Of a DNA stretch of 64,000 nucleotides, positions 1 through 64,000 are shown one piece after another. The notes beneath the pieces were generated by a model. That model saw nothing but the letters and a program-made list of their open reading frames with translations, had not been told where the DNA came from and did no database searches. The stretch covers positions 866,713 to 930,712 of the forward strand of contig JACKGF010000001.1 of the NCBI GenBank assembly GCA_020632095.1, given 5' to 3'. Source of the DNA: Candidatus Nomurabacteria bacterium (GTDB lineage: Bacteria > Patescibacteriota > Minisyncoccia > Phycocordibacterales > UBA918). How positions within the stretch are numbered: position 1 is the first letter of the stretch; each line of letters starts with the position of its first letter. The translations under genes and the position numbers were made by a program.

Positions 1-711
1 GTGAATATTTCTACTATTGAAGACCCGATTGAATACCAAATGGCGCGGGTTAATCAGTCACAGGTAAAACCAGAAATTGGCTTTACTTTTGCGGCTGGCT
101 TGCGTTCACTAATGCGTCAGGATCCAGATGTGATTATGGTAGGTGAGATTCGAGATGAAGAAACAGCTAGTCTGGCTATTAATGCGGCCTTGACTGGTCA
201 CTTAGTGCTGGCCACTATTCACACTAACTCAGCGGCCGGCACGATTGCACGATTGGTCGATATGGGAGCTGAGACTTTTCTCCTTGTGTCTACCTTACGA
301 GTAGCGGTAGGTCAGCGGTTGGTACGTAAGCTCTGTGCTGATAAATTACCTTATATTCTTACTAAGGCTGAGCGCGATGAATTGGGTGAAAAGGTCGATA
401 TGGACCATGTACTCGGTGTGTTGAGAGAGGAAGGAATCGTGAAGAAAGATGCTACTTGGAATGATATTTCTTTTTATCATCCTAAAGAAAGAGGTGAATC
501 AGAAGATGGCTATAAGGGCCGAATGGGTATTCATGAGGTGTTGGAAATATCGCACACCTTGAAGGATATGGTGATGGCTGGAAAGACTGGAGATGAGATT
601 GAGGCTCAGGCTCGAAAAGAAGGAATGCTTACTATGTTGGAGGACGGAATATTTAAAGCGGCGCAAGGTATGACCAGTGTTGAAGAAGTATTACGAGTAA
701 TTAGCGAATAA
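1..711 (+). CDS. pilB: Type IV pilus assembly ATPase, PilB/GspE family, C-terminal part (5' end cut by window edge)
   Basis: Translation shows the GspE/PilB C-terminal region (…[10 protein letters not shown]…, [24 protein letters not shown]) and lies immediately upstream of pilC. Confidence 0.8.
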
Positions 712-715
712 AACT

Positions 716-1945
716 ATGCCAACATTTACCTACACTGGAGAAGATAGTGAAGGGAACACTGTGAAGAACTCGGTTACTACCGAAGATAGGTTTGGTGTAT
801 ATGCTGAGGCTCGCAAGCTTGGTCATACTGTAAGTAAGATTAAGGGTGGGTCTGGTTTCAGTTTGAGCGAAAAGTTTGACATGGAGAAGATTAACTACAT
901 GCTCAGTCGAGTTAAGAGTGATGAGTTGGTGATGGTGACTAGAAACCTTGGCTCCATGCTTACAGCTGGTTTAACCGTATCACGAGCCCTGTCGGTGATT
1001 GAGCGTCAGAGTGCAAATCCGCGTTTGAAAGGAGTTATTAAGAGGGTGATTGAGCGTATCAATCAAGGTGATTCTTTCTACGAAAGTCTTAAAGAATTTC
1101 CAGAAGTTTTTAATGATTTGTATGTCGCGATGATTAAAGCGGGTGAGGAAAGTGGTAACTTGGCTGAATCACTCAGAACACTAGCGGTGCAGATGGAGCG
1201 TTCTAGTAATTTGATAAAAAAAATCAAGGGCGCCATGATTTACCCGACAATCGTGGTGACAGTGATGTTTATCATCGGTGTATTGATGATGATTTATGTA
1301 ATTCCAGCTATAACTGATGTATTTAAAGGTATGGACAAGGAGCTGCCAGCAACGACACAGCTCCTCATAAACACTAGTGATTTTTTGGTCAATCACACCA
1401 TACTAGCTGTCGGTGGAATGATTGGAATAGTGGTAGGTTTTATTTATTTACTACGTACAAAGTGGGGTAAAATTGCTACTTCTTGGATTGTGGTTCGGTT
1501 GCCAGTGATCGGTACTTTAGCCAAGGAAACAAACTCAGCTCGAACTGCTAGAACACTTTCTTCCTTATTAAACTCGGGAGTAGATGTAATTCAGTCAATT
1601 GATATTACTGAGGAGGTGATTCAAAATGTATTTTATAAAGAAATCTTGCGTGAGGCGTCAAGGCGGGTAGAGAAAGGAACAGCTCTATCTGAGACCTTTA
1701 TTGAGAGAAAAGATTTATATCCAATACTGGTTGGTGAAATGATCATGGTTGGTGAAGAGACTGGGCAAATTGCTGGTATGTTGGGAGAGCTGGCGATATT
1801 TTATGAAACAGAAGTGGAGAGAAAAACCAAAGACTTGTCTTCCATCATCGAACCATTGCTGATGGTGGCGATTGGTGCTGGGGTTGGATTTTTCGCTCTA
1901 GCCCTAATAGCACCAATTTACTCTCTCTCAGACAGTATAAAATAA
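716..1945 (+). CDS. pilC: Type IV pilus inner-membrane platform protein PilC (GspF family)
   Basis: 409 aa with a duplicated GspF-like domain and 3 TM segments; spacing to pilB is 4 bp. Confidence 0.85.
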   Translation: MPTFTYTGEDSEGNTVKNSVTTEDRFGVYAEARKLGHTVSKIKGGSGFSLSEKFDMEKINYMLSRVKSDELVMVTRNLGSMLTAGLTVSRALSVIERQSANPRLKGVIKRVIERINQGDSFYESLKEFPEVFNDLYVAMIKAGEESGNLAESLRTLAVQMERSSNLIKKIKGAMIYPTIVVTVMFIIGVLMMIYVIPAITDVFKGMDKELPATTQLLINTSDFLVNHTILAVGGMIGIVVGFIYLLRTKWGKIATSWIVVRLPVIGTLAKETNSARTARTLSSLLNSGVDVIQSIDITEEVIQNVFYKEILREASRRVEKGTALSETFIERKDLYPILVGEMIMVGEETGQIAGMLGELAIFYETEVERKTKDLSSIIEPLLMVAIGAGVGFFALALIAPIYSLSDSIK

Positions 1946-1951
1946 TAGTTT

Positions 1952-3709
1952 ATGAAAAAAATAAACACCATTCAGTCTGGGTTCACTCTCGTCGAGGTGA
2001 TTATCGTTTCTGCAATTAGTGTGCTTATTTTTGTAGCTCTATTTGGTTCTTTCCATTATTCGCTACAACTGATTAATAATTATCGGGCAAAGCTATCAGC
2101 TCTTTCGGTCGCGAACGATAGGATGGAATATTTCCGGTCACTTCCTTATGACAGTGTGGGTGTCGTTGCTGGATATCCGGCAGGTACTGTTCCACAAAAT
2201 AGCACAACTTCTCTAAATGGTATTGATTTTAGTGAACGAGTACGAATTGACTATGTCGATGACCCTAGTGACGGTATTGGAGCAGCTGATACCAACGGTA
2301 TTATTTTGGATTATAAACGTGTTCGTTTAGAGTATGTTTGGGAAATATCAGGGGCAACCTCAAGTATTGCAATTGTTAGTAATATAGTACCGCGTTCAAT
2401 TGAATCGACATTAGGTGGGGGAACAGCTAGGATAAATGTGTTAGACGCGGACTCCTCTTTATTGGCTGGAGCGGCAGTGAGAATGTTTAGTTCTAGTAGT
2501 ACTTTTTCGTATGATGTTACAAATTACACGGATAGTTCTGGAGCAGCGCTATTCAATGTGCCGGCGGATAGCGGATATCAGGTTGAGGTAACAGCTAGTA
2601 TTGCTGGAAAACAATATTCAACAGCTAAAACTTATGTAGCAACAACTTCTAATCCTAATCCTACAGTAGCTCCTTTTGCTGTACTTGAGTCTGATATTTC
2701 AACTTTAACTTTCCAGATTGGTGAGCTGAGTGACTTAAAACTCAAAACCTATTCAAATTTAGTCTCTGGTTCATTGGTTGAGGAGTTTCTTGATATGGCC
2801 GGCGTTGCTAGTTCTACCGAAGTAGAAAGCGATACAAACAATCTTGTTTTAACTAATACTCTTGGTGTTTATGATACAGCTGGGATTGCTTATCTGAACA
2901 ATGTTACTCCAGTAACTATTTTTGGCTGGGAAACAGTCAGGGTGGCGGTTGATTTGCCTACGAACACTTCACATAAAGTACAATTTTTCACTGGTGTAGA
3001 TGGTGGACCTTATACTTTGATTCCGGATAGTGCCTTGTCAGGTAACACAACAGGATTTACTGCGACAATTATTGATATTAGTGAATTGGACGAAGTTTCT
3101 TATCCTTCAATTGTGGTTGGGGTAACATTAAGCACTGCCGATACAAGTGTGACTCCATCACTTGATGAGATTGGTGTTTATTACCGAGAAAGCGCTACAG
3201 TTATGGCCAGTGCAGGTTTGGACATTCAAGGTAATAAGATTATTGGTACAGATGCCAGTACACAACCCATATATAAATATGCAAATTCAGTTACGACTGA
3301 TGGTTCTGGTGAAGTTGTTCTGACTGACATGGAGTTTGATACCTATACAATTACTCCGGTTGGATCTTATGATATAGCTTCAGCTTGTACTTCTCATCCA
3401 ATAATTCATAAAGCCGGAATTGATACTGAATCCGAAATACTACTTTTAGCTAATGCGGTTAATACTTTGAGAGTCGAGGTGGTTAATTCTATAGGTCAAA
3501 CAATTCCAGGGATTGATGTAAATTTAACTCGTTCAGGGTACAACACATCACAAGAAACAGATGTCTGTGGTCAAAGTTTTTTTACAGGAGGATTGAGTGA
3601 TGATTCAGATTATGTTTTAACAGTGTCCGGAGTTGGCTATATAACTCAGATAGTTAATCCGTTCACTGTTAGTGGAGATACTGTCATGCAGATAATTTTG
3701 GCAGAGTAA
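1952..3709 (+). CDS. Large type IV pilin-like protein (prepilin-type N-terminal cleavage/methylation motif)
   Basis: N-terminus …QSG|FTLVEVIIV… followed by a hydrophobic helix matches the class III signal (G|FxxxE); 585 aa with a Thr/Ser-rich C-terminal region. Confidence 0.65.
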   Translation: MKKINTIQSGFTLVEVIIVSAISVLIFVALFGSFHYSLQLINNYRAKLSALSVANDRMEYFRSLPYDSVGVVAGYPAGTVPQNSTTSLNGIDFSERVRIDYVDDPSDGIGAADTNGIILDYKRVRLEYVWEISGATSSIAIVSNIVPRSIESTLGGGTARINVLDADSSLLAGAAVRMFSSSSTFSYDVTNYTDSSGAALFNVPADSGYQVEVTASIAGKQYSTAKTYVATTSNPNPTVAPFAVLESDISTLTFQIGELSDLKLKTYSNLVSGSLVEEFLDMAGVASSTEVESDTNNLVLTNTLGVYDTAGIAYLNNVTPVTIFGWETVRVAVDLPTNTSHKVQFFTGVDGGPYTLIPDSALSGNTTGFTATIIDISELDEVSYPSIVVGVTLSTADTSVTPSLDEIGVYYRESATVMASAGLDIQGNKIIGTDASTQPIYKYANSVTTDGSGEVVLTDMEFDTYTITPVGSYDIASACTSHPIIHKAGIDTESEILLLANAVNTLRVEVVNSIGQTIPGIDVNLTRSGYNTSQETDVCGQSFFTGGLSDDSDYVLTVSGVGYITQIVNPFTVSGDTVMQIILAE

Positions 3710-3714
3710 TAAAT

Positions 3715-4332
3715 ATGAATTTACATTTTCACAATTCCAAACAATTAGGAATGACATTGGTTGAGATGGTGGTTGTGATTGGTATTTACACTATTTTATC
3801 TTTAGCTATCACTACTAGTATTACTAATCTTTATAAAAACAATTCATATGCTATTGAGCAGTCCGAGGAGGTGGATAATGCAAGAAAAGGAATAACACAA
3901 TGGAATCGAGACGTTAAGGAAATGACTACCGCTGAAGACGGCACTTTCCCGCTAGTTGTTATTGATGAGAACCATTTAGGCTACTTTAGTGATACTGATC
4001 AAGATGCAAATGTAGAGTATGTAGAATATATTCTTTCCACTACGACCTTAAAAAAGTTTACATATAATCCAACTGGTTCACCTGCGGTATATAATTTTAG
4101 TTCTCCTGACTCTGAAGAAATACTTTCTGAGTACGTAAGAAATATTAGTCAATCAGTACCTACCTTTACGTATTTTGATAACTCTGGAAATCAATTGAAT
4201 TCCGCTTCGCCCATTTTGGATGTGCGTTATATTAAGGCTCAAATTATTGTTAATATCGATCCAGTAAGGTCACCGGGGGAGTTTATGCTCATGTCTAGTG
4301 TTGCACCACGTAACTTAAAGGATAATCTATAG
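3715..4332 (+). CDS. Minor pilin-like protein with prepilin N-terminus
   Basis: …KQLG|MTLVEMVVVIGI… is a prepilin cleavage/methylation motif; the gene sits in an operon with pilB/pilC. Confidence 0.6.
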   Translation: MNLHFHNSKQLGMTLVEMVVVIGIYTILSLAITTSITNLYKNNSYAIEQSEEVDNARKGITQWNRDVKEMTTAEDGTFPLVVIDENHLGYFSDTDQDANVEYVEYILSTTTLKKFTYNPTGSPAVYNFSSPDSEEILSEYVRNISQSVPTFTYFDNSGNQLNSASPILDVRYIKAQIIVNIDPVRSPGEFMLMSSVAPRNLKDNL

Positions 4333-4337
4333 TAAAT

Positions 4338-5768
4338 ATGAATAATTTATATTCTAGAAAAAAGAATCATTCGTCAGGGTATTTGCTCGTGTTAGTTCTG
4401 GTGATGGGTAGTGTATTTTTAATTATAATAAGTAACTTCATTGGATTCGTGGTGACGCAAAATCAATTAGTTAACTTCAGGTTTGAGCAGCAACGAGCAA
4501 CTGAAATTGCAGAAGCCGGATTAAATTACTATAAGTGGCATTTAGCTCATTACCCAGGTGATATTCAAGATGGTACAGGTTTACCTGGACCATATGTTCA
4601 TCAGTACACTGATCCAGAAGACGGAGTAATTGGTGAATTTTCTTTAGATATTGACAGCTCAACTTATTGTGGAGACATATCTTCGATTGATGTTAAGTCG
4701 ACAGCATTTACATACGCAGAACCAGATGCGGTAAGTAGTGTTGGTGCTAAGTATACTAGGCCGACGGTGGCGGATTATTCGTTTATAACAAACGGTAGTA
4801 CTTGGTATGGTTCGGATAGAGTAATTTATGGCCCATTACACTCAAATCAAGGGATTCGGATGGATGGAGAAAACAACTCTTCGGTTGGAAGTGGGCAGGC
4901 AAGTTGGACGTGTGATAGTTCTTTTGGATGTAGCCCAACTAAGACGGTTGATGGGGTCTATACTACTGGTTCGAATGCTACCCCTGGCCTATTCTCATTT
5001 CCTGTTTCCCCGATTGATTTTGCTGGATTGACTCTAGATTTGAGCGATATGAAAAATAGAGCTCAGAATAATGGAGGAATTTATTATGGTCCAACTACTG
5101 GTTATGGGTATAGAGTTATTTTTAACAGTAATGGCACCGTAAGTATTTATAGAGTAAATAACACTTACAATTACATTTCGTACAGTACGTATGAAGGTGA
5201 TCATTGGGGTGAGAGGAATGTGATCACTAGCCAGACTTTGTTAGCGACCAGAACCATTGATTCTAGTTGCCCCTTGTTGTTTTTTGAAGACAAAGTTTGG
5301 ATCGAGGGTGACATTAATCAAAAGGTTACAATAGCGGCAGCTGATTTAAATTCAAGTGCTCAGACAAATATTGTTATAGAAGGAGATGTGGACTATGTGT
5401 CAGGAACAAATGCAGGTTTACTAGCAATTGCAGAAGATGATATTGATATAGGGTTGACGGTACCTGATTATATGACTGTGAACGGAATTTACATTGCACA
5501 AAACGGTCGATTTGGTAGAAATCATTACAGTACTGGTCATTTAAGTTCATCTTATGATCAATATGTTAAACGAGAGTTACTTACCCGTACTGGCACAGTA
5601 GTGTCAAATGGAAGAGTAGGTACCAAATGGACTAGTTCGGGTAATTTTATTTCTGGTTTTAATAATCGTGTTACTTCCTTTGACTTAAACCAGGTTAATA
5701 GTCCACCACCGCTAACACCTCAAACTTCTGACGTTTATACCTTTAAGGATTGGCGGCAAGGGGGATAG
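4338..5768 (+). CDS. PilX-like pilus-associated protein (N-terminal TM helix, non-canonical prepilin motif)
   Basis: 476 aa with an N-terminal hydrophobic helix but no E at +5; last gene of the pilus operon before a terminator. Confidence 0.45.
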   Translation: MNNLYSRKKNHSSGYLLVLVLVMGSVFLIIISNFIGFVVTQNQLVNFRFEQQRATEIAEAGLNYYKWHLAHYPGDIQDGTGLPGPYVHQYTDPEDGVIGEFSLDIDSSTYCGDISSIDVKSTAFTYAEPDAVSSVGAKYTRPTVADYSFITNGSTWYGSDRVIYGPLHSNQGIRMDGENNSSVGSGQASWTCDSSFGCSPTKTVDGVYTTGSNATPGLFSFPVSPIDFAGLTLDLSDMKNRAQNNGGIYYGPTTGYGYRVIFNSNGTVSIYRVNNTYNYISYSTYEGDHWGERNVITSQTLLATRTIDSSCPLLFFEDKVWIEGDINQKVTIAAADLNSSAQTNIVIEGDVDYVSGTNAGLLAIAEDDIDIGLTVPDYMTVNGIYIAQNGRFGRNHYSTGHLSSSYDQYVKRELLTRTGTVVSNGRVGTKWTSSGNFISGFNNRVTSFDLNQVNSPPPLTPQTSDVYTFKDWRQGG

Positions 5769-5775
5769 GTTAAAA

Positions 5776-5806
5776 GGTGGCGAGCGATAGCTCGCCACCT
5801 TTTTTA
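5776..5806 (+). terminator. Rho-independent terminator of the pilus operon
   Basis: GGTGGCGAGC-gata-GCTCGCCACC hairpin followed by TTTTTT. Confidence 0.6.
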
Positions 5807-5836
5807 ATTAATATACTATAGGCACATTCACTTACC

Positions 5837-6613
5837 GTGATACAATTTTCTCATATGAAAAAAAATGTACCGTTGATTATTGGCAATTGGAAACTGAATC
5901 CGGTGACATTGTCAGAAGCAGCTTCGCTAGCTAGCGGAGTAGTTACTAAGTTAAAAAAAGAAACAGAAGCATTGGTTGTAGTTGCTCCCTCTTTCATTCA
6001 CCTACAAGAAGTGAAGAAGAAAATCAGCAAAAGCTTGATTGAGTTAGCAGCGCAAGACGTGTATTCCAAAAATATTGGTGCCCATACTGGCGAGGTGTCA
6101 ATTTTGCAACTGAAGGATCTGGGAGTATCAATGGTGATTGTTGGTCACTCCGAAAGACGAGCAATGGGTGAAACAAACAAAGAAGTTTGTCAGAAGGTGG
6201 TGACAATTTTAGCTCAAAAAATAACTCCAGTGGTTTGCGTTGGAGAGAGTGAGCGAGACGACCAAGGGAATTTCTTTACTTTTGTTGAGGAGCAGTTACG
6301 TAGTTTGTCTGAAGTGTTGGACACTACACAGATTAAAAAAGTGGTAATTGCTTACGAACCAATCTGGGCAATTGGAACCGGCAATACTGCGACTAACGAA
6401 GACGTTAAGGAAATGCAGCTTTTTATTGAAACGGTTTTGACAAAACTTTATGACAGAAATACTGCTAAGAAGGTCAAATTGATTTATGGTGGTTCGGTGA
6501 AAGCACACAATGCTGCTGAGCTTTACAAAGAAGGAGGAATGAGTGGATTTTTGGTGGGTGGTGCGAGTTTGAAAGCGGAAGAATTTTCGGAGATTGTAAA
6601 AGCTTGTAAGTAA
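5837..6613 (+). CDS. tpiA: Triose-phosphate isomerase
   Basis: TIM motifs IVGHSERR and AYEPIWAIGTG in a 258-aa protein. Confidence 0.9.
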   Translation: MIQFSHMKKNVPLIIGNWKLNPVTLSEAASLASGVVTKLKKETEALVVVAPSFIHLQEVKKKISKSLIELAAQDVYSKNIGAHTGEVSILQLKDLGVSMVIVGHSERRAMGETNKEVCQKVVTILAQKITPVVCVGESERDDQGNFFTFVEEQLRSLSEVLDTTQIKKVVIAYEPIWAIGTGNTATNEDVKEMQLFIETVLTKLYDRNTAKKVKLIYGGSVKAHNAAELYKEGGMSGFLVGGASLKAEEFSEIVKACK

Positions 6614-6619
6614 ATTGTT

Positions 6620-7723
6620 ATGAAAAAAATTACTGAAGTGGATGATTTGAAGGGTAAATATGTGTTGGTGAGGGCTTCTCTCAATATTCCACTTGATGAC
6701 GGAGAAGTAAGGAATTTGTTTCGACTCAACAGAGCTTTGCCGACACTTAGATATTTGCACGAACAAGGAGCAAAAGTAATTATCCTAAGTCATATCGGTC
6801 GTAAACCAGAAGAAACTCTCAAGCCAGTGTTTAATGAATTAGAGAAATATTTGCCCGTACATTGGGGAGGAGTTATTTGGGAGTCTGAATTTTGGGAACG
6901 GAGAAATTTGATGTCAAACGGAGATATTTTACTAGCTGAAAATTTACGACAGGACAAGCGCGAAGAAAATAATGACGAGTCACTCGTGAAGGAACTGGCC
7001 GAAATAGGAGAAATTTATGTCAATGACGCTTTTGCTGAAGCGCATCGTGAGCACGCTTCGACTTATGGATTAGCACAAAAACTTCCCGCTTACGCTGGAT
7101 TAACTCTGATTGAGGAAGTTAATGAATTATCCAAGGCCATGCAACCTACTTCGCCGTCACTGTTTCTGCTTGGGGGGGCTAAGTTTGAAACCAAGATGCC
7201 TTTGGTCGAAAAGTATCTAGAATTATATGATCGGGTATTTATTGGCGGCGCTTTGGCACATGATATTTTAAAAGCCCGCGGTCTTGAGGTGGGTCAATCA
7301 CTAGTGTCTGATATTTCTCTAGGGGAAGCCTCGTTTCTTCATAGTGAAAAACTTTTGTTACCGATTGATGTAATGGTGGAAGGAGTAAATGGAAAACAAA
7401 TAAAATCGGTCGATGAGGTTTTGCCAGACGAAAAGATCTTTGACTGTGGTCCGGCCACAGTGGCTATGTTGGCAGAATATATTCATGAAGCTAAGACTAT
7501 ACTATGGAATGGACCATTTGGCGTCTATGAATTTGGTTATAAAACGAGTACTGAAGCGACAGCTAAAAATATTGCTGAGTCTAAAGCATATTCTGTGGTA
7601 GGAGGAGGAGATACGGTGGCAGCTATTGAGAAATTGGGTATTAATGACAAGTTTGGGTTTTTGTCAGTGGGTGGCGGGGCGATGTTAGATTTTTTGGAAA
7701 AAAGGATCAACCTCGGTGATTGA
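6620..7723 (+). CDS. pgk: Phosphoglycerate kinase
   Basis: PGK N-terminal substrate-binding region and the C-terminal GGGA…LDxLE type ending; 6 bp after tpiA. Confidence 0.9.
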   Translation: MKKITEVDDLKGKYVLVRASLNIPLDDGEVRNLFRLNRALPTLRYLHEQGAKVIILSHIGRKPEETLKPVFNELEKYLPVHWGGVIWESEFWERRNLMSNGDILLAENLRQDKREENNDESLVKELAEIGEIYVNDAFAEAHREHASTYGLAQKLPAYAGLTLIEEVNELSKAMQPTSPSLFLLGGAKFETKMPLVEKYLELYDRVFIGGALAHDILKARGLEVGQSLVSDISLGEASFLHSEKLLLPIDVMVEGVNGKQIKSVDEVLPDEKIFDCGPATVAMLAEYIHEAKTILWNGPFGVYEFGYKTSTEATAKNIAESKAYSVVGGGDTVAAIEKLGINDKFGFLSVGGGAMLDFLEKRINLGD

Positions 7724-7734
7724 TTTGTTGGAGT

Positions 7735-7776
7735 AAAAAAACCGGCCCCTAGGCCCCTATGGGGCCGGCCGGTTTT
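7735..7776. terminator. Bidirectional palindromic terminator (pgk / HIT convergent pair)
   Basis: A-run, then CCGGCCCCTAGG…GGGGCCGGCCGG palindrome, then T-run. Confidence 0.55.
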
Positions 7777-7797
7777 CTAGTGTCTAGTCTAGAAAAA

Positions 7798-8211
7798 CTA
7801 TTTATTCAAACTCTCAATCAATTTGTCTTTAACAATTGGCACCTCATTAGGATTAAATTCACAATGCACAGCATGTTTAAAACTGCCGTCATTAGGAAAG
7901 CGCGGTATCACGTGCAGGTGAGTATGAAATACTTCCTGACCAGCGTCTGATCCATTGTTCATAATATAATTTACTCCTGTACAACCAAGGGTTGATTTCT
8001 GAGCTAGGGCAATTTTCTGAGCAATTTTAATCATATGGGCTAGTGTGTCGGGATTAGTTTCAGTGCCATCGATACTGGGTTCTTTTGGTATAACCAGGGT
8101 ATGACCAAGATTGATGGGTTTTATATCGAGAAAAACTAGCACGATATCATCTTCATAAATAATGTCGGCTGGAATTTCTCGGGCAATAATTTTAGAAAAA
8201 ATAGTAGTCAT
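7798..8211 (-). CDS. HIT family (histidine triad) nucleotide hydrolase
   Basis: HxHxHxx motif (FHTHLHVIPRF) in a 137-aa protein. Confidence 0.8.
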   Translation of the reverse strand: MTTIFSKIIAREIPADIIYEDDIVLVFLDIKPINLGHTLVIPKEPSIDGTETNPDTLAHMIKIAQKIALAQKSTLGCTGVNYIMNNGSDAGQEVFHTHLHVIPRFPNDGSFKHAVHCEFNPNEVPIVKDKLIESLNK

Positions 8212-8243
8212 ACGCTCTAAATGGTACCATACGAAATATCTCT

Positions 8244-9935
8244 ATGAAAACTTATCAGTTTCCCAACTCAAATAAAAACTATTCAGATACTGAACCAACC
8301 GCATCTCCTTTGTTAAATCAGTTGTTGTCGGCACGGGGTATTACTAAAATTAAAGAAGCAGAAGATTTTCTTAATCCAGACTACGAAACCCAACTCCACT
8401 TACCGGAATTGTTGAATGATATGGAGAAAGCGCGTAAGCGCATTGAGTCAGCGATGGAAGCCGGTGAAAAAATTGCGATTTTTAGTGACTACGATTGTGA
8501 CGGAATTCCCGGTGCTGTCGTGCTTCATGACTTTTTCAAAGCAGTGAAGTACAATTCTTTCCAAAACTACATCCCGCATCGTCACTATGAAGGTTTTGGG
8601 TTGAGTAACAAGGCGATTGATACATTGCAGGCTGATGGAGTCACTTTGATTATTACCATTGACTGTGGCACTTCAAATGTCGCTGCAGTGGCTTACGCTA
8701 AGGAACAAGGGATTGATGTGATTGTGACCGACCATCATGAACCAGAGGTTGTGTTGCCGGAAGCAGTGGCGGTAGTTAATCCCAAATTGGGTGGATACCC
8801 TTTTGCGGATTTGTGCGGTACCGGAGTCGTGTTTAAGTTGGTTCAGTCACTTTTAAATAACAAAGATTACGGAGTGAAGAAAGGTTTTGAAAAGTGGTGG
8901 TTGGACATGGTTGCGATAGCAACCGTGGCCGACATGGTGCCATTGCAAGGTGAGAATCGAGTATTGGCGTACTACGGTCTGCAGGTGTTACGTAAATCAC
9001 GTCGCCCCGGGCTACAGCAACTACTCAAAAAAGCGAAAGCCGATCAGCGCTATCTAACTGAAGATGATATTGGTTTTACCATTGGTCCACGCATTAACGC
9101 TGCTTCCCGCATGGATACACCAGAAGACGCATTTCATATGTTGTCTGAAACAGATTTAGTAAAAGCGAGCGAGCGAGTTGAACATCTCGAAAGGTTAAAC
9201 ACCGACCGCAAAAGTATGGTTGCATTAATGACCAAAGATTTACATAAACGAATGAAAACTCTGGAAGAGATTCCGGCCGTGGTAGTAATGGGAAATCCGG
9301 AATGGCGACCTTCGTTGGTTGGTTTAGCTGCCAACAAACTAGCTGAAGAATTAGGTCGGCCGGTTTTCTTGTGGGGGACTGACGGTAATGGCGTTTATAA
9401 AGGTTCTTGTCGCTCTGGCGGAGGGATTAGTGTGGTGAAGCTGATGCAGGCGACAGCCGAGGTTTTTCTGGAGTATGGAGGTCATCACGTGGCCGGTGGT
9501 TTTTCTGTTAAAGACAAGGACATCTTTACTTTTGGTACAGTTTTGACAAAAGCGGCTGAGGAATTGGGGGAGGAGGCTTTGATCAAAGAAGATATTGTGA
9601 TTGATGCTGAGATTCAACTGGCGGATATCAATCCTTTGTTAATTGAACAGCTCAACAAACTTTCACCTTTTGGTACGGGTAATCACAAACCGTTATTTGC
9701 TTTTATGGAAGTGACTCCAGAATCAGTGGAATTGTTTGGTAAGACAAAAGAGCATACCAAGCTAATGTTTCAAACTGAACAGGGTAAAATAGAAGCGATT
9801 GCATTTTTTCAAACTCCGGAACAATTCACTAAGTTGCCAGTGGCGGGAGAAACTTGCACGATGATTGGTCATGTTGAGCAGTCATACTTTATGAATCGAA
9901 TGCAGACGAGGGTGAGAATAGTGGATGTACTTTAG
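8244..9935 (+). CDS. recJ: Single-stranded-DNA-specific exonuclease RecJ
   Basis: DHH family motifs (DYDCDGI, VIVTDHHEP) and the DHHA1 region; 563 aa. Confidence 0.85.
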   Translation: MKTYQFPNSNKNYSDTEPTASPLLNQLLSARGITKIKEAEDFLNPDYETQLHLPELLNDMEKARKRIESAMEAGEKIAIFSDYDCDGIPGAVVLHDFFKAVKYNSFQNYIPHRHYEGFGLSNKAIDTLQADGVTLIITIDCGTSNVAAVAYAKEQGIDVIVTDHHEPEVVLPEAVAVVNPKLGGYPFADLCGTGVVFKLVQSLLNNKDYGVKKGFEKWWLDMVAIATVADMVPLQGENRVLAYYGLQVLRKSRRPGLQQLLKKAKADQRYLTEDDIGFTIGPRINAASRMDTPEDAFHMLSETDLVKASERVEHLERLNTDRKSMVALMTKDLHKRMKTLEEIPAVVVMGNPEWRPSLVGLAANKLAEELGRPVFLWGTDGNGVYKGSCRSGGGISVVKLMQATAEVFLEYGGHHVAGGFSVKDKDIFTFGTVLTKAAEELGEEALIKEDIVIDAEIQLADINPLLIEQLNKLSPFGTGNHKPLFAFMEVTPESVELFGKTKEHTKLMFQTEQGKIEAIAFFQTPEQFTKLPVAGETCTMIGHVEQSYFMNRMQTRVRIVDVL

Positions 9936-10012
9936 TAATAATTTATAGCTCAAAAATTTGAATCAATTGTCAATTGTTACAGCAGAGCGTTTTTGTGTTA
10001 GGCTGACTGTAT

Positions 10013-10429
10013 ATGGGGAAAATTACTGTTTATACTAAAGGAGTTTCGCAAGGTGATCCAGGACCAGCTACGATTGGGGCCTACATAGTGGATGAAAAGA
10101 ATAATGTTGTTAAAGAGGTGTCTGAAAATATAGGTAACGCTACCGACAATTTTGCTGAATACATGGCGGTTTTGCGTGGTTTGCAGACGGTGGTGGATTT
10201 ATACAAAGAAAAGGCTAAAGACATAGAGTTTGAGTTCAAGTTAAGTAGTGAGTTTGTAAAGAAACAGCTGGTAGGGGATTCGCCAATAATAGATCCTGGA
10301 CTCGTGCCGTATTTTATTGAGATTCATAATATGCAGATAACTAATGCGTTGACTGTGACTTATACTCTTGTATCAAAAAAGAAAAATATAGAAGCAAATA
10401 GGCTAGTGAAGGAGGCAGTGAACATTTAA
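10013..10429 (+). CDS. RNase H-like (RVT_3-type) domain protein
   Basis: The NxAEYxAL motif (DNFAEYMAVLRGL) and overall RNase HI-like layout are present; canonical acidic residues appear substituted (my by-eye alignment). Confidence 0.45.
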   Translation: MGKITVYTKGVSQGDPGPATIGAYIVDEKNNVVKEVSENIGNATDNFAEYMAVLRGLQTVVDLYKEKAKDIEFEFKLSSEFVKKQLVGDSPIIDPGLVPYFIEIHNMQITNALTVTYTLVSKKKNIEANRLVKEAVNI

Positions 10430-10578
10430 TTTCATTGACTGAAAATTTTTCGGTGGTACACTCAAAACCGGAACTCACAAATGGTGAGTGTAGTCGGTAC
10501 TAAAATGGAATACTTCGCATTTTCTTTAAGCGAAGTGTTGGTTAAGTAGTTGTATTCAATCTTGAAGGGAAAAAAGTA

Positions 10579-10767
10579 ATGAACAACACTAGTTTACAGA
10601 AAAGCCAGGTCTTTGATCCAAGGTGGGTCAAGGGCCAAGAAGCACCTATTTTGTGTCAGGTTGCCCGAGAGTCGGGAGGGGGGACAAGAATGCCAACACT
10701 AGGAGAAGTCCTAGGCAAGATCGTTTATGATCCAACGTGGGCTCCCGAGGACCCACCTACCGGCTAG
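10579..10767 (+). CDS. Hypothetical small Pro/Gly/Trp-rich protein (or part of a GC-rich ncRNA locus)
   Basis: A GAAGGG RBS lies ~9 nt upstream of the ATG; the locus is GC-richer than its flanks and is followed by a perfect 12-bp palindrome at 10789-10814. Confidence 0.25.
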   Translation: MNNTSLQKSQVFDPRWVKGQEAPILCQVARESGGGTRMPTLGEVLGKIVYDPTWAPEDPPTG

Positions 10768-10954
10768 ATGAAACTTGCATAATGAAAACCGGCCAGACTC
10801 TCGAGTCTGGCCGGTAGATCGTTTTAATATCAGTTAACTTTGTGAATTAAGGCAGAGCGATTGACAGTTTTTGTTGTAATGATACTGTTTTTAATGGCGT
10901 CAAAACGTGGCTCGCTTGTAAAGGGGCTTTTGTAATGTTCATTTAGGAATAAAA

Positions 10955-11188
10955 ATGTCAGATTTTGAATGTTTGAATAAAATTGGGCAGTCAGCTCTTG
11001 ATGCTGGGATGTTGACCCCAGAAGAATTGCTGAAAAAAACGCGTAATCTCAACCGTGATATCGCCAAACTCAACAAATCGCCAGCCACAAGTTGGGTTGT
11101 GCTCGCCGGATTGAAGAAGTTGCGACTTCGTCTCGAGACAATTTACTACATGCGCCCTTTCCGGCAGGAGGGCATGGTCGAGGGCTAA
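10955..11188 (+). CDS. Hypothetical protein (77 aa)
   Basis: An AGGAAT RBS precedes the ATG, and the terminator GCAAAAGGGCGCATGTGTGCGCCCTTTT follows. Confidence 0.3.
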   Translation: MSDFECLNKIGQSALDAGMLTPEELLKKTRNLNRDIAKLNKSPATSWVVLAGLKKLRLRLETIYYMRPFRQEGMVEG

Positions 11189-11354
11189 GTCAGTCTGCTC
11201 ATTTCAGTAGGCAAAAGGGCGCATGTGTGCGCCCTTTTAATATTTAATTGGTACACTATGTTATGCAGTTAGTGTTTTTTATTTCTAGTGTAGTGGCGTT
11301 TGTGGTGGGGGTGGGTTTGCGGACGGTGATACCGATTTCCCTTACGGTTATAGT

Positions 11355-12845
11355 GTGGCTGATGGTGGTAAGTTTGGGTTTGGGGGGGTGTGGCGCAGCG
11401 GAGCTGCTTCGGCGCCAGGTCTACTGCTGGTCAGTCTCTGCTTCACATTTATTGCATTGGGGATTTTACGTACTGAAATAGCGACTTGGAAGTTTGATGA
11501 TTCACCTTTATCTGCTCAACTCGAACAAAAAGTTGAGCTTCAAGGAAAAGTTATTCAAGAGCCAGATTACCGAGAAAAGTCTGTTCATTTATACGTTGAA
11601 ACAGCCAACGATGTGGTGTTGGTGACTGCTGACAGACTATCAAATGTTAATTATGGAGATATAATTTCGGTAGCTGGAAAACTAACCAAGCCCGAGGAAT
11701 TCACTACAGAACTAGGCCGAACTTTTAATTACCCAGGATATTTAATGGCACGAGGTGTGCAGTATAAAATTTCCTTTGCGACGGTAGCGGTGTTGGAAAC
11801 AAGGCAAGGTAATCCGATAGTGGCAGCATTGCTTGATGTAAAAAGACTATTTATTACTTCGCTTGAACAAGTTATTTTTGAACCACAAGTTGGTCTGGGT
11901 GAAGGTTTGTTACTAGGGGTTAAGTCTTCACTCGGCGAGGATATCGAGGAAAATTTTAGACGGACTGGCATTATTCATATTGTTGTTTTGTCTGGCTACA
12001 ACGTGATGTTGGTAGTGGCATTTTTTATGTTGCTATTTTCTTTCTTTTTGCCACTTCGAGTGCGTATAATCGCCGGTATTATTTCGATAGCGGCTTTTGC
12101 GTTGATTGTTGGCCTGTCGGCGACAGTTGTACGAGCGAGTATTATGGTTTCGCTAGTGCTGATAGCTCAAGCTAGTGGACGTCGCTACGATGTTTTGCGC
12201 GGATTACTTTTTGCGGGTATGGTGATGATTTTTGTTAATCCATTTTTACTTCTGTATGACATTGGTTTCCAGTTATCGTTTATGGCCACTCTCGGTCTAT
12301 TGCTGATTGTTCCACAGTTTGAGGTTTCGCTAGTTAAAACTAGTAATCTTTGGGGGATACGAGATTTTTTCTTAGCGACAGTAGCGACTCAGATAGCAGT
12401 GTTGCCACTCTTGATGTTTCATATTGGGCAGGTGTCGTTAATTTCGGTAGTGGTTAATGTGTTGGTGTTGCCACTTGTCCCGGTCGCTATGTTGCTAACA
12501 TTTATCAGTGGTTTGGTCGGATTTTTCTCCGGTCAGTTAGCTGGGTTAATTGGTTACTTGGCTTCCATTTCACTCAACTATATCTTAATGGTAGCTGATT
12601 GGTTCGCCCACGTTCCTTTAGCGGCTGTAACTGTACCGCAGTTTTCTGCTCTCGGAGTATTGGTAATGTATGGATTGATGGCGGTTGGGTTGGTGATATG
12701 GCGGAACAAAAAAATTACCGCTGTGAGTTTGAGTGCAAGGTCTCTTAATCTGAGTGATTGGGTGATTGAGGAGGAGGTTGAAAAAGCTGGCCAGTCCCAA
12801 AAGCACCGCCCAACAAACCCCGAACCACCAATATTTTTCCGTTAA
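11355..12845 (+). CDS. comEC: ComEC/Rec2-family DNA-uptake channel protein (DUF4131 + competence domain, no MBL domain); N-terminal TM region encoded in another frame (11248-11481), so frameshifted or phase-variable
   Basis: Polytopic membrane protein with ComEC-like topology. The upstream frame encodes 2 TM helices and runs into a G7 tract at 11383-11389, where the frames switch. Confidence 0.7.
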   Translation: MADGGKFGFGGVWRSGAASAPGLLLVSLCFTFIALGILRTEIATWKFDDSPLSAQLEQKVELQGKVIQEPDYREKSVHLYVETANDVVLVTADRLSNVNYGDIISVAGKLTKPEEFTTELGRTFNYPGYLMARGVQYKISFATVAVLETRQGNPIVAALLDVKRLFITSLEQVIFEPQVGLGEGLLLGVKSSLGEDIEENFRRTGIIHIVVLSGYNVMLVVAFFMLLFSFFLPLRVRIIAGIISIAAFALIVGLSATVVRASIMVSLVLIAQASGRRYDVLRGLLFAGMVMIFVNPFLLLYDIGFQLSFMATLGLLLIVPQFEVSLVKTSNLWGIRDFFLATVATQIAVLPLLMFHIGQVSLISVVVNVLVLPLVPVAMLLTFISGLVGFFSGQLAGLIGYLASISLNYILMVADWFAHVPLAAVTVPQFSALGVLVMYGLMAVGLVIWRNKKITAVSLSARSLNLSDWVIEEEVEKAGQSQKHRPTNPEPPIFFR

Positions 12846-13036
12846 AGGTAATTCGGTATTAATCTATTAAGAAAAGGTGTTGGTGGTAGTAAAACAAAGG
12901 ACATGTTTCCAGTCCCAGAGTCGTACAGAGCCTTGTGTATTCAAGGAGGGGATTCAAGGGCCCTTGACAAGTATTAATAAATATGATAAGACAACAAACA
13001 CGTAGCTCTTTTATTTAATGTTGCTAGGAGGCAAGT

Positions 13037-13297
13037 ATGGACATGTTCAGTGTTGGAGTCGGCTTCGTTGCGGGAGGTGTTATCGTTCTCATTCTCTCGT
13101 GGGTGTTCTACAAGGGGTCCGAAGAATCCTTTCGTGGCCTGTCCAAGCATCATGCTGGTTTCGGAAATGAGGCAGCGAATGATATCATTTCCGGCTTCAT
13201 CTCCGCCATCGTGGCGCCCATCCTGAAATGGGTTGGAGGGGTAGTGTTAGTTATTGGCCTCGTCATCATGGCTACCTCGTGGGTCGTCGGTTCGTAG
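13037..13297 (+). CDS. Small membrane protein (2 TM), hypothetical
   Basis: A strong AGGAGG RBS precedes the start, the sequence shows two hydrophobic helices, and a terminator follows. Confidence 0.45.
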   Translation: MDMFSVGVGFVAGGVIVLILSWVFYKGSEESFRGLSKHHAGFGNEAANDIISGFISAIVAPILKWVGGVVLVIGLVIMATSWVVGS

Positions 13298-13320
13298 ATA
13301 AAAAATCTGGCGCATGTCAG

Positions 13321-13362
13321 AAAAAGAGCCGTTTGTTTACACAGACGGCTCTTATTTTTTAT
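13321..13362. terminator. Bidirectional terminator (small membrane gene / sodA)
   Basis: AAAAAGAGCCGTTTGT-ttacac-AGACGGCTCTT followed by TTTTTT. Confidence 0.6.
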
Positions 13363-13398
13363 ACCAAGGAAAGGCCTAGGCGAAACTTGACGCTGATA

Positions 13399-13977
13399 CT
13401 AAACCATCCGTTCAGATACTACTTCCCAGTTTGTGCCGGCGATAAAGGCGTCGATATACTTGGATTTATCACTGGCTGGGTAATCGCGCATGTATGAGTG
13501 CTCCCACATGTCTAGCGCATAAATAATATCCAAGTCGGCTAGTTGGCCGATATGTTGTTCGTCTAGCCAAGTTTGCACCAGTTGGTCGGTGTGTGGGTCG
13601 TGGTACAGCATCGCCCAGCCAACCCCGCGAGTCATGGCGATTTGCTTAAAGCGTTCTAGCCAAGCTTCGTAGGTTCCCCACTGTTGTTCAATTTTATTTT
13701 TTAAGGCCCCGTCAGACAGTGGTTTGGCACCACCTTCTAGTTGAGAAAAATAGTATTCATGATTGCGCATGCCACCAAACTCAAAACCGAGTCGACGTTG
13801 CATTTCGGTAATCGGGTAGGCGTTGTTCGCATAATCTTCACTAAAAGCCGCGATTTTCTCTTGAATTAAATTTACGTGCTTAACATAACCTTGGTAAAGC
13901 CAAATGTGTCCGTTGATTGAGTCAGTTGAAATCCCAGGCACTTCAGGAATATCAAAATTTAAGGGTTCGTATTTCAT
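13399..13977 (-). CDS. sodA: Fe/Mn superoxide dismutase
   Basis: The DMWEHSYM motif (D-x-W-E-H) and N-terminal His ligands are present. The start is placed at MKYEPLNF rather than the longer upstream ORF. Confidence 0.85.
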   Translation of the reverse strand: MKYEPLNFDIPEVPGISTDSINGHIWLYQGYVKHVNLIQEKIAAFSEDYANNAYPITEMQRRLGFEFGGMRNHEYYFSQLEGGAKPLSDGALKNKIEQQWGTYEAWLERFKQIAMTRGVGWAMLYHDPHTDQLVQTWLDEQHIGQLADLDIIYALDMWEHSYMRDYPASDKSKYIDAFIAGTNWEVVSERMV

Positions 13978-14035
13978 AGTAATTAGTACAGTTTGCAGCG
14001 GATAATATTTCACTAGCATTGTATCATGTAGGTAT

Positions 14036-14896
14036 ATGGAGCGTTGGTTAAGAATTCGTCTGGGGGTATTGGTGGCCTTGAGTGTGGTTGGGTTGTTGGT
14101 CTGGATTCCGGCTGGACAAGCCAGCTCCTCCATTGGTGAAAATTTACAGGTAAGGTTTCTAGACGTCGGCCAAGGCGACGCGATTCAAATTATTACTCCA
14201 GATGGATATGAGGCTTTGATAGACGGTGGGCCGACGGCTTCGGTGTTGCGAGAGTTGGCAATTGGGCGTTCATTCTTTGATAAGTCAATTGACGTCTTGA
14301 TTGCGACTCACCCGGATTCAGACCATATCAGTGGTTTGGTAGATGTGTTAGAGCGATATCAAGTTGATTACATTATTGAGACCAATAATAAAAGCGAAAC
14401 AGCGGCTTCTAGTGCTTATGAACAAGCGGTTACAAACGAACAGGCAAAAATAATCATTGCCCAGGCTGGACAAACAATTAAGCTTGGAGGATTAACTACT
14501 ATTAAGATTTATTCACCCAATGGTGATACCAGTAACTGGAAGAGTAATGCTGCATCGGTAGTAGTGCAGGTGTCTTTTGGAGATATTGATTTTATGTTAA
14601 CCGGTGATGCTCCTAGTTCAATTGAGGATTACATTGTGTCTAAGTACGGTACTTTGCTTGAGAGTGAGGTATTAAAATTAGGTCATCATGGTTCGGATAC
14701 CTCTTCCAGTGAAAATTTTTTGAATACTGTTAAACCAGATTTTGCGGTGGTATCAGCTGGAGCTGACAATCGTTATGGTCATCCTCGAGCGGAGGTGATT
14801 GAACGAGCAGAAAGTGTGGGAGCAGAGATCGTCAGTACGATTGATAAAGGAACGATTACTTTTGTGACTGATGGAAAGAAGGTGTGGGTAGAGTAG
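14036..14896 (+). CDS. Secreted MBL-fold metallo-hydrolase, ComEC C-terminal-domain type (stand-alone)
   Basis: Signal peptide/TM at the N-terminus, then motifs FLDVGQGDA, ATHPDSDHISG and LGHHGSDTSSS typical of the ComEC-type lactamase domain. Confidence 0.7.
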   Translation: MERWLRIRLGVLVALSVVGLLVWIPAGQASSSIGENLQVRFLDVGQGDAIQIITPDGYEALIDGGPTASVLRELAIGRSFFDKSIDVLIATHPDSDHISGLVDVLERYQVDYIIETNNKSETAASSAYEQAVTNEQAKIIIAQAGQTIKLGGLTTIKIYSPNGDTSNWKSNAASVVVQVSFGDIDFMLTGDAPSSIEDYIVSKYGTLLESEVLKLGHHGSDTSSSENFLNTVKPDFAVVSAGADNRYGHPRAEVIERAESVGAEIVSTIDKGTITFVTDGKKVWVE

Positions 14897-14904
14897 AATA
14901 AAGT

Positions 14905-14943
14905 AATCGGCCGGTCCTTGTGGGATCGGCCGATTGCTTTTTC
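14905..14943. terminator. Bidirectional terminator (MBL gene / rpmB)
   Basis: AATCGGCCGGTCC-ttgt-GGGATCGGCCGATT followed by a T-run. Confidence 0.55.
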
Positions 14944-15186
14944 TTAGATAATATTTGCTTTCTTCAGAGTAGCGTAGGCGCCATTCTTGGCGATAGTACG
15001 GAGAGCGGCTGTAGAAACCTTTAAAATAACGGTTTTATCTATCTCGGCTACGTAGATTCGCTTTTTTTGTAGGTTTGGTTGACGAGTAGTTTTTCCTCCA
15101 GGGTTAAACTGCGTCGCACGAGTACGGTTACTATAGCGGCCCCCAATCTGGGTTTTCTTGCCGGTGATGTCGCATTGTTTTGCCAT
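14944..15186 (-). CDS. rpmB: 50S ribosomal protein L28
   Basis: MAKQCDITGKK…NLQKKRIYV matches the L28 family pattern. Confidence 0.85.
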   Translation of the reverse strand: MAKQCDITGKKTQIGGRYSNRTRATQFNPGGKTTRQPNLQKKRIYVAEIDKTVILKVSTAALRTIAKNGAYATLKKANII

Positions 15187-15427
15187 ATAAGATAACGTTT
15201 AGTGGCGCCATACTAACATATATAACTGATAATGCAATAAGTAGATGAGTGGAGCGAGTATTGGTGCCTTGGTTTTTTTAGGAAGGCTTTAGCCGACTAT
15301 AAAAAGTACTCTTGAGGTGAACCTAGTTCCGAATTGATTCTCGGGGTAAATTCTTGTAATTGGTTACTAAAAAATATGAGTTAATCTTTTACTATTATTA
15401 TCAATTACGATATCATGTACAAACATT

Positions 15428-16063
15428 ATGGATACAATGCAAATCGCGATGATAGTAGTGCTTATTATTTCAGTCGTTATTCACGAAATGGCTCACGGCT
15501 ACGCAGCCAATTGGCTAGGTGACCCGACCGCCCGTTTGGCTGGTCGTCTGACCATGAATCCAATTTCTCACCTCGACCCGATGATGTCGGTTATTTTGCC
15601 TGGACTATTAATTGTTACTGGCTCACCTATCTTGTTTGGTGCCGCCAAGCCTGTACCCTATAACCCGTACAACTTCACCAACCAAAAGTGGGGGGAGGCG
15701 ATTGTGGCGGCGGCCGGTCCCGCTGCTAATATCGCAATTGCGGTTATTTTTGGAATGATTGTGCGTAGCGCCGACGCACTTAATCTATCAGATGCATTCT
15801 TGGGTCTGTCTATAAATATCATAATCCTCAATATATTTCTGGCTTTTTTCAACTTAGTACCAATCCCACCGCTAGACGGCTCAAAGATTTTACCCAAGTT
15901 CCTACCTTTTTCATTGGCAATGAAATACGATAATTTTAGACGGATGATGGAGCAAAATGTCGCTCTAGCTTTTGGATTAGTGATTTTTATTTTTGTTTTT
16001 GTTCTGGCTGACCCGATTCATCAATTAACTATTTGGTTAGCTTCTATATTGGTTGGAGCTTAA
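15428..16063 (+). CDS. Peptidase M50 (site-2 protease family) membrane metalloprotease
   Basis: HEMAHG zinc motif in TM1 and a polytopic membrane protein of 211 aa. Confidence 0.75.
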   Translation: MDTMQIAMIVVLIISVVIHEMAHGYAANWLGDPTARLAGRLTMNPISHLDPMMSVILPGLLIVTGSPILFGAAKPVPYNPYNFTNQKWGEAIVAAAGPAANIAIAVIFGMIVRSADALNLSDAFLGLSINIIILNIFLAFFNLVPIPPLDGSKILPKFLPFSLAMKYDNFRRMMEQNVALAFGLVIFIFVFVLADPIHQLTIWLASILVGA

Positions 16064-16139
16064 TAGCTTGTAGAGATGTGTGGTAGATGATTCACCCTTG
16101 CAAAAATACCTATCTATAGTATTCTGAGCCGGCTACATT

Positions 16140-16553
16140 ATGGCAACAATTCAACAATTAACCCGTAAGAAGCGAGTCGACAAACCGCGAAAAAGTAAGC
16201 GAGCGGCTTTGGAATCTGGATTTAACAAAATCAAGAACCAGCCAAACGAATACTTCTCGCCTTTCAAGCGTGGTGTATGTACCCGTGTAACAACCAAGAC
16301 TCCTCGTAAGCCGAACTCAGCGATTCGAAAGATTGCTCGTGTTCGACTTTCAAATGGTCAGGAAATTACCGCGTACATCCCAGGTATGAAGCACAATCTT
16401 CAAGAACACTCAGTGGTACTGGTGCGTGGAGGTCGTGTGAAAGACATCGGTGTCAACTACACAATCGTTCGTGGAAAATACGATGCGACAGGTGTGAGTG
16501 AACGCCGACGGGGTAGGTCTCGTTACGGAGCAAAGAAACCAAAAGGCGAGTAA
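16140..16553 (+). CDS. rpsL: 30S ribosomal protein S12 (with an ~18-aa internal insertion)
   Basis: …KRGVCTRV…[28 protein letters not shown]…[13 protein letters not shown]… is diagnostic for S12. Confidence 0.95.
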
Positions 16554-16571
16554 TTTTCCTAAACTGAGCAA

Positions 16572-16653
16572 TCTGCTTTGTCTGACTACGGATCGAAAGT
16601 AGTCACCGTACATTTGTACGTTTCCTATTTTCTCCCTTGTCATCCGCGCATAT
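16572..16653 (+). repeat. Intergenic element copy A (CTGCTTTGTC box – CGTAC-attt-GTACG hairpin – CCTTGTC..CGCGCATAT box)
   Basis: Member of a 6-copy family in r-protein spacers; see findings. Confidence 0.5.
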
Positions 16654-16908
16654 TATCTCAGTTAAGAAAAATTCGACCTCATTGTTTCAAAACAAAAAAA
16701 CGTGGAGACGCGAATCTCCGCAAATTACAAATAGTTTATATTCGCTACAGATTATATGACGCGATTCAAGCCGGTGGCTTCGGAATCAAATTATGCGAAG
16801 AATGAAAAAGTGACTTGTCATATTTCTCATTCTTGTTTATCAAGAAGTATAGCCGAGTAGAATAAAAGGAGACTCTTTTATATTCGCTCCGCTCATTAAA
16901 AAATAGCT

Positions 16909-17382
16909 ATGCGACGACCAATTAAAAAACGACCCATAGTATCTCCGGATGTTATGTACAGTTCGGTTGATGTCGAACGTCTCATCAACTACATCATGCT
17001 TCGTGGTCAAAAAGAGACTGCACGCAAGATTGTCTACGGTGCGTTTGAAATCATGAAGAATGCAAAGGATGGAGGAGGCGACCCGCTGGAAGTGTTCAAC
17101 ACAGCAGTGCGGAATGCTGGTCCTTTGATGGAAGTACGTTCTCGTCGAGTTGGTGGTGCAAACTACCAGGTTCCCCGAGAAGTACGACCAGAGCGCCGAA
17201 TGGCTTTGGCTCTAAGATGGATCATTAATGGAGCACGCAAGCAAAAAGGAGTACCAATGCACAAGGCTTTGGCTCAAGAATTGCTTTTGGCCGCTAAGGA
17301 AGAAGGAAACGCAGTGAAGAAGAAGGAAGATACCCACAAGATGGCTGAGGCTAACCGAGCCTTTGCCCACTTCGCTTGGTAA
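16909..17382 (+). CDS. rpsG: 30S ribosomal protein S7
   Basis: S7 family sequence (…[22 protein letters not shown]…); unusually it lies 355 bp downstream of rpsL. Confidence 0.95.
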
Positions 17383-17396
17383 TTCCACAATTGGCG

Positions 17397-17483
17397 TTTG
17401 GCTTCGTCGGTACGGCAAAAATTTAATTCGCTGGACTATACGTCCCACTCATTAAATTTTTACCTAGTCTCCTCGCCACACAT
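17397..17483 (+). repeat. Intergenic element copy F (upstream box – GGAC-tatac-GTCC hairpin – CCTAGTCTCCTCGCCACACAT box)
   Basis: Same tripartite layout and box sequences as copies A-E, but with a different hairpin stem. Confidence 0.4.
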
Positions 17484-17510
17484 TCAATTCTGAAATTCCC
17501 AATAATAAAA

Positions 17511-17568
17511 GGCCGGAGAATTTGTGATCTGTATTTATCGATACAGCTCACAAATTCTCCGGCCTTTT
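17511..17568. terminator. Long palindromic bidirectional terminator after rpsG
   Basis: GGCCGGAGAATTTGTGA…TCACAAATTCTCCGGCC forms a 17-bp stem with an A-run before and TTTTGC after. Confidence 0.6.
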
Positions 17569-17890
17569 GCTTGCGCCCAGTTTTTAAGAAGTGAAACGAC
17601 TATAAAAATGGATATACACCAGTGGTGCATTCGAAAATGAAATCAACAAGATTGAGGGACAGGTTTTTTAATACCTGTCCTACAAATGGAACGGTTATTC
17701 CCCTTGAAGTTGGCTGTTTTAACAACTATTAACAGCCCTTGTTAACAAAAGTTAATAGGTTGAGGGACAATCAATTCTAATGAATGTCCCTCAATTATTG
17801 ATATACTTCTATCAATAAAAAATAAAACTGCGCTGGAGCGCAGTTTAGGGTAGCTGGTGGTAATTTAAGATTTTGATTGAACAGTCCGGT

Positions 17891-18127
17891 TCAATTTTTT
17901 GGTTTTGGAGACTGGGGCGGAAATGCTTTTTTCCAGAGCCTTGCTACTAGGAATCTGGTATAGGTGAGAGTAAGTGCTAGTATGACTATAAACATAAAGT
18001 CACTAACCTCATTAGACTCTAAGAAATTATCAGATTCTCGTAGCGCCACACTGACTAAAATAAAGTTAAATATCACCAGAATGGCGTAAACACAAACAAT
18101 GAACGTAAAGGTTTCGTTATGGAACAT
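17891..18127 (-). CDS. Hypothetical small membrane protein (78 aa)
   Basis: Two hydrophobic helices, with the minus-strand terminator hairpin 17825-17846 directly downstream. Confidence 0.3.
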   Translation of the reverse strand: MFHNETFTFIVCVYAILVIFNFILVSVALRESDNFLESNEVSDFMFIVILALTLTYTRFLVARLWKKAFPPQSPKPKN

Positions 18128-18387
18128 ATTTCCTCCAAGGAGATGGCTTATTGAGCGCAGACATTACAGTATCATCAAATTTGATTACAAACTAGTTTTT
18201 ACAAATCTTTTACCACACCAACTTTATTGAATAAATATGTTGCCGTCTGTGGGGCAAATTCTCTCTTTTCGTATGGTATATGGGGCCTTTCCTCGTCAGG
18301 GGTCACTGTTTTAAAATTTTCCATATACTTTGATTATATATTGCACAAGCTTTAATTTTTCCGAAGGGTGGCCCTTCGATAATCTGA

Positions 18388-18738
18388 CTAATAATCCCTG
18401 CCGTTAAAATTAGTTACTTTTACTAAATCTGTGTCGAAATTTTCTAGGCAGTTTAGATTGATCGAAACCATGTAGTTTCCGTTGCCATCATGACCACGAG
18501 CAAAGGATTGGACACCACAGGTCTTGCAGAAGCGGTGGTCGATGTGTTTCTTGTTGAATTGGTAAGTGGTCAGGTTATCTTCGCCGGATAGGAGCTTGAA
18601 TTGGGCTTCGGGGACAAAGGCGAGCAAAAACCCTTTACGGCTACAATGACTACAATTACACTTCATTCCCTCAGTAAAATCTCCCTCAACTTCGTATTTA
18701 ACAGCGCCGCAATGGCAGCTTCCTTGGTATGTTTTCAT
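18388..18738 (-). CDS. GFA family (CENP-V/glutathione-dependent formaldehyde-activating-like) zinc protein
   Basis: Cys pattern CHCGAV…CNCSHC…CKTCG typical of Gfa-like domains. Confidence 0.7.
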   Translation of the reverse strand: MKTYQGSCHCGAVKYEVEGDFTEGMKCNCSHCSRKGFLLAFVPEAQFKLLSGEDNLTTYQFNKKHIDHRFCKTCGVQSFARGHDGNGNYMVSINLNCLENFDTDLVKVTNFNGRDY

Positions 18739-18790
18739 GATTGAATTTTATCATGATATAATGGATATTATTATCCTAAGGTAAATTTCT

Positions 18791-19081
18791 ATGGAGGGCG
18801 CACCAGCTACAAAAACAGAATCAAACGTAGAGAGCTTAGTAGCTTGGAGGGAACTAAAGTCAGAAGCACCGGCTCAAGCAGAGCGTCTGATGGCTCAGAT
18901 TGATGGTTTTGAAGAGATGGAACTGAAAGATAAAATCGCTGAACTTAAGCAATTATTATCTGAACTATCAGATAATAACGATAATCGTTTTTTGGTAGAG
19001 GAAATTGCAAAGCGGGTTTCAGTTATGGAGGAGCACAGTCGACATAGCAGTCGATTAGCAGAACTCCAATTAACCGCCTAA
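18791..19081 (+). CDS. Hypothetical acidic coiled-coil protein (96 aa)
   Basis: ORF with plausible spacing to its neighbours; no recognisable motif. Confidence 0.35.
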   Translation: MEGAPATKTESNVESLVAWRELKSEAPAQAERLMAQIDGFEEMELKDKIAELKQLLSELSDNNDNRFLVEEIAKRVSVMEEHSRHSSRLAELQLTA

Positions 19082-19100
19082 ATTATTCACTTCGTTCTTT

Positions 19101-20159
19101 TTGTTCCTTATGACTTTTGATTTTGATGCCGAGATAAAACAACATCTTGATGTAGTGCGTACACTAGAACGCACCCCTGGAGTTTTTACCGCTTCCGCCG
19201 ATGATACTTTTTATAACAAAGCGTGGTTGCGTGATATTTATTTCATCACCCTAGGCTTTTTTGAAACTGGTGATATCGAAACGGTGCGCAAGGCTGCCAA
19301 AGCTCTCTTGTCGGTGTTTGTAAAACACAAGGACAAAATTAACTGGGCGATTGAAAATAAGCCTCATGAAGCTTGGCAGTATATCCATGCGCGTTTTCAT
19401 CCTGAGACATTCGAGGAATATTGGGAGGAGTGGGGTAATAGTCAAAATGATGCAGTCGGGGAAGTTTTGAATCTGTTGGTGACTCTAGAACTAATGGGAG
19501 CCAGTGTGATTGAGACTGATGACGAGCGCGAAATGGTGCAGAAGATTATTGATTACTTGGTCAATCTAGAGTATTGGCAGGATGATGACAACGGTATTTG
19601 GGAAGAAAATATGGAAGTGCACGCTTCTTCCGTTGGTTCTGTACTGGCGGCGTTGCAAAAGGCTCGTCAACTAGATTGGCTTCAGGTACCGGAGGAGGTA
19701 ATCACTCAAGGCGAACAAGCTTTGCGAGCATTGTTGCCACGTGAGTCTGCGACTAAGTTTGCTGATTTGGCACTGCTTACTCTCATTTATCCATTTGCCG
19801 TTACGACTGAAGCAGAAACTTTGGAAATCCTTAAAAATGTCGAGTATCACCTAGTGCGTGAAAAAGGCGTGATTCGCTACAAGCTAGACCGATATTACAA
19901 CAACAACCCCGACGGCTACAGCGAAGAAGCCGAATGGTGTTTTGGCTTATCATGGCTAGCAATTATTTATGCGGAACGTGGAGAAAAAGAAAAAGCCTAC
20001 TATTGGTTGCGTCGCGCCAAAGCGGCAGTCACACCAGACGGAAAAGTTCCAGAACTATATTTCTCAAATACCGACCGCCCCAACGAAAACACCCCCCTCG
20101 GCTGGTCTGAAAGTATGTATGTGGTAGCACTGCAAAAGGTGAAGGAGTTGGACAAATAA
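19101..20159 (+). CDS. GH15-like (alpha/alpha)6-barrel glycoside hydrolase family protein
   Basis: Pattern resembles glucoamylase/glucodextranase (GH15) catalytic-domain segments (…WEENMEVHASSVGS…, …CFGLSW…). Confidence 0.5.
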   Translation: MFLMTFDFDAEIKQHLDVVRTLERTPGVFTASADDTFYNKAWLRDIYFITLGFFETGDIETVRKAAKALLSVFVKHKDKINWAIENKPHEAWQYIHARFHPETFEEYWEEWGNSQNDAVGEVLNLLVTLELMGASVIETDDEREMVQKIIDYLVNLEYWQDDDNGIWEENMEVHASSVGSVLAALQKARQLDWLQVPEEVITQGEQALRALLPRESATKFADLALLTLIYPFAVTTEAETLEILKNVEYHLVREKGVIRYKLDRYYNNNPDGYSEEAEWCFGLSWLAIIYAERGEKEKAYYWLRRAKAAVTPDGKVPELYFSNTDRPNENTPLGWSESMYVVALQKVKELDK

Positions 20160-20175
20160 AATCCGATAACACAAG

Positions 20176-20203
20176 AAAACCGGCGCCAATGGCGCCGGTT
20201 TTC
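20176..20203 (+). terminator. Rho-independent terminator
   Basis: AAAACCGGCGCC-aat-GGCGCCGGTTTT. Confidence 0.6.
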
Positions 20204-20221
20204 GTGTGCTAGAATTTTGGT

Positions 20222-20854
20222 ATGTATAAAACTTATTTTAAAAAAGTCGCATATACTCTTTTACTCATTCCGCTTTTTTCTTCTCTGCTAACTTTATTCG
20301 TTCGCTTGTTTTATCTGTGTGCAAATAAATATCTGGTCATAGTAGTATTATTAATAGCTGTGACACTGGCCTGGTTTGCAGCTAAGAAAATGTTGAAAGA
20401 CAAAAAACTGGTAGGACTTATCATTGCACTTTCTATAGTTTCGGTTATTTATGGAGCTGTTTATCTTGGCAGTTTTAACTGTGCCCGTTGCGCTGCCCCA
20501 GAAGCAGGGGTGATGCAATTGATAAGCAACATTAGAGCTCAAGCAGAACTGTACCTAAATAACAATAATTCCTACGTGGGGGTTTGTGATGACAGTCGAG
20601 TAATTGAGCTTGGTAACTCAGCTGATAAATTTATGCGAATTAGTTCGTCAAAATGTTTTGGACCTATAACAAAAATGTTTATGTCTTCAGAGGCCGTCCA
20701 AGAATCTCACTTTGTTTGCAATGATTCTATAGATGAGTATGCGGCTGAGGAGTATGTGCCTAGTCGTGAAAGTTACTACTGCGTTGATTCAACTGGCTTC
20801 GGCGGCCAAGTTCAGAATTCACTCGGCTCTTTAACTAAGTGTGTGGCGGACTAG
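20222..20854 (+). CDS. Membrane protein with Cys-rich extracytoplasmic domain, hypothetical
   Basis: Three N-terminal TM helices, then a C-terminal region with 6+ Cys. Confidence 0.45.
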   Translation: MYKTYFKKVAYTLLLIPLFSSLLTLFVRLFYLCANKYLVIVVLLIAVTLAWFAAKKMLKDKKLVGLIIALSIVSVIYGAVYLGSFNCARCAAPEAGVMQLISNIRAQAELYLNNNNSYVGVCDDSRVIELGNSADKFMRISSSKCFGPITKMFMSSEAVQESHFVCNDSIDEYAAEEYVPSRESYYCVDSTGFGGQVQNSLGSLTKCVAD

Positions 20855-21161
20855 TGTATAACTACTTGAATTTTTGTATATAGAAAAAAGTCAGTGGGCG
20901 ACTCTTTGGTGTGACACACATTACAGGCAGTTTTGCTTTGGTTTAAGTGTCGGTTTCAGGTTAGGATTGAAGTTACGTAATCATTTTTAGTTGTAGGTTG
21001 GTAAAGTTTCTTTGATATAATGTTTGTATATGACGAATAAAGTAATTTATGTATTAGTAGGAGTTGCAGTTATAGCTGCGTTAGTTGGGAGGTTTGCGCT
21101 TTAGTGTTTTGAGAGAGGATAATATAATCGTTTGAATCTGTATTTAGTTTGGTAGAAATGC

Positions 21162-21192
21162 AAAAGGCCGGCGCGAAGCGCCGGCCTTTTGC
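21162..21192. terminator. Bidirectional palindromic terminator
   Basis: GCAAAAGGCCGGCGCG-aa-GCGCCGGCCTTTTGC; a near-identical copy lies at 40604-40630. Confidence 0.55.
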
Positions 21193-21236
21193 ATTTCTTC
21201 AACAAAATAAGCTTGGCGTAGGGGGCAGCATAGTGT

Positions 21237-22733
21237 ATGGTAGTCGCTATGTCACGAAATGATGGAATAATTGTTTTTAAGGGGGTGTCGTATGAATATG
21301 ATGCTACCAAGCCAATTCTTAAAGAGGCGGATTTTGTGGTGCGTCGGGGAGCCAAACTGACTCTAATGGGTCAAAACGGAGCTGGTAAGTCTACTCTTTT
21401 TACTTTAATCACTGGCCAGATTCGCCCTGATGAAGGAATGATAAATATTGAACCCAAAACTACCATTGCGGTATCAAGGCAAATTATCCCGCGCGCTGAG
21501 CTCACTCTCACTGTACGAGCTTTCTTTGAAAAACTGTTTTCAGAAAAAGTCTACGATATTGACCCACGGATTGATGAGGTGTTGGAAGTGGTGAATCTCA
21601 CTCCAACTGAAAAACAGAAAGAAACTTTCAAAGATAGAATCATTGGTAGTTTTTCTGGTGGGCAACAAGCTAGACTGCTATTGGCTTCAGCCTTGATTCA
21701 AAATCCAGATGTTCTTTTGCTCGACGAACCGACTAACAACTTAGATGTCGCGGGAATTGCTCACCTAACCGATTTCCTTAAAGATTATAAGAAGACAGTG
21801 ATCGTTATTTCCCACGATGCTGATTTCCTCAACGCCTTCACTGAAGGGGTGCTTTATCTCAATACACAGAATCGTCAGATTGAACAATACAACGGAAATT
21901 ATCACACGGTGGTGAAAGAAATTGCAGCGCGGGTAGAAAAGGAACAGCGCAAAAATGCTCAATTAGCTAAAGAGATTCAAGCCAATAAAGAAAAGATAAA
22001 CTTCTTTGCTGCCAAGGGAGGTAAGATGCGTCTTGTCGCCAAACGAATGCGTGAGGATATTGAAGAAAGTGAAGAAAATAAAGTCGATGTGAGAAAAGAA
22101 GACAAGACTATTCGACCGTTTACTATCAAACCACACGATGATATTCCCCTTGAAGTAGTGAAGCTCACTTCCTACCAAGTAATTAAAGACCATGAGCCAA
22201 AGCAAGTAGCTTGTGACATTACCCTTAAACGCGGCGAACATTTGCAGATTGTTGGCCCTAACGGAATTGGTAAGACGACTCTACTTGAAAGTCTAGCTGG
22301 TGGTCATGCTAAAGGCGAGGAAGTTGCTCCGGGGGTGAAGATTGGTTATTACCGACAGGATTTCTCAAACCTAGATTTTGACAAAACAGTATCTGAAACA
22401 TTGATGGATTCTATGAAGCTAAAGCTGGAAGAAGATATGCGTTCGATTGCGGCTGGTTTTCTTCTGTTTAAGGATGTGATGAAAACTAAGGTAGGCGACT
22501 TGTCTGAAGGACAAAAAGGCTTAGTGGCTTTTGCTAAGCTTCGGATGGAAGAACCCGGCCTACTGATTCTCGACGAGCCAACCAACCACATCAACTTCCG
22601 TCATATTCCAGTGATTGCCGAAGCGCTCAATGAATACAAAGGAGCCATGATTTTGGTTTCTCACGTCCCTGAGTTTGTAGAAAAAATACGGATTGATGAT
22701 GTGCTCGATTTGAGTAAGTCTAAGAAGAAGTAA
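21237..22733 (+). CDS. ABC-F family ATPase (tandem ABC domains, no TMD; ribosome-associated translation factor type)
   Basis: Two Walker A sites (GQNGAGKST, GPNGIGKTT), two LSGGQ-like signatures and a linker region. Confidence 0.85.
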   Translation: MVVAMSRNDGIIVFKGVSYEYDATKPILKEADFVVRRGAKLTLMGQNGAGKSTLFTLITGQIRPDEGMINIEPKTTIAVSRQIIPRAELTLTVRAFFEKLFSEKVYDIDPRIDEVLEVVNLTPTEKQKETFKDRIIGSFSGGQQARLLLASALIQNPDVLLLDEPTNNLDVAGIAHLTDFLKDYKKTVIVISHDADFLNAFTEGVLYLNTQNRQIEQYNGNYHTVVKEIAARVEKEQRKNAQLAKEIQANKEKINFFAAKGGKMRLVAKRMREDIEESEENKVDVRKEDKTIRPFTIKPHDDIPLEVVKLTSYQVIKDHEPKQVACDITLKRGEHLQIVGPNGIGKTTLLESLAGGHAKGEEVAPGVKIGYYRQDFSNLDFDKTVSETLMDSMKLKLEEDMRSIAAGFLLFKDVMKTKVGDLSEGQKGLVAFAKLRMEEPGLLILDEPTNHINFRHIPVIAEALNEYKGAMILVSHVPEFVEKIRIDDVLDLSKSKKK

Positions 22734-22744
22734 AGATGTCTTAA

Positions 22745-22792
22745 ATCAGTCGTGTGGACCTAGGCCCACACGGCTGATTTTTTGCCGCGATT
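22745..22792 (+). terminator. Rho-independent terminator
   Basis: TCAGTCGTGTGG-acctaggc-CCACACGGCTGA followed by TTTTTT. Confidence 0.6.
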
Positions 22793-22803
22793 CTAGTATA
22801 TTA

Positions 22804-23856
22804 GTGTATATGCAGGAAAAATTTACCAAGGCTATAACGAAGATGAATGAGTCTATTAATGACGATGGTGCTGAATTCGATGAGCAGGCTCTACTTCAAG
22901 AACTAGAACCATCAATTGGTTCTGGCGCAGTGACTGAAAAATTATTTTTTATACAAGAGAAAAAAGCTGCTCTGATGGCAGAGCTTGAGTCTGGTCTAAA
23001 ACAGCTCGATAGAGAAGGTACTGTCGGACAAGAAGGAAAGATGAGAAGGGTAACCTATGACAACTCGGCTGAAGGGTTAATGGTTTATGGAAAAGGAGGG
23101 GAGGCGGATAATGTTAGTAAAGGTCAGTTGATTGTATCTGGACTTTGGGAGGAAGAGTATTTTTTGGATGAGTCAGTCCCGCGCGATATAAAGAAAAGAT
23201 ATTTGGTGCAAAGGATTCACTATAAAATAGCTGATTTATTTGATCACCAGATTGCCTTATTTGAAGGTAGTCAGATATATAATAAAAATACAGGATTTGA
23301 TGATGCTTACCAGGCAATTGCAAGTCGGTATGATGAGGGTGCAGAGGTTGTGCCAGGGGTGTTAGCTGAAAAAATGGTTGAGTCTTTTGTCACTAAGCTA
23401 ACTTATGATTATGATATGCCATATCGTCTCAGGAATGTGTCGGTATATGAAGATGTAGAATATAAAATAGATTTTATTATAGAGCTTCACGATGAATCAG
23501 ATGTAGTTGGGGTTAAAGTGGAATCAAATGATAAGCCAGACATTGCAATACAATTCACAACTTCACAAAGTGACATAACAATTGATCATAAAACTAGACA
23601 AATAAATCGTGCTAAAGGAAATATTGATCGAGATGGCTCCCTTCATGTTAAAGATCTGGTTTTGATTGTTATACCAATTAATCATGTAATGGATACTTAT
23701 AAAGAATGGCAAGGGAAAGGTAAAAAGAGGAGAGCTCCAGGTGGTCCTGATGAGTTATGGAGCATTGAAGATAAAGAAATGATTTTCAAGGGTTTGTTAA
23801 GTAAGGTCTTGTCTGATGAAAAAGTTGAGAAAGCTTGGGGTAAGGTGAGAAAATAA
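22804..23856 (+). CDS. Hypothetical protein (350 aa), monocistronic
   Basis: Long ORF flanked by its own terminators on both sides; no recognisable motif. Confidence 0.5.
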   Translation: MYMQEKFTKAITKMNESINDDGAEFDEQALLQELEPSIGSGAVTEKLFFIQEKKAALMAELESGLKQLDREGTVGQEGKMRRVTYDNSAEGLMVYGKGGEADNVSKGQLIVSGLWEEEYFLDESVPRDIKKRYLVQRIHYKIADLFDHQIALFEGSQIYNKNTGFDDAYQAIASRYDEGAEVVPGVLAEKMVESFVTKLTYDYDMPYRLRNVSVYEDVEYKIDFIIELHDESDVVGVKVESNDKPDIAIQFTTSQSDITIDHKTRQINRAKGNIDRDGSLHVKDLVLIVIPINHVMDTYKEWQGKGKKRRAPGGPDELWSIEDKEMIFKGLLSKVLSDEKVEKAWGKVRK

Positions 23857-23885
23857 TATATCTTGGTTAAAGATTTAGATAAAGA

Positions 23886-23920
23886 AAAACCGCTGATCCC
23901 TGTTGGGAATCAGCGGTTTG
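23886..23920. terminator. Bidirectional terminator
   Basis: AAAAACCGCTGATCCC-tgtt-GGGAATCAGCGGTTT. Confidence 0.55.
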
Positions 23921-23942
23921 AAGTTAAAGAACAATGGCTTTT

Positions 23943-24794
23943 CTATACGACCATTTGTGGTTCGATCTCGGTATGGTCAGTCCGGTAATGATGGACAAAG
24001 CGACCGTGGTCAAAAGCGAAGTTAGTCATCGCTGGTAATTCGCTCGATTTTTCAACCAACACGATTTCAGTTTTGTCGACTTCGCCGCGAGTGCCAGTCA
24101 GATCGGCCGTTACTACAAACACCAATGACACTTTGACTCCGCGTGGGTCTCGGTTGAGACCCACTAGGGTTGAGTGGTAGGTGGTGGTACAGTTGCCTTC
24201 ATCCAGACCAGTTTCTTCCCAGAGTTCTCGGTCAAGGGCCTCGCTTGCGCTTTCGGCATTCTCTATCCGACCGCCAACCATTGCGATTCCGGTTGGCTCG
24301 TTAAGACGCTGTATCAGCAGTAGGCTGTTGCGGTCAATACTTTCCACTATCATGTCTACGCAGTATTCGACATCGGCACAAGGTCTTCCTTCGATGATGG
24401 AAATTTCCGAACTGACTGCATAGTCGAGCAACTTAGCTCGACCCTCAAGACTCGGGATTTCGATAGCAAAAGCTAGACCTACGACTATACCGCCAACTTG
24501 TTCAACGAGTTCCACAGCTGCAGCAGCTGTTCCACCAGTAGCAAGAACGTCGTCGATAATCAAGACCCGCTTTCCTTTCATTGCTTCGGAGTCCTGAATT
24601 TCAATTACATCTTTGTCTCGATACTCCAGACAGTACTCGCATGAATGCACCGGTCCGGGTAACTTTCCTTCTTTACGTATCAACTTAAAACCAACGTGTC
24701 GCCCGAGTTCTCTTGCGACCGGACTAAACAGAAAACCGCGAGCATCCAGATATACAACACAATCGATATTCTGATTGCGCCATTTATCGGTCAT
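23943..24794 (-). CDS. Adenine phosphoribosyltransferase (N-terminal) fused to a NUDIX hydrolase (C-terminal)
   Basis: PRTase motif VLIIDDVLATGGT in the N-terminal half; Nudix box GGRIENAESASEALDRELWEETGL in the C-terminal half. Confidence 0.7.
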   Translation of the reverse strand: MTDKWRNQNIDCVVYLDARGFLFSPVARELGRHVGFKLIRKEGKLPGPVHSCEYCLEYRDKDVIEIQDSEAMKGKRVLIIDDVLATGGTAAAAVELVEQVGGIVVGLAFAIEIPSLEGRAKLLDYAVSSEISIIEGRPCADVEYCVDMIVESIDRNSLLLIQRLNEPTGIAMVGGRIENAESASEALDRELWEETGLDEGNCTTTYHSTLVGLNRDPRGVKVSLVFVVTADLTGTRGEVDKTEIVLVEKSSELPAMTNFAFDHGRFVHHYRTDHTEIEPQMVV

Positions 24795-24909
24795 TGAATC
24801 TATAAGGTAGTTCCAGTTGTAACCAACCTCAGTAATCGACTCAATGTCCCAGAACGGAACGCCGTGAAGTGGTGTGACCGAAGTGTTTCAGCGACTTCTT
24901 TCATCGTTG

Positions 24910-25953
24910 TCATTTTGGCAATCCTTCTTTGATTAGTTGGCTAACGCTTCCATCATCGGTCACGTTTTGATAGATGATATGAGCCAGGTAAGGGTGCAGT
25001 GGTACAACCTTTAGCCACTGATGTGGTTTCGTTATTAGCGAATCAGTTACTACCACTTCAGCTCCAGTATCGCCGAGTCTTTTGTATGAAGTGATACCTT
25101 TTTTTGTAGAGAAACCAGCATGAGTACCGCAAGCAATTACTTCGGCAGCACCTCTTGAGAAGAGCATCTTGATTGCGCTAGAAAGTGTGGTAGCAGTGTC
25201 GATGATGTCATCGACAGCAAGACAGGTCATACCGCTTACGTCTGGGCCGGTGATATTGAATATTTGTTTACCTCCATCGCTTCGTGTCTGGTTTATGCAA
25301 ACAATCTGGTTTTCTGACACATTGAGTTCTTTTGCAAGTTTCTTTGCTTCTTTTGGGTTGCCTCCATCAGGGTCAATTAGAATCAGTTTACCTGCTTTAA
25401 TCACCTCGGCAAAGCGTTCCCTTGCGAAATCGCGCCAGATTGCACGTCCAGGGAAATGGTCGTACGGCAATGCCGGATTAGATGCGAATGCCATTTCTAC
25501 TTGACTGCAATGCATGTGAACAGTGATAATTCTTTTGACTGTTGTATACATTTTTATGTTGTCGATAAGTACAGTGGATGAGACTGGTACCCGACCACCA
25601 TCTTTTCGGTCTTGTCGTAAGTAGGGTATGTACGGCGCTACAACAGTAGTGCTTCTTACTCCAGCAAGCTGAAGGGCCTGTAACGTGAGAATGAATGAAT
25701 ATATAGCTTTGTGTAACTCTCCATTGAAGTCAACAAAGAGAAATACGTCCTTATCTCTAACATTGCCACTGATGAAGGGTTTTACCTCGCTACTTTCAAA
25801 CGTTGTTACATCTACTGAAATTGGAGTGTCTATACTTACTCCTAATTGTTCAAGTTCGATAGCGGTGTTCGTTGTCATGTTAGCAATAGCTTCGTTCCTC
25901 GCTATGCTACCTTTGTTCTGACCGTAAGCAAAAACTATATTTGACGGTTGCAT
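24910..25953 (-). CDS. prs: Ribose-phosphate pyrophosphokinase (PRPP synthetase) with N-terminal extension
   Basis: YLRQDRK signature and PRPP-binding VDDIIDTATT motif. Confidence 0.8.
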   Translation of the reverse strand: MQPSNIVFAYGQNKGSIARNEAIANMTTNTAIELEQLGVSIDTPISVDVTTFESSEVKPFISGNVRDKDVFLFVDFNGELHKAIYSFILTLQALQLAGVRSTTVVAPYIPYLRQDRKDGGRVPVSSTVLIDNIKMYTTVKRIITVHMHCSQVEMAFASNPALPYDHFPGRAIWRDFARERFAEVIKAGKLILIDPDGGNPKEAKKLAKELNVSENQIVCINQTRSDGGKQIFNITGPDVSGMTCLAVDDIIDTATTLSSAIKMLFSRGAAEVIACGTHAGFSTKKGITSYKRLGDTGAEVVVTDSLITKPHQWLKVVPLHPYLAHIIYQNVTDDGSVSQLIKEGLPK

Positions 25954-26112
25954 CGTCTCACCTCTCTTTAGTTGTCAGGGAACATTCCGATGAGAACTGT
26001 ACTAGATATTTATTATATGTACAGAAAAACAAGAAGTTAATGTATTAGAACTAAAACAGAATATAAAATATTGTTGATTTAAAACAAATAATATGTATTA
26101 TAGTTAGTACAT

Positions 26113-26847
26113 ATGAAAGAAATAAAATCGCTATTAAAAACTTTTTTGCACAAAGAAGAAGAAATAAAGGTATTTTTATACTTACTTGAGAAGGGAGAGT
26201 CGGGTGTGCAGGAAATTGCTAGAGGTCTTAGTTTGCATCGTCCGCGAGTATATGAAACCTTAAGTGTACTGTTGGACAAAGGCTTTGTTGAGGAACTTAA
26301 GGTAGGAAAAAGGATTCACTATAAAGCAGTACAACCCTACTTTCTATTAGAAAAAGTAAAATCTATAGAAAGTGATGTTCATAAATTACTGCCTGAATTA
26401 CAGAAAATAAAAGATAAACAGACTAAAGGAATTAGTATGGAGGTTTTGCGCGGAGAAACTGGTCTCGCGGCCTGCTTCCTTGATGTGGTGATGTATTTAA
26501 AAAAAGATGACATTTTTTATCGCATCAGTTCTGCTAAAGATCAACAGTATGTTGACTCGGTGGTGCCAAAGCATTATCGACCAATTCGTGACAGTAAGAA
26601 TCTCGAACGGCGGGTGATAACAAGTCGGTATGTTGGAGAGCAAAAGAAAGCTCGCTTAGAGCGTTCGATTAGATATTTTGACGAGCAGGATGAATTGTTC
26701 GAACACAATGTTATACAGTTTATTTATGGCGATAAAATTTCTTTATTAGATTTTAATTCCTTGACGGGAACAATTATCAAGAATAAAGCGATTGCTGATT
26801 TTCAGAAAAGTATTTTCCTAACCTTGTACAAACGACTTGAAAGATAA
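26113..26847 (+). CDS. TrmB/MarR-like winged-helix transcriptional regulator
   Basis: N-terminal HTH (…LLEKGESGVQEIARGLSLHRPRVYETLSVLLDKGFV…). Confidence 0.5.
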   Translation: MKEIKSLLKTFLHKEEEIKVFLYLLEKGESGVQEIARGLSLHRPRVYETLSVLLDKGFVEELKVGKRIHYKAVQPYFLLEKVKSIESDVHKLLPELQKIKDKQTKGISMEVLRGETGLAACFLDVVMYLKKDDIFYRISSAKDQQYVDSVVPKHYRPIRDSKNLERRVITSRYVGEQKKARLERSIRYFDEQDELFEHNVIQFIYGDKISLLDFNSLTGTIIKNKAIADFQKSIFLTLYKRLER

Positions 26848-26902
26848 AGGTGTCGAATAGGATATTTGTATTTTTTGGTTTACTTAGTGTAGTATAAAGC
26901 AT

Positions 26903-27574
26903 ATGAAAAAAGCCCCAGAGAGATTGCGTTTTAGCGCTTTAGCCGTTGATGCGGTGGTATTAGGGATAGTAGATGGAGAGTTGTGTGGATTGGTTAGCGA
27001 GGTTAATAGGCCTCCGTATTATGTAAATATATTAGGCTTTCTTGGTGGTTTAATTAATATTGAAGAAAACGCGGATGAAGCTTGTGAAAGAGTGTTGTAT
27101 GAAAAAGGTGGTCTAAAAAATGTTTACGTCGAGCAACTTTATACTTTTAGTGAAGTGGAGAGAGATAAGCGTAACCGCGTTATTTCAGTGGCCTATATAG
27201 CATTGGTCCGCCCAGACACAGCTGCTAGTTATAAATTTGCAGACGCTTCTTTTGTTCCGTTAAAGAAGCTGAAGAATTTGGCTTACGACCATGACGAAAT
27301 GCTACAAATGGCCAAATCTCGACTTCAAGGTAAATTTGCCTATACCAACATAGCTCAATATTTATTGCCGCGTCACTTCACCTTGTCAGAGTTGCAGGCA
27401 ACCTACGAAATTGTCTTGCAAAAAGAATTTGATAAACGTAATTTCCGTAAGAAGGTTTTGTCTTTGGATTTAGTAAAAGAGACAGGTCTGGTGCAAGATG
27501 GAGTGAAGAATCGCCCAGCCGCTTTATATGAATTTAGTTCACAGAAAATTAAGGAGTTTCAGTTGTTGACCTAG
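26903..27574 (+). CDS. nrtR: NrtR-type regulator (Nudix domain + C-terminal winged-helix)
   Basis: Nudix-fold N-terminal half with a degenerate Nudix box, and an NrtR-like C-terminal DNA-binding half. It lies immediately upstream of NAD genes. Confidence 0.6.
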   Translation: MKKAPERLRFSALAVDAVVLGIVDGELCGLVSEVNRPPYYVNILGFLGGLINIEENADEACERVLYEKGGLKNVYVEQLYTFSEVERDKRNRVISVAYIALVRPDTAASYKFADASFVPLKKLKNLAYDHDEMLQMAKSRLQGKFAYTNIAQYLLPRHFTLSELQATYEIVLQKEFDKRNFRKKVLSLDLVKETGLVQDGVKNRPAALYEFSSQKIKEFQLLT

Positions 27575-27582
27575 GTTGAGAA

Positions 27583-27618
27583 GAAGCCACCGATTTCCGA
27601 AAGGGAATCGGTGGCTTC
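27583..27618 (+). terminator. Hairpin terminator after nrtR
   Basis: GAAGCCACCGATT-tccgaaaggg-AATCGGTGGCTTC forms a 13-bp stem; the T-run is weak. Confidence 0.4.
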
Positions 27619-27619
27619 T

Positions 27620-27675
27620 GTGTATCGGATTGACAATACACCAATTCTACTATATCTTAGTGTAAGAGGTACACT
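27620..27675 (+). promoter_or_regulatory. nadK promoter with two GTGTA..TACAC palindromes (candidate NrtR operators)
   Basis: GTGTAT-N10-ATACAC overlaps TTGACAATA, and AGTGTA-agagg-TACACT sits just before the RBS. Confidence 0.4.
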
Positions 27676-27696
27676 TATATTTTCAAGGAGACGGTC

Positions 27697-28521
27697 ATGC
27701 CTGCAAAACCGAGTAAAGTTCTACTGATTCGAGCCGAAGGTAAAAAGTATGTGACTGCTGCTGAAACGACCAGAAATCTTAAGGTTGCTTTTAGCGAGAA
27801 AGGTATTGCTGTCGACGATTGTGATGACGGTGATGTGTATGACATTGCTATCGCCATCGGCGGTGACGGTACCATGATGAAAGCGGTTACAAGTCTGGCG
27901 TCGCGCAATATTCCTACCTTGGGAATCAATGCGGGGGATGTGGGTTTCTTGACTACTGCCGAAGCTACCAAGTGGGAGCAGGTAGTTGAGAGAATTTGTT
28001 CTGGCAATTATGTGCTTGAACAAAGGTTGGGTCTTGAGCTGATTGCCAATTCAGAAGTGGTTGGACCAATCGCCAATGAAGTAGTTTTGCGCCACCCGTA
28101 CAGTGTGGCTGTTTATGAGATTAGTATTGGCGGTCAGGTGTTCTATTCGAACTTGATGGGCGATGGAGTGATGGTGGCAACCGCTACTGGTTCAACCGGC
28201 TACAATACTTCCGCCAACGGTCCGATTTTGTTGCCAAGCTCAAGCAACGTAGTGGTAACACCGCTCAATCCGATGTCATTGACCACTAGACCATTGGTGG
28301 CAGAGGAAGTGGCTCAAGGTAAAACCATCTCTGTCCGGTTGGTGGAAAGTAAGAAGAATCAACCAATCATGATAGTGGCAGACGGCGTGTTGCAAGAGAA
28401 GGGGTTGCAGGTTGGTGACTCTGTCTCACTTTGCAAATATGGGCATGCGCTGTTGTTCGCAACTTTTGGGCTGGGACAGTATGCTAAAGCATTAACTGAG
28501 AAAAAGGGATTTGCAAAATAG
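27697..28521 (+). CDS. nadK: NAD+ kinase
   Basis: GGDGT motif and DGVMVATATGSTGYNTSANGPIL. Confidence 0.9.
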   Translation: MPAKPSKVLLIRAEGKKYVTAAETTRNLKVAFSEKGIAVDDCDDGDVYDIAIAIGGDGTMMKAVTSLASRNIPTLGINAGDVGFLTTAEATKWEQVVERICSGNYVLEQRLGLELIANSEVVGPIANEVVLRHPYSVAVYEISIGGQVFYSNLMGDGVMVATATGSTGYNTSANGPILLPSSSNVVVTPLNPMSLTTRPLVAEEVAQGKTISVRLVESKKNQPIMIVADGVLQEKGLQVGDSVSLCKYGHALLFATFGLGQYAKALTEKKGFAK

Positions 28522-28543
28522 TAAGGAATAGGAAAGGAAGGTC

Positions 28544-28570
28544 AGGCGGGTTACAAAGTGACCCGCCTTT
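28544..28570 (+). terminator. Rho-independent terminator
   Basis: AGGCGGGT-tacaaagtg-ACCCGCCTTT. Confidence 0.55.
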
Positions 28571-28590
28571 AACGTCCATCATGTTGACTT

Positions 28591-28644
28591 AGTGTACACT
28601 TGACAATAATATTAGGTTAGTATAGGATAGTGTAAGAAATACAC
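28591..28644 (+). promoter_or_regulatory. nadM promoter with AGTGTACACT and AGTGTA-agaaa-TACAC palindromes (candidate NrtR operators)
   Basis: Same TTGACAATA -35 context and same palindrome type as upstream of nadK. Confidence 0.4.
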
Positions 28645-28692
28645 AAAGCAGTTCTTTACAACTTATTAACTTTCTAAACAAGAGGTAAAAGT

Positions 28693-29661
28693 ATGCAAAA
28701 AGCAAATACTCTGGGAGTGGTAATTGGTCGTTTCCAGATTCCTGATCCGCATGAAGGGCACATTGCCTTGTTTGATTATGTAGCTTCGCGACATGAAAAA
28801 ATGCTGATTTTGGTCGGTGGAAATAATGTTAGATATAACACTGCTAATCCTTTTCCTTTCCATATCATCAAAAATGTACTGGAAAGGATGTATCCTGAAG
28901 CCATTGTGCTGTCCCAGATGGACAGTCTGGTATCAAATGAACATTGGTCAGGTACGGTGGATGAAAAGGTTATGGCCGCTAGTGGTGATGGAAAGGCGAT
29001 ACTGTATGGTTCTCGCGATAGTTTCGCTAGGCGTTACCGGGGCATATTTCCGATTGAAGAAATGCCGGAAATTCCGAACTGCTCAGCCACCAAGGTGCGC
29101 GAAGATGCGGCTTCCTACCATAGCGACCACCCCGAGTTTCGCAAAGGCTGGTTGGCGGCAATTTTGTCCCAATATCCTGTCACCGACCCAACTGTCGATA
29201 TGGCAATTATCAGGCCAGACCTCAGTCAGGTATTGATGGGAAGACGTGCCAAAAAGGCACCATTCGTCAGATTTTTCGGTGGGTTTGTTGACCCGAATGA
29301 TCAATCGTACGAAGAGGCGGCTATGCGCGAACAGTGTGAAGAAGCCCTTGGAATTGTGGTGAGCAAGCCTAAGTATATTGGCTCGCAACGAATCAACGAT
29401 CCGCGTTACGGCCGTAGCAAGTATGGCATCGTCACTACATTTTTTGCGATGGAATACAAAAAGGGTACTCCTTTTGCCGGTGATGACATGGGTGAGGTCG
29501 AATGGGTTGACCTGAATTGGACCTTGGTGTCGAAGGTGGCACCAGAGCACCGTGACCTTGTTAGAAAGTTGCTGAACTACAAAGCAGACTTGATTAAAAA
29601 GTCGAAAAAAACCAAGAAGTCAAAAGCTGAGGCTAAGCGCAAGAGTAAGCGAGAGTTTTAA
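28693..29661 (+). CDS. nadM: Bifunctional NMN/NaMN adenylyltransferase (NadM-type) fused to Nudix ADP-ribose pyrophosphatase
   Basis: N-terminal GRFQIPDPHEGH (HxGH cytidylyltransferase motif); C-terminal Nudix box GGFVDPNDQSYEEAAMREQCEEALGI. Confidence 0.8.
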   Translation: MQKANTLGVVIGRFQIPDPHEGHIALFDYVASRHEKMLILVGGNNVRYNTANPFPFHIIKNVLERMYPEAIVLSQMDSLVSNEHWSGTVDEKVMAASGDGKAILYGSRDSFARRYRGIFPIEEMPEIPNCSATKVREDAASYHSDHPEFRKGWLAAILSQYPVTDPTVDMAIIRPDLSQVLMGRRAKKAPFVRFFGGFVDPNDQSYEEAAMREQCEEALGIVVSKPKYIGSQRINDPRYGRSKYGIVTTFFAMEYKKGTPFAGDDMGEVEWVDLNWTLVSKVAPEHRDLVRKLLNYKADLIKKSKKTKKSKAEAKRKSKREF

Positions 29662-29780
29662 CTCAGTGATTCTCAATCTGTCCAAGGTAAAACATCGCCT
29701 TGGACACTACTGAGAGTTCCGGAGAGGAATTCTGTTCTTTACAATTTCATATCAACTAACCTAGACATAGGAGATCAGTC

Positions 29781-31028
29781 ATGACAGCTAAATCATTGTT
29801 GTGGGAAAAAGACGCGCCGATTATTCGTTCTCTGGTGGAAACTGATGTCTATAAGCTGAAAATGCTTTATTACATCTGGATTTACTATCCGTATCTTCGG
29901 GTTAAATGGGCGTTCACAAATCGGAAGGTTCAAATCCCGCTTGCAAAATATGTGTCAGTTGGTGCTCTTAAGGAGCAACTTCAGGCGGTGATGGAGCTGC
30001 GTTTCTCGGATGATGACATCAAGTATTTGATGAAGAGGAATGAGTTCTCGGTGAAGTTTTTGGAGGAACTGAAGAAACTTCGTCTCAGTATGCCGGTTGT
30101 TAGAGAATGCAACGGTCAGCTGGTAATCGAGGTTGAGGGAACGTGGCTTGAAACAACTCTGTGGGAAATTTACATTCTCGCAATTGTTGCTGAGCTTTAC
30201 GGGCGTGGCCGTGCTCGTGAAATGGGTATTGACGAGAAGTCTATCTATGACGCAAGCATGCAACGTTTGGAAGAAAAAATAGAGTTCCTGACGCTTCATC
30301 CTGAGCTCAAGATTAACTTGTATGGTTTGCGTCGTCGTTTGTCGGGATTGTTTGAAGATCTTATGATTCAGGCAATGACACAAAGAACCAACTGCATCAT
30401 TTCGGTTTCAAACATGTATCTAGCAAGAAAGAACAACGTTCAGTCAGACGGAACGAATGCCCACGAATTGCCAATGGCAGAATCTGCTATTGCTCGACAC
30501 ATTAGTCCTGAAGCTGTGAGGCAGTCTCCTTATGAAGTGCTTCGGAAATGGGAAAAGCTTTATGGTTATTCATCGCTTAAGATGCTCTCTGATACATATG
30601 GAACTGAGGCTTTCTTGTCTCAACTGCCACAAGAAATTGCGGTGCGTTGGGCTGGACATCGTCAGGATTCAGGTGACCCGTTTGTTATCGGAGAAATGAT
30701 TATCGCTGATTATATCCGTCGAGGAATTGATCCGTCGGACAAGATTATCATTTTTGCTGACGGTCTTGACTGTCAGTTGATGTTGCGTCTTTATGATCGA
30801 TTTGCTAGCCGAATTAACGTTGGTTTTGGGGTTGGTACAAATTTCTCTAATGACCATGGTTTCTTCGAAGCTCTTTCAATCGTAGTTAAGTTGATCGAAG
30901 CAGCCGGTAATCCGACAGTTAAGCTGTCCGATAATCTAGCTAAAGGAATGGGTCCTGAAGCAGAACAACAGGTCATTAAAAGTATTTTTGGTTACAATGG
31001 TGATTTTTACCAAGCAACCAGGTATTGA
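29781..31028 (+). CDS. pncB: Nicotinate phosphoribosyltransferase
   Basis: SLVETDVYKLKM, GTNAHE, HRQDSGDP and VKLSDN align with PncB signature blocks. Confidence 0.85.
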   Translation: MTAKSLLWEKDAPIIRSLVETDVYKLKMLYYIWIYYPYLRVKWAFTNRKVQIPLAKYVSVGALKEQLQAVMELRFSDDDIKYLMKRNEFSVKFLEELKKLRLSMPVVRECNGQLVIEVEGTWLETTLWEIYILAIVAELYGRGRAREMGIDEKSIYDASMQRLEEKIEFLTLHPELKINLYGLRRRLSGLFEDLMIQAMTQRTNCIISVSNMYLARKNNVQSDGTNAHELPMAESAIARHISPEAVRQSPYEVLRKWEKLYGYSSLKMLSDTYGTEAFLSQLPQEIAVRWAGHRQDSGDPFVIGEMIIADYIRRGIDPSDKIIIFADGLDCQLMLRLYDRFASRINVGFGVGTNFSNDHGFFEALSIVVKLIEAAGNPTVKLSDNLAKGMGPEAEQQVIKSIFGYNGDFYQATRY

Positions 31029-31093
31029 TGACTTTGTCCGGCAGCGCAGCTGCCGGGCATTTCTTTAATCTCTTAAAAAATTTGGAGGTTCTC

Positions 31094-33031
31094 ATGAGTA
31101 ACAGTGTGAAAAGGAAGCGGAAAAATGGAGCTTCAAAAATCGACGGACTGATGGTGGCGATGGTGCAGATGGTCATTGTGAATGACCCGATGCAAAACGC
31201 TATCAACTACATTGCAGAAGTCAGAAAGGCCGTGGCTGACGGAGCTGATGTTGTAATCGGCTCCGAGATGATGTTGTGTCAGTATTTCTCGAGCGACCGT
31301 TACGAGGATGTGTCTTTCGTTAACGACGTTCAGCAAGCGATACAACACATCATTAGTGAGTCTGCCTATATCGACGCAGTGCTCGTCTTCGGTGGTATCG
31401 GAGTCGATGCGGCTGGTATGGTTAATGAAGACGGTCGGCGCCGCAAGTACAACGCAGCGTTTGTGGTGCAACACGGTAAGCTGGTCAGTAACGATGCTGG
31501 ACTAGCGTTTGCCATCAAGACGTTGTTGGTCGACTATCGTGTTTATAGCGACTCTCGTTACTTCTACGATTTGAACATGTTGGCGTACGAGATGGGTTGT
31601 GCAGTCGAGGATTTGCTTAAACCCTTCACGGTTAAAATCTGTGGTGTGGAATACAAGCTGGGTGTCATGCTCTGCGAAGACATGTGGGACATTGATTACG
31701 CTATCAAGCCGTCCCTCATTCTCAAAGAAAACGGCGCCGAAATTCTCATCAATCTCTCGGCTTCTAATTGGAGTTGGCGTAAAGATGTGAAGCGTGACCG
31801 GGTTATCGCAGATATTTGTCGCAAGACTGGTCTGTGGTTTGTGTACGTTAACAACGTCGGCTGTCAAAACACCGGTCATAATTTCTTAAGTTTTGATGGT
31901 TCATCAACGGTCTATAGTAGCGGTGGTAACATTGTTGCTTTGACCGAACCCTACAAAGCTGTAACGAAGGTGGTTGAGTTGGGTGGCGAATTTGTTTTTT
32001 CGTTTACTCGACCTCAACTTCCCGACGAAGCCGAGCTTTATAATGCGATTGTTCAAGCGACTAAAGGCTTCCTGGAAACAGTGCCTGACTTCGCCAAGCA
32101 GAAAGTCGTGATTGGTAATAGTGGTGGTATCGATTCCGCTTTGTCGATTGCGTTTTTTGCTAAGTTACTGGGTCCAGAAAATGTTATAGCGGTGAATATG
32201 CCGTATAGCAACTTCAATGCCGACGAAACGAAGAGCGATGCAGCTGAGTTGTGTCGGCGGCTGGGGGTGAAGGATTATCGTATAGTTCCGATTGATAAAA
32301 TCGTGGACACGACCTGTGCCCTGACTGGTATCAAAGTTGGCACGAGTCAGCACAAGACAGCTCAAGCCGTGGCACGGATGAACGTACTGTCAGCTATCGC
32401 TTCGCAAGAAAATGGTTTCTTTACCTGCAATGCGAACATGTCAGAAATCGCTTTTGGTTACGGAACGCTGAACGGTGACATGCGTGGCACCTTTGCTCCG
32501 TGGTCCAGTTGTCTGAAGCAAGACGTCTACCGCTTGGCTGATTATCTCAACCGTGAAGTTTACGGTAGGGAAGTAATACCGCAGTCAATCTTCAAGCGTC
32601 CGCCAATGGATGAACTGACGATGGCAGGTACCGGTGAGCGCGGCGATCCATTTTTCTTTGGTGACGTTAAGCAAAACGGCTACCACGATCAAATGGTGCG
32701 AGCAATTGTTGTTTTCCGACATGGTCCAGAATGGTTCCTTGAGCAATACATGGCGGGTACTTTGGAGCGCGAGCTGCAACTGCCGGTAGGGACGATTAAT
32801 TCTTTGTTCAAGGACGGTAAGGTTTGGTTGGATGACTTGGAGCGGTGTTTTGGTCTTTATCAAGACGCAGTCTTCAAACGTCAGCAGCTAGTGCCAGGTC
32901 CGTTGGTTGATAGGCGTGCTTTTGGTTCTGATCTTCGAGAGAGCATTCTCAAGATGCTCTGGACCATGGCTTACAAGCATATGAAGATGATGTTTGGTAT
33001 TAAAAAATATCCGTCTTACCAAGCGGTTTAG
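31094..33031 (+). CDS. nadE: Glutamine-dependent NAD+ synthetase (nitrilase domain + NadE domain)
   Basis: N-terminal CN-hydrolase domain and C-terminal SGGIDSA PP-loop. The start is placed at the ATG with a TGGAGG RBS (31094) rather than the ORF-track 31025. Confidence 0.85.
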   Translation: MSNSVKRKRKNGASKIDGLMVAMVQMVIVNDPMQNAINYIAEVRKAVADGADVVIGSEMMLCQYFSSDRYEDVSFVNDVQQAIQHIISESAYIDAVLVFGGIGVDAAGMVNEDGRRRKYNAAFVVQHGKLVSNDAGLAFAIKTLLVDYRVYSDSRYFYDLNMLAYEMGCAVEDLLKPFTVKICGVEYKLGVMLCEDMWDIDYAIKPSLILKENGAEILINLSASNWSWRKDVKRDRVIADICRKTGLWFVYVNNVGCQNTGHNFLSFDGSSTVYSSGGNIVALTEPYKAVTKVVELGGEFVFSFTRPQLPDEAELYNAIVQATKGFLETVPDFAKQKVVIGNSGGIDSALSIAFFAKLLGPENVIAVNMPYSNFNADETKSDAAELCRRLGVKDYRIVPIDKIVDTTCALTGIKVGTSQHKTAQAVARMNVLSAIASQENGFFTCNANMSEIAFGYGTLNGDMRGTFAPWSSCLKQDVYRLADYLNREVYGREVIPQSIFKRPPMDELTMAGTGERGDPFFFGDVKQNGYHDQMVRAIVVFRHGPEWFLEQYMAGTLERELQLPVGTINSLFKDGKVWLDDLERCFGLYQDAVFKRQQLVPGPLVDRRAFGSDLRESILKMLWTMAYKHMKMMFGIKKYPSYQAV

Positions 33032-33070
33032 TTCTTAAAGTAGTACATTTAGACAGAGAGGTAATAAAAC

Positions 33071-33099
33071 AGGCGAGTCCCACAGGACTCGCCTTTTTC
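33071..33099. terminator. Bidirectional terminator (nadE / ADP-ribosylglycohydrolase)
   Basis: GGCGAGTCC-cacag-GGACTCGCC followed by TTTTT, with an A-run before. Confidence 0.6.
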
Positions 33100-33108
33100 A
33101 ATATTTAC

Positions 33109-34104
33109 TTATTTACCCATCCTCTTTTTGAGAATTTGTTCGGCGTAAATACACATCTTGTTGTGACCGAGAATTGTCCGACGCCATTCTTCCGGGATAC
33201 CACCGTAACCAAAGTGTGCACCCAGTAGACCTCCAGCAATCGCGGCGTAGGTATCAGTGTCGCCACCAACCCTGACTGCAATTTCAATTCCATCGCGGAA
33301 TGATGTCGCGTGCTTAAGTGCATAAAGCGCAACAAACAATGAAAACTCTGCCAAACCGCGGCCAGGAAATGCTCCAGGGTCGTAAGGAATCAAGTAATCA
33401 TCACTGACAGAAGCAGTTACTCGGCGATAAAATAGTTCATATCGAGGGTCGCTGTAGACCAGAATAGAATTGAAAATTGCTTCCGCTGGTGAATATCCGG
33501 CTAGGAGTTTGAGTAGCACAGCGGTATACATCCAGCAGGCTTGTAAAGCATGAGGGTGAGCGTGAGTCACTTTGGACATTCTAAACACCATGCTGCGCAT
33601 TGATGTTTCGTCTGTCCAGCCAAGTTGTGGTGGACCAAACCAAAGTGCCATCGGTGAACAGCGCATTAAGCTACCGTTGGTACCCATTGAATTGCTGAGA
33701 GCTTTGGCTACCAGCTTGGGGTTGTCACTCAAAGCATCGCGAGTAGTTTGACCAGAACCGGTCGACAAACCCTCCCACAAAAGACTCTTACGGTCGATGA
33801 CGTTGTGGCGTAGTAGGGTGTGCAAGTCTTCAATACATAGCCCGTTGTTGCGAAGCAGACTGAAGGCTAAGACCGCGGTTTGTTCAGAATCATCCGTCGG
33901 TCTCCCAGCTGGTAAATCCACCCCGTTGCCATCATTGGGCCACGGATTTTTGTAGTCAAAAAAAACAAGTCCACCGCGTGCTTCAATATCTCTGGCGATT
34001 TCTCTCGGACGCATCGTTTCGTATGGTGCGCCGATAGAGTCCCCAGCATGTACTCCAACTAATGTGCCAAGGTATTTACGCAATAATTCTTGAAATGTTT
34101 GCAC
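33109..34104 (-). CDS. ADP-ribosylglycohydrolase family protein (DraG-like)
   Basis: GDSIGAPYE and DDSEQT motifs of the ADP-ribosyl-hydrolase fold. Confidence 0.75.
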   Translation of the reverse strand: MQTFQELLRKYLGTLVGVHAGDSIGAPYETMRPREIARDIEARGGLVFFDYKNPWPNDGNGVDLPAGRPTDDSEQTAVLAFSLLRNNGLCIEDLHTLLRHNVIDRKSLLWEGLSTGSGQTTRDALSDNPKLVAKALSNSMGTNGSLMRCSPMALWFGPPQLGWTDETSMRSMVFRMSKVTHAHPHALQACWMYTAVLLKLLAGYSPAEAIFNSILVYSDPRYELFYRRVTASVSDDYLIPYDPGAFPGRGLAEFSLFVALYALKHATSFRDGIEIAVRVGGDTDTYAAIAGGLLGAHFGYGGIPEEWRRTILGHNKMCIYAEQILKKRMGK

Positions 34105-34274
34105 GTCATTTCTCCTCCTAGGTTGAGATAAACTTATCTAAAATCAAGTTAGCATTATTGGTGAGGGTGTCAATACTTGTGAAGATGAGTTCAACAATTA
34201 ATTGCAACACCTGATTAGCAGTCTAAGCTATACAGGTATGCAAAAAAGGAAACAAGTAACCCCGGAAAAAAGCT

Positions 34275-34303
34275 TGACAAAAGTCAATCGATGTGATATT
34301 TTG
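34275..34303 (+). promoter_or_regulatory. Sigma70-like promoter with TTGAC-aaaa-GTCAA palindrome over the -35
   Basis: TTGACA, a 16-nt spacer, then TATTTT; located 58 bp upstream of the ATG at 34361. Confidence 0.35.
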
Positions 34304-34360
34304 TGCAAGCTTCGTGTGAAGTAGCGTTCTTAATTCAAAATCCCTTTTAAGGAAACCACT

Positions 34361-34855
34361 ATGTCCAAAAACGACAGTCAAAAAACCACCGACCAAACCA
34401 ACTCCAAAGATCAGGTCTTCCTCGGTGGAAGCTGTGACCCGACTACCTGGCGCCAGGACATCGCAATGCCGATGTTCGACAATGCAGGTGTGGCCTACTA
34501 CAACCCTCAGGTTGCAGATTGGCATTCCGGCCTCATGGCCCTCGAAGCGGCAGCGAAGGAGGAAAGTAATATTCTCCTGTTTGTCATCGACGGCCAGACC
34601 CGGGCCATTGCCAGTATTCTGGAGTCCGTTGAGTACACGATGGCGGGTCGGAAAGTCGTCCTGGTTATCAACCAGGTCCCCGACGGTACCGTCATCGCCG
34701 GTCAGGTCGTTACGGGGCGTGAACTCAAAGACCTGAATCGTGCTCGGGAGTATCTGGGCGAACTCGCTGATCGTCACGACAATGTGACGGTTTACGAAGA
34801 TGTTGCTTCGGCTGTTCAAGCCATCTTGGATGACCGTCAGAAGCTCGCCGCCTAA
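34361..34855 (+). CDS. Nucleoside 2-deoxyribosyltransferase-like (DrHyd/NDT fold) protein; candidate N-glycoside hydrolase
   Basis: VFLGGSCD…W near the N-terminus and …ILESVEYTMAGRKVVLVI… resemble the NDT YFAGP and catalytic-Glu blocks. The DNA is GC-rich. Confidence 0.5.
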   Translation: MSKNDSQKTTDQTNSKDQVFLGGSCDPTTWRQDIAMPMFDNAGVAYYNPQVADWHSGLMALEAAAKEESNILLFVIDGQTRAIASILESVEYTMAGRKVVLVINQVPDGTVIAGQVVTGRELKDLNRAREYLGELADRHDNVTVYEDVASAVQAILDDRQKLAA

Positions 34856-34960
34856 CGGCCAACCCCTACCTCTAGCCAGGTAGACACCGTCCTCACATTT
34901 CTTCGGATTTGTGTGGGCGGTTTTTTCATATTAAATTTTAGTTGTTGATGTTTAATTATA

Positions 34961-34990
34961 AAAAAGCCCGCAAGCGTAGCTTGCGGGCGG
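34961..34990 (-). terminator. Terminator of the minus-strand pncA-vWA-PP2C-kinase operon
   Basis: On the minus strand, GCCCGCAAGC-tac-GCTTGCGGGC is followed by TTTTTT. Confidence 0.55.
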
Positions 34991-35010
34991 GGTTGGTTAA
35001 AGAGCAATAC

Positions 35011-36741
35011 TTATTGCATGCGGAGTGACCATAGTGCCCCGTCTTTCAGATAGGTAACTTGGTTTCCGATGCGCGTCAGTCGCATGTCAGTGGCGAGGTC
35101 TTTGTCGCTGACTATCTTCTGTTCCCCTCGTGAAGGAACAGTGATAACCAATTCACCGTCTTGAGCAATACTGGCTGTGACTCCCTTTGGTAGGGCGGAG
35201 AGGTTTTGCTCTGGTCCATCAAAGATACGTACACTACAGTCGTATTTTCTCCAGTCGGAATCGAACGAAAAGCTTTTGGCTTCGTATTCGCCTTTGGGGT
35301 TGATGGTGATTACCTCAACAAAACGGTTGCCGGCGATAGCGTTGATGGCTTTAATTCCATCAAGCTCCGGTGTGCGTACCATTGCCACGGCGTCGTCACC
35401 GTAGGGGGCAATTAGGTGCATTGCGCCCATGATGTCGCTGACACCAACACCTTGGAACCACTTGGTGGACTTACCAAGTATTTGCCACCGCTTACCGATA
35501 GTGAGAACCGGCTTGCTGAACTGATGAAGTGACATCTCAACCAGCTCAGTGTCATTGGCAACAAACAAACGCTCATTGCTTCTAACTACCGAGTTTATTT
35601 CCAGTGGGACAGACAGCTTAGTTTCAAGACCTTTTTGATCAATGTTCCGCCAATGCCAATCACCACCTATTTCCTCAACTACCAGCCAGCCGGAATTGTG
35701 GCTAGTTACAGCCACCCGACTCCCGCTAACTTGGCCGATTTCACGCTTGGTGGACAGATTGATTAGAGAGCCTGAGTTCATGCGCATGATTCCGCAGGGC
35801 CAGACCGACTTCACTTCATCTCCCAGTAGTTCAAACAATTTCTCGTAGATCAAACCACCAGTGGCAGTTGTAACTGTACGCAAGATGCGTCCAACAGCCG
35901 TCCGCGCTTGTCCGACTTGCAGTGGTGAAGGAGGGATACTCCGTTCGCCATCAGTGAACACAGCTTTGTACCAGTCGAGCAATGGACCAGGAATGGTTCT
36001 GAAGTCACGCACTGCTTTGTTTAGCTTAACTTCAGGTAGAAAGACGGAAGCGTTGTTTTTCATCCGCCTTTCCATCTCACCCGGTTTGTAGCCGTCGAGT
36101 TTGCCACGATACGGATGGATACCCGTATAGAGCAAAAACGTGACCACTCCCCAAGCGAACCAATCCGAAGCTTCATTGATGACACTATGCCAGTCGCGGA
36201 TAGAAGGCATTATGACCGAAGCTTTGAAGCGTTCAATCTGCCATGAGTCGACGTCGATGACGTAGGGTACTGGGTCGCTTGCGTTACTTACATCAGCTAT
36301 CCAGTTGAGTTCGTTGGCGTCTACCATCAAGGCTTTTTGGTCGTGGGCGTAAGCTACGACTTCGTGCATCTTGGCGGTCAAGCAGATGGTCGATTGCAGG
36401 TTGAAATTGTTTTGGGTCCGCCAATCGTTGGTAAAAATTCTAGGATAGGCTTCACCCGACACAAACGGCATATAGTAACCAATTGGTTTGCCGCCTGTGT
36501 CACTAACAATTCCTTGTGGTGCCACGATGGACGAGTGCTTCAAACTAGTGGCCAACAAGCGAACTTTTTTGACCATGTCATCTTGTTGCATTTTTTGTGC
36601 GTCAAGATAGAGCTTGATGATGTATTGACCATTGCGATAAATGGCCCCTTCACCCCCTTGCGTGATGTAGTCTGTGGGTCTGAGAGTCAGAGCACCATGA
36701 TCATCGAGAGTAACTTTGGTTGCGCGTGTGATCAGAGACAT
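35011..36741 (-). CDS. Atypical Ser/Thr protein kinase-like protein (YegI-like) with a C-terminal ~290-aa uncharacterised domain
   Basis: Gly-rich loop QGGEGAIY plus IIKLY lysine; HDQKALMVDANELN catalytic-loop-like; IDVDSW (DFG-like); WGVVTFLLYTGIHPY substrate-lobe motif. Confidence 0.55.
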   Translation of the reverse strand: MSLITRATKVTLDDHGALTLRPTDYITQGGEGAIYRNGQYIIKLYLDAQKMQQDDMVKKVRLLATSLKHSSIVAPQGIVSDTGGKPIGYYMPFVSGEAYPRIFTNDWRTQNNFNLQSTICLTAKMHEVVAYAHDQKALMVDANELNWIADVSNASDPVPYVIDVDSWQIERFKASVIMPSIRDWHSVINEASDWFAWGVVTFLLYTGIHPYRGKLDGYKPGEMERRMKNNASVFLPEVKLNKAVRDFRTIPGPLLDWYKAVFTDGERSIPPSPLQVGQARTAVGRILRTVTTATGGLIYEKLFELLGDEVKSVWPCGIMRMNSGSLINLSTKREIGQVSGSRVAVTSHNSGWLVVEEIGGDWHWRNIDQKGLETKLSVPLEINSVVRSNERLFVANDTELVEMSLHQFSKPVLTIGKRWQILGKSTKWFQGVGVSDIMGAMHLIAPYGDDAVAMVRTPELDGIKAINAIAGNRFVEVITINPKGEYEAKSFSFDSDWRKYDCSVRIFDGPEQNLSALPKGVTASIAQDGELVITVPSRGEQKIVSDKDLATDMRLTRIGNQVTYLKDGALWSLRMQ

Positions 36742-36762
36742 TTGGTTCTCCTTCTACTTTGT

Positions 36763-37629
36763 TTAGTTGCGATGAATGACGGCACAAGATATATCGTCAA
36801 GTGGACCGCGTCCGACTTTGCTGTTTTCGGTTAGGAACCGATTCATGCGTCGGACAGCAAATTGGCCGTTGATACTTTTGTAGGCCAAGAGTTGGCGCAC
36901 TACGTCGACACATTGCATGCCGTCAACTTGTTCCACTCCGTCGGAGAAAAGTGCCACCGAAATCAGTCGACCGTTCTTTGTTTCAAGGTCTGGGTCAGTT
37001 GGGTTACAAATCCAACCCTTCATACCAACTTCCACGGTATATCCGATTGCGGTTTGTTTGGTTTCTTTCTCACCTTCATTCGACGATATGGTTTGAGTAC
37101 TAATCGTGAATGGCAATTCAACGCTCTTGTGCGCTGACTTGAATGAATCCTCCAAGTTACCTTGCCGATAGGCGGGGTAGTAAGGAGTGTTCATGTTCCA
37201 ATCAAATTGGTGAATCACCAGACAGTTTTCATACTGTATAGCCACCACCCCGTCGCCGATTACATTGATGAATATTGATTCATCTTGGTTGATGGCATAG
37301 AGGCAAGTTGCGAGCAGGTCGGGATGAGTCAGTCCGAGTTGCACCCGGTACAATTCCAGATAGTTGTTTCTAAGTTGATTGACTTGGGTGATGAATGCTT
37401 CGTCAACCAACGAATCACTAGTGGATAGTTCCTCCAAGGCTCGTTTGGTCGCCAAGACAATCAGTCGTGACCCAATGTCGGTCATTCCACCGCTGGAGCA
37501 ACCATCGCTGACGATGGTGTAGTTTGTGTAGTTGTTGAGAGTGCCACTCAAGGTGTAGTCTTGATTTGGTTTACCATTACTTCTGTGTTGGAAGCCAATG
37601 TGAAAGGCGTGGTCTGTGACAAAAGTCAT
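36763..37629 (-). CDS. PP2C-family Ser/Thr protein phosphatase
   Basis: …RSNGKPNQDY… and …VSDGCSSGGMTD… match PP2C motifs (RxxxxNQD, DGxGG). Confidence 0.7.
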   Translation of the reverse strand: MTFVTDHAFHIGFQHRSNGKPNQDYTLSGTLNNYTNYTIVSDGCSSGGMTDIGSRLIVLATKRALEELSTSDSLVDEAFITQVNQLRNNYLELYRVQLGLTHPDLLATCLYAINQDESIFINVIGDGVVAIQYENCLVIHQFDWNMNTPYYPAYRQGNLEDSFKSAHKSVELPFTISTQTISSNEGEKETKQTAIGYTVEVGMKGWICNPTDPDLETKNGRLISVALFSDGVEQVDGMQCVDVVRQLLAYKSINGQFAVRRMNRFLTENSKVGRGPLDDISCAVIHRN

Positions 37630-37699
37630 GTTGTTCTCCTTTGAGAAAAGAAAAAGGGAGGCGCTGGTTGGCGCCTCCCAAGAGTTTCAAAAGAACAGA

Positions 37700-38542
37700 T
37701 TAGATGGTAGCCGAGATTTTTTGACTCGGACCACCAGTTCCCAAGGCTTGGGAGGTGGATGAGATTGATTGAGAGACAAACTCGGCCAATTTGGCCAACT
37801 TGTCTTTGGTCGCTTCACCAGCCCAGATGAACTGGTTTATGCCAGCGTCCTGTTGGAAGTTAGCCAGGTCATTTTTGGCGCCACCGTATCCGGTATCGAT
37901 ACCGACCAGGATTGAGACGTGTGACTCCATGATTTCACCGGTGATTGACCTCGCCAGCTCGTCCTTGACCATTTGGACTCCGGCTCCTTGCGAAGCATTT
38001 TCGCCGCCGTCGGTAATGATGAAACTGATACCGTTGACGGCAAAGTCGAGGTCATAGAGCTGTTTGGCGTAGGTGTTCATGGCGCCCACGGCTGAGAAGA
38101 TTGCATCGTAGAGTGGGGTTGCACCACCACCGCGCAGAGTCGGATAGCTATTGATGTCGATTTCCGAAAGTGACTTGAAGCCGTGGATTTCGTCGACACC
38201 GTTGCCATTTTGTCGCGAGTACTGTGACCCGAAACGAATCACGCGAATGAGCAGGTTGTTGGCGTAAGGAGATTTGAAGCAGGCTTCGACTGAAGCGCGC
38301 AGCATATCCCCGATTTGCTTTTCAAAGCCGCCGATTGAACCAGTCTCGTCGAGCGCGATGGTGACCAGCGTATAGCCGGCTCCGGCCGCGTCTTCTTCGT
38401 TGATGATGGCACCAGAGAAATTGAAACCGCTACCGATTTCGAATTCTTCCATTGCGTCTTGACCGGCGATTTTTTGGCTGTTTGCCATGATGTTTCTCCT
38501 AAATTTGGGTTGGTTGTGGGTGCAGGCGAAGCCTGCACCCAT
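37700..38542 (-). CDS. von Willebrand factor A (vWA) domain protein, TerY-like
   Basis: MIDAS elements IALDETGSI (DxSxS), TPLYDAI and IITDGGEN. Confidence 0.7.
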   Translation of the reverse strand: MGAGFACTHNQPKFRRNIMANSQKIAGQDAMEEFEIGSGFNFSGAIINEEDAAGAGYTLVTIALDETGSIGGFEKQIGDMLRASVEACFKSPYANNLLIRVIRFGSQYSRQNGNGVDEIHGFKSLSEIDINSYPTLRGGGATPLYDAIFSAVGAMNTYAKQLYDLDFAVNGISFIITDGGENASQGAGVQMVKDELARSITGEIMESHVSILVGIDTGYGGAKNDLANFQQDAGINQFIWAGEATKDKLAKLAEFVSQSISSTSQALGTGGPSQKISATI

Positions 38543-38548
38543 GGATAC

Positions 38549-39379
38549 TCAGGCCAGTAAAGCGTCTGAGGTGGTCAGCTTCATGCCGAGCGCCGACATA
38601 TCCTTGAGGAATTGTTCAGCAATGGCAGGAAAGTCGACGACGACTGTTCCGTCAGGAGCAGTGACCGCCGGCACGGGCGACATGCAGTCGGTGAGTAGTT
38701 GAAACTTCTTCACGTGCTCGGAACCGATGTTTTCGGCGACTTGCTCGACTGTCGCTTTCACGCAGTGACTTGATGCTTCGCCGGCTACCACCACCAGGTC
38801 TGCTTGTTGCAGCATGGAGAGGAAGCGGCCGTTGAGTTGAGTCGACGGATCCTTGGCAATCGGCACTTCGGCCAAGAGGGCACCGTAGTGTTCGGTGAGA
38901 ACATTGGTACCTTTGGTAACGAAGTCGATGTTGCGAACGCGCTGAATGCACCAGCGGTCAAGCGCCGCGGCCAGATTGGTTTGGACGTTGTGTCCCCAGG
39001 AGCCAATCAAGCAGTGGGGCGGCCAAACCATGATCTGGTATTTACCGTTGGCTTCGAGCTTCTGCGCGTAGTCAAGGACATAATCACGCAGTTCCGGCCG
39101 ACGAGGTGACCAGGTGCCATCCTTGATGGAAGCAAAAGAAATCATCGTCATCGGATTGGGCGAAACGCCATTGGCGTCGCGCCAGAAAGCCGGATGGGCG
39201 ATGTCCACCAATTGGTGGCTGTCCATCGTGACGTGAACCTTCTGCAGTTTTTGACCCACGCGGTCGAGCATGGTGGCCAGACGATTCATGTCGTCGTTAG
39301 CACCAGCTACCGGCAGGGCGGCCCCTTTGATGTCCATAAAGTCATTTTGGGGGTCGATAATCAGGAGTTGAACATTCAT
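38549..39379 (-). CDS. pncA: Nicotinamidase/pyrazinamidase (isochorismatase family) with an internal insertion
   Basis: LLIIDPQNDF, WPPHCLIGSWG and catalytic Cys in VAGEASSHCV match PncA blocks. The start is placed at MNVQLL with an AAAGGAAAA RBS. Confidence 0.65.
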   Translation of the reverse strand: MNVQLLIIDPQNDFMDIKGAALPVAGANDDMNRLATMLDRVGQKLQKVHVTMDSHQLVDIAHPAFWRDANGVSPNPMTMISFASIKDGTWSPRRPELRDYVLDYAQKLEANGKYQIMVWPPHCLIGSWGHNVQTNLAAALDRWCIQRVRNIDFVTKGTNVLTEHYGALLAEVPIAKDPSTQLNGRFLSMLQQADLVVVAGEASSHCVKATVEQVAENIGSEHVKKFQLLTDCMSPVPAVTAPDGTVVVDFPAIAEQFLKDMSALGMKLTTSDALLA

Positions 39380-39557
39380 CTTTTTTCCTTTCAGGAAGTA
39401 GTGAGACCAAGGTCTCGGTTTACACACGGTTGTGTGATATGCGATTTTTCAAAGAACATCCTCAATTTCCGTTGAGGTGAGGACTCCGGTTAGGTATCGG
39501 AATCTTCACCTTAAAAGAATAGAGTGTATTTAATACACGAACTACTCGCTTTGTTTA

Positions 39558-39657
39558 TCCGCACTGTGTGCGGAGCTGTCCATAGGCGGGAGCAGTCGGT
39601 TAATAATTGTGAAACTTACACGAAGTAAGGTTGTAAGTTATCCGCACTAGGTGCGGA
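39558..39657. promoter_or_regulatory. Pair of 17-bp palindromes TTA-TCCGCAC-N3-GTGCGGA upstream of the pncA operon (candidate operators)
   Basis: Copies at 39558-39574 and 39641-39657, with identical arms and centres 83 bp apart. Confidence 0.4.
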
Positions 39658-39815
39658 CAACTTCCTTACTGCTGTAAATCTATCAAAGTACTAACTTAGT
39701 GTCAAGTATACACAAAGGAAAAATAAATGCAAGTGTTTTGTGTTAGGTTGTTGAAAATCAAAACATGTGATTTTTAGGCCTTTACTTCAATATTAGATAG
39801 GTTCATACTTAACTC

Positions 39816-40127
39816 ATGAATTGCATTGAAGAGTATGTAGCTTATTTAAAAGATAATCCTGAGGGTTATTGGTTTAAGAGGAAGTTATATGGTTTTGGTT
39901 GGACACCGGCCAAGAGGGAGGGATGGATTGTACTAGGTCTGTATCTTGCTTTTGTGCTAGGTCTAATATTCTTTGTTCCAGTTGAGTTGCGAGAAGTAAA
40001 ACCAATTATAAATATAGTTTTACCGGTATTGATAGCCACATTAATATTTATCATAATCGCTTATAGAACAGGTGAATCACTAAAGTGGCAGTGGGGAAAC
40101 AAATCTGATTATGACCAGTCAAAGTAA
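39816..40127 (+). CDS. Hypothetical membrane protein (2 TM, 103 aa)
   Basis: Hydrophobic helices in an ORF with plausible context. Confidence 0.4.
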   Translation: MNCIEEYVAYLKDNPEGYWFKRKLYGFGWTPAKREGWIVLGLYLAFVLGLIFFVPVELREVKPIINIVLPVLIATLIFIIIAYRTGESLKWQWGNKSDYDQSK

Positions 40128-40395
40128 AAAACACTTCATATATATACTGCGTTGTGTAGATGGCACTTTATATACTGGTTATACAACCAATCTAGATAAG
40201 AGGATCGTCGAACATAACGGAGGAGGTAATACCAAGGCTGAGCGTTCAGCTGGAGCAAAATACACCAGACCACGTAGACCGGTAGAACTTGTTCATTCAG
40301 AGGAATTTGCTAGTCGGTCTGAAGCTATGCAGCGTGAGTACGCAATAAAGCAGTTAACTAAAACTCAAAAAGAAGTTTTGCTGGCTAAAGGATAA
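40111..40395 (+). CDS. GIY-YIG nuclease-domain protein (small, YazA/UPF0213-like)
   Basis: FIYILRCVDGTLYTGYTTNLDKRIVEHN is a canonical GIY-YIG motif. Confidence 0.7.
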   Translation: MTSQSKKHFIYILRCVDGTLYTGYTTNLDKRIVEHNGGGNTKAERSAGAKYTRPRRPVELVHSEEFASRSEAMQREYAIKQLTKTQKEVLLAKG

Positions 40396-40603
40396 ATTGA
40401 AGTACTAGTGAGGTACAAAATTGTTTAATTATGAACACAGGATTTCGATATCAAAGCTATCAATATTTTGAAAGTGGTCTTATAATTACCTGTGTAACAA
40501 TTTATGTTGCAAAGGTAATTATTTAAATATGGCAAAAGGACAAGACAAGAAAAAAGAGGTAAAAAAACCAAAAAAGCCTAAAGCTTAAGGTTAGTATTAT
40601 CAT

Positions 40604-40630
40604 AAAGGCCGGCGCGGAGCGCCGGCCTTT
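40604..40630. terminator. Bidirectional palindromic terminator (copy of the 21162 terminator)
   Basis: AAAGGCCGGCGCG-ga-GCGCCGGCCTTT. Confidence 0.55.
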
Positions 40631-40873
40631 ATGATTCCTGATACAATATCAGGAATAACTATTTATTTTATGGACCCAAGAATACAACAACAATTAGATG
40701 AACAAGAAGTAAAGATTAATGAGATTTTAAAATCTGTTCGAAAGACTGAGAAGTATATGAAAATTACTTTCTGGGCAACTATTATAGTGGTAGTTTTGCC
40801 AGCCATATTATTGGCTTTTGTTATTCCTTCAGCTATAGATTCGTACACCACAACTCTGAATGGATTAATCTAA
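40631..40873 (+). CDS. Hypothetical small membrane protein (true start possibly at 40670)
   Basis: A C-terminal TM helix is present, but the ORF start overlaps the terminator. Confidence 0.25.
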   Translation: MIPDTISGITIYFMDPRIQQQLDEQEVKINEILKSVRKTEKYMKITFWATIIVVVLPAILLAFVIPSAIDSYTTTLNGLI

Positions 40874-40879
40874 TTTTTT

Positions 40880-41188
40880 ATGAAGAGGTCAGTTAGATAT
40901 ATTATGACTGAGAAAGTCTTTTTATATCCGGGTGAGTCAGCGGTTTGGCACTTCGTACAAATAACTAAAAAGTTTGGTTTGGAAATAAAAGAAAAGTTTG
41001 GAAAAAACCGGAGAGGTTTTGGTTCAATTCCGGTGGAAGTAACTTTAGGTAAAACAGTTTGGCAAACTTCAATTTTTCCAGATAAATATTCTGGGAGTTA
41101 TATATTACCGCTTAAAGCGGCAGTAAGAAAAACCGAAGGTATTCAGGAAGGAGAGAAAATAAAATTTTCAATTGAAATTAAAATTTGA
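40880..41188 (+). CDS. DUF1905-like small protein
   Basis: My recollection of the DUF1905 pattern (…VWHFV…, IPVEVTLGKTVWQTSIFP); not verified. Confidence 0.4.
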   Translation: MKRSVRYIMTEKVFLYPGESAVWHFVQITKKFGLEIKEKFGKNRRGFGSIPVEVTLGKTVWQTSIFPDKYSGSYILPLKAAVRKTEGIQEGEKIKFSIEIKI

Positions 41189-41346
41189 CTTCGTCGACCA
41201 AGACGATATTGCCACAATTAGTATTTTTTTGTGGGCTAGAATAGTAGGGGTTACAAATGCGTTAGATAAATTCTGACGCATTTTGTTATTCAAGGTAATT
41301 AATCAAGTACCTTGCATTACATAGTACTTAATGCTATTGTGTATAT

Positions 41347-41703
41347 ATGACAGATTCTGATGGAACATATAATGTCGCAAAAGTTGAGTCGCAGATGCGT
41401 AAGGGGTTTTTGGAGTTTCCGGTACTTTTGATTATCGGTACCAAACCAACCTATGCCCCCGATATTTTGAAACAATTGAAACAAGCAAATTTATTAGTAG
41501 TAGAAGGAACACTCTATCCACTATTGTCACGAATGAAACGTTCAGAATTAGTGACTTATGTTTGGGAAGAAAGTAAAAGTGGTCCACCACGAAAAATTTA
41601 TTCATTAACCAAAGCTGGAGAAAACGCTTTAGAATTAATAGAAACCGCTTGGAAGAAGCTCGATACTTCTGTAAACAAGTTGATTAAACAGTATGAGAAA
41701 TGA
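41347..41703 (+). CDS. PadR family transcriptional regulator
   Basis: GTLYPLLSRMKRSELV winged-helix motif. The AAGTAC-N13-GTACTT palindrome lies in its promoter region. Confidence 0.8.
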   Translation: MTDSDGTYNVAKVESQMRKGFLEFPVLLIIGTKPTYAPDILKQLKQANLLVVEGTLYPLLSRMKRSELVTYVWEESKSGPPRKIYSLTKAGENALELIETAWKKLDTSVNKLIKQYEK

Positions 41704-41850
41704 ATAAGCAAAAGAGCCTGTAGGCGATTATTGCGAATTTATGCAGGCGCTTCAGCAGACTCGACCTTCCAAGGGAGATTGTGCTGGTAGCGAGCTGCAA
41801 AAGAATCTCTAGGCTTTGTAACTCACTAAAAACCCTAATAAATTATAAAT

Positions 41851-43386
41851 ATGAAAACAGTAATCAATATAACTATCGGCGGACTAGTCTTCGCGATTGA
41901 ACAAGACGCCTACGATTCCTTGGAAAAATACATCAAAGAAATCAAACAAACTCTGGTAGAGGGTGATGACGTGAATGAAATTGTCTCAGATATTGAAACG
42001 GCTATTGCTGAGAAGTTATCAGAAAGAGGTCGGAGTGAAAGAATTGCTGTGACAGAAGATGATATTAATAAAGTGATTCTTGAAATGGGGGCACCGATTG
42101 ATTTTAAGGAAGCAGGAGGTGTAGAAGGAGAGTCTGCGCAGTCAGAAACTGAAGATAAAAAAGATGAAATAAAAAAGCGCTTGTATCGTGACACAGACGA
42201 TGTCGTGATAGCCGGAGTAGCTTCTGGAATTGCCAAGTATTTCGATATCGATCCCGCAATCGTGCGAATAATTTTTGTGGCTGCCTTATTCTTTAATGGA
42301 ATTGGAATTATTGCTTATCTTATTTTTTGGTTAGCTGTACCGGTAGCAAAAACTACCACTGAAAAATACGCTATGAGTGGTGACAAAGTAACCCTAAAAG
42401 AAATCACTGAAAGAGTAAAAAAAAATATTAATGATATAGATAAAGAGGACTTAGAAAAAGCCCGAGGTCTTTGGAACAGTTTGCTTTCGGGATTAAAGAG
42501 AATATTTTCTTTAATTGGAATTTGCATTAAAGTATTGTTTTCAATTTTGCGCTACGTAGTGGGATTTTCATTTTTGTTAGCAGGAAGTTTTGCCATGGCG
42601 GGATTAGTGTCGGCCTTGGTGATAATTCTGTTTGTTGATAATGCATCTATTCCACAAAGTATTCAGCCTGCTATGCAGTTGGTCCTGTCTAGTCCGCTTG
42701 GGGTAATTTCTATTGTCTCAGTTTTTCTCACTGCAGTTATCCCTTTCGTTGTGCTTTTGTTGGCAGGCGGTAGTTTAATTTCAAAAAGAATTATATTATC
42801 AGTGACAAAAAGTATCACTTTAGCAGCGGTATGGATTGTGGCTTTGGTTTTAGCTATTACAACATCAGCTGTACAGATTGATAGAGTTTTGGAAAAGGTC
42901 GGTCCAATCAATGTTGAAGATAATGACTTTATGATAAACATCAATCGTTCGGAAGAAGGAATAAAAATTGATGTTACCGATAAAGATAGAAAACAAAATA
43001 GTAAAATAGAAGTGAGTGAAGATGTAGCTCCAAACTTGCCTAAGATTGAGATTTATAGTGGTTTGTCGTTTACGCAAAATAGTACAGTAATCAATTTGGC
43101 TCGAAAAGGATTGGAAGGTTCATTGAAAGCAGAGGTTGGACAATTTGTTGCTTTAACGGAATTGGATATAAGTAACAATAATTTTACTGATTTGCCGGCT
43201 GAGATCGGACAGCTAAGTCAACTTCAGGTGTTAAATTTATCGAATAATAATTTTACCGGATTACCACATGAGCTTGGTAATTTAGAAAATTTGCAAGTGC
43301 TTGATTTACGTGGAAATAACATTTCAAAATTTGATTTGCAGATAATTAGAGAAAAGCTAGGTGAAGAGGTGACTGTTGTTGAATAA
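41851..43386 (+). CDS. PspC-domain membrane protein with C-terminal leucine-rich repeats
   Basis: PspC motif (…DDVVIAGVASGIAKYFDIDPAIVRIIFV…), multiple TM helices, and LRRs (LxxLxLSNNNFTxLP ×3). Confidence 0.7.
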   Translation: MKTVINITIGGLVFAIEQDAYDSLEKYIKEIKQTLVEGDDVNEIVSDIETAIAEKLSERGRSERIAVTEDDINKVILEMGAPIDFKEAGGVEGESAQSETEDKKDEIKKRLYRDTDDVVIAGVASGIAKYFDIDPAIVRIIFVAALFFNGIGIIAYLIFWLAVPVAKTTTEKYAMSGDKVTLKEITERVKKNINDIDKEDLEKARGLWNSLLSGLKRIFSLIGICIKVLFSILRYVVGFSFLLAGSFAMAGLVSALVIILFVDNASIPQSIQPAMQLVLSSPLGVISIVSVFLTAVIPFVVLLLAGGSLISKRIILSVTKSITLAAVWIVALVLAITTSAVQIDRVLEKVGPINVEDNDFMININRSEEGIKIDVTDKDRKQNSKIEVSEDVAPNLPKIEIYSGLSFTQNSTVINLARKGLEGSLKAEVGQFVALTELDISNNNFTDLPAEIGQLSQLQVLNLSNNNFTGLPHELGNLENLQVLDLRGNNISKFDLQIIREKLGEEVTVVE

Positions 43387-43400
43387 GGAATCGATTAACA

Positions 43401-43432
43401 AAAGGGCAGGTGCTTCGCGCCGGCCCTTTTGT
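43401..43432. terminator. Probable bidirectional terminator
   Basis: AAAAGGGC…GGCCCTTTT imperfect palindrome between convergent genes. Confidence 0.35.
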
Positions 43433-43435
43433 GAT

Positions 43436-45526
43436 TTACATATCCGCTCGCCAGCGCTTTAACATTCGAGATAGTATTAATGAGACAATAAATATGACAA
43501 TTGATAGAGCTAAGAACTTCGGATCAAAGGCGTTGAAAGACAGTCCATTCATCTGAAATTCGTCTAAGTCAACGGCAGCTCCGAGGGCTACAAAAGTGGT
43601 TAGTCCAGGCATGATACCGATGAGGGTAGCAAAGAAGTATTCTTTCCAGTCGGCTTTTACAACACCAGCACCATAGTTGGTAAGGTCAAAAGGAACATAG
43701 AATAAACGCATTAATAAAACTGTTTCAAAAGAATTTTTACGCAAAGCCTCAATCCAGTTACCAATTATGGTATCCTCCAACTTTAAGTCTTTGCCAAAGA
43801 AGCGACCAATCCAATAGGCGAAGTTGGCGGAAGCATTTTCTCCCAAAATGGTATAGAGGATACCCCACCAAAATCCAAACAACGCACCAGAGAGAGCGGT
43901 GAGTAAGGTGGCTGGGAAAAGAATGAGTGGCCTGATAGCGTACAGCGTCATATACACTAACGGTCCCCACATGGTAGAGGTAAAGAAATGGAGTAGTTGA
44001 AACAGAACGTCTTGGTAGGAGTAAGAATGACTAATACGATAATGTTGGAAGGTATAAATTAATGTAATCCAAAATACAGCGGCTAGGAATTTTGGGGTAC
44101 TTCTTTTTATCAAACTAATTACATCGCTTTCTAAACTGCTTAGTTGACGACTAACAAACTGGTCGGCAGCTTTTTTAACAATTAGAGAGTAGGTAGGGTA
44201 GGCGTAAATAATATTTTGTAATTTCCAGAGAGTGATTCTTTGCTCGATAGCTAGGGTGAAGATTGAAATTAATTCACCGGCCGCTGGCCCTATAATATGT
44301 GCTCCTAAAATAGTGCCATTAAGGCGTCGGGCGATGACAATTAAAATTCCGTCGGTAGTTTCATCAGTCTTGGCTCTGTCGTTTTCTGAGAATGGAACTT
44401 CGATACGCATCAATTCATCCTCTTTATATTTTTTGATTGATTCACTCCAGGACAATCCAACTTGGGCTACTTCTGGATAAGTATAGGTAACTTTTGGAAC
44501 AGATTTACGTTTGTCGACCCGGAAGAGACCGTAGCTAGCAACTCGCTTCACCACTTGTCTGGCAATATCGTCAGCGGTGTGAGTAAATTTTAATTTTTGG
44601 GCTACGTCACCAATAGCATAAACATACTTATTTGAAGTACGGTGTTGGCTGTCGACCATGATGCAGTGATTATCAAATTTTATTCCAGCACTTTCTAAAC
44701 CTTGGGGAATATTGGGAACTCTGCCGATGGCGATTAGAACTTTATCGAAAGGAACTTTCATTTCTCCTGTGATAATTTCATCTACTCTATGATCAAAGAT
44801 AGCGACGTTGTTTTTTACTCGGTTTATAAATGCCTGTAGATGAATTGTGATACCGAGCTTGTCAAAGTGCTTTTTTAAAAGGGGTCTAATTGCTGCGTCT
44901 TCTAGTTGAGCGAATTCTTTATCAATGGTCGCAATGGTAACCTCGCTACCTAACATAGCTAAGGCCTGTCCCAGTTCGAGTCCAATTGGTCCGGCGCCGA
45001 TGATGAGAGTTTTAGGGGGAATGGTTTTGAGATTAAAAATGTTTTGGTTGGTTAGGGTGTCGGTTTCGTTAAGTCCAGGAACATTAATCATGCGGGGGCT
45101 AGAGCCAGTCGCTATGATAGCGGTTTTATAGTCGAAAACTGTGTCGCCAATTTTTATTGAACACTTGGTATTAAAAACTGCCTCACCCATTACTACATCG
45201 ATACCAAGTTTTGAAAATGTTTCTGGTGTTTCATCGGCAAGGATTTTGTTAATGGTGTCACGGACATAGGTCATGGCACCGGCGCGAAAAGCTTCGCTTT
45301 TCGCGCCGTCTCCTACTGCTTTAGTTGCTAGATAATATTCTTTGGCTTTATGTAGTAGAGCTTTGCTAGGAATACAACCAGTATTGGTACATTCGCCACC
45401 CATATGCTCATGTTCCACCAGTAAGACTCGTTTACCAACTTTAGAAAACCCGACCGCCGCTGTCAGTCCACCTGAACCAGCTCCAATTACAACGACGTCA
45501 TAGTTATTATTCATACCTTCGACCAA
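43436..45526 (-). CDS. Class I pyridine nucleotide-disulfide oxidoreductase (FAD, CxxxxC) fused to a C-terminal DedA/TVP38-family membrane domain
   Basis: N-terminal GAGSGG FAD motif and redox-active CTNTGC; the last ~230 aa carry 5-6 TM helices resembling a DedA domain. Confidence 0.7.
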   Translation of the reverse strand: MVEGMNNNYDVVVIGAGSGGLTAAVGFSKVGKRVLLVEHEHMGGECTNTGCIPSKALLHKAKEYYLATKAVGDGAKSEAFRAGAMTYVRDTINKILADETPETFSKLGIDVVMGEAVFNTKCSIKIGDTVFDYKTAIIATGSSPRMINVPGLNETDTLTNQNIFNLKTIPPKTLIIGAGPIGLELGQALAMLGSEVTIATIDKEFAQLEDAAIRPLLKKHFDKLGITIHLQAFINRVKNNVAIFDHRVDEIITGEMKVPFDKVLIAIGRVPNIPQGLESAGIKFDNHCIMVDSQHRTSNKYVYAIGDVAQKLKFTHTADDIARQVVKRVASYGLFRVDKRKSVPKVTYTYPEVAQVGLSWSESIKKYKEDELMRIEVPFSENDRAKTDETTDGILIVIARRLNGTILGAHIIGPAAGELISIFTLAIEQRITLWKLQNIIYAYPTYSLIVKKAADQFVSRQLSSLESDVISLIKRSTPKFLAAVFWITLIYTFQHYRISHSYSYQDVLFQLLHFFTSTMWGPLVYMTLYAIRPLILFPATLLTALSGALFGFWWGILYTILGENASANFAYWIGRFFGKDLKLEDTIIGNWIEALRKNSFETVLLMRLFYVPFDLTNYGAGVVKADWKEYFFATLIGIMPGLTTFVALGAAVDLDEFQMNGLSFNAFDPKFLALSIVIFIVSLILSRMLKRWRADM

Positions 45527-45597
45527 GTTATTAGTTAATATTATGTATTGATACGTTTTTAAACAGTCATCCTTTCATTATTAATATAGCATTTAAG

Positions 45598-45626
45598 ATT
45601 GAAAATTAAGTGCAAATGTCGTATAG
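45598..45626 (+). promoter_or_regulatory. Sigma70-like promoter for fusA-tuf-rpsJ
   Basis: TTGAAA, a 17-nt spacer, then TATAGT; located ~115 bp upstream of fusA. Confidence 0.4.
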
Positions 45627-45741
45627 TATCGCGGTCTGGCCTTAGGCCGATTTTCTATTGTCGCTTTCAATATCTAGAGCACACTAGGGAGGTAAAAAGA
45701 GGATTATTAACTTTATACATATATAAGTAACAATTAAATTT

Positions 45742-47907
45742 ATGGCACGAGCATTTCCACTCGAAAAACTACGCAACTTCGGTATTGTTGCGCACGTTGA
45801 CGCAGGTAAAACAACTACGTCTGAGCGCATTCTCTTTTATACTGGAATGAGTCACAAGATCGGTGAAGTACATGATGGAGCAACCGTTACTGATTGGATG
45901 GAACAAGAGCGCGAGCGTGGTATCACAATTACTGCTGCGGCTATTTCTTGTAACTGGTCAAAGACCTTAGAAGAAGACCGCAAGGATAAGAGTAAGATGT
46001 TTACCTTTAACATCATCGACACTCCTGGACACATCGACTTTACGGCTGAAGTAAAGCGTTCAATGCGTGTGCTCGACGGAGCGGTGGTGGTGTTTGACGG
46101 GGCAGCGGGAGTAGAGCCACAAACTGAAACCAACTGGGGTTACGCTGACGAGGCGGCCGTGCCACGAATTTGTTTTGTAAACAAAATGGATAAGTTGGGG
46201 GCTGACTTTGACGCTTCAGTAAAATCTATTGAAGATCGTTTGTCCAAAAAAGCTTGTCGAATTCAAATCCCAATGGGAGCTGAAAACAATATGCGAGGGG
46301 TAATTGACCTGATAACAATGAAGGCTTATACCTTTGCTGGAAATATGGGAATGGAAGTGACTGAATCAGAAATTCCAGAAGAATTTTTGGCTGAAGCACA
46401 AAAGCGACGAGCAGAACTGGTAGAACGAGTGGTTGAGCATGATGACGCCCTCATGGAGGCTTTCTTAGAAGGGAACGAACCTTCAAATGAAGATCTTAAA
46501 AAGACTCTACGCGTAGCAGTTTTGAAAAACGAGATTTTCCCAATTATGACTGGAACAGCTTTGCAGAATATCGGAGTTCAGCTGGTGCTTGATGCAGTGG
46601 TGGATTACCTTCCTTCACCACTTGATCTAGAGGATACAAAGGGTCATAGTCCTGATGACGAAGAAGTGGTGGTGACCAGAAAAGCTTCTGACGAAGAACC
46701 TCTAAGTGCTTTGGTTTTCAAACTACAAGATGACAAGTTCGTTGGGCAGCTAGCTTTCTTCCGAGTTTACTCAGGAACTATAAAATCAGGAACTTACATC
46801 CTCAACTCTTCAACTGGAAATAAAGAACGAGTGGGACGTATTGTACGATTGATGGCTGACAAGCGAGAAGAAGTAGATGAGGTTTACGCTGGGGAAATTG
46901 CCGCAGCGGTAGGAATTAAGGAAGTAAAAACTTCACACACTCTCTGTGATTTGGACAAGCCAATCTTACTTGAAACTATTACCTTCCCAGAACCAGTGGT
47001 AGCCGTGCGAGTAGAACCAAAGACAAAGAATGACCAAGAAAAAATGGGTATTGCGCTTAAGCGTTTGTCTGATGAAGACCCAACTTTCAAGGTTTCAACT
47101 GATGAAGAAACTCTGGAAACAATCATCGCTGGTATGGGTGAACTTCACCTAGACATCTTAGTTGATAGAATGAAGCGAGAGTTTGGAGTGGAAGCAAATA
47201 TCGGACAACCACAAGTGGCTTACCGAGAAACTATTCAACGAGAAGCAGAAGCAGAGTACAAGTACATCAAGCAGTCTGGTGGTCGGGGACAATATGGTCA
47301 CGTACGAATCCGCATCAAACCACTAGAAGCCTTGGTTGAAGATGAGAAGGTGGCGAAGAACATTACTCGAGAAGATCACTTCGAATTCATCAACAGTATT
47401 AAGGGAGGTGTGATTCCACAAGAATACATTCCGGCAGTAATGAAGGGTTGTAAGGAAGCGATGAGTCGAGGTTTGGTAGCTGGATACAAAATGGAAGATG
47501 TATCAGTCGAACTATACGACGGTAGTTTCCACGATGTTGACTCGAGTGAAATCGCCTTCAAACTAGCTGGTATCCACGCTTTCAAGGAAGCGGCCAAGCG
47601 AGCTAGTGCGGTTATCCTAGAGCCGGTGATGAAGGTAGAAGTGCGAACTCCAGAAGAGTACATGGGAGATGTAAACGGAAGTATCTCTTCAAAACGAGGA
47701 CAAGTTGAAGGTTCAACTGAACTTGGAGGCAAAACAATTGTCAACGCCAAAGTACCTTTGTCAGAAATGTTTGGTTACACCAACACCCTGCGTTCAATGA
47801 CCCAGGGACGAGCTTCGATGACAATGGAATTTGATCACTACGAAGTAGTACCACCAAACGTTGCTGCCGACATCAAGAAGGCTCGTGGCGTAGTGGACGA
47901 GGACTAG
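45742..47907 (+). CDS. fusA: Elongation factor G
   Basis: AHVDAGKTT G-domain, 721 aa, full EF-G domain layout. Confidence 0.95.
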   Translation: MARAFPLEKLRNFGIVAHVDAGKTTTSERILFYTGMSHKIGEVHDGATVTDWMEQERERGITITAAAISCNWSKTLEEDRKDKSKMFTFNIIDTPGHIDFTAEVKRSMRVLDGAVVVFDGAAGVEPQTETNWGYADEAAVPRICFVNKMDKLGADFDASVKSIEDRLSKKACRIQIPMGAENNMRGVIDLITMKAYTFAGNMGMEVTESEIPEEFLAEAQKRRAELVERVVEHDDALMEAFLEGNEPSNEDLKKTLRVAVLKNEIFPIMTGTALQNIGVQLVLDAVVDYLPSPLDLEDTKGHSPDDEEVVVTRKASDEEPLSALVFKLQDDKFVGQLAFFRVYSGTIKSGTYILNSSTGNKERVGRIVRLMADKREEVDEVYAGEIAAAVGIKEVKTSHTLCDLDKPILLETITFPEPVVAVRVEPKTKNDQEKMGIALKRLSDEDPTFKVSTDEETLETIIAGMGELHLDILVDRMKREFGVEANIGQPQVAYRETIQREAEAEYKYIKQSGGRGQYGHVRIRIKPLEALVEDEKVAKNITREDHFEFINSIKGGVIPQEYIPAVMKGCKEAMSRGLVAGYKMEDVSVELYDGSFHDVDSSEIAFKLAGIHAFKEAAKRASAVILEPVMKVEVRTPEEYMGDVNGSISSKRGQVEGSTELGGKTIVNAKVPLSEMFGYTNTLRSMTQGRASMTMEFDHYEVVPPNVAADIKKARGVVDED

Positions 47908-47929
47908 TTAGATTACGTAAGTGATAATA

Positions 47930-47962
47930 AGCAGGTGGCCCCTTCGGGGCCGCCTGTTTTTC
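47930..47962 (+). terminator. Terminator/attenuator between fusA and tuf
   Basis: CAGGTGGCCCC-ttcg-GGGGCCGCCTG followed by TTTTT. Confidence 0.5.
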
Positions 47963-48161
47963 TTGCAAAATATCATTACTCTGGTACCATAGCTCCACTG
48001 CACACAGTACTTGTGGGTGGGGCGAATATAACTGCTCTTTCACACGCTTGGTTTACAACCGAAGCGCGGCGTTCTCGCGCCGTTTCGATTGTACGCCTTG
48101 ACCACAGCTTTTTTAAGCAATGTGTGCGGTAATTATTATTGATACTAATTAAGTATTTATT

Positions 48162-49352
48162 ATGGCAAATGCATATGATCGCTCAAAGCCGCACATTAAC
48201 GTAGGAACTATTGGTCACGTTGACCACGGTAAAACTACTTTGACTGCCGCAATTCTAACTACGCTTAACGCGAAGGGAGGAGGATATTCAGCTAGCGTTA
48301 AAGACGTTGGTGAAATTGACAAGGCCCCAGAAGAAAAAGCTCGTGGAATCACTATTTCGCTTTCACACTCAGAGTACGAAACTCCATTACGACACTACGC
48401 ACACATTGATGCGCCAGGTCACGCTGACTACATTAAGAACATGATTACTGGTGCTGCCCAGATGGACGGTGCTGTACTTGTGGTGGCTGCAACAGATGGA
48501 GCAATGCCACAAACACGTGAACACGTTCTACTTGCAAAGCAGGTTGGTGTACCACAAATGATCGTATTCCTAAACAAGTGCGACATGGTGGATGATCCAG
48601 AAATGATTGAACTAGTTGAAGAAGAACTACGAGAAATGCTAACTCATGGTGGTTACGATGGTGCCAACGCCCCAATCATCAAGGGTTCAGGTCTAAAGGC
48701 TCTTGAAGGTGATGCTGAATATCAAGCAAAGGTACTTGAGCTAGTTGATGCGATGGATACATATTTCCCAACACCTGTTCGCGATATGGACAAGCCATTC
48801 CTTATGCCTGTAGAAGACATCTTCTCAATTGAAGGACGAGGAACAGTGGTAACTGGTCGTGTAGAACGAGGAGCTGTAAAGGTAGGTGAAGAAATCGAAA
48901 TCGTCGGTATCAAGCCAACTACTACTACAACTGTAACTGGAGTAGAGATGTTCAATAAGCAATTGGATCGAGCACAGGCTGGAGACAACGCTGGAATTCT
49001 ACTACGAGGTACTAAGAAGGAAGACGTGCACCGAGGTCAAGTTCTAGCTAAGAAGGGTTCTGTAACTCCTCATACTGAATTTGAAGCTGAAGTATACGTT
49101 CTATCAAAAGATGAAGGAGGTCGTCACACACCATTCTTCTCAGGTTACAAACCACAGTTCTATGTTCGAACTACTGACGTAACTGGAGACGTGACTCTAG
49201 CTGAAGGTACTGAAATGGTTATGCCTGGAGATACTGCAACTTTCAAGGTGAAGCTTGTAGCTCCAGTAGCTATGGAAGAACAAACAAACTTTGCGATTCG
49301 TGAAGGAGGTAAGACTGTAGGAGCGGGTGTTGTAACTAAGATTGTCGCGTAA
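48162..49352 (+). CDS. tuf: Elongation factor Tu
   Basis: [15 protein letters not shown] and NKCD motifs; 396 aa. Confidence 0.95.
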
Positions 49353-49372
49353 CAAATTTGTTAGCACTTCAT

Positions 49373-49453
49373 CTGCTTTGTCAGACTACGAAAATTTTTC
49401 CTCACCGTACGAAAAGTACGTCTCGAAAAAATTTCCTTGTCCTCCTCGCATAT
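49373..49453 (+). repeat. Intergenic element copy B (CTGCTTTGTCAGACTACG – CGTAC-gaaaa-GTACG – CCTTGTCCTCCTCGCATAT)
   Basis: Near-identical boxes to copy A. Confidence 0.5.
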
Positions 49454-49500
49454 AAAGCACTACCAAGCTTTGTTTAAAAGGATAGAGTAAGAAGTACAAC

Positions 49501-49863
49501 TTGAAATATATTATGGCTACAGACACTACATCAACAGGCGACAACGCAACAGGCGTGATAAACAAGCTGCGTATTCGAGTGCGTGCCTACGAGCACAAAA
49601 TTCTGGATGCGTCAGTGAAGCAGATCACAGATACTGCGATGCGTTTCGACGCAAAGGTGGTTGGACCGATTCCGCTTCCGACTGAAATTAAGAAATATAC
49701 CGTGAACCGTTCAACTTTCGTGCACAAGGACGCGCGAGAACAGTTTGAAATGCGAACTCACAAGCGAGTAATCGACATTCTCAATCCGAGTCCTAAAGTG
49801 GTAGAGGCTCTCACGAACCTCTCGCTCCCGTCAGGAGTCAACATCGATGTGAAGATGATGTAG
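49501..49863 (+). CDS. rpsJ: 30S ribosomal protein S10 (N-terminal extension; real start may be 49513)
   Basis: …[15 protein letters not shown]…[10 protein letters not shown]… matches S10. Confidence 0.9.
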
Positions 49864-49891
49864 ATCTTTTGCCAAAACGAGCGAATTACTT

Positions 49892-49966
49892 CGTTGCACT
49901 GGCAGAATGAAACATTCATCGTACATCAGTACGCTTCACGTTCCATTCTTGGTGCGTCTCGTACTT
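49892..49966 (+). repeat. Intergenic element copy D (box – CGTAC-atca-GTACG – CTTGGTGCGTCTCGTACT)
   Basis: Same tripartite layout, immediately after rpsJ. Confidence 0.45.
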
Positions 49967-50002
49967 CATCTCGTTTAGACAAAAGGTACACTGTGTGCCA
50001 AA

Positions 50003-50034
50003 ACACAAAACCCGCCGTAAGGCGGGTTTTGTGT
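50003..50034 (+). terminator. Rho-independent terminator after rpsJ
   Basis: ACACAAAACCCGCC-gtaa-GGCGGGTTTTGTGT forms a 14-bp stem including its U-tract. Confidence 0.65.
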
Positions 50035-50504
50035 TAGGTGGTTAGGTAGATATTTTGGGTGATTGGTATAAATTTAAATGGTTACCTAAAAGTTATCCAC
50101 AGTAGGATACTTGCGTGATTTTCGTGAGAAGGCATAATATTTAAACAGCAAGGAGGGCAGGTTCCATTAGGAACCTGCCCTCTCTCTGTTGTAAAGTCGC
50201 CAAGCTTTGAACAAAAGTAAGGTGACAAAATTGAGAAGCTGTTCTTTACAAATAGTTCTTTGCAACTTAACAAAATATAAAAATATGAGTGAATCAATTT
50301 CAACTCTAACAACCGAGGGAGTAACTCAAACAAGCAATAAGCAGTCTGTATTCCAGTCTGAAAACGCTTGGATGGTTCAATGTCTTAGTTTAGCAACAAT
50401 AGGTTTGTTAACCTATATACACATCGCACCGATGGTATACGCTGCTCACTAAAATAGCCTCTATTTGTTACAAAAGTCGTACACATGGTACGGCTTTTTT
50501 GCAT

Positions 50505-50695
50505 GAACAAATACCCAAAGGGTATATTGTGAATGTATATTGCTAGAAAATAATGACTGAAAGGAATATATTTTCTGTATGCTGTGCACAAGAATTTTGC
50601 TGGAAAATAATGAGCGAAGCGAATATATTTTCTGTATGCAGAGCTTTTTGCCTTAGGCAAATTCTGATTCAGTGAACAAATACCCAAAGGGTATA
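50505..50695. repeat. Nested direct-repeat block: 22-bp DR (GAACAAATACCCAAAGGGTATA) ×2 flanking a 42-bp tandem DR ×2
   Basis: DR1 at 50505-50526 and 50674-50695; DR2 at 50541-50582 and 50598-50639, each with a GAAAATA/TATTTTC stem. Confidence 0.5.
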
Positions 50696-50758
50696 CTTAA
50701 TCTACTCTAAATCGATCACAATATTGAGTTAACTTCTAGACATGTATCCTTGAAAATA

Positions 50759-51049
50759 TTATTTTCTATAAATTATAAATTGAGTAACCACCACCCACGA
50801 AATTATCGCACCAAGAGTCATAGGGATTATTAGGACGAAGTCTTTTTGTACAAAGCCATATAAGCTCCAGAAGGAATATGAAATGGCGAGTAAGGAAAAG
50901 TAGAATACTGAAAGTCCCTCAACACTTTTCCTTTGGTAATTTTTGTATGATTGAGAAGTAAGTCCTAGTCCCGTAACAGCTAGAGAAAGGATGATAGTGA
51001 AGATTTTTATAGTTAGCATGTGTTGTATAACATATTCAGTTGAATTCAA
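50759..51049 (-). CDS. Small 3-TM membrane protein, possibly PQ-loop/SemiSWEET-like
   Basis: 96 aa with three hydrophobic helices and a TSQ…KSVEGLS segment resembling PQ-loop motifs; this is weak. Confidence 0.35.
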   Translation of the reverse strand: MNSTEYVIQHMLTIKIFTIILSLAVTGLGLTSQSYKNYQRKSVEGLSVFYFSLLAISYSFWSLYGFVQKDFVLIIPMTLGAIISWVVVTQFIIYRK

Positions 51050-51114
51050 GTTACTTATTTAGTGTAATTTTCGTGCGACAAACCATTAAATTAAGTCATG
51101 GTAATATATTTTGA

Positions 51115-52254
51115 ATGACAAAACACAAAATTATATTATCTTTCATTTTAACTATTCTTGTTTTAACCATATTTTCTTCTAATAAGACTGAAAAACCGAA
51201 GAATGATAATTTGGTTGATAATGATGTTATTGCACAGGAAATGCAGGAGACCGACACTAATGGTCAGAGCAAGACTAATTTACCTGTTATTCCGTCAGGA
51301 AATCGAGTTTTAGGAATTTCAGTAACAGAAGGAGAGGTAGGTTTTGAAAAATCATATGTGAAAGCAAAAGAGACTGGAGCCACTTTAGTAACATTTGCAC
51401 TTGCTTGGGATGATATTGAAAAAAGTGAAGGTAAATTTGAAAATGTTTGGTTGAAAATAGCAAATTCATATTATGACAGAAAAGTTCCTATAAGTTTGGA
51501 GGTTAATCCAATTGATACAAATAATTTGCGCGTTCCGAAATATTTGAAAGGAAAAAATTTTTCGAGCGATGAATTAAAAAACTCGTATAAGAAAACTATT
51601 GAATATGTAGCGGGTGAGACATCTAATTTAAATATTAAATATTTTGTTATTGGGAATGAGGTGGGCGCATATCTGACAGACAAAACTATGACTTGGGATG
51701 AATATATTGATTTTCTACAAGCGGTTATACCGGTAGCAAAAAGTTTTTTCCCTAACGCTCAGGTCGGGGTTAAAGTTCAGTTTGTTAATGTCCTTTCTGG
51801 AGAAGTAAAAAAGCTAAATTCCTTAACTGACGCAGTGTTTGTTACTCATTATATGCTTGAAGGAGATTTTGGAAATTTGTCAGTTAGAGAGCCAGAAAAA
51901 GTATTTAAGGATTTTGGCTTATTAACAACTGCTTATGTCGATAAGAAGATTGCTTTTTTAGAGCTTGGTTACCCAAGTAGTGCAAAGTTGGGTAGTTCGG
52001 AGGAGTTACAGTCCGAATTTGTTAAGGAGGTGTTCATGGCTTGGGATTTTTATAAGGATTCTATCCAGACTATTAATTTTTTCAGTCTGCATGATTTTAC
52101 ATTTAGTGATGTTAAAAAATTTACATCTTACTACGGATTCAAAAACAGTCATTTTGCTGAGTTTTTGGGTTCTTTAGGGTTTCTGTATGCTGACGGTAAA
52201 CCAAAAGTTGCATTCGAAACTTTGAAAAAAGAAGCTGAGGCAAGAGGTTTTTAG
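51115..52254 (+). CDS. Secreted clan GH-A (TIM-barrel) glycoside hydrolase
   Basis: Signal peptide, VIGNEVG (acid/base NEP motif) and FLELGYPSS (candidate nucleophile Glu). Confidence 0.55.
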   Translation: MTKHKIILSFILTILVLTIFSSNKTEKPKNDNLVDNDVIAQEMQETDTNGQSKTNLPVIPSGNRVLGISVTEGEVGFEKSYVKAKETGATLVTFALAWDDIEKSEGKFENVWLKIANSYYDRKVPISLEVNPIDTNNLRVPKYLKGKNFSSDELKNSYKKTIEYVAGETSNLNIKYFVIGNEVGAYLTDKTMTWDEYIDFLQAVIPVAKSFFPNAQVGVKVQFVNVLSGEVKKLNSLTDAVFVTHYMLEGDFGNLSVREPEKVFKDFGLLTTAYVDKKIAFLELGYPSSAKLGSSEELQSEFVKEVFMAWDFYKDSIQTINFFSLHDFTFSDVKKFTSYYGFKNSHFAEFLGSLGFLYADGKPKVAFETLKKEAEARGF

Positions 52255-52354
52255 GGCACAAACCTTGCGGTTTATGGAAAAATCAGTATACTATCGCCAG
52301 CTTTAAAAGACCTATGTACGGATGTGAGTTTACTCACGTACGGACCAATGGGCA

Positions 52355-52416
52355 CAAACCGCGCGGATTTTCTGTATGCGAGCTTGTGCTCGCGCTTAGA
52401 AAATTCGCGCGGTTTG
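52355..52416 (+). promoter_or_regulatory. Structured leader upstream of rplC (candidate L4-type autoregulatory or attenuator structure)
   Basis: 18-bp inverted repeat CAAACCGCGCGGATTTTC / GAAAATTCGCGCGGTTTG enclosing the GCGAGC-ttgt-GCTCGC hairpin. Confidence 0.35.
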
Positions 52417-52480
52417 TTGTATGGGTCTAGATTGCATTCGCAATTTGCAAAGCTAAGTTATTAGATTAGGTTCATACGAA

Positions 52481-53104
52481 ATGAAATTTATCGTTGGAAC
52501 AAAAACCGGCATGACACAGGTCTTCAGTAAGGAAGGAGTATGTCTTGCGGCAACTGTTCTCAAAGTTCAACCTGCGACTGTGTCACAGGTGAAGACGACT
52601 GAGATTGATGGCTACAATGCCGTACAGCTTGCCTCCGGTTCACAAAAGGAACATCGAGTCAGTAAGGCGACCAAGGGTCACTTCGGCGGCGCGATTTCTC
52701 TCGCTCGAGAGTTTCGTCCTCGCACTGGTGAAGAGGCTCAAATCGCTGGAGTGGAAAAAGGTAACAAACTAGATGTTACGACTTTCGCACCGGGTGATGA
52801 CATTTCAGTCTCAGCCATCTCGAAAGGTAAAGGATTCCAAGGAGTAGTGAAGCGACACGGTTTTGCCGGAGGTCGCCGATCGCACGGTCAGAAACACTCT
52901 GAACGTGAACCAGGATCAATTGGAGCAACTGGTCTTGCTCGTGTTATCAAAGGCACACGCATGGCTGGTCGAATGGGTAGCGATAAGGTTACCATTAAAG
53001 GTTTGAAGGTGTTGCAGGTAAACGTTGATGAAAATATCATCGTGGTATCTGGAGCCGTCCCCGGTCGAAAAGGAACATTAGTCGAGATTTATAGCGCCCA
53101 ATAA
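52481..53104 (+). CDS. rplC: 50S ribosomal protein L3
   Basis: L3 signature region (…GKGFQGVVKRHGF…GGRMGSDKVT…). Confidence 0.95.
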   Translation: MKFIVGTKTGMTQVFSKEGVCLAATVLKVQPATVSQVKTTEIDGYNAVQLASGSQKEHRVSKATKGHFGGAISLAREFRPRTGEEAQIAGVEKGNKLDVTTFAPGDDISVSAISKGKGFQGVVKRHGFAGGRRSHGQKHSEREPGSIGATGLARVIKGTRMAGRMGSDKVTIKGLKVLQVNVDENIIVVSGAVPGRKGTLVEIYSAQ

Positions 53105-53114
53105 TCACATATAT

Positions 53115-53798
53115 ATGAATGCAAAAATCTATACACGTGAAGGAGCTGAATCAGGCAGTGTAACGCTACCCGAGACAGTATTTGGTGTCGCTTGGAACCA
53201 AGACCTTGTTCACGAAGTGGTGGTTGGTATGCAAGCTAATGCCCGAGCGGGTACAGCTAATACTAAGGATCGAAGTGAAGTAAGAGGTGGTGGTAGAAAG
53301 CCATGGAAGCAAAAGGGAACAGGACGAGCGCGACACGGTTCACGACGAAGTCCAATCTGGACTGGTGGTGGAGTAACCTTTGGTCCTCGCAGCGAAAAAG
53401 ATTTTTCTGTGAAGATTAACAAGAAGGTCCGAGTCAAAGCTCTAGCGACTGTACTTTCAAAGAAGTTTGTTGATCAAGAAATTATCTTTGTTGATTCGTT
53501 AAAGATGGACGAACCAAAGACCAAAGAAGTAAAAGCAGTAATTGCTGCTCTGGCTAAATTGGCTGGTCATGAATCTCTAGCTACCAAGCGAAAGAACGCA
53601 GCAGTTGTGATTCTGGCCGAACGAGACTTGGCTACTGAAAAAAGTTTCCGTAACTTTGGAAACATTGAAGTAATTCAAGCTAAGGACGTTAATCCAGTTG
53701 ATCTATTAACTTATAAGTATGTTGTGGTTGCAGATGCCAAGAGTTCAGTTGAAGTTCTTGAAAATCGTATTGCACCTGTAGCAACTAAGTCAAATTAG
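53115..53798 (+). CDS. rplD: 50S ribosomal protein L4
   Basis: L4 family sequence (…GTGRARHGSRRSPIWTGGGVTFGP…). Confidence 0.95.
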   Translation: MNAKIYTREGAESGSVTLPETVFGVAWNQDLVHEVVVGMQANARAGTANTKDRSEVRGGGRKPWKQKGTGRARHGSRRSPIWTGGGVTFGPRSEKDFSVKINKKVRVKALATVLSKKFVDQEIIFVDSLKMDEPKTKEVKAVIAALAKLAGHESLATKRKNAAVVILAERDLATEKSFRNFGNIEVIQAKDVNPVDLLTYKYVVVADAKSSVEVLENRIAPVATKSN

Positions 53799-53799
53799 T

Positions 53800-54177
53800 A
53801 TGGCTCTCTTCAGTCTTAAAAAAGAAACTCCGAAAGAGAACGCGGCTGATGCTCCAAAGGTAAAAGTGAACGTGTCAAAAGCACTAGTAACTGACCGGAA
53901 CATCTCTGCTGTCATCGAACGACCACGTATTACTGAGAAATCAGTTAAACTAAGTGAGCAAAATGTATACACCTTTACGGTGAAGCGAAACGCTACTAAG
54001 TTTTCGGTCCGAGATGCAGTAATAGCGCTCTACAACGTGACGCCGGTGAAGGTAAACATCGTCAATAAAAAACCTGCGAAACGCCTAGTTGGCAGTCGGA
54101 ATCGTGTGAAGCACGCCCCGGGTGTAAAGAAGGCTTACGTATATCTTAAAAAAGGTGACACCATTAATCTTGTCTAG
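53800..54177 (+). CDS. rplW: 50S ribosomal protein L23 (N-terminal extension)
   Basis: The L23 core …VIERPRITEKS…YTFTV…ATK…AV… is present; position between rplD and rplB. Confidence 0.9.
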   Translation: MALFSLKKETPKENAADAPKVKVNVSKALVTDRNISAVIERPRITEKSVKLSEQNVYTFTVKRNATKFSVRDAVIALYNVTPVKVNIVNKKPAKRLVGSRNRVKHAPGVKKAYVYLKKGDTINLV

Positions 54178-54180
54178 TAT

Positions 54181-55059
54181 ATGAAAAAATACAAACCAAC
54201 ATCTGCTGGACGACGAGATGGCTCAGTCGTCGAGTATAAGAAAAAATTGACCAGTACTCAAAGCGAACCACTTAAGTCTTTGACTAAAGGAAAGAAAAGT
54301 ACTGGTGGACGAAATAGTGACGGACGAATTACTGCCCTCAACCGTGGTGGTGGAAACAAAAGAACCTATCGTCTAATTGATTTCAAGTACAATAAAAAAG
54401 ATGTTCCTGCTAAAGTGGAGTCGGTTGAATACGACCCAAACCGTACAGGTTTCATTGCTTTGATTTGTTACTTAGATGGAGAACGACGATATATTCTAGC
54501 TCCCGAACAATTGAAGCAAGGGGATGAAATTATTGTTTCTGAAAAAGCGAAAGTAAAGCCAGGGAACCGACTTCCACTTAACAAGATTCCTGTTGGAACA
54601 ACTGTATATAATGTTGAAATCAATCCAGGAGCAGGATCTAGATTAGGCCGCTCAGCTGGTTGCTCGATTGAAGTGGTAGCGCAAGATGCTCAACATACTT
54701 CACTCAAGCTTCCCTCAACTGAAGTGCGAAAGGTACAAAATACCGCTTGGGCTTCTGTTGGTTCAGTATCAAATGATGAACATCGTTTGGTAAGTATCGG
54801 AAAGGCTGGACGCGCTAGACACATGGGTCTGCGACCAAAAGTACGAGGTACAGCTAAAAACGCTGTCGATCACCCACATGGAGGAGGTGAAGGACGTTCT
54901 CCACGAGGACACCGACGACAACGAACCAAGCAAGGACGACCAACCGGAAAGGGTCAAAAGACCAGGTCACCAAAGAAGTACTCAAACAAGATGATTGTCT
55001 TGCGTCGAAAGCTTGGAAAAGTTATGGGCGGACAACGACAGAGTCTTCCGAAGAAATAA
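54181..55059 (+). CDS. rplB: 50S ribosomal protein L2
   Basis: …DHPHGGGEGRSP…GKGQKTRS… is diagnostic for L2. Confidence 0.95.
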   Translation: MKKYKPTSAGRRDGSVVEYKKKLTSTQSEPLKSLTKGKKSTGGRNSDGRITALNRGGGNKRTYRLIDFKYNKKDVPAKVESVEYDPNRTGFIALICYLDGERRYILAPEQLKQGDEIIVSEKAKVKPGNRLPLNKIPVGTTVYNVEINPGAGSRLGRSAGCSIEVVAQDAQHTSLKLPSTEVRKVQNTAWASVGSVSNDEHRLVSIGKAGRARHMGLRPKVRGTAKNAVDHPHGGGEGRSPRGHRRQRTKQGRPTGKGQKTRSPKKYSNKMIVLRRKLGKVMGGQRQSLPKK

Positions 55060-55083
55060 ATCTAACAAGTGCATTAAAGCAAC

Positions 55084-55116
55084 AAAAAACCACTGGCCTT
55101 GGCCAGTGGTTTTTGT
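55084..55116 (+). terminator. Rho-independent terminator directly after rplB
   Basis: AAAAAACCACTGGCC-tt-GGCCAGTGGTTTTTG. Confidence 0.65.
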
Positions 55117-55205
55117 TGTATAAGATACAGGATACTTTCTTAGAAGGGGTGCTTTTAAAATTTGATATAGTGATACAATAGACCCAATTATTAATATCAA
55201 GTTTT

Positions 55206-56663
55206 ATGTTTATGAAATCCTTTGGTTTTACTCAATCGACACATTATTTTATTGGCCTAGTTATTTTGTCTACGTTATTGGCGATACCGTCGGTTTCAGC
55301 AGCTCAAACCGCAAACGAGTGTTCATTTTCTCGGACGCTTGAAGATGGAGTAGATGGTGAGGATGTTCGCTGTCTGCAAAAGTACCTAAACGATAATGGC
55401 TTTGTGATTGCTGAGAGTGGGCCGGGTGCGGTTGGTCACGAAACAAACCTTTTTCGAACTCTTACTAAAGAAGCAGTAGTAAAGTGGCAGAAAGCCAAGA
55501 ATGTAAATCCAGCTAGTGGTGTGTTTGGCCCACAATCACAAGCGGCTTATTTGTTGGATTTAATTGCAAAGATTGAAGGTAAAAAAGCTGATACAGTGGC
55601 TGTTGCTACCGCTCCGACCCCAGCTCCACAAGTAGCCGGTATCTCTACTAGCGCTATAGACGAAAATAAAAACAAGGGTGAATCTATTCTTAAAGATGCA
55701 TTTAAAATGATGCGTGACGCAGAAAAGCAAGTTGATGACCTTGATGATGAGAGTAAGCTAGCTAAGCTAAATAAAAATTTAACTGATGCAAGAATAGATT
55801 TGTATGACGCTCTAGAAAGTTTTTTCGACGAGGATTACAAAAATGCTTATGCTAGTGGTCAAGATGCACTTGATGCTGCAAGTAAGGTGTTTGAAAAGGC
55901 TGGCGGGGAGACATATGAGAGTAAGGCGGATGATGTCCTTAGTGATGTGACTGATTTACTTGAGGATGTACAAGGTTTGTATTCAGATGCTAAAGACAAC
56001 AAAGCTGATGTAGGTGACTCTAAGAAAATGATCAGTGAGGCCGAAGATTTGTTAAATGATGCCCAAGATGAATTTGATAAACGTGGCTACAAGCAGGCTA
56101 TTAGTGATGCTCTAGATGCTGAAGAAATTCTCAATGACGCCAAAGACGAAATTGATTTTGTTGGCGAAAAAGATGTTGAAGGTTATATAGAAGAGGTCCG
56201 CAATGAACTTGATGACGCTGAAGATGAAATCAATGACGCGGATGATGATGGCGAAGATGTGGATGACGCCTGGGATTTGTTTAAAGATGCTGAAAAGAAA
56301 TTAAACAAGGCTGATCTGGCTATAGATGATGAAGAATATCTAGATGCACAGAATTACGCCGAAGACGCTCAGGATCTAATAGATGAAGCTTTGGATTCAA
56401 TTAGTGGTTCAAGTAGTGGTGATGAGAAGAAGGCAAAAAAAGCTGTTGCAAATGCCTGGGATGATTATGATGATGCAAAAAATGATATTAGTGATGCCGA
56501 AGACGATGGTGACAATATGGACGATGCTTGGGATTTGCTCAAGGATGCTAAGAAAAAACTAAACAAAGCTGACGATTCATACGATGATGAAGAATATCAA
56601 GATGCTCTTGATTACGTTGATGATGCAGAGGACTTGATTGATGAGGCGTTGGATGAGTTGTAG
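55206..56663 (+). CDS. Secreted peptidoglycan-binding-domain protein with a long acidic (Asp/Glu-rich) tandem-repeat region
   Basis: Signal peptide, a PG_binding_1-like segment (…DGEDVRCLQKYLNDNGF…), then two ~65-aa near-identical acidic repeats (…DDAWDLxKDAxKKLNKAD…DDEEYxDAxxYxxDAxDLIDEALD…). Confidence 0.6.
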   Translation: MFMKSFGFTQSTHYFIGLVILSTLLAIPSVSAAQTANECSFSRTLEDGVDGEDVRCLQKYLNDNGFVIAESGPGAVGHETNLFRTLTKEAVVKWQKAKNVNPASGVFGPQSQAAYLLDLIAKIEGKKADTVAVATAPTPAPQVAGISTSAIDENKNKGESILKDAFKMMRDAEKQVDDLDDESKLAKLNKNLTDARIDLYDALESFFDEDYKNAYASGQDALDAASKVFEKAGGETYESKADDVLSDVTDLLEDVQGLYSDAKDNKADVGDSKKMISEAEDLLNDAQDEFDKRGYKQAISDALDAEEILNDAKDEIDFVGEKDVEGYIEEVRNELDDAEDEINDADDDGEDVDDAWDLFKDAEKKLNKADLAIDDEEYLDAQNYAEDAQDLIDEALDSISGSSSGDEKKAKKAVANAWDDYDDAKNDISDAEDDGDNMDDAWDLLKDAKKKLNKADDSYDDEEYQDALDYVDDAEDLIDEALDEL

Positions 56664-56678
56664 GAAGGGAAGGTAACC

Positions 56679-56716
56679 AAAAAGTCGGTAGTTCGCAAAG
56701 CGAACGGCCGACTTTT
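56679..56716. terminator. Bidirectional terminator
   Basis: AGTCGGTAGTTCGC-aaa-GCGAACGGCCGACT followed by TTTTT. Confidence 0.55.
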
Positions 56717-56718
56717 TG

Positions 56719-57036
56719 CTACACGCCCGGCAAACGCTCCCTTTCCTTAAACACAAATTCCCGGAGTGATTTTGCTTTCTTTAACTCATTAATGATTATT
56801 GTTGGGTTTTCTATGTGAACAGCTACTTTCTGGACGCTCTGTCCAGTGATGATGAGTTCGCAGCCAGCTGGGGTGTAGACAATGGTTACAAACCGATGGC
56901 CGTTTTTATTACGGCTAGTGGTTTTGATTTCGCCGGGGGCAATCATTTTCACCCCAGCAATTTTCTCCACCACCTGCACCACTAAATCAGCTGTTTCGGT
57001 GAGGGTGGTGTGTTCATGACCGCGGGGTTTTGGCAT
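56719..57036 (-). CDS. Hypothetical protein (105 aa)
   Basis: ORF with plausible spacing; no motif recognised. Confidence 0.4.
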   Translation of the reverse strand: MPKPRGHEHTTLTETADLVVQVVEKIAGVKMIAPGEIKTTSRNKNGHRFVTIVYTPAGCELIITGQSVQKVAVHIENPTIIINELKKAKSLREFVFKERERLPGV

Positions 57037-57124
57037 ACTGATAGGGTAGCATATTTGTTGCTAGTGTATGTAAAATAATAAAGGCAACCCGAAGGTTGCC
57101 TTGTGGCCGGCTTTTAACTGTGGT

Positions 57125-57427
57125 TCATTTCGTCTTGGCCGGTATTCTGAAGTTGGCAATCGTCATACCGGTTAGGTTTTGTCGATAAGGTAAATTGAGT
57201 TTGAATCTGCTCGCTATATTCTTGAGGAGACTCTCAATATCGAACGCTGCCAGTTCTGAATCCGGCGGAAAGCCGATTTCTACTTCAACGCCAGCAGTCT
57301 TATTTGTCGTGTATAGCTGGTAATTCTGAAACCTCCCTTTTCTCCGCAAGTTGAACCATCTTGTAATAAGGTCGGCTAGAGAAGGCCTGACTTTTTTCGG
57401 TCGCTGCTCCGTATTTTCTCGCGTCAC
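57125..57427 (-). CDS. Hypothetical basic protein (100 aa)
   Basis: ORF only. Confidence 0.35.
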   Translation of the reverse strand: MTRENTEQRPKKVRPSLADLITRWFNLRRKGRFQNYQLYTTNKTAGVEVEIGFPPDSELAAFDIESLLKNIASRFKLNLPYRQNLTGMTIANFRIPAKTK

Positions 57428-57590
57428 TTTTCGTCCTTTTTTATATGGTTAACTAAAGAACATAACACCCCTAAACCATTTCAAGGGTCTGCGTAATATA
57501 CAACAAATATTCTTTGCAATCCACAATAATTTTTTGGATAAGACTGAGTAATGGATGTGATGTGGGTGTTTTTGAGGTGTACGATATACA

Positions 57591-57613
57591 AAAAAGCGAC
57601 CCTTAGGGTCGCT
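57591..57613 (-). terminator. Terminator for the minus-strand gene ending at 57646
   Basis: On the minus strand, GCGACCC-taa-GGGTCGC is followed by TTTTTT. Confidence 0.5.
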
Positions 57614-57645
57614 CTCTAAGTCCTTTTCGGACTAGGTGTTGGTAA

Positions 57646-57927
57646 TTACTGCTGGTGACGCAATAAGCAGACAGCAGCTTTAGGTGTTATGGTCATGTAC
57701 TCGATCGTGGTACCATTTACTTTACTGCAGAGTACCCTGATCATTCCTGTTTCTTCTTCGTTAAGTTGCTCTCCTTCTTGATGGGTGAAGCGGATGAGTG
57801 TTGCTCCGTGTCTTCCCATAGTTTTAAACTGTAAGTAAGGATAATCCCTAACTAACTTTCTCTCAATCTGATCAAAAGTTTTTGGTTCAACAAATCTTGT
57901 TTTCACAAGCACGTTTCCTTCAGACAT
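57646..57927 (-). CDS. Hypothetical protein (93 aa)
   Basis: ORF with a downstream terminator; no motif recognised. Confidence 0.4.
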   Translation of the reverse strand: MSEGNVLVKTRFVEPKTFDQIERKLVRDYPYLQFKTMGRHGATLIRFTHQEGEQLNEEETGMIRVLCSKVNGTTIEYMTITPKAAVCLLRHQQ

Positions 57928-58573
57928 GGATCATTCTCCAGTGGTTTATTTTAAGAACAGCAAAGCTTTGTTCGAGTTTTATATAATCACTATTTTTTAA
58001 GAGTGTAAAGGGTTGTATTGGTAGTAAAGGAGCTACAAAGCGGACGCCTTTAGAAAGGGTAGCAAAACCTCGCCTTTTTGCCGGAGAACCCAATTTTATC
58101 GTTGACTTTTCGGGGAATTTCAAGTATTCTCATCCCTGTTCCAACCTCAGTGAGGAGAAGTGTCACCTCACAAGATGAAGAAGAAAAAGGTTAAAATCTG
58201 TTGGGAGTCCCTGTAAGGATAGCCGTTAACTGTCTTTACAAGAGATTCCCTTCAACCGCACCCAAAGTGCGGGTTTATAGGTAGTTGAAGAACTACAAAA
58301 TTATAAATTAATTAGGGGTTGTGGTGAGTATTTATAAAGGATGTTCCAAGAATAAGGTAGATAGCACTGTAATAAGCGTTTGATCACCTTTTCCAGGAAT
58401 CGGCGGCGGGCTAAAGCCGCCGATTCGGAACTAAATTCTGAGCAGCCCGCTACATGCTATTTCTCCCCTAGGAAGGGGTCGAAATATCATAAGCGTCTGC
58501 ATAAGCAAAATATAGTCGTAGCTTCGCTACTCCTGATTTTGCTTAATACTCATCACGCTCCTTAAAATTAAAA

Positions 58574-58903
58574 ATGTCACGATCACTCTATAAAGGACCA
58601 TACATAGACGAAAAACTCCTCAAAAAGATCGCCGGAAAAAAACCCGGAGAGGGTGGTGTCATCAAGACTTGGGCTCGCGGCTCAGTCATCTCACCAGAAA
58701 TGGTCGGATTCAAATTTGGTGTACATAACGGACGAGATCATATCGAAGTTTTAGTCGCCGAAGAAATGGTAGGACACAAGTTTGGAGAATTTTCACCAAC
58801 TAAAAAATTCCATCGACACGGAGGTAAGATGCAGAAAGAGCTTGAGCAGAAGAAGAAGGCCGCAGAAATTGCAGCAGCTAAGGCAGCTAAGACCACTAAA
58901 TAA
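58574..58903 (+). CDS. rpsS: 30S ribosomal protein S19 (Lys/Ala-rich C-terminal extension)
   Basis: …[18 protein letters not shown]…[25 protein letters not shown]… matches S19. Confidence 0.9.
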
Positions 58904-58908
58904 TCAGT

Positions 58909-59235
58909 ATGAAAGCATTTCTAAAAAACTATCGTCAGTCACCGCGTAAGGTTCGCCTTATCGCTGGCTTGGTACGAGGAAAAAATACTACTGATGCTAT
59001 CGCTACTCTACAATTTGTTGACAAGCGAGCAGCTGACCCCTTTGCTAAAGTGATTAAGTCTGCTGTAGCCAATGCTAAGGTGCAAGGAAAAGATGTTGAA
59101 AAGCTTTTTGTTAAAACTGTTTCAGTTGACAAGGGGACCATCATCAAGCGATCAATGCCACGGGCTCGTGGATCAGCATCGCGAATTAATAAGCGTAATA
59201 GCCATATCTCAGTCGAGCTCGGCGAGAAGAAATAA
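58909..59235 (+). CDS. rplV: 50S ribosomal protein L22
   Basis: L22 pattern (…YRQSPRKVRLIAGLVRGK…); position in the S10-operon order. Confidence 0.9.
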   Translation: MKAFLKNYRQSPRKVRLIAGLVRGKNTTDAIATLQFVDKRAADPFAKVIKSAVANAKVQGKDVEKLFVKTVSVDKGTIIKRSMPRARGSASRINKRNSHISVELGEKK

Positions 59236-59241
59236 AAAGAT

Positions 59242-59952
59242 ATGACACACGTAGCACATCCATATATCCAACGGATTGGGGTAAACCGAGACTGGAAGAG
59301 TCGATGGTTTACTACTAGCCCGTTGAAGTTCCGCGAATATCTCCGCGTTGATGCCGCTCTTAGAAAGATGCTGGATAAGCGTCTGAAGGGAATGTCAGTT
59401 GATGCAATCGAGATTGAACGTAGTGAAAAGGATATTCGTATCATTATAAAAACTTCACGTCCTGGACTAGTGATTGGTCGCAGTGGCGAAGGTATCACCA
59501 AGCTAAAGAAAGAAATTGACCTATTTTTGCGTAAGCAAAAAATGACAGATAAGTCTGAGCTTAAAGTTGATATTGAAGAAATTCGATCACCAGAATCAAG
59601 CGCACAAATTGTTGGGCAAATGATTGCTGAGGGACTTGAAAAGCGCATGACATTCCGTCGTGTGATGAAGCAGACAGCCGAGAAAGTGATGGCTAACCGT
59701 GACGTTGAAGGAATCCGTGTGATTCTCTCAGGACGTCTTGGTGGAGCTGACATGGCTCGCAAGGAAGAAATCAAAAAAGGTCGAGTCCCATTGCAAACTC
59801 TCCGAGCTGATATTGACTTCGCTCGGGTAGCTGCCAATCTACCTTACGGTGTTATTGGTATTAAGGTTTGGATTTATCGTGGAGAAGTGTTTGCTGACCG
59901 CAAGGCTGGCCAGAAGGATACTGAAGCACGGTTGAGTCACACCAGTAAATAA
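59242..59952 (+). CDS. rpsC: 30S ribosomal protein S3
   Basis: KH domain plus S3 C-terminal domain (…GIRVILSGRLGGADMAR…). Confidence 0.95.
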   Translation: MTHVAHPYIQRIGVNRDWKSRWFTTSPLKFREYLRVDAALRKMLDKRLKGMSVDAIEIERSEKDIRIIIKTSRPGLVIGRSGEGITKLKKEIDLFLRKQKMTDKSELKVDIEEIRSPESSAQIVGQMIAEGLEKRMTFRRVMKQTAEKVMANRDVEGIRVILSGRLGGADMARKEEIKKGRVPLQTLRADIDFARVAANLPYGVIGIKVWIYRGEVFADRKAGQKDTEARLSHTSK

Positions 59953-59958
59953 ACATAT

Positions 59959-60393
59959 ATGTTATTTCCAAAGAAAGTAAAACACCGCAAGTGGCAAGTT
60001 GGCCGCATGAGTGAAGAAAAGCGTAGTCGTCCAGACACCAGAGGTATTACCGTTTCATATGGTTCATATGGCCTTAAGGCGACAACTGATTCACGTGTTA
60101 AGTCAAACCAGATTGAAGCAGCTCGTCGAGTTATTTCACGAACTATGGGTAAGGTTGGTAAGACATGGATTCGTATTTTCCCAGACCGGCCAGTTACTCA
60201 TAAAGCGGCTGAAGTACCGATGGGTAAGGGTAAAGGAGATCCTGACCACTTCGTATTTGAAGTGCGACCAGGACGAATTATATTTGAGGTTGACGGAGTG
60301 TCAGAAGACATAGCTCGCGAAGCCTTCAGAAAGGCTTGCGCTAAGCTACCATTACAAGGAAAATTCGTGCGTCGTGAAGACACACGAGTGTAA
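59959..60393 (+). CDS. rplP: 50S ribosomal protein L16
   Basis: …MLFPKKVKHRK…RMGKGKGDPDHFV… matches L16. Confidence 0.95.
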   Translation: MLFPKKVKHRKWQVGRMSEEKRSRPDTRGITVSYGSYGLKATTDSRVKSNQIEAARRVISRTMGKVGKTWIRIFPDRPVTHKAAEVPMGKGKGDPDHFVFEVRPGRIIFEVDGVSEDIAREAFRKACAKLPLQGKFVRREDTRV

Positions 60394-60405
60394 GTACTGA
60401 TTGTT

Positions 60406-60606
60406 ATGACAAACATGAAAGATATTCAAAAAAAGTCAGACACTGAATTGATCGAAATGGTCAAGACAGATCGCGACACAGTACGTCAGGAACGTTTCAA
60501 GGATAAATTTAGTCGCAAGGCTAGTATTATCCGAACAGCAAAAACTGGCATCGCTCGTGCTCTGACTGAGCTCAACGTTCGTCGACGTAATCAAGAAACT
60601 AAATAG
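60406..60606 (+). CDS. rpmC: 50S ribosomal protein L29
   Basis: Small helical protein (…KSDTELIEMVK…ELNVRRRN…) in the conserved position between rplP and rpsQ. Confidence 0.8.
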   Translation: MTNMKDIQKKSDTELIEMVKTDRDTVRQERFKDKFSRKASIIRTAKTGIARALTELNVRRRNQETK

Positions 60607-60609
60607 CGT

Positions 60610-60867
60610 ATGAGTACTGAAGAAACAACCAATAACAATGGTCGCGTGCTCCGCGGAAAAGTAGTGGCTTCTAAAATGACTGATACCATTACTGTCGCAG
60701 TTGAGCGATACGTGAAGCACCCAAAATACAAGAAGTTCCTACGACGCACGAAGAAGTTCCTAGTGCATGATGCAGGAAACAAAGCGAAGGTAGGTGAAAC
60801 GGTCGAAATTAAAGAAGTCCGCCCAATCTCAAAGCGAAAAAGCTTCGAGCTTATAACCACAAAGTAA
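60610..60867 (+). CDS. rpsQ: 30S ribosomal protein S17
   Basis: …RVLRGKVVASKMTDTITVAVER…HPKYKK… matches S17. Confidence 0.9.
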   Translation: MSTEETTNNNGRVLRGKVVASKMTDTITVAVERYVKHPKYKKFLRRTKKFLVHDAGNKAKVGETVEIKEVRPISKRKSFELITTK

Positions 60868-60868
60868 T

Positions 60869-61240
60869 ATGATTCAGCCACAAACAATCGTAAAGATTAC
60901 TGACAACTCCGGAGCAAAGTCAGGCCGAGTCTTCAAGGTACTTGGTGGTTCAAAAAAGCGTTACGCTGAAATCGGAGAAATGGTGGTACTGGCTGTCCAG
61001 ACTGCAGAACCACGCAAGCAAGTGAAGAAGAAGGATGTCGTGTACGGAATTATTGTCCGACAACGCAAGCCGTTCAGGCGGAAGGATGGTTCTTATGTAA
61101 GCTTTGACGACAACGCAGTGGTGTTAGTCGACAAAGAAAAGAAGCAACCAAAAGCCAACCGTGTGTTTGGTCCAATTCCTCGCGAACTAGGTGAGGCTGG
61201 TTATCAGAAGATTGTATCTCTAGCCCCAGAGGTGGTTTAA
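60869..61240 (+). CDS. rplN: 50S ribosomal protein L14
   Basis: MIQPQTIVKITDNSGAK… is a canonical L14 start. Confidence 0.95.
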   Translation: MIQPQTIVKITDNSGAKSGRVFKVLGGSKKRYAEIGEMVVLAVQTAEPRKQVKKKDVVYGIIVRQRKPFRRKDGSYVSFDDNAVVLVDKEKKQPKANRVFGPIPRELGEAGYQKIVSLAPEVV

Positions 61241-61259
61241 AAGTTTAAAATTCGTGTAT

Positions 61260-61337
61260 TGCTTGGTTGTGACGAAAATTTTATTTCATCGTACAGGTGT
61301 ACGACTCAATAAAATTTCTTTGCACGCCTCGCACTAC
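61260..61337 (+). repeat. Intergenic element copy C (TGCTTGGTTGTGACG – CGTAC-aggt-GTACG – CTTTGCACGCCTCGCACTA)
   Basis: Between rplN and rplX, where the spacer is normally only a few bp. Confidence 0.5.
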
Positions 61338-61387
61338 ATCCAATTTTAAGATTTTTAAACTCAGCAAGATTCATAAAAAATAACAAT

Positions 61388-61699
61388 ATGAAAATCAAAA
61401 AAGGAGACACAGTAAAAGTGATTGCTGGAAAGGACAAAGGAAAAACTGGTGAAGTCTCGATTGCGCTTAAAGACACCAATCAAGTGGTGGTCGAAGGAGT
61501 AAACGAAGTGAAACGACACCAGAAGAACACCCGTTCTCGTTCACAAGGTCAAATCATTGAAAAGAGTATGCCAATTCACGCTTCAAACGTTGCACTCATG
61601 GAAGGTAAGAAAACTGTTCGAGTGGGATATATCTTCGAAGGTGAAGGTGATAAGCGAAAGAAAGTGCGAGTTGCTCGACCATCGGGCAAAAAAATCTAG
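61388..61699 (+). CDS. rplX: 50S ribosomal protein L24
   Basis: MKIKKGDTVKVIAGKDKGKTGEV… matches L24 (KOW motif). Confidence 0.9.
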   Translation: MKIKKGDTVKVIAGKDKGKTGEVSIALKDTNQVVVEGVNEVKRHQKNTRSRSQGQIIEKSMPIHASNVALMEGKKTVRVGYIFEGEGDKRKKVRVARPSGKKI

Positions 61700-61724
61700 C
61701 CGAAATGAAGAACTTGGCGAATTT

Positions 61725-61790
61725 CGTTGTCGCTACGCTAGTGTGGTCGGTCGCCGTATAAAAATACGTCTTCCTCACACACAAGCTAGG
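61725..61790 (+). repeat. Intergenic element copy E (CGTTGTCGCTACG – CGTAT-aaaa-ATACG – CTTCCTCACACACAAG)
   Basis: Variant hairpin stem (CGTAT/ATACG) with the same layout; between rplX and rplE. Confidence 0.4.
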
Positions 61791-61855
61791 CTCCTAGAAC
61801 TTCACTCAAGTTATTCATTTCTTAAGTTAATAGGTAAATCAATTAAAAATAGAGT

Positions 61856-62419
61856 ATGGAATCAGTACAGGCTCGCCTCAAAACAGTATTTGAAGTCATG
61901 AAAGGTGACTTTGGATACGGAAATGTAAATGAGGCTGCAACAATTGAAAAAGTCGTTATCTCAGTCGGAACCGGCCGAGTCGATGACAAAGCAAAAATCG
62001 CCCTTATCCAAGATCGTCTAGCAAAAATCACTGGACAGAAAGCCGCTCCTCGAGCCGCTCGTCAGTCTATCGCTGCTTTCAAGTTGCGTGAAGGTGATAT
62101 TGTTGGTTATCAAGTAACTCTTCGTGGAAAGCGCATGATTCACTTCCTAGATAAGTTGATTCACATCGCTATCCCACAAACTCGCGACTTCCGTGGCCTC
62201 AAAGCTACTTCAATCGACGAGATGGGTAACTACACACTAGGAATCAAGGAACACACTATTTTCCCAGAAACAGTTGATGAAGATATTCGCGACGTGTTCG
62301 GAATGTCTATCACAATTGTAACTACCGCCAAGACCAAGCCAGAAGCCGACACACTCCTCCGACACATCGGAATGCCTCTAGCTAAGGCAGAAGAAAAGGT
62401 GAGGAAAGGGAAGAAGTAG
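61856..62419 (+). CDS. rplE: 50S ribosomal protein L5
   Basis: L5 family sequence (…NVNEAATIEKVVISVGTG…GYQVTLRGKRM…). Confidence 0.95.
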   Translation: MESVQARLKTVFEVMKGDFGYGNVNEAATIEKVVISVGTGRVDDKAKIALIQDRLAKITGQKAAPRAARQSIAAFKLREGDIVGYQVTLRGKRMIHFLDKLIHIAIPQTRDFRGLKATSIDEMGNYTLGIKEHTIFPETVDEDIRDVFGMSITIVTTAKTKPEADTLLRHIGMPLAKAEEKVRKGKK

Positions 62420-62457
62420 CAACTGAAATTAATTCAGAAGACAGGAAAACAAAAAAC

Positions 62458-62492
62458 AAAAGGGCGACACCTAGGTGTTGCCCTTTTGTTTT
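62458..62492 (+). terminator. Rho-independent terminator after rplE (spc-type operon ends here)
   Basis: AAAAGGGCGACA-cctagg-TGTTGCCCTTTTGTTTT. Confidence 0.65.
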
Positions 62493-62552
62493 GGTCTAAA
62501 TATTGCTATAACTTTCATTGGGAATTCGCCCTTTACAGGAAGAGGAAAAAAC

Positions 62553-62990
62553 GTGGCTATTCATTTTTTGCCATTAGCGGTAGGTTTGATGGTGTTAAAA
62601 ATAAATGGATTCAATTATAACGTGTGTTCACGGTTACACGCGAAGTCATTAAACCGCGAAGAAGCCTTAAAGTTTTTTGATGCGGAGATCGAAAAACTGC
62701 AAGAAGCTCTATCGGGTTCAGTTGGACATTTTGCTCAGATTGAAATCGATCGCTTGCAGACATTGAAGCAGAAGATTGGGTTATTGGAACCTTCAGAGCC
62801 CTATACACTCAATGACTATATAGTTGACATGGTTCAAGAAACCGGCCAATCAATAGTCGACGCCAAAGACTATATCGGGAGAATGTTGAGTGGGATGAAG
62901 TCTCATTTGCATGCTGTTCGAAAATCAGTCGATGAAGAATTTGATAGAAGCAGCAACAAAGGTCACCCCGAAGAAGAGACACATCTATAA
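62553..62990 (+). CDS. Hypothetical protein (start uncertain; candidates are GTG 62553 and ATG 62600)
   Basis: ORF with an AGGAAGAGG RBS before the GTG; no motif recognised. Confidence 0.35.
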   Translation: MAIHFLPLAVGLMVLKINGFNYNVCSRLHAKSLNREEALKFFDAEIEKLQEALSGSVGHFAQIEIDRLQTLKQKIGLLEPSEPYTLNDYIVDMVQETGQSIVDAKDYIGRMLSGMKSHLHAVRKSVDEEFDRSSNKGHPEEETHL

Positions 62991-63023
62991 CCAACCTGGT
63001 CCATGCCCCACACGGACCCAAGT

Positions 63024-63045
63024 CGCGGCAACCCCGCGGCTTTTT
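63024..63045 (+). terminator. Rho-independent terminator
   Basis: CGCGG-caacc-CCGCG, then GC, then TTTTT. Confidence 0.5.
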
Positions 63046-63426
63046 ACTATATCTAAAAATCTCACGCTTCAGCCGTAGTATATATTTGCAGGCAAATGCC
63101 ATATATCAAATATCACTAGACAATGACCTTTAGAAAAAATAGGCTCTAAATTACTACTTATTAAAATATTAACGGTAAAGTGCTACCGCTAAATTACCTT
63201 TTACTATCAATACCCACTTGAGCTGGCGAGACGTTTGTTCTGTCAAGGCGAACCAAAGCCACCGGACCTAGGTCCAGTGGTTGTTTACTATTATTGGTGT
63301 GTTGCTTTTTTTAAATAAAACAAGTATAGGAGAGTGTGAATACTTGTGACTTTAATTTCCGTTTAATTAATCGTCTATTATATTAATACAATAGAGAAAG
63401 TATAGAGTTTTTATGATAGTGTATTC

Positions 63427-63921
63427 TTGGAATATGTAAAGCGGGGTATTAGAGTTATGAAAAGTAGTCAAAGTTACTTCAAAGATTGTGATTTTTCGAG
63501 TATTAAAAATAGTCTAGTAATTCTTGATATTGATGGCACTATCGTACCTCATAATGGGACAGAGGTGTTACCAGATGAACTTAATCAAATTAACTTTCTC
63601 AAAGAAAATAATAATAGAATCGTCATCGTAAGTAATAATGTCGATCAGCGGCGCAATGAATCTATTGCTCAAGCGTTAGATGTAGAATGTATAGAAACAG
63701 GTTATCGAAAACCAGATGTTCGTGCGATAGGGAAACTAGTGGCTCAATACTCTAGTCAAAGTCTATTCGTTATTGGTGACAAAATGCTTACAGATGGATT
63801 ATTCGCCAAAAAACTAGGAGGAGTTTTTTGGGGTGTAGAAAATTTGCGGAGTAAAGAGGATTCATTAGGAGTTAGGATTTTCTATTTTATAGACCGAATG
63901 AGTCAAAAAATATTTTACTAG
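63427..63921 (+). CDS. HAD-superfamily phosphatase, subfamily IIIA (YqeG-like)
   Basis: DxDGT motif (LVILDIDGTIV) and the VIGDKMLTD C-terminal HAD motif. Confidence 0.65.
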   Translation: MEYVKRGIRVMKSSQSYFKDCDFSSIKNSLVILDIDGTIVPHNGTEVLPDELNQINFLKENNNRIVIVSNNVDQRRNESIAQALDVECIETGYRKPDVRAIGKLVAQYSSQSLFVIGDKMLTDGLFAKKLGGVFWGVENLRSKEDSLGVRIFYFIDRMSQKIFY

Positions 63922-64000
63922 TTAGGTGTGTAAACATCTGTACTTTATACAACATCAACCCACTTTGTACAGCAAGGGGGTTGACTTTTTGTAAGATATA

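Follow-up and report, generated by a model that had tools for sequence, protein, structure and literature searches.

A probable assembly error at a stable palindrome breaks comEC in a Paceibacteria genome in which the channel and MBL domains of ComEC are encoded by separate genes

A break in the reading frame of comEC, located at a G7 run in the assembly of a Candidatus Nomurabacteria-type member of Paceibacteria (Patescibacteria/CPR), most likely arose as an error of local assembly where a palindrome of high stability is located, and, judged by other assemblies, the organism would have an intact comEC. The distribution of ComEC over two genes, with the metallo-β-lactamase (MBL) domain encoded separately, is real and clade-wide in Paceibacteria (Patescibacteria). 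The window that was analyzed is a stretch of 64,000 nt. Taken at face value, the G7 run would mean that phase variation of a DNA-uptake channel had been found in CPR bacteria for the first time, but most likely this is not the case. At the start of the window, genes for PilB and PilC are present, in line with the type IV pilus genes reported there by the initial annotation. Neither comEA nor dprA was found among the Pfam hits for the window genes between 1 and 48 kb, and the look-up returned no exact record for the product of 48162-49352.

In the source assembly, the first 42 residues of ComEC are located in another frame than the rest of the protein. The initial annotation had assigned the first two TM helices to a frame +2 ORF at 11248-11481 and the rest to a main ORF at 11355-12845, with the G7 run placed at 11383-11389. 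The main ORF is present as stated and the frame +2 ORF is indeed open, but the real gene start is the ATG at 11263, and the G7 run occupies 11382-11388 (+ strand), one base away from the position given. Homology to ComEC within the frame +2 ORF was restricted to 11263-11388 (+ strand), the true 5' end of comEC with TM1 and TM2; the remainder of this ORF is out-of-frame read-through. The rest of comEC (11389-12845, + strand) encodes the OB fold (DUF4131) and the Competence channel domain and has no MBL domain. In the contig L007 a 529-aa gene is called from the ATG equivalent to that at 11263, and the N-terminus of ComEC could be aligned with 19 homologues. The public record of the window comEC, MCB9814606.1, comprises 496 aa and starts at GTG 11355, and this allele of the protein is recorded from one contig only. 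As proposed initially, a change of 1 nt fuses the two frames: translation with one G added to the run resulted in a continuous 527-aa ComEC, in which DUF4131, matched at residues 25-172, extends across the junction and the Competence domain is found at residues 216-481 (PF03772, E 3.2e-55). TIGR00360 and TIGR00361 also match ComEC. DUF4131 was found joined to the channel domain both in this repaired protein and in the intact allele of L007 (529 aa).

Comparison of L007, a contig from an independent ENA assembly, with positions 9-13994 of the window resulted in 0 substitutions and 5 gaps, all of which were located at two GC-rich perfect palindromes. Inside comEC, three independent assemblies of the same strain (L007, and L013 and L014 from two other runs) have G5-T-G2, with the sequence GGGGGTGG, instead of G7; the T is missing in the source assembly. 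Just downstream of the G run, six additional bases, CCGAAG, were observed in L007 and in L002, which stems from another assembly. Only L007 spans the whole site. Its comEC is one ORF of 529 aa with DUF4131 and Competence, and the junction peptide LGVVWRRSSGAASAP matches the family-wide VWRRxS...SAP motif, of which two residues are missing after repair of the window with a single G. That the G7 run and the frame break belong to the organism itself could not be confirmed: the independent contigs read G5-T-G2, and the gene is intact in L007.

A perfect 15-bp palindrome is represented in the window, at 11391-11417 (+ strand), by a damaged form in which CCGAAG is missing from the left arm. The full palindrome is present in L007, and L002 begins within its left arm. 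A fold-back artefact at the start of L002 was considered and rejected, as the sequence is the real left arm seen in L007. Contigs from five assemblies begin or end inside this palindrome, and two tail off into runs of G. Otherwise, ~52 kb of the window are identical to contigs from at least eight samples, bar five single-base differences, and indel differences across these ~52 kb were observed only at the two GC-rich perfect palindromes. The matching contigs include ones that cross at least nine other palindromes without discrepancy; since most other perfect palindromes of the window were assembled without discrepancy, an error does not follow from the presence of a palindrome by itself. When JGI metagenome contigs were scanned with a gapped DNA pattern, neither allele was found.

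The initial annotation had suggested that the G run is a phase-variation switch. In such a contingency locus, slipped-strand mispairing at the tract would turn DNA uptake on and off. The G7 run does lie in the coding region, and G8 restores the frame. However, no pure-G length variant was seen: L007, L013 and L014 all have G5TG2, and the other allele is G5TG2 plus CCGAAG and not G6 or G8, which indicates that a T normally stands within the G run. The difference in frame furthermore involves the separate 6-nt indel, the G run is not conserved in homologues, in which the preceding residues use varied codons, and the other G7 run of the window (7172-7178, in the PGK gene) is the same in all compared assemblies. 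Phase variation is accordingly very improbable, whereas the sequencing or assembly error that had been named initially as the alternative is the best-supported reading.

The second discrepancy with L007 (7698-7776, unstranded) was found at the 3' end of the PGK gene, with indels around the terminator palindrome. Compared with L007, the source assembly has an extra A at 7698, which shifts the last PGK codons, and lacks a G at 7735/7736. Four additional bases, CCTA, are present in the left arm of the perfect 16-bp palindrome that forms the terminator after PGK. The short-read contigs L008, L009 and L010 start immediately 3' of this palindrome. Both PGK C-termini match the Pfam profile to position 377/379, and the last PGK codons are probably also mis-annotated in the public genome. 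As both indel clusters lie at palindromes that break short-read assemblies, and one of them damages the housekeeping gene PGK, a technical cause is favored over two independent lesions. A real lesion in comEC would imply that the strain or population recently lost the gene by palindrome-associated deletions of the T and CCGAAG, leaving a pseudogene or a truncated protein from GTG 11355. Perfect palindromes are hot spots for genuine deletion in vivo, the deposited record of the window allele is annotated as a protein of 496 aa, and just one other contig spans the site completely. Such a loss is nevertheless unlikely: in the remainder of comEC and in the MBL gene, identity to the contigs with the intact allele is 100%, so that no sign of relaxed selection is seen, and the sole other indel cluster in ~52 kb coincides with the second palindrome.

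In the favored case of an assembly error, the T that interrupts the G run and the CCGAAG of the palindrome left arm would have been lost in the source assembly. The intact site would consist of GGGGGTGG plus GGCGCCGAAGCAGC, and the true comEC CDS would encode 529 aa from ATG 11263. The palindrome would begin 3 nt downstream of the G run and have the apex GCGGAGC, a putative 'mini-hairpin' of the type GCGNAGC. Such mini-hairpins show extraordinary stability and disturb sequencing (PMC13037366). The source assembly is a single 997-kb contig (997,259 nt), which suggests that long reads were used. Consensus errors are more commonly of other types than a 6-nt deletion or a 4-nt insertion, which counts against an artefact. 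If the error is accepted, the public genome probably mis-annotates comEC as an N-terminally truncated 496-aa protein, and GC-rich palindromes of high stability are blind spots when these genomes are assembled, in finished as well as in short-read assemblies.

The intact palindrome has the sequence TGGCGCCGAAGCAGC-GGA-GCTGCTTCGGCGCCA and codes for W-R-R-S-S-G-A-A-S-A-P. Folding resulted in -39.5 kcal/mol (z -6.4) for the intact allele versus -17.9 kcal/mol (z 0.09) for the window allele. A hairpin at this position could also stimulate programmed -1 ribosomal frameshifting on G_GGG_GGG, by which full-length ComEC would be made from the window sequence as it stands. The shift needed is -1, the heptamer formally corresponds to X_XXY_YYZ and the stem-loop lies within a few nt downstream. 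However, the window hairpin is weak, the intact allele has no slippery heptamer and requires no shift, and a two-frame gene was found in no homologue, all of them being single-frame. G-only heptamers are, moreover, poor slippery sites, and frameshifting of this kind is extremely improbable.

In 27 of 101 non-redundant homologues a palindrome is centered on the same codon, five after the invariant W44, and its apex is often GCGAAGC. Its occurrence is all-or-none, with 11-15 of 15 Watson-Crick pairs in these 27 homologues versus ~4 of 15 in the others. Compensatory double changes were observed at all 15 pairs, and G-U intermediates are almost absent. The strict pairing forces mirrored amino acids in the loop peptide (K/F, N/V, S/A, R/S). 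A mobile-element (REP/MITE-like) origin was rejected, because the position of the palindrome is fixed while its sequence differs between species. This position-conserved palindrome with covariation is new here, and it is put forward, with some hesitation, as a candidate functional nucleic-acid element embedded in the reading frame. It could act as an intragenic attenuator or slow down translation of the DNA-uptake channel; a DNA-hairpin signal is another possibility. Intrinsic termination or attenuation is weakly suggested. The 3' flank in the source genome, AGGTCTACTG, has no U-tract, and T per 10 nt in the 3' flank across homologues amounted to 5.2 versus 4.0 (p = 0.01). G-T and A-C mismatches within the palindrome, compared in order to distinguish constraint on RNA from constraint on DNA, numbered 5 versus 5, which are small counts. 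The palindrome lends itself to experimental tests as a candidate element of RNA or DNA with a regulatory or structural role, in organisms whose regulation is barely understood.

The absence of a C-terminal MBL domain from ComEC, as described initially, was confirmed: the TIGR00361 match covers positions 82-384 only and is below the cut-off. ComEC is collinear with residues 10-490 of the PDB ComEC 30bt_A, and among the 120 homologues listed only DUF4131 and Competence, and no PF00753, could be identified. The stand-alone ComEC-type MBL protein of 286 aa is encoded at 14036-14896 (+ strand) and consists of an N-terminal TM helix followed by the MBL domain with the HxDxDH motif (H92-P-D94-S-D96-H97). 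It matches TIGR00361 at positions 432-663 (E 1.6e-36), Lactamase_B (6e-12) and residues 505-789 of 30bt_A (E 8e-31), the preceding helix included, and its best PDB hits are all ComEC. The metal-ligand residues H92, D94, D96, H97, D191, H217, H218 and H249 are invariant in 22 homologues, among which the residues following the hydrophobic stretch of ~20 residues vary. The initial annotation had described a secreted protein with a signal peptide. The ComEC-type MBL domain and the N-terminal hydrophobic segment are present, but the 'signal peptide' corresponds by homology to the TM helix located ahead of the MBL domain in ComEC of full length, which makes a membrane anchor more likely than secretion, and the MBL protein is probably membrane-anchored. 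Many such MBL genes are already named 'competence protein ComEC' in the JGI annotation.

The split itself, with the MBL gene 1.2 kb downstream of comEC, is real as initially reported, but it is a clade-wide arrangement that is by no means special to the locus analyzed here. Of 80 species loci, 79 have a stand-alone MBL gene. Among 80 metagenome comEC loci, 60 are followed by the MBL gene in the same orientation, and 17 of the 20 loci without a downstream MBL gene have less than 2 kb of downstream sequence. Between the two genes, an Fe/Mn superoxide dismutase gene is encoded antisense (13399-13977, - strand; Pfam Sod_Fe_C and Sod_Fe_N), an arrangement shared by 91 of 114 related loci. An 86-aa hydrophobic ORF between comEC and sod (13037-13297, + strand) has no family match. 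Gene calls for it are present in L002, L003 and L007, and no counterpart between comEC and the MBL gene was found in other species among the 40 rows listed.

The MBL domain of ComEC is a nuclease with an HxDxDH motif (PMC12455585). By analogy with the fused protein, the two ComEC halves would form one machine in which the MBL protein acts as the nuclease. The first gene, comEC, would provide the N-terminal TM helices, the OB fold and the Competence channel domain, and the second (14036-14896) the TM helix preceding the MBL domain together with the MBL nuclease domain, with all metal-binding residues kept. The MBL protein would be held in the membrane with its MBL domain outside the cell, where it may degrade the non-imported DNA strand beside the channel in trans, a function extrapolated from work on the fused domain. 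CPR bacteria are thought to be DNA scavengers. Paceibacteria retain the nuclease domain of ComEC in the form of a protein of its own, probably anchored in the membrane and encoded next to the channel gene, which bears on the processing of the non-imported strand in CPR bacteria. If the palindrome is indeed functional, it would, together with the conserved order comEC -> <- sod -> MBL, constitute an undescribed regulated two-part DNA-uptake module in Paceibacteria.

Phase variation at homopolymeric tracts is known from the contingency loci of Neisseria and Haemophilus, which share with the window a G run in a coding region where a one-base change alters the frame. Unlike those loci, the run described here has no length polymorphism, is interrupted by a T elsewhere and is unconserved in relatives. 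The comEC palindrome resembles in its build the terminators found between genes in these genomes, sharing with GCGNAGC mini-hairpins and palindrome terminators a GCGGAGC or GCGAAGC apex, a GC-rich perfect stem of 11-19 bp and a 3-nt loop. In contrast to terminators, it lies ~130 nt inside an ORF, in frame, and codes for a conserved loop peptide.

The canonical three-domain ComEC/Rec2 (B. subtilis, Moorella; PDB 30bt, 9vc6; TIGR00361) has the same OB fold (DUF4131), Competence domain and HxDxDH MBL domain. In Paceibacteria of the kind described here, the division of the polypeptide falls within the cytoplasmic loop ahead of the last TM helix, and the two parts are encoded by genes 1.2 kb apart in the window, which are probably not co-transcribed because of the antisense sod between them. 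The 'DC'-type ComEC, represented by H. pylori ComEC and CPR ComEC, resembles the channel protein in having DUF4131 and Competence only. ComEC of this type without MBL domain is described by Pimentel & Zhang 2018 (PMC6299819), and CPR ComEC without an MBL fusion by Meheust 2019 (PMC6744442); a cognate TM-anchored ComEC-type MBL gene adjoining comEC was not found described in either, as far as these sources are searchable. In Streptococcus pneumoniae, as cited in PMC12455585, degradation of the non-transported strand is carried out by EndA. As in the arrangement proposed here, EndA is a separate membrane-bound nuclease that works beside ComEC in transformation, but it has no MBL fold and is not derived from ComEC, whereas the separate protein in Paceibacteria would be the ComEC MBL domain itself.

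In the assembly of the window, the two-frame anatomy of comEC described in the initial annotation was recovered, with an ORF at 11248-11481 and the large ORF at 11355-12845 lying one base behind. The G7 run at which the gene had been reported as interrupted was present, at 11382-11388 and one base off the position first assigned to it. ComEC homology of the upstream ORF was limited to 11263-11388, and the true start of comEC is the ATG at 11263. Insertion of one G after the run resulted in a continuous product of 527 aa, in which domain searches identified DUF4131 (OB-fold) at residues 25-172, across the junction, and the Competence domain at residues 216-481.

The same strain was traced by exact-protein look-ups to contigs of other public samples or assemblies, at least 8 in all (ERZ27248697, ERZ27309364, ERZ28655857, GCA_020428725.1, SRR8206192, SRR14234111, SRR12358675/6 and others). 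Combined, these contigs covered 9-48236 and 54888-58470 of the window, and within these regions 5 single-base differences and five gaps were their only deviations from it. All five gaps were found against contig L007 (ENA ERZ27248697) and were grouped at two places, 7698-7751 and 11386-11394, each of them a GC-rich perfect palindrome in L007. A T and CCGAAG are missing from the window at 11386-11394. The palindrome, TGGCGCCGAAGCAGC-GGA-GCTGCTTCGGCGCCA, is intact in L007 (11383-11415) and damaged in the window (11391-11417). In L007, comEC is a single ORF of 529 aa with the DUF4131 and Competence domains, and its junction peptide LGVVWRRSSGAASAP fits the family motif VWRR(K/N/S)S-x-A-x-SAP, two residues of which are absent when the window gene is repaired with one G. 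The remaining contigs match L007 as far as each extends at this site: the T interrupting the G run is also present in L013 (SRR12358675) and L014 (SRR12358676), and CCGAAG is found at the start of L002 (GCA_020428725.1). Two contigs, L013 and L014, reach only to the left edge of the palindrome and tail off into G runs, and the starts of L002 and L003 fall inside it. Signal loss in two-colour Illumina chemistry leads to runs of G at contig ends.

The frame difference consists of a 1-nt and a 6-nt gap, no more than 10 nt apart, at a structure where short-read assemblies break. The calculated folding energy was -39.5 kcal/mol (z -6.4) for the intact palindrome vs -17.9 kcal/mol (z 0.09) for the window version. 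The apex, GCGGAGC, belongs to the GCGNAGC mini-hairpins, and extraordinary stability and sequencing errors were reported for this DNA motif (PMC13037366). The failure of the assembly at exactly 11386-11394 is ascribed to the palindrome, and a local error in assembly or consensus is the most likely source of the frameshift, in line with the sequencing error that had been named as the alternative. A genuine, very recent lesion in the strain of the window is improbable. A single contig, 997,259 nt long, is the only one on record for the 496-aa window version (MCB9814606.1). Phase-variable DNA uptake by slipped-strand mispairing at the G tract, as initially proposed, is very improbable, since the "G7" reads G5-T-G2 in the other assemblies and is no homopolymer, no G-length variants occurred among the assemblies compared, and the site carries no G run in relatives. 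The window has another G7, at 7172-7178 in PGK, which is the same in all assemblies compared. Finally, -1 ribosomal frameshifting can be given almost no weight, as the intact gene has no need of a frameshift.

At the other gap site, the window differs from L007 across the end of PGK and its terminator palindrome (7698-7776), with an extra A at 7698, one missing G and an extra CCTA between 7698 and 7751. The palindrome after PGK in L007 is AAAACCGGCCGGCCCC-TAT-GGGGCCGGCCGGTTTT, and L008, L009 and L010 start directly after it. The PGK product has 367 aa in the window vs 371 aa in L007, with different tails. This discrepancy is probably a local assembly error of the same kind as that at comEC. 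For the 396-aa product of the ORF at 48162-49352, no exact match was found in the protein-position index, in which its neighbours have one; this may reflect another start-codon call or another local discrepancy. Elsewhere in the window, precomputed Pfam hits outlined a compact nucleotide and NAD salvage cluster at 22.8-34.9 kb, encoding PRPP synthetase, an NrtR-like regulator, NAD kinase, NUDIX proteins, NAPRTase, NAD synthase, ADP-ribosylglycohydrolase and nucleoside deoxyribosyltransferase.

Conservation of the comEC palindrome was surveyed in 101 non-redundant homologues anchored on the invariant W44 codon. In 27 of them, 11-15 of 15 positions formed Watson-Crick pairs, always centred on the fifth codon past W44; the remaining 74 had ∼4 of 15 pairs, which is the random level, and none had 9 or 10. 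Runs of at least 8 pairs were found in 24 sequences at this centre, compared with 0-2 at each of 11 other centres and 1.4 (maximum 5) when right arms were shuffled between sequences. Covariation was counted only on the 27 palindrome-bearing sequences, themselves selected for pairing: within this set, two-sided changes occurred at 15/15 pairs, double-change cells numbered 94 vs 22 in shuffles, the covariation score was 0.662 vs 0.165 (reached by 0/500 shuffles), and just 5 cells held one-side-only differences (G-U type). The palindrome is perfect over 11-19 bp in these 27 homologues, often with GCGAAGC as apex. Owing to a single-codon loop and in-frame arms, the encoded peptide is mirrored, and K(AAA)/F(TTT), N(AAC)/V(GTT), S(AGC)/A(GCT) and R(CGA)/S(TCG) are seen in the protein alignment, in the TM2-TM3 loop.

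The best guess for a function is an RNA hairpin, as a candidate intragenic attenuator or translation brake. T content 3' of the palindrome was slightly enriched across species (p = 0.01), but not in the genome of the window, and G-T and A-C mismatches in the arms were equally rare (5 each), which does not separate RNA-level from DNA-level constraint. It is also possible that the palindrome is kept up by template switching, without any function.

In related loci totalling 1.75 Mb, long ORFs contained 81 perfect palindromes (stem ≥12 bp), 21 of them at the W44+5 site and 25 at a second hot spot, 10-55 nt before the comEC stop codon. This second palindrome was found in 31/101 homologues (e.g., L017, L104, L122, L174), in all three reading frames, and in 26/28 loci bearing it comEC and sod have overlapping or abutting stop codons. 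It is absent from the window, in which comEC and sod are set apart by an 86-aa ORF. It is probably a terminator belonging to sod, which is convergent with comEC, and would have been pushed into the end of the comEC frame; the flank upstream of it is made up of K/E codons, which on the sod strand would give a U-rich tract. Perfect coding-region palindromes of 12-16 bp were also observed in RNase H-like genes of several species (L044, L055, L072, L084; relatives of window 10013-10429), so comEC may not be the only gene with position-conserved intragenic palindromes. Separately, a 13-bp perfect palindrome with a GAA loop, GGCGCGAAAAGC-GAA-GCTTTTCGCGCC, lies at 45280-45308 in the coding region of a minus-strand gene (43436-45514, pyridine-nucleotide-disulfide oxidoreductase/VTT-domain protein). 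It encodes GAKSEAFRA, with the KSEAF core of many comEC palindromes, and is identical in contig L183.

That ComEC here lacks the MBL domain was borne out by the homologues: among the matches listed, 120/120 were ∼520 aa long with DUF4131 and Competence only. The 286-aa product of 14036-14896 is indeed a stand-alone ComEC-type MBL protein, matching positions 432-663 of the full-length ComEC profile TIGR00361 (E 1.6e-36). Its best solved relatives are all ComEC, including residues 505-789 of the full-length structure 30bt_A (E 8e-31). The window ComEC aligns to 30bt_A residues 10-490, and the two genes therefore tile canonical ComEC; judged from these alignments, the split point is the loop before its last TM helix. 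The 30bt_A alignment takes in the N-terminal hydrophobic segment of the MBL protein (RWLRIRLGVLVALSVVGLLVWI vs RWHRRELGLLAILTLATLLIFL), which is preceded by arginines and followed by no conserved cleavage motif. Together, the TM-helix homology, the arginines and the missing motif suggest that the segment anchors the protein in the membrane, its MBL domain facing the outside of the cell; the signal peptide and secretion initially assumed are less likely. The metal ligands H92-x-D94-x-D96-H97, D191, H217, H218 and H249 were invariant in 22 homologues; the first four make up HxDxDH, the motif variant known from the nuclease domain of ComEC (PMC12455585).

A first survey started from the MBL protein and covered 80 species-representative genomes; the MBL ORF was stand-alone in 79, with a separate comEC upstream on the same strand in 53. 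A second survey of 80 metagenome loci, found through conserved channel-domain motifs, identified an MBL gene downstream of comEC on the same strand in 60; as 17 of the other 20 have <2 kb of downstream sequence, this corresponds to 60/63 informative loci. Among 114 loci holding both genes, an Fe/Mn superoxide dismutase gene lies between them on the opposite strand in 91, and in 12 they are directly adjacent. In most SOD-bearing loci, the stop codon of comEC overlaps or adjoins that of sod (-4 to +8 nt). In the window, sod is located at 13399-13977 on the minus strand, 58 nt separate the divergent sod and MBL starts, and the extra 86-aa ORF between comEC and sod is the sole departure from the general arrangement. 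comEC-sod-MBL is a deeply conserved three-gene arrangement.

A literature search found no paper describing a two-gene ComEC arrangement or the nested sod, and many of these MBL genes already carry the JGI label 'competence protein ComEC'. The split of ComEC is genuine and conserved, and part of it was known already; new are the conserved antisense sod between the ComEC halves and the position-conserved palindrome in comEC.

Follow-up and report, generated by a model that had tools for sequence, protein, structure and literature searches.

The 64,000-nucleotide stretch of DNA analysed here (the window) comes from a tiny, uncultured member of the Paceibacteria (Patescibacteria/CPR), labelled Candidatus Nomurabacteria. 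In it the ribosomal-protein genes, normally an unbroken cluster, are cut apart by non-ribosomal ones, and the question that it raises is whether DNA has entered intact operons or the operons themselves have been divided. A first, sequence-only reading had counted four blocks and proposed either lineage-specific insertions or an unusual regulatory re-wiring. With a probability of roughly three in four, we consider that the str-S10-spc super-cluster has been re-partitioned into units with their own promoter, leader and terminator, whose boundaries would be permissive sites.

The ribosomal gene order is indeed kept and cut by non-ribosomal genes, all named genes being confirmed by NCBIfam equivalog models above their cut-offs or, for rpmC (60406-60606), by Pfam (Ribosomal_L29); ribosomal genes, insert genes and four hairpins lie at the positions first reported. 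All on the plus strand, the units are rpsL-rpsG (16140-17382; TIGR00981 and TIGR01029; rpsL at 16140-16553, rpsG at 16909-17382), fusA encoding EF-G (45742-47907; TIGR00484, 1024 bits), tuf-rpsJ (48162-49863; tuf at 48162-49352, rpsJ with its S10 domain in the ORF 49501-49863, probably starting at the ATG at 49513), rplC, rplD, rplW and rplB (52481-55059; rplC at 52481-53104, rplB ending at 55059), and rpsS, rplV, rpsC, rplP, rpmC, rpsQ, rplN, rplX and rplE (58574-62419; rpsS at 58574-58903, rplE ending at 62419). The reported distance of 28 kb between the first unit and fusA is correct, as rpsG ends at 17382 and fusA starts at 45742. The window would thus hold five units instead of four, since a fifth predicted terminator and a promoter part fusA from tuf.

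The four terminators predicted earlier at 17511, 50003, 55084 and 62458 all fold as stable hairpins with U tracts, of the A-tract/GC-stem/U-tract type (z -6 to -10.6). On the plus strand they follow rpsG (17506-17573; hairpin at 17506-17569 of -44.5 kcal/mol, z -10.6, then a U tract), rpsJ (50002-50035; perfect 15-bp stem, 51-nt fold 49995-50045 of -31.0 kcal/mol), rplB (55085-55114; bidirectional, 48-nt fold 55078-55125 of -26.2 kcal/mol, z -6.2) and rplE (62458-62492; 51-nt fold 62450-62500 of -27.9 kcal/mol, z -8). The plus-strand hairpin after fusA (47929-47959, GCAGGUGGCCCCUUCGGGGCCGCCUGUUUUU; 61-nt fold 47905-47965 of -29.5 kcal/mol, z -6.4) had been missed; hairpins directly after fusA are also visible in the aligned relatives.

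The breakpoints were compared among 80 species-level relatives (L2 68-84% identical). A gap of at least 200 nt lies between rpsJ and rplC in 49/49 relatives, between rplB and rpsS in 47/47 and between fusA and tuf in 30/31; at nine other junctions no such gap was found among the 80. From rpsS to rplE no internal junction reaches 200 nt in 39-45 relatives, the internal gaps of the rplC-rplB unit have medians of 22-24 nt, and tuf and rpsJ are always tightly linked (median 110 nt, maximum 242 nt; 48 relatives). Because rpsJ|rplC and rplB|rpsS are interrupted in all 49 and 47 relatives, the cuts go back to the ancestor of a large Paceibacteria clade rather than to insertions in the window genome; an order equally interrupted in relatives, which the sequence-only reading had envisaged as the ancestral state, is what the synteny comparison found at these two breakpoints. 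Since more distant contigs (L2 55-61%) keep rpsJ next to rplC, at 9-33 nt, the split is derived within Patescibacteria, but old.

The proposal of a regulatory re-wiring is supported by the conserved promoter motifs and structured leaders which, on the plus strand, head the tuf, rplC and rpsS units. Upstream of tuf, the region 47962-48161 (alignment, RNAalifold) holds a -35 element, CTTGCAAAA (47962-47970), an extended -10 element, TGGTACCAT (47982-47990), and a leader whose structure was recognized by covariation (47996-48161); promoter and leader are kept across 46 aligned sequences (the window and 45 relatives), and 23 of the 26 leader pairs show compensatory changes (RNAalifold, 35 sequences).

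The rplC region (52264-52430; conservation, covariation) has the -35 element CTTGCGG (52264-52270), the -10 element GTATACT (52286-52292) and a structured leader (52298-52430; MFE -77 kcal/mol, z -7) in which P0 (AGACC/GGUC), the P1 hairpin and the conserved loop CCAAUGGGCA form the 5' parts, together with the long P2 stem CAAACCGCGCG/CGCGCGGUUUG, then UUGU, and the P3 hairpin GCGAGC-UUGU-GCUCGC. Its covariance model (R1) retrieved 69 loci at E<5e-9 with one plus-strand match each, always just upstream of rplC, that is, a single copy per genome in 69 genomes. In the alignment 94% of cells are paired and 23/29 pairs show double (compensatory) changes, a result that 0/500 shuffles equalled, with slid controls giving 22-47%, the percentages being somewhat inflated as the leader alignments were fitted to the model or derived from the same sequences. 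The leader is absent from the distant contigs with adjacent rpsJ and rplC; among distant contigs the sole weak match is in L164, which alone has a 1.1-kb gap.

In the rpsS region (58102-58573), whose promoter and leader motifs are kept in ~40 relatives, the promoter elements TTGACTTTT (58102-58110) and GTATTCT (58124-58130) precede a conserved leader core (58137-58290) composed, in order, of the 5' motif GUUCCAACCUCA, a variable hairpin, the H2 hairpin with a conserved apical GCCGUUA(A/C)C, and a GC hairpin with U run (58256-58280); about 280 nt of less conserved sequence then lead to the start codon. H2 has 18 pairs, 15 of them compensatory, and its loop motif occurs only in the group L001-L079. 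The window copy of the GC hairpin with its U run is weak (-10.3 kcal/mol, z -1.9). None of the three leaders, of tuf, rplC and rpsS, matched an Rfam family, and all are previously undescribed folded RNAs.

Promoter-like sites on the plus strand were also found before rpsL (16095-16122, CCCTTGCAAAAATACCTATCTATAGTAT, read from the sequence), with a -35 of the CTTGCAAAA type, as in the tuf and rplC promoters, and a weaker overlapping site in the promoter scan, and before fusA (45599-45627, TTGAAA-17-TATAGT, promoter scan). This generic scan returned 42 sites in the region vs 36 expected from shuffles, i.e., no enrichment, and the promoter argument therefore rests on cross-species conservation.

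From these elements we infer that the ancestral super-cluster of the clade retained gene order and orientation while its transcription units were separated into rpsL-rpsG, fusA, tuf-rpsJ, rplC-rplD-rplW-rplB, rpsS to rplE and, beyond the window, a unit beginning with rpsN. Each unit would close with a strong intrinsic terminator, and the next would open with a sigma-70-type promoter and a long structured 5' leader. Most likely the leaders are operators that bind a ribosomal protein of their own unit for feedback control, which would resemble the action of E. coli L4 on the S10 leader. In the rplC and rpsS leaders a GC stem resembling a terminator precedes a U run, which suggests transcription attenuation; if P2 terminates transcription, something must relieve the termination, and the P2 stem is conserved as a constitutive structure for which an alternative anti-terminator pairing was not found. 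With a terminator and a promoter already in place at each boundary, inserted DNA would leave ribosomal expression undisturbed, and the boundaries may in this way have become permissive sites of rapid gene gain and loss, most of the genes coding for secreted or envelope proteins. The smallest boundaries in relatives (220-290 nt) are about as long as terminator, promoter and leader together in the window and presumably hold no inserted gene.

The same arrangement could be read as one long operon, with the plus-strand inserts as co-transcribed passengers and the conserved upstream elements serving RNA processing, RNA stability or internal translation enhancement instead of being promoters with autoregulatory operators. 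The retained order and orientation of the ribosomal blocks would be expected if read-through matters, three insert genes (GH379, PGB485 and sORF55, described below) are co-oriented with the ribosomal genes, and structured hairpins are also present inside units, at tuf|rpsJ and rplN|rplX, so that some conserved RNA structure in the cluster is clearly not a promoter-linked leader. However, the block ends carry five highly stable hairpins of the terminator type, each with a U tract, conserved -35/-10 pairs precede each leader at a constant distance, gap lengths go up to 6-10 kb and 28 kb, and SemiSWEET and o105 (the latter in 35/47 relatives) run against the ribosomal genes inside the gaps, where read-through would give antisense collisions. 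A single operon is improbable on this evidence, though it is the alternative that survives best.

Division into separate units leaves the content of the boundaries, which in the window measure 2.6 kb (rpsJ|rplC), 3.5 kb (rplB|rpsS) and 28 kb (rpsG|fusA), to be described. In relatives the gaps contain 400 ORFs in 290 families, a fast turnover, and only three families recur, those of an antisense DUF2103 gene, of an acidic protein that binds peptidoglycan and of a 55-aa ORF. The rpsJ|rplC gap (50036-52263; ORFs, folding, Pfam) begins with a bidirectional hairpin (50153-50182). The convergent membrane gene noticed earlier is a SemiSWEET (50759-51049, minus strand; MtN3_slv/PQ-loop), and the secreted glycoside hydrolase, GH379 (51115-52254, plus strand; 379 aa), has a hydrophobic N-terminal helix and, with no sequence match in Pfam or PDB, an AlphaFold model (pLDDT 89.6) that matches the clan GH-A hydrolases GH5_18, GH39 and PslG (E~1e-13), an NE motif (N181-E182) and E283 being invariant. 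The description of the remainder as a repeat-filled, non-coding 0.7 kb did not hold: it contains sORF55 (50285-50452, plus strand), the 55-aa ORF with homologues in 12 relatives, and its modest repeats (50504-50695) consist of two copies of a 57-nt unit and a flanking 23-nt direct repeat.

Between rplB and rpsS, the acidic-repeat protein reported earlier is PGB485 (55206-56663, plus strand), a secreted peptidoglycan-binding protein of 485 aa with PG_binding_1, DUF4398 and acidic helical repeats, which has homologues in the cluster gaps of 14 relatives (rplB|rpsS in 12, rpsJ|rplC in 2). Just one of the small ORFs on the minus strand is conserved across species: o105 (56719-57036), a 105-aa DUF2103 protein antisense to the ribosomal genes, which occupies the same strand and gap in the 35 relatives mentioned; the window protein is 60-76% identical to 31 aligned database homologues out of 628, many with PF09876, and its AlphaFold model (pLDDT 81) gave no significant fold match in PDB. 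Two further minus-strand ORFs, the doubtful o100b (57125-57427), absent from the gene calls of same-species contigs, and the species-specific o93 (57646-57927), called in these contigs only, matched nothing in Pfam and had no homologue among 160 related loci; nothing supports o100b or o67 as genes.

The rpsG|fusA stretch (17574-45590; Pfam) holds about 28 kb of non-ribosomal genes, including those for GFA, GH15, an ABC-F protein, PRPP synthetase, ADP-ribosylglycohydrolase, PP2C, GIY-YIG and PadR, an NAD-salvage cluster (NrtR, NAD kinase, NAPRTase, NAD synthase), a PspC-LRR protein and a disulphide reductase-VTT fusion. In relatives with S7 identity of at least 80% no fusA was found within 4-10 kb after rpsG, in more distant ones it follows after 10-2000 nt, and the 28-kb separation is restricted to the closest relatives. 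The rpsL|rpsG spacer, unusually long in the window (355 nt), measures 150-500 nt in close relatives vs 10-100 nt in distant ones. In Gammaproteobacteria and Bacilli, inter-operon boundaries are first invaded by a few genes and full separation comes later (PMC8046335), a pattern that the graded rpsG|fusA distances (10-2000 nt, 5.5 kb, >10 kb, 28 kb) fit.

Recent insertion, i.e., mobile or horizontally acquired DNA inside intact operons of the window organism alone, would account for the gap contents, which are largely species-specific (GH379 has a homologue in 1/80 relatives; SemiSWEET, o93 and o171 in none of the 80), for a block of raised G+C in the rpsG|fusA stretch (47-55% at 29-39.5 kb vs ~42% elsewhere) and for a ter-like cluster after rplE that is missing from the closest other species (L001). 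Against it, the breakpoints are common to all 47-49 relatives, down to 68% L2 identity, the boundaries carry putative regulatory RNAs conserved across relatives, and no transposase, integrase or tRNA gene was found in or beside the gaps. The lineage-specific insertions proposed at first therefore stand for much of the gap content and are refuted as the origin of the breakpoints, shared as these are; as a full explanation, recent insertion is even less likely than a single operon.

A mis-assembly or chimeric binning joining the blocks to foreign DNA has a negligible probability: same-organism short-read contigs do break on the left of the rpsJ|rplC gap, where it bears repeats (50354-50650) and inside a 490-nt edge (49864-50353) that lies outside independent coverage, but independent assemblies agree with the window, collinear and at 99.4-100% identity, over 11395-27382, 50354-54802 and 53457-64000, the record of the source protein gives a contig of 997 kb, and the same breaks are found in every relative, including the closed chromosome CP060229. 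The earlier proposal to look for mis-assembly thus produced no conflict across most junctions. These assemblies, from different samples and pipelines, span rpsG plus 10 kb downstream (the 15-kb contig L092 matches 13989-27382 at 100% identity), SemiSWEET to rplW (L087 and L088, covering 50354-54802) and rplD through rplE plus 7 kb.

The reported absence of rpsN and rpsH after rplE extends over at least 7 kb on an independent 40-kb contig (L176); in L001 rpsN lies about 1 kb after rplE. The start of the rplE|rpsN gap (62553-64000, plus strand; ORFs, independent contig) encodes a 145-aa protein without an assigned function (62553-62990) and a HAD-IIIA phosphatase (63457-63921), and L176 continues with TerC, a 402-aa protein, a 62-aa protein, TerD, a 368-aa protein and vWA-TerF.

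All 18 genes of the canonical order rpsL-rpsG-fusA-tuf-rpsJ-rplC-rplD-rplW-rplB-rpsS-rplV-rpsC-rplP-rpmC-rpsQ-rplN-rplX-rplE are present in the window on the plus strand. They were identified by NCBIfam equivalog models, with the exception of rpmC (60406-60606), recognized by Pfam, and the moderate NCBIfam scores indicate a divergent lineage. In detail, rpsL lies at 16140-16553, rpsG at 16909-17382, fusA at 45742-47907, tuf at 48162-49352, rpsJ in an ORF at 49501-49863 (probable start at 49513), rplC-rplD-rplW-rplB at 52481-55059 and rpsS-rplV-rpsC-rplP-rpsQ-rplN-rplX-rplE at 58574-62419. To our knowledge, the rpsJ-rplC and rplB-rpsS adjacencies are among the most stable gene linkages known. 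In place of the tens-of-nucleotide spacers of an S10 operon running from rpsJ to rpsQ as one unit, 2.6 kb separate rpsJ from rplC and 3.5 kb separate rplB from rpsS in the window, and each spacer includes a promoter and a terminator as well as genes on the opposite strand. The sequence-only reading had described four blocks, each closed by a strong terminator (at 17511, 50003, 55084 and 62458). These terminators are A-tract/GC-stem/U-tract hairpins of -44.5, -31.0, -26.2 and -27.9 kcal/mol, and the interruptions stand; the count does not, since a fifth terminator (47929-47959) and a promoter part fusA from tuf. The sequence supports five separately transcribed units (rpsL-rpsG; fusA; tuf-rpsJ; rplC-rplD-rplW-rplB; rpsS to rplE), each with a predicted promoter and leader at its head and a terminator at its end.

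The distribution of the breaks was followed in 80 species-representative loci whose L2 is 68-84% identical to that of the window, the window proteins being located by tblastn. These best 80 L2 genome matches are all MAGs of the Paceibacteria group of the Patescibacteria (CPR), labeled mostly as Nomurabacteria, Kaiserbacteria, Paceibacterota or Parcubacteria, with a minority of other names. Gaps of at least 200 nt were found between rpsJ and rplC in 49/49 relatives (median 1606 nt, range 220-6439 nt), between rplB and rpsS in 47/47 (median 2309 nt, range 246-9941 nt) and between fusA and tuf in 30/31 (median 1087 nt, range 112-4562 nt). None of nine further junctions shows a gap of this size, and rplD/rplW and rplW/rplB give only 3-5 borderline values. 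In this CPR clade the breakpoints are therefore fixed and clade-wide, a more general pattern than had been supposed. After rplE, the relatives carry 0.3-4 kb of variable genes and then ORFs matching in size rpsN, rpsH, rplF, rplR, rpsE, rplO and secY; the ORFs taken as rpsN and rpsH in one of them (L001) have homologues in 28 relatives. In the window species the lack of rpsN and rpsH after rplE, already noticed, extends for at least 7 kb, an independent 40-kb contig having HAD, TerC, TerD and vWA-TerF-like genes there.

More distant contigs, obtained from a metagenome scan with S7 and with L2 55-61% identical, have rpsJ just 9-33 nt from rplC in five of ten cases, and rpsG adjoins fusA in most of them. 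Since these distant relatives keep rpsJ so close to rplC, the breaks arose inside the Patescibacteria and were not inherited. The distance between rpsG and fusA is graded, running from 10-2000 nt in the distant contigs through 0.3-5.5 kb (S7 identity of 76-78%) and more than 4-10 kb (S7 identity of at least 80%) to 28 kb in the window.

Three other explanations of the split can be weighed against these data. Insertion specific to this genome explains the contents of the gaps, which do differ between lineages, and not the breakpoints, because the relatives share the interrupted order without exception at both S10-internal junctions, an outcome that the sequence-only reading had itself set against insertion. 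A still-continuous operon with passenger genes would retain the canonical order, and it fits poorly with the five strong terminators, the promoter conservation and the presence of convergent genes in the gaps. Mis-assembly can in practice be excluded, as contigs of other samples and pipelines are collinear with the window and 99.4-100% identical to it over 11395-27382, 50354-54802 and 53457-64000, the sole part without such cover being 49864-50353, immediately left of the point in a repeat-bearing stretch where the short-read contigs end.

The proposed separate control of the units can be followed in their leaders, beginning with that of rplC. Over the 226 nt that precede this gene, the DNA is conserved in dozens of relatives, and the alignment contains a -35/-10 pair (CTTGC... 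/ GTATACT) followed by a leader of roughly 130 nt that folds at -77 kcal/mol (z -7). A first MAFFT/RNAalifold pass recovered the core of P2 alone, one of the four parts of this leader, because the hairpin lengths vary. A covariance model was then made with 14 sequences and a structure drawn by hand. In 69 loci (E<5e-9) it gives exactly one strong plus-strand match per locus, which in every case lies immediately before rplC. In the resulting alignment 94% of cells are in standard pairs and 23/29 pairs have changes in both partners; the observed values were not reached in any of 500 shuffles, and slid controls pair at 22-47%. No match to the model was found where rpsJ adjoins rplC, and among the distant contigs the sole, weak match is in the one with a 1.1-kb gap (L164). 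Sequestration of the RBS by the 5' GACCUA of the leader was considered and rejected: in the partition functions of 65 relatives, the mean probability is 0.06 for this pairing and 0.78 for pairing with other parts of the leader, and the presence of the former in the MFE fold of the window is consequently judged specific to the window. In a metagenome contig of the same species (L088), a small indel relative to window positions 52285-52297 occupies precisely the interval from the -10 box to the rplC leader, which implies strain-level variation at the predicted transcription start.

A TTGAC.../GTAyTmT promoter precedes rpsS and is followed by a leader with a conserved 5' motif and a variable hairpin. 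The long hairpin of this leader (H2) is capped by GGCCGUUACC, a loop motif restricted to the clade with the split, and RNAalifold finds compensatory changes in 15/18 of its pairs; a GC hairpin and a U run come after it. Upstream of tuf, a CTTGCAAAA/TGGTACTAT promoter and a leader of roughly 170 nt with 26 predicted pairs were found, 23 of them compensatory by RNAalifold. The shuffle and slide controls apply to the rplC leader, and the pair counts for rpsS and tuf come straight from RNAalifold. The conserved loops of the leaders are CCAAUGGGCA/GUAUGGGUC, GGCCGUUACC and GCGCGAYGUUCUCGCGCC. All three leaders lie on the same strand as their operon, at a fixed place before it, in a 5' UTR that is itself predicted from the promoter, and all three have a conserved structure supported by covariation (in H2 for rpsS). 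A terminator-like GC stem followed by a U run occurs in the rplC and rpsS leaders, and may point to attenuation. Moreover, a conserved hairpin, GUCACC..UCU..GGUGAUAC, is found outside the window 40-70 nt upstream of an rpsN-like ORF in about 20/28 relatives (L001-L079). In the relatives, the ORF taken as rpsN precedes an rpsH-like ORF, and the hairpin is likely a fourth leader, heading the block after rplE.

The window has no match in Rfam at gathering thresholds, and the tuf, rplC and rpsS leaders match none of the 4227 families of Rfam 15, even at E values of 1 (tuf, rpsS) to 10 (rplC). The permissive matches obtained were dismissed as chance hairpins (for example MIR4380, 25.8 bits against a gathering threshold of 83; L20_leader, 17 against 58.7).

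Among the three small minus-strand ORFs that had been noted between rplB and rpsS, only o105 (105 aa, 56719-57036, minus strand) is conserved across species. It occupies the same gap, always on the minus strand, in 35/47 genomes; the 12 that lack it are the most distant. Its score against Pfam PF09876 is 19.1 bits, under the cut-off of 22.4; most of its close homologues have a precomputed PF09876 match, and one is named DUF2103 domain-containing protein by NCBI. It has 628 homologues in the database, and fold comparison gave no significant match. The members of this clade are devoid of cysteines, which does not fit the "metal-binding" label of the family. Strongly conserved motifs in o105 are RG.EHTTLTETA, IKMIAPG, SGQ..QKVAVH and FKERERKPG.

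From a mechanistic perspective, the boundaries between units would tolerate insertion because the expression of neighboring units would be independent of read-through. The smallest boundaries in the relatives measure 220-290 nt, roughly the length of terminator, promoter and leader in the window, and so presumably lack any inserted gene, which suggests that the break is set by the regulatory partition and not by the genes that came in. Autogenous r-protein leaders bind a protein of the operon they regulate, often by resembling its site on the rRNA, and repress expression through attenuation or a block of translation initiation. If the E. coli S10 leader and L4 (PMC3616713) are taken as the analogy, each leader would probably bind a protein of its own unit. 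The boldest reading of the data is that this large Paceibacteria clade may have replaced the classical S10/str control with a modular architecture, in which at least three, and probably four, undescribed classes of autoregulatory leader RNA before tuf, rplC, rpsS and rpsN would each sense a different ribosomal protein or EF-Tu, and in which the antisense DUF2103 protein of the rplB/rpsS gap would be no passenger but a factor dedicated to this architecture, ribosome-associated or regulatory. We hold this reading as tentative, with a probability of roughly 0.3. In kind, this is ribosomal operon organization with putatively autoregulatory leaders and not a new category of system; in addition to the clade-wide split, it has three well-supported new RNA motifs and a conserved antisense gene.

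In E. coli, the S10 leader precedes rpsJ and places all 11 genes through rpsQ under autoregulation by L4, through attenuation and translational control (PMC3616713). It is probably the nearest functional model for the rplC leader, by analogy: in both cases a structured 5' leader with a terminator-like hairpin heads the operon containing rplC-rplD-rplW-rplB. Unlike in the E. coli system, rpsJ is part of the tuf unit in the window, the leader stands before rplC and a second leader before rpsS, and no sequence or Rfam similarity connects the two. The r-protein regulatory RNAs of E. coli are mostly limited to Gammaproteobacteria (PMC3616713). Further candidates are an L4 r-leader in Archaeoglobi, directly upstream of rplC-rplD-rplW-rplB in a lineage with S10 outside that operon (PMC7247131), and an L2 r-leader in Alphaproteobacteria, upstream of rplB-rpsS-rplV-rpsC (Eckert and Weinberg, 2020, PMC7247131). 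These are the same kind of element, defined by the same kind of comparative-genomic evidence (covariation and position), although in other lineages and with other structures. No CPR/Patescibacteria motif is among those listed in that r-leader survey (PMC7247131), and our literature search found no earlier description of CPR ribosomal-cluster fragmentation or of CPR r-leaders.

As regards gene order, the window resembles the archaeal and cyanobacterial arrangement in keeping the tuf-rpsJ linkage and breaking rpsJ from rplC. In archaea and in cyanobacteria and plastids, transcription of S10 belongs to the EF-Tu/EF-1alpha (str) unit, and L3 comes first in the large cluster. We know of no further break at rplB/rpsS or fusA/tuf in those lineages, whereas here both are present. 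In Gammaproteobacteria and Bacilli, a few genes invade the boundary between units, which later drift apart (PMC8046335; PMC6735719), bfd-bfr and ilv-leu being examples of invaders of the str/S10 boundary (Brandis, 2021, PMC8046335; Brandis et al., 2019, PMC6735719). The graded rpsG/fusA distances found here are similar to that pattern. Those insertions, however, lie between classical operons, while two of the boundaries described here are inside the classical single S10 operon and are fixed across the whole clade along with new regulatory RNAs. The model of boundary invasion followed by separation is thereby extended from inter-operon boundaries to new ones within an operon. The clade offers a natural experiment in operon splitting, with minimal boundaries presumably made of terminator, promoter and leader alone, and larger ones showing gene turnover at the same sites. 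The split may surprise specialists of operon evolution, and the result should be useful to RNA-motif hunters and CPR genomicists. Three new structured RNAs in unculturable organisms provide a handle on the balance of ribosome synthesis in ultra-small symbionts. There is also a practical side: CPR phylogeny and binning treat the ribosomal cluster as one syntenic marker block. Contigs from this clade will often end or change content within the "ribosomal block", and the short-read contigs considered here do break in the gaps.

Turnover of the gap contents is fast: over all loci, the two gaps internal to S10 contain 400 ORFs, which fall into 290 families, with few recurrent residents. The gene read as a convergent membrane protein is a SemiSWEET, for which none of the relatives has a homologue. 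The ORF proposed to encode a secreted glycoside hydrolase (GH379, 379 aa) has no family match at the sequence level; its AlphaFold model (pLDDT 89.6) matches clan GH-A enzymes, with GH5_18, GH39 and PslG found by Foldseek in the PDB at E~1e-13 and TM of about 0.6. The predicted structure has the (beta/alpha)8 barrel of that clan, in which the putative acid/base Glu follows strand 4, as part of an NE motif, and the putative nucleophile Glu follows strand 7; N181-E182 (the NE motif) and E283 are invariant across 24 homologues. One relative has a GH379 homologue. The acidic-repeat protein described as PG-binding carries PG_binding_1 and DUF4398 domains and recurs in 15 loci, the window included. 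The 0.7-kb stretch taken as non-coding is so only in part, since it contains on the plus strand a 55-aa ORF, sORF55 (50285-50452), with tblastn homologues of 48-72% identity in the rpsJ/rplC gap of 12 close relatives. It is unannotated, and its C-terminal segment is hydrophobic. The repeat-bearing stretch at 49864-50758 has no second copy anywhere in the window, and for this reason was not classed as a mobile element. Outside the window, in which it was not found, a secreted protein family fills the rpsJ/rplC and rplB/rpsS gaps of 12 Kaiserbacteria-like relatives (L034-L039, L051, L053, L057, L067-L069) with 26 plus-strand copies, which share an N-terminus made of a signal/anchor sequence followed by (A)QW.(A/G)PT..AP..N..APIN.G.

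Several further elements lie in or next to the ribosomal units. The rpsL-rpsG spacer (16554-16908) measures 355 nt; it is likewise long in close relatives (150-500 nt), and just 10-100 nt in distant ones. In E. coli, S7 exerts regulation at this spacer, and for this reason it may be another operator. No conservation of the spacer was seen at the DNA level in the few loci covering it. The tuf/rpsJ spacer (49388-49450) and the rplN/rplX spacer (61272-61333) have in common a 63-nt segment, 76% identical, that folds as a long hairpin, rich in AU and tipped by GUACG...CGUAC (z -3.9 and -4.4), and is a structured element within operons. The unusually long rplX/rplE spacer contains at 61716-61808 an element of ~95 nt, with copies 71-81% identical in relatives (L021 10296-10389, L036 13556-13643, L003 10179-10271, L007 17978-18077 and L002 16177-16290). 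The copies are in both orientations and at differing intergenic sites (upstream of rpsS, or at rplX/rplE), which suggests a small mobile or palindromic intergenic element. Beyond the window end, the contig L176, which matches the window, carries at 10627-15885, after a HAD gene, a tellurium-resistance-like cluster (TerC, TerD, a vWA-TerF-like protein and three unknown proteins), where the closest other species has rpsN ~1 kb after rplE.

In the rpsG/fusA gap, 26113-34104 encodes a compact NAD salvage/ADP-ribose cluster made of a TrmB regulator, NrtR, NAD kinase, NUDIX, NAPRTase, NAD synthase and ADP-ribosylglycohydrolase. It is a candidate for an island gained by horizontal transfer. The G+C content is 47-55% over about 29000-39500, clearly above the rest of the window. 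At the start of the window, 1-5768 holds a type IV pilus set (T2SSE ATPase, T2SSF platform protein and a pair of proteins carrying N-terminal methylation motifs, one member of the pair with Big_1 and CarboxypepD_reg domains), and a ComEC competence channel is encoded at 11355-12845; together, type IV pilus and ComEC are typical CPR DNA-uptake equipment.

Follow-up and report, generated by a model that had tools for sequence, protein, structure and literature searches.

ERIC or IRU sequences, the 127-bp imperfect palindromes of enterobacteria, form rod-like hairpins, lie in transcribed intergenic DNA within operons or at their ends, are conserved in sequence across genera, and have been reported to be co-transcribed with the flanking genes (PMC2229807). 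The effect reported for them, on how stable the upstream transcript is, varies with orientation and requires ribosomes that melt the hairpin (PMC2229807). REP/BIME elements are extragenic palindromes that follow stop codons, sometimes in tandem, and they are implicated in the protection of upstream mRNA (PMC12306157). REPs are 20–40 nt long and tagged at one end with GTAG or CGTC (PMC3733652); they are linked to RAYT transposases and occur in both orientations. Where a REP lies within 15 nt of the stop codon, translation of the gene upstream is affected (PMC2229807, PMC12306157). Correia/NEMIS elements of Neisseria and other MITEs (RUP, BOX, RPE) are 100–155 bp long and co-transcribed, show filled/empty polymorphism, and form long hairpins that are proposed RNase III substrates. 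The attC sites of integrons are imperfect palindromes of 57–141 nt directly downstream of ORFs; their structure is conserved more than their sequence, their unpaired bases matter, and only one strand is functional. The intercistronic RNase III sites of phage T7 and the 3' inverted repeats of chloroplasts are hairpins with internal loops, sited between or after cistrons, which serve as processing and stabilising signals and not as terminators.

Here, we describe an apparently undescribed family of hairpins at the stop codons of Patescibacteria. The literature yielded no description of it, and a search of the elements against Rfam gave no match at E ≤ 1–10, in agreement with an earlier, sequence-only reading of this DNA that the element is not a known r-protein leader. 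The family is a large genome-wide repeat of the REP/ERIC kind and is not an r-protein regulator. Six mutually homologous copies (A–F, Table 1) lie in the window, i.e., the whole 64-kb stretch analysed, which comes from a Paceibacteria (Parcubacteria) bacterium. The covariance model R2, trained on copies of relatives only with the window copies left out, scores each of the six at 70–89 bits (E 1e-15 to 1e-20), and so the six elements are confirmed where they had been placed. Beyond the six, no match in the 64-kb window exceeds 18 bits, the runner-up reaching 17. The core model starts 4–10 nt past the stop codon of the upstream gene in all six copies.

Table 1. Hairpin elements and neighbouring intrinsic terminators in the window (coordinates are window positions).
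Feature	Site	Coordinates	Strand	Score	Upstream stop codon	Fold and sequence
Copy A	3' of rpsL (Pfam)	full hairpin 16544..16679, core 16560-16665	+	R1 96.8 bits, R2 83.0 bits	UAA (16551-16553), inside basal helix	MFE -40.1 kcal/mol, z -5.2
Copy B	3' of rpsG	full hairpin 17376..17502, core 17386-17492	+	R2 75.0 bits	UAA (17380-17382), within basal helix	apical stem GGAC/GUCC; MFE -29.4 kcal/mol, z -3.5
Terminator	directly 3' of copy B	17507..17570	+			long GC-rich hairpin, then UUUU; AGGCCGGAGAATTTGTGA...TCACAAATTCTCCGGCCTTTTG
Copy C	tuf/rpsJ spacer	49359..49465	+	R2 81.5 bits		single-sequence MFE folds inner part alone (49384-49441); weak outer helices
Copy D	3' of rpsJ	full hairpin 49864..49987, core 49873-49978	+	R2 88.1 bits	UAG (49861-49863), 1 nt before hairpin base	MFE -39.4 kcal/mol
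Terminator	20 nt 3' of copy D hairpin base	50007..50036	+			AAAACCCGCCGTAAGGCGGGTTTTGTG
Terminator, non-member	after 81-aa ORF 50207-50452	50474..50502	+	≤10 bits		GTCGTACACATGGTACGGCTTTTTT; shared CGTAC/GTACG stem
Copy E	rplN/rplX spacer	full hairpin 61233..61364, core 61246-61348	+	R2 88.7 bits	UAA (61238-61240), inside basal helix	MFE -43.1 kcal/mol, z -5.9
Copy F	rplX/rplE spacer	full hairpin 61702..61821, core 61709-61814	+	R2 69.6 bits	UAG, 3 nt before hairpin base (two unpaired nt intervene)	apical stem CGUAU/AUACG; MFE -40.8 kcal/mol, z -4.4

The element is a single long nested hairpin (helices P0–P4, ~34 core pairs) with a 105-nt core, extending to ~135 nt with the basal helix. It can fold into a long rod in which five or six helices are stacked, broken by small pyrimidine-rich internal loops of invariant sequence, with the consensus YUnC-uuYGUYR ... 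UCRc-[apical hairpin]-cUc ... YncCunG. The earlier description of a ~80-nt unit made of a 5' box, a short hairpin, and a 3' box captured the apical stem only, including its two variants in B and F; the two boxes are the two strands of P1/P2 plus an internal loop. The full hairpins are longer than that unit and take in the stop codon (A, B, and E) or have it directly at their base (D and F). The near-identity over ~60 nt that had been ascribed to copies A and B is not borne out: they share 58% identity, compared with a mean of 51% and a maximum of 59% for shuffled sequences. Pairing, on the other hand, is kept through compensatory substitution, as the sequence-only reading had supposed. Cells are paired in 77.7% and 81.2% of cases versus 53% after shuffling and 32–46% with slid partners, and double changes occur in 33/34 and 31/34 core pairs.

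Such covariation could in principle be maintained in DNA rather than in RNA. In the well-paired columns G.U is no commoner than A.C (42–52 versus 37–40), which is atypical of helices selected at the RNA level and fits upkeep of a palindrome at the DNA level, e.g., by arm-templated correction. The corresponding explanation, which we regard as a serious one although rather unlikely, invokes a non-autonomous DNA element, mobile or duplicative, whose folded single strand is recognised by a putative recombinase or transposase. Complementarity of the arms would be kept by processes such as quasi-palindrome template switching, any effect in RNA would be incidental, and siting after stop codons would mark the places where a compact genome tolerates insertions. 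The basal helices may be read in the same way. A basal helix of at least 6 bp (range 6–12 bp) that contains the upstream stop codon or adjoins it is present in 50% of 177 copies versus 4% of controls, and the perfect ones of 8–12 bp copy the 3' end of the host gene, as expected of templated palindrome extension. Template correction by itself, however, would not leave the conserved mismatched loops in place.

The position of the element relative to genes is not random. A co-oriented ORF ends just 5' of it in 133/175 full copies (median gap 7 nt); among these 133, the hairpin contains the stop codon or has it within 3 nt of its base in 76, and the stop lies 4–10 nt off in 39. In spacers between convergent genes, the element adjoins the stop of the co-oriented gene in 13 of the 13 cases examined, an orientation rule that counts against a neutral DNA palindrome. 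About 10–20% of copies are reversed with respect to the neighbouring genes, with their conserved loops unchanged; in r-protein loci these are 7 of 65 copies, sited 12–30 nt upstream of rpsS, rplE, or rplC.

The constant siting at gene 3' ends, the high stability of the hairpins (-29 to -43 kcal/mol), and the frequent occurrence between convergent genes (13 cases) might suggest a factor-dependent or partial terminator or attenuator. We consider this improbable. A U-tract follows only 4/172 copies, fewer than in a control window, and many copies lie within tightly packed operons (tuf-rpsJ, rplW-rplB, rplN-rplX-rplE), in which a terminator would deprive the essential genes downstream of transcription. 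Moreover, separate canonical terminators stand 20–35 nt downstream of B, D, and one copy of the relative L078. In L078 it is the after-rplB copy that is followed by such a terminator; the after-secY copy is followed by a similar GC-rich hairpin. The ORFs next after the copy B terminator are on the minus strand. The weak Rfam matches in 49300-50100 all fall on the terminator beyond copy D and none on copies C or D. The elements thus sit in the 3' UTR and are not themselves terminators, and B and D, being followed by intrinsic terminators, cannot be leaders of the downstream gene.

Across the relatives and metagenome contigs that were examined, the family has ~190 copies: R2 finds 54–65 in relatives (80 rplB loci) and 78 + 49 in metagenome loci. 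It ranges over Paceibacteria/Patescibacteria genomes and extends to some high-GC non-CPR soil-bacterial contigs (Solirubrobacteraceae-like). The sequence-only reading took the element to be confined to r-protein gene spacers. This holds in the window, and the enrichment is real in the r-protein loci of relatives, where an element follows 37/739 translation genes versus 4/742 other ORFs (p=4e-8), the four being L6 (twice), SecY, and SSB, and where 41/41 gene-attached copies follow translation-operon genes. It does not hold for the family. In an unbiased metagenome scan the upstream genes are rpoD, nusG, nusB, groEL (with a tandem doublet), nrdA/B (RNR), gyrB, alaS, lepA, pilC, recO, trxB, an RNase J-like gene, and others, and only 1/46 annotated upstream genes is an r-protein gene (rpsG).

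These counts bear on the earlier idea of a binding site for an autoregulatory r-protein, in a leader or as an intercistronic operator. Besides the translation-operon siting of all six window copies and of the 41 in relatives, the location of copy F could be cited in its favour, since S8 acts at the rplX/rplE junction in E. coli. We give this idea hardly any credence. Dozens of non-ribosomal genes are likewise followed by the element, B and D precede terminators, no Rfam leader matches, and the spacers are empty in the closest relatives. Indeed, L001 and L005 have the same spacers without elements, and therefore the element is dispensable. We propose that the siting at translation genes in this genome reflects a preference for old, conserved, presumably highly expressed genes and not an r-protein-specific role.

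Comparison of copies suggests how they spread. Window copies are 52–65% identical to each other, whereas same-position copies of different species cluster at 70–82%, and positional orthologues persist across families. For example, copy C has a tuf>rpsJ orthologue in at least 17 relatives (top match L008, 70%), copy D has after-rpsJ orthologues in L006 and L022 (77–78%), and the best relative of copy B is the after-rpsG copy of L079 (67%). Copy E is identical in two independent assemblies, and its spacer is without an element in 80/80 relatives. The nearest relatives of copy F (67–75% identity) are in opposite orientation, in the same spacer in L003 and L007 and before rpsS in L021 and L036. 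Most copies appear to descend vertically at fixed positions; losses are frequent, and now and then a copy is made at a new site or is inverted.

In favour of a mobile or duplicative palindrome are the filled and empty sites among close relatives, the F-type copies in both orientations and different spacers, two L078 copies at different sites with cores 88% identical and different outer helices, the tandem doublets, a copy number that varies by lineage from 0 in L001 and L005 to eight in 20 kb of L079, and the crossing of phyla to the Solirubrobacteraceae-like contigs. Against it, there is no target-site duplication (8.5% of copies versus 8.2% of controls) and no TA preference; the termini are not conserved, the outer helices being different in every copy; no split or ORF-bearing autonomous version was seen in 1.9 Mb; and the copies within a genome are old. 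The tenfold preference for conserved over neighbouring accessory genes speaks for selection or coupling that operates on the transcript of the gene.

The described repeats thus differ from the element in defined ways. ERIC resembles it in size, rod-like fold, siting, and conservation across genera, but there is no sequence similarity. The 7-bp inverted repeats at the termini, the TA ends, and the target-site duplication listed for ERIC are not seen in the element, which keeps much more strictly to stop codons and to the sense strand and whose conservation reaches class-to-phylum depth alongside heavy compensatory change. In contrast to REPs, it is untagged, several times longer, and mostly sense. 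Correia elements are likewise similar in general form, but none of their conserved 24-bp terminal inverted repeats, TA duplication, and genus specificity applies. Among the three origins or roles offered by the sequence-only reading, the dispersed REP/MITE-like repeat comes nearest to the truth, in that the covariance model finds many copies elsewhere, which is largely the outcome that reading had named as its own refutation, although their placement is non-random, on the sense strand at conserved-gene stops, and the hallmarks of MITEs, REPs, and attC sites were not found.

The likeness to attC deserves separate mention. Like attC, the elements are imperfect palindromes of similar length just 3' of ORFs, mostly in one orientation, with structure conserved over sequence and with conserved unpaired bases. 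They also form array-like runs (three copies within 3.2 kb in L179; rplN-E-rplX-F-rplE in the window) and occur at the edges of the rpsJ/rplC and rplB/rpsS operon breaks, as if a recombination site or insertion hot spot marked cassettes and explained the fragmentation of the r-protein operon. This is very doubtful: the R''/R' core sites RYYYAAC...GTTRRRY occur together in 0/176 copies on either strand, the neighbours are core housekeeping genes rather than cassettes, no integrase was found among the neighbouring genes scanned, and the breaks are present in all relatives with or without the element. CPR bacteria are also a main host of stem-loop TIGR arrays (PMC12045711; bioRxiv 10.64898/2026.09.09.750476), and the units described for CPR TasR clades, in which a palindromic stem and a loop hairpin are combined with two variable segments, are superficially alike in layout. 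An orphan TIGR-Tas-type guide RNA has, nevertheless, only the faintest chance of being correct. The two variable segments pair as P2/P3 here, whereas tigRNA spacers are unpaired 8–12-nt guides; copies are dispersed one by one behind housekeeping genes and do not form tandem arrays next to a tas gene; and no Nop-domain protein is among the ORFs scanned.

The reading we favour, at about even chances, is by analogy with ERIC and REP: the elements would be co-transcribed cistron-boundary hairpins, occasionally of mobile origin, that act in cis. Transcribed together with the upstream gene, the hairpin would block or direct ribonucleases and so determine how stable the upstream cistron is relative to the downstream part. 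With the stop codon held at its base, it would have to be melted by each terminating ribosome, so that translation of the upstream gene and the fate of the transcript may be coupled. Against this reading stand the G.U and A.C counts, the reversed copies, and the absence of elements from the same spacers in the close relatives L001 and L005. The invariant loops could be a docking or cleavage site of a putative conserved protein. The processing or stability site envisaged earlier is thus the best functional reading, with further parallels in the T7 sites and chloroplast repeats; those are individual sites, whereas the element is a dispersed homologous family with invariant loops.

Two further hairpins had been linked to the family. 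The GTACG hairpins of the rplC leader are non-members (12.5 bits). The hairpin at 50476-50500 does share the CGTAC/GTACG stem and nothing else, and the TTTTTT that follows identifies it as an intrinsic terminator. The motif CGTAC-N4-5-GTACG occurs 5 times in the window compared with 0.03 expected, this terminator being one of the five.

The elements described in the sequence-only reading are real and statistically solid, and were mis-described in extent and in two details. All six lie where they had been noted, on the plus strand, and begin 4–10 nt past the stop codons of rpsL, rpsG, tuf, rpsJ, rplN and rplX (copies A to F, respectively). The genes identified by Pfam in the window are rpsL, rpsG, fusA, tuf, rpsJ, rplC-D-W-B and rpsS to rplE, and each of the best rplB relatives (68–84% amino-acid identity) is a Patescibacteria MAG under the label Candidatus Nomurabacteria, Paceibacterota or Kaiserbacteria, which places the window in a Paceibacteria (Parcubacteria) genome. 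The motif CGTAC-N4-5-GTACG occurs 5 times in the window, against 0.03 expected. The layout of separate 5' box, hairpin and 3' box does not hold: in single-sequence folds and RNAalifold the two boxes pair together, and the whole is one nested hairpin. Its helices are P1 (UGC/GCA and flanking pairs), P2 (GAC/GUC in A and C, CAC/GUG in D, GUG/CAC in E), P3 (9–11 bp, AU-rich, with a sequence unlike in each copy) and the apical P4. When the flanks are folded too, P0 and a basal helix appear, and the full hairpins measure 120–136 nt (−29 to −43 kcal/mol, z −2.9 to −5.9). In copies A, B and E the helix then contains the stop codon, which in D and F comes immediately 5' of the helix; for copy C the inner part alone folds in the MFE structure. 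Copies A and B had been called near-identical, which is wrong, as the six copies are merely 52–65% identical pairwise. P4 is partly like helix 45 of 16S rRNA, a likeness that we take to be a coincidence because the loop is variable in the family; the window itself contains no rRNA.

A covariance model built from the six window copies (R1) matched 54 times when run on 1.16 Mb from relatives, made up of 80 loci centred on rplB. A second model (R2, a 34-pair structure) was built from those relatives' copies only; it recovers all six window copies at 70–89 bits, and no other place in the window exceeds 18 bits. Helices are kept while the sequence diverges: among the relatives' copies 77.7% of cells are paired, compared with 53% after shuffling and 32–46% with slid partners, and double changes occur in 33 of the 34 pairs. 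The corresponding values for an independent metagenome set are 81.2%, 53%, 34–44% and 31 of 34, and the covariation score of the two sets is 0.53–0.56 versus 0.14–0.16 (shuffled) and 0.09–0.17 (slid). The compensatory substitutions noted earlier are borne out. The unpaired positions are near-invariant, with YUnC-uuYGUYR on the 5' side, UCRc before P4, cUc after P4 and YncCunG on the 3' side. A basal helix of at least 6 consecutive pairs just outside the model is found in 50% of 177 copies, compared with 4% of shuffled flank pairs. The final codons of the preceding gene often take part in this helix, with matched synonymous differences between species (rplW copies of loci L019 and L014).

The internal loops are pyrimidine-rich on both strands of each loop. 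Y-Y mismatches are 2.4–5.8 fold above R-R mismatches, which argues that the two strands of the element are not equivalent. G.U pairs, on the other hand, are no commoner than A.C mismatches in well-paired columns (42–52 versus 37–40), as fits a palindrome maintained at the DNA level, and 10–20% of the copies are reversed. For these two reasons a selfish DNA palindrome is still a serious rival, possible if rather doubtful. It would be an odd repeat, one without MITE terminal repeats or target duplications that yet lasts at orthologous sites over deep divergence. Natural deletion variants occur in loci L006, L093, L086, L105 and L095; one is without P3-P4, several are without P3, and each still closes as a hairpin, which suggests modular loss through slippage within the palindrome. 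Three pattern matches in viral contigs are all due to chance (at most 17 bits).

The position of the element relative to genes is strict. A co-oriented ORF of at least 60 aa ends just 5' of it in 133 of 175 full-length copies, and the gap from stop codon to model start has a median of 7 nt (10th–90th percentile −3 to 14). With the basal helix included, 76 of these 133 copies have the stop codon in the hairpin or no more than 3 nt from its base, and another 39 have it 4–10 nt away; the codons are TAA (76), TAG (45) and TGA (12). In 13 of 13 spacers where genes converge, it is the stop codon of the same-strand gene that the element adjoins. The choice of gene is not indifferent either. In the rplB loci and the window, elements follow 37 of 739 translation genes versus 4 of 742 other ORFs of at least 100 aa (Fisher p=4e-8), and the four exceptions are L6 (twice), SecY and the SSB of the S6 operon. 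In the same set, accessory genes inserted into the fragmented operons never carry an element, and none follows any non-translation ORF of the window, including those for PilC, RecJ, ComEC, an ABC-F protein, NAPRTase and NAD synthase.

Restriction to ribosomal-protein spacers, as first supposed, does not hold for the family. A metagenome scan with a pattern for the apical region only (TCACCGTACN{4,6}GTACGNCTCR) matched at least 120 stretches, and 78 + 49 matches are true elements by score in the 120 metagenome loci among the matches listed. The co-oriented upstream genes among these matches include those for RpoD, NusB-NUDIX, NusG, LepA, AlaRS, GyrB, both RNR subunits, thioredoxin reductase, DEAD-box helicases, RecO, SecY, PilC, LemA, acyl-CoA dehydrogenase, a beta-CASP RNase, exonuclease III and GroEL; only one ribosomal-protein gene is found upstream of an element among the metagenome matches listed. 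GroEL is followed by two tandem elements, and such doublets, 20–26 nt apart, were seen in two loci (L201, directly after groES-groEL, and L197). In a CPR-like metagenome contig (L092), the element follows the stop codon of a GyrB fragment with an intein splicing domain. Contig GC of element-bearing loci ranges from 0.36 to 0.74 among the matches listed. The high-GC contigs encode multi-GAF hybrid kinases, SARP-type regulators and an ATP-grasp enzyme, and because the best named relatives of the latter (86% identical) belong to Solirubrobacteraceae and 'Binatia' MAGs, these contigs are not from the candidate phyla radiation (CPR).

In gene maps of the 80 relatives, a given spacer measures 5–30 nt where it lacks an element and 150–250 nt where it has one; the tuf-rpsJ spacer, for example, grows from 20–30 to ~170 nt. 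The closest relatives, L001 and L005, have no element. Identity at a given position across species (70–82% for tuf>rpsJ, 71–82% for rplW>rplB, 77–78% after rpsJ) is higher than identity within one genome, so inheritance is mainly vertical, with frequent loss. There is also movement: tandem doublets occur, and L078 has, at different sites, two copies that are 88% identical over the inner ~90 nt and have unlike outer helices. Copies of the F type occupy the rplX/rplE spacer in plus orientation in the window and in minus orientation in L003 and L007, and lie before rpsS, in minus orientation, in L021 and L036. Forward copies before rplC or rpsS that have no upstream gene (L027, L031, L059, L035 and L079) are most simply explained by foreign genes inserted later between gene and element.

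Comparison with Rfam, as had been suggested, gave no described leader: Rfam 15 has no match in the window at the gathering threshold, and in E-value mode, run on 49300–50100 and on seven loci with elements, no family matched an element at E≤10 or E≤1. A tRNA/tmRNA scan found none. No description of the hairpin family was found in literature searches by keyword and sequence string, in which matches to CTCACCGTAC and similar strings are unrelated primers. The idea of a binding site for an autoregulatory ribosomal protein, or of a leader or operator, fails since copies also follow rpoD, nusG, nusB, groEL, RNR genes, gyrB, alaS, lepA and pilC, and B and D precede terminators instead of a regulated gene. 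The element is not itself an intrinsic (Rho-independent) terminator. A U-tract at the hairpin base is present in just 4 of 172 copies versus 15 of 172 in a control window, and separate terminators stand 4–20 nt past the base of B and D and ~35 nt downstream of the L078 copy after rplB; the copy after secY has a similar GC-rich hairpin behind it. The elements thus lie inside 3' UTRs or between cistrons. The 5' UGCUUUGU is boxA-like, but a boxA/Nus role was dropped because this stretch is one P1 strand plus internal loop and the element follows genes unrelated to Nus. An anti-SD mimic (CCUCC in the 3' strand) was rejected because the family consensus is GCCUYG instead, and self-cleaving ribozymes (hammerhead, twister, pistol, hatchet, hairpin) because their core motifs are absent by eye and Rfam gives no match.

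Among mobile and palindromic elements, the REP/MITE-like reading offered at the outset comes closest, but the family lacks defining traits of MITEs, REPs and attC sites. Like MITEs of the ERIC, Correia and RUP type, the element is non-coding, falls in the size range of about 100–200 bp, forms a long stem-loop (−29 to −43 kcal/mol) and has filled and empty sites among related genomes. The conserved terminal inverted repeats that mark a MITE are absent: P0 and the basal helix differ per copy and covary, and the end consensus is all 'n'. The hairpin boundaries show direct repeats of at least 2 nt in 8.5% of copies versus 8.2% of controls, with no TA excess, and a half-element nhmmer search of ~1.9 Mb of loci found no split copy enclosing an ORF that could be an autonomous parent. 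REP/BIME elements are associated with RAYT transposases; as defined in PMC3733652, a REP is a palindrome of 20–40 nt, tagged at one end by GTAG or CGTC, and the present core of 105 nt with unconserved ends differs in both size and tag. The element resembles attC as an imperfect palindrome directly after an ORF (median gap to the stop codon 7 nt), a trait that is not attC-specific, and none of 176 copies has, on either strand, both of the attC core sites R'' (RYYYAAC) and R' (GTTRRRY). TIGR tigRNAs form a tandem array by a tas (Nop-domain) gene and have two unpaired 8–12-nt spacers with box C/D flanks (PMC12045711; bioRxiv 10.64898/2026.09.09.750476), whereas the present copies are dispersed singly and their variable segments pair with each other; a TIGR-Tas stem-loop guide was rejected on these grounds. 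The family is rated as belonging with transcribed intergenic palindromic repeats, its transcription being presumed. It is unusual among them in its depth of conservation, strict stop-codon placement and invariant internal loops.

As to mechanism, the element would be transcribed with the upstream gene and act at the boundary between cistrons as an RNA hairpin. Ribosomes positioned on a stop codon occupy about 12–15 nt beyond it, so the hairpin base would have to open in at least 85% of gene-attached copies. For ERIC in Yersinia, opening by ribosomes is reported to uncover an RNase E site, with an orientation-dependent effect (PMC2229807); when an E. coli REP lies within 15 nt of a stop codon, ribosomes stall and expression is lowered (PMC12306157). 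The hairpin family shares this stop-codon-adjacent arrangement, and for this reason an ERIC/REP-like role is proposed, in which the hairpin may link differential stability or processing of the mRNA to translation termination. Its conserved loops could be the site for a putative protein or nuclease. Taken furthest, the family would be a new class of cis-acting mRNA structure in Patescibacteria and some Actinomycetota-like soil bacteria, a 'stop-codon clamp' whose loops are read by a putative widespread RNA-binding protein or ribonuclease and whose obligatory melting by the terminating ribosome ties the mRNA stability or processing of core genes (for translation, transcription, replication and a chaperonin) to translation. 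We consider this last proposal unlikely; if true, genomes that have very few classical regulators would possess a global layer of post-transcriptional control.

CPR bacteria have tiny genomes and few known regulators, and their RNA level is almost unstudied. Here a hairpin family of ~105–135 nt with invariant loops recurs at core-gene stop codons, and its conservation, accompanied by compensatory change, extends through a whole class and further. If functional, it is probably among the most abundant cis-elements of CPR genomes; it would give a direct handle on mRNA processing and stabilisation in CPR, and a specific partner protein would be predicted from its loops. In annotation work, many 'long' spacers in otherwise tight CPR operons are accounted for by the covariance model, which also calls for caution in reading such spacers as gene-specific leaders.

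Coordinates of the features below are in the table. Essentially all of the ~60 relatives (among loci L001-L080) whose sequence is long enough share two breaks in the S10 operon, rpsJ/rplC and rplB/rpsS, where 0.2–8.8 kb of unrelated genes are inserted; fragmentation is thus an old clade trait, independent of the hairpin elements. Neither of two further hairpins upstream of rplC belongs to the family (R2 12.5 bits). Directly after rplB, the window encodes an acidic protein whose homologue is likewise placed in many relatives. The spc operon is broken too, as rplE lacks a following rpsN/rpsH; after it come a 171-aa protein without Pfam match, a PGP-phosphatase-like protein and a TerC/TerD/vWA-TerF-like cluster. 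A 5.4 kb extension of the same genome (TerC/TerD cluster, by identical-protein look-up) holds no further copies. In L036, a reversed element lies between rpsS and a module that, from its translations by eye, looks like a VapC/AbrB-type toxin-antitoxin pair. The GC hairpin in the 244-nt stretch from copy A to rpsG reads as a terminator on the minus strand only, where no gene is nearby.

Coordinates of features in the window and in other loci
Sequence	Positions	Feature
window	16690-16720	short GC hairpin (GGAGACGCGAATCTCC), A-run before
window	21163-21211; 40604-40652	shared terminator-like hairpin AAAGGCCGGCGCG(A/G)AGCGCCGGCCTTT and flank, 80% identical
window	49863-52481; 55059-58574	S10 operon splits, rpsJ/rplC and rplB/rpsS
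window	50207-50452	small ORF
window	50537-50587; 50594-50644	tandem 51-nt direct repeat, 84% identical, in spacer after the small ORF
window	52318-52347	non-family hairpin upstream of rplC, GTACGGATGTGAG...CTCACGTACGG
window	52352-52417	long non-family hairpin upstream of rplC, CAAACCGCGCGGATTTTCT...AGAAAATTCGCGCGGTTTG
window	52355-52416	weak covariance-model match, an unrelated hairpin
window	55080-55118	weak covariance-model match, a terminator
window	55206-56663	485-aa acidic protein, internal 258-nt repeats, DUF4398 and PG_binding_1
window	62475-64000	rplE without rpsN/rpsH
L204	1319-8273	rplE without rpsN/rpsH
L006	6268-6337	deletion variant
L036	12569-13208	two-gene minus-strand module between rplB and rpsS
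L092	1-1059	GyrB fragment
L197	641-747; 774-880	tandem doublet
L201	2373-2480; 2501-2609	tandem doublet
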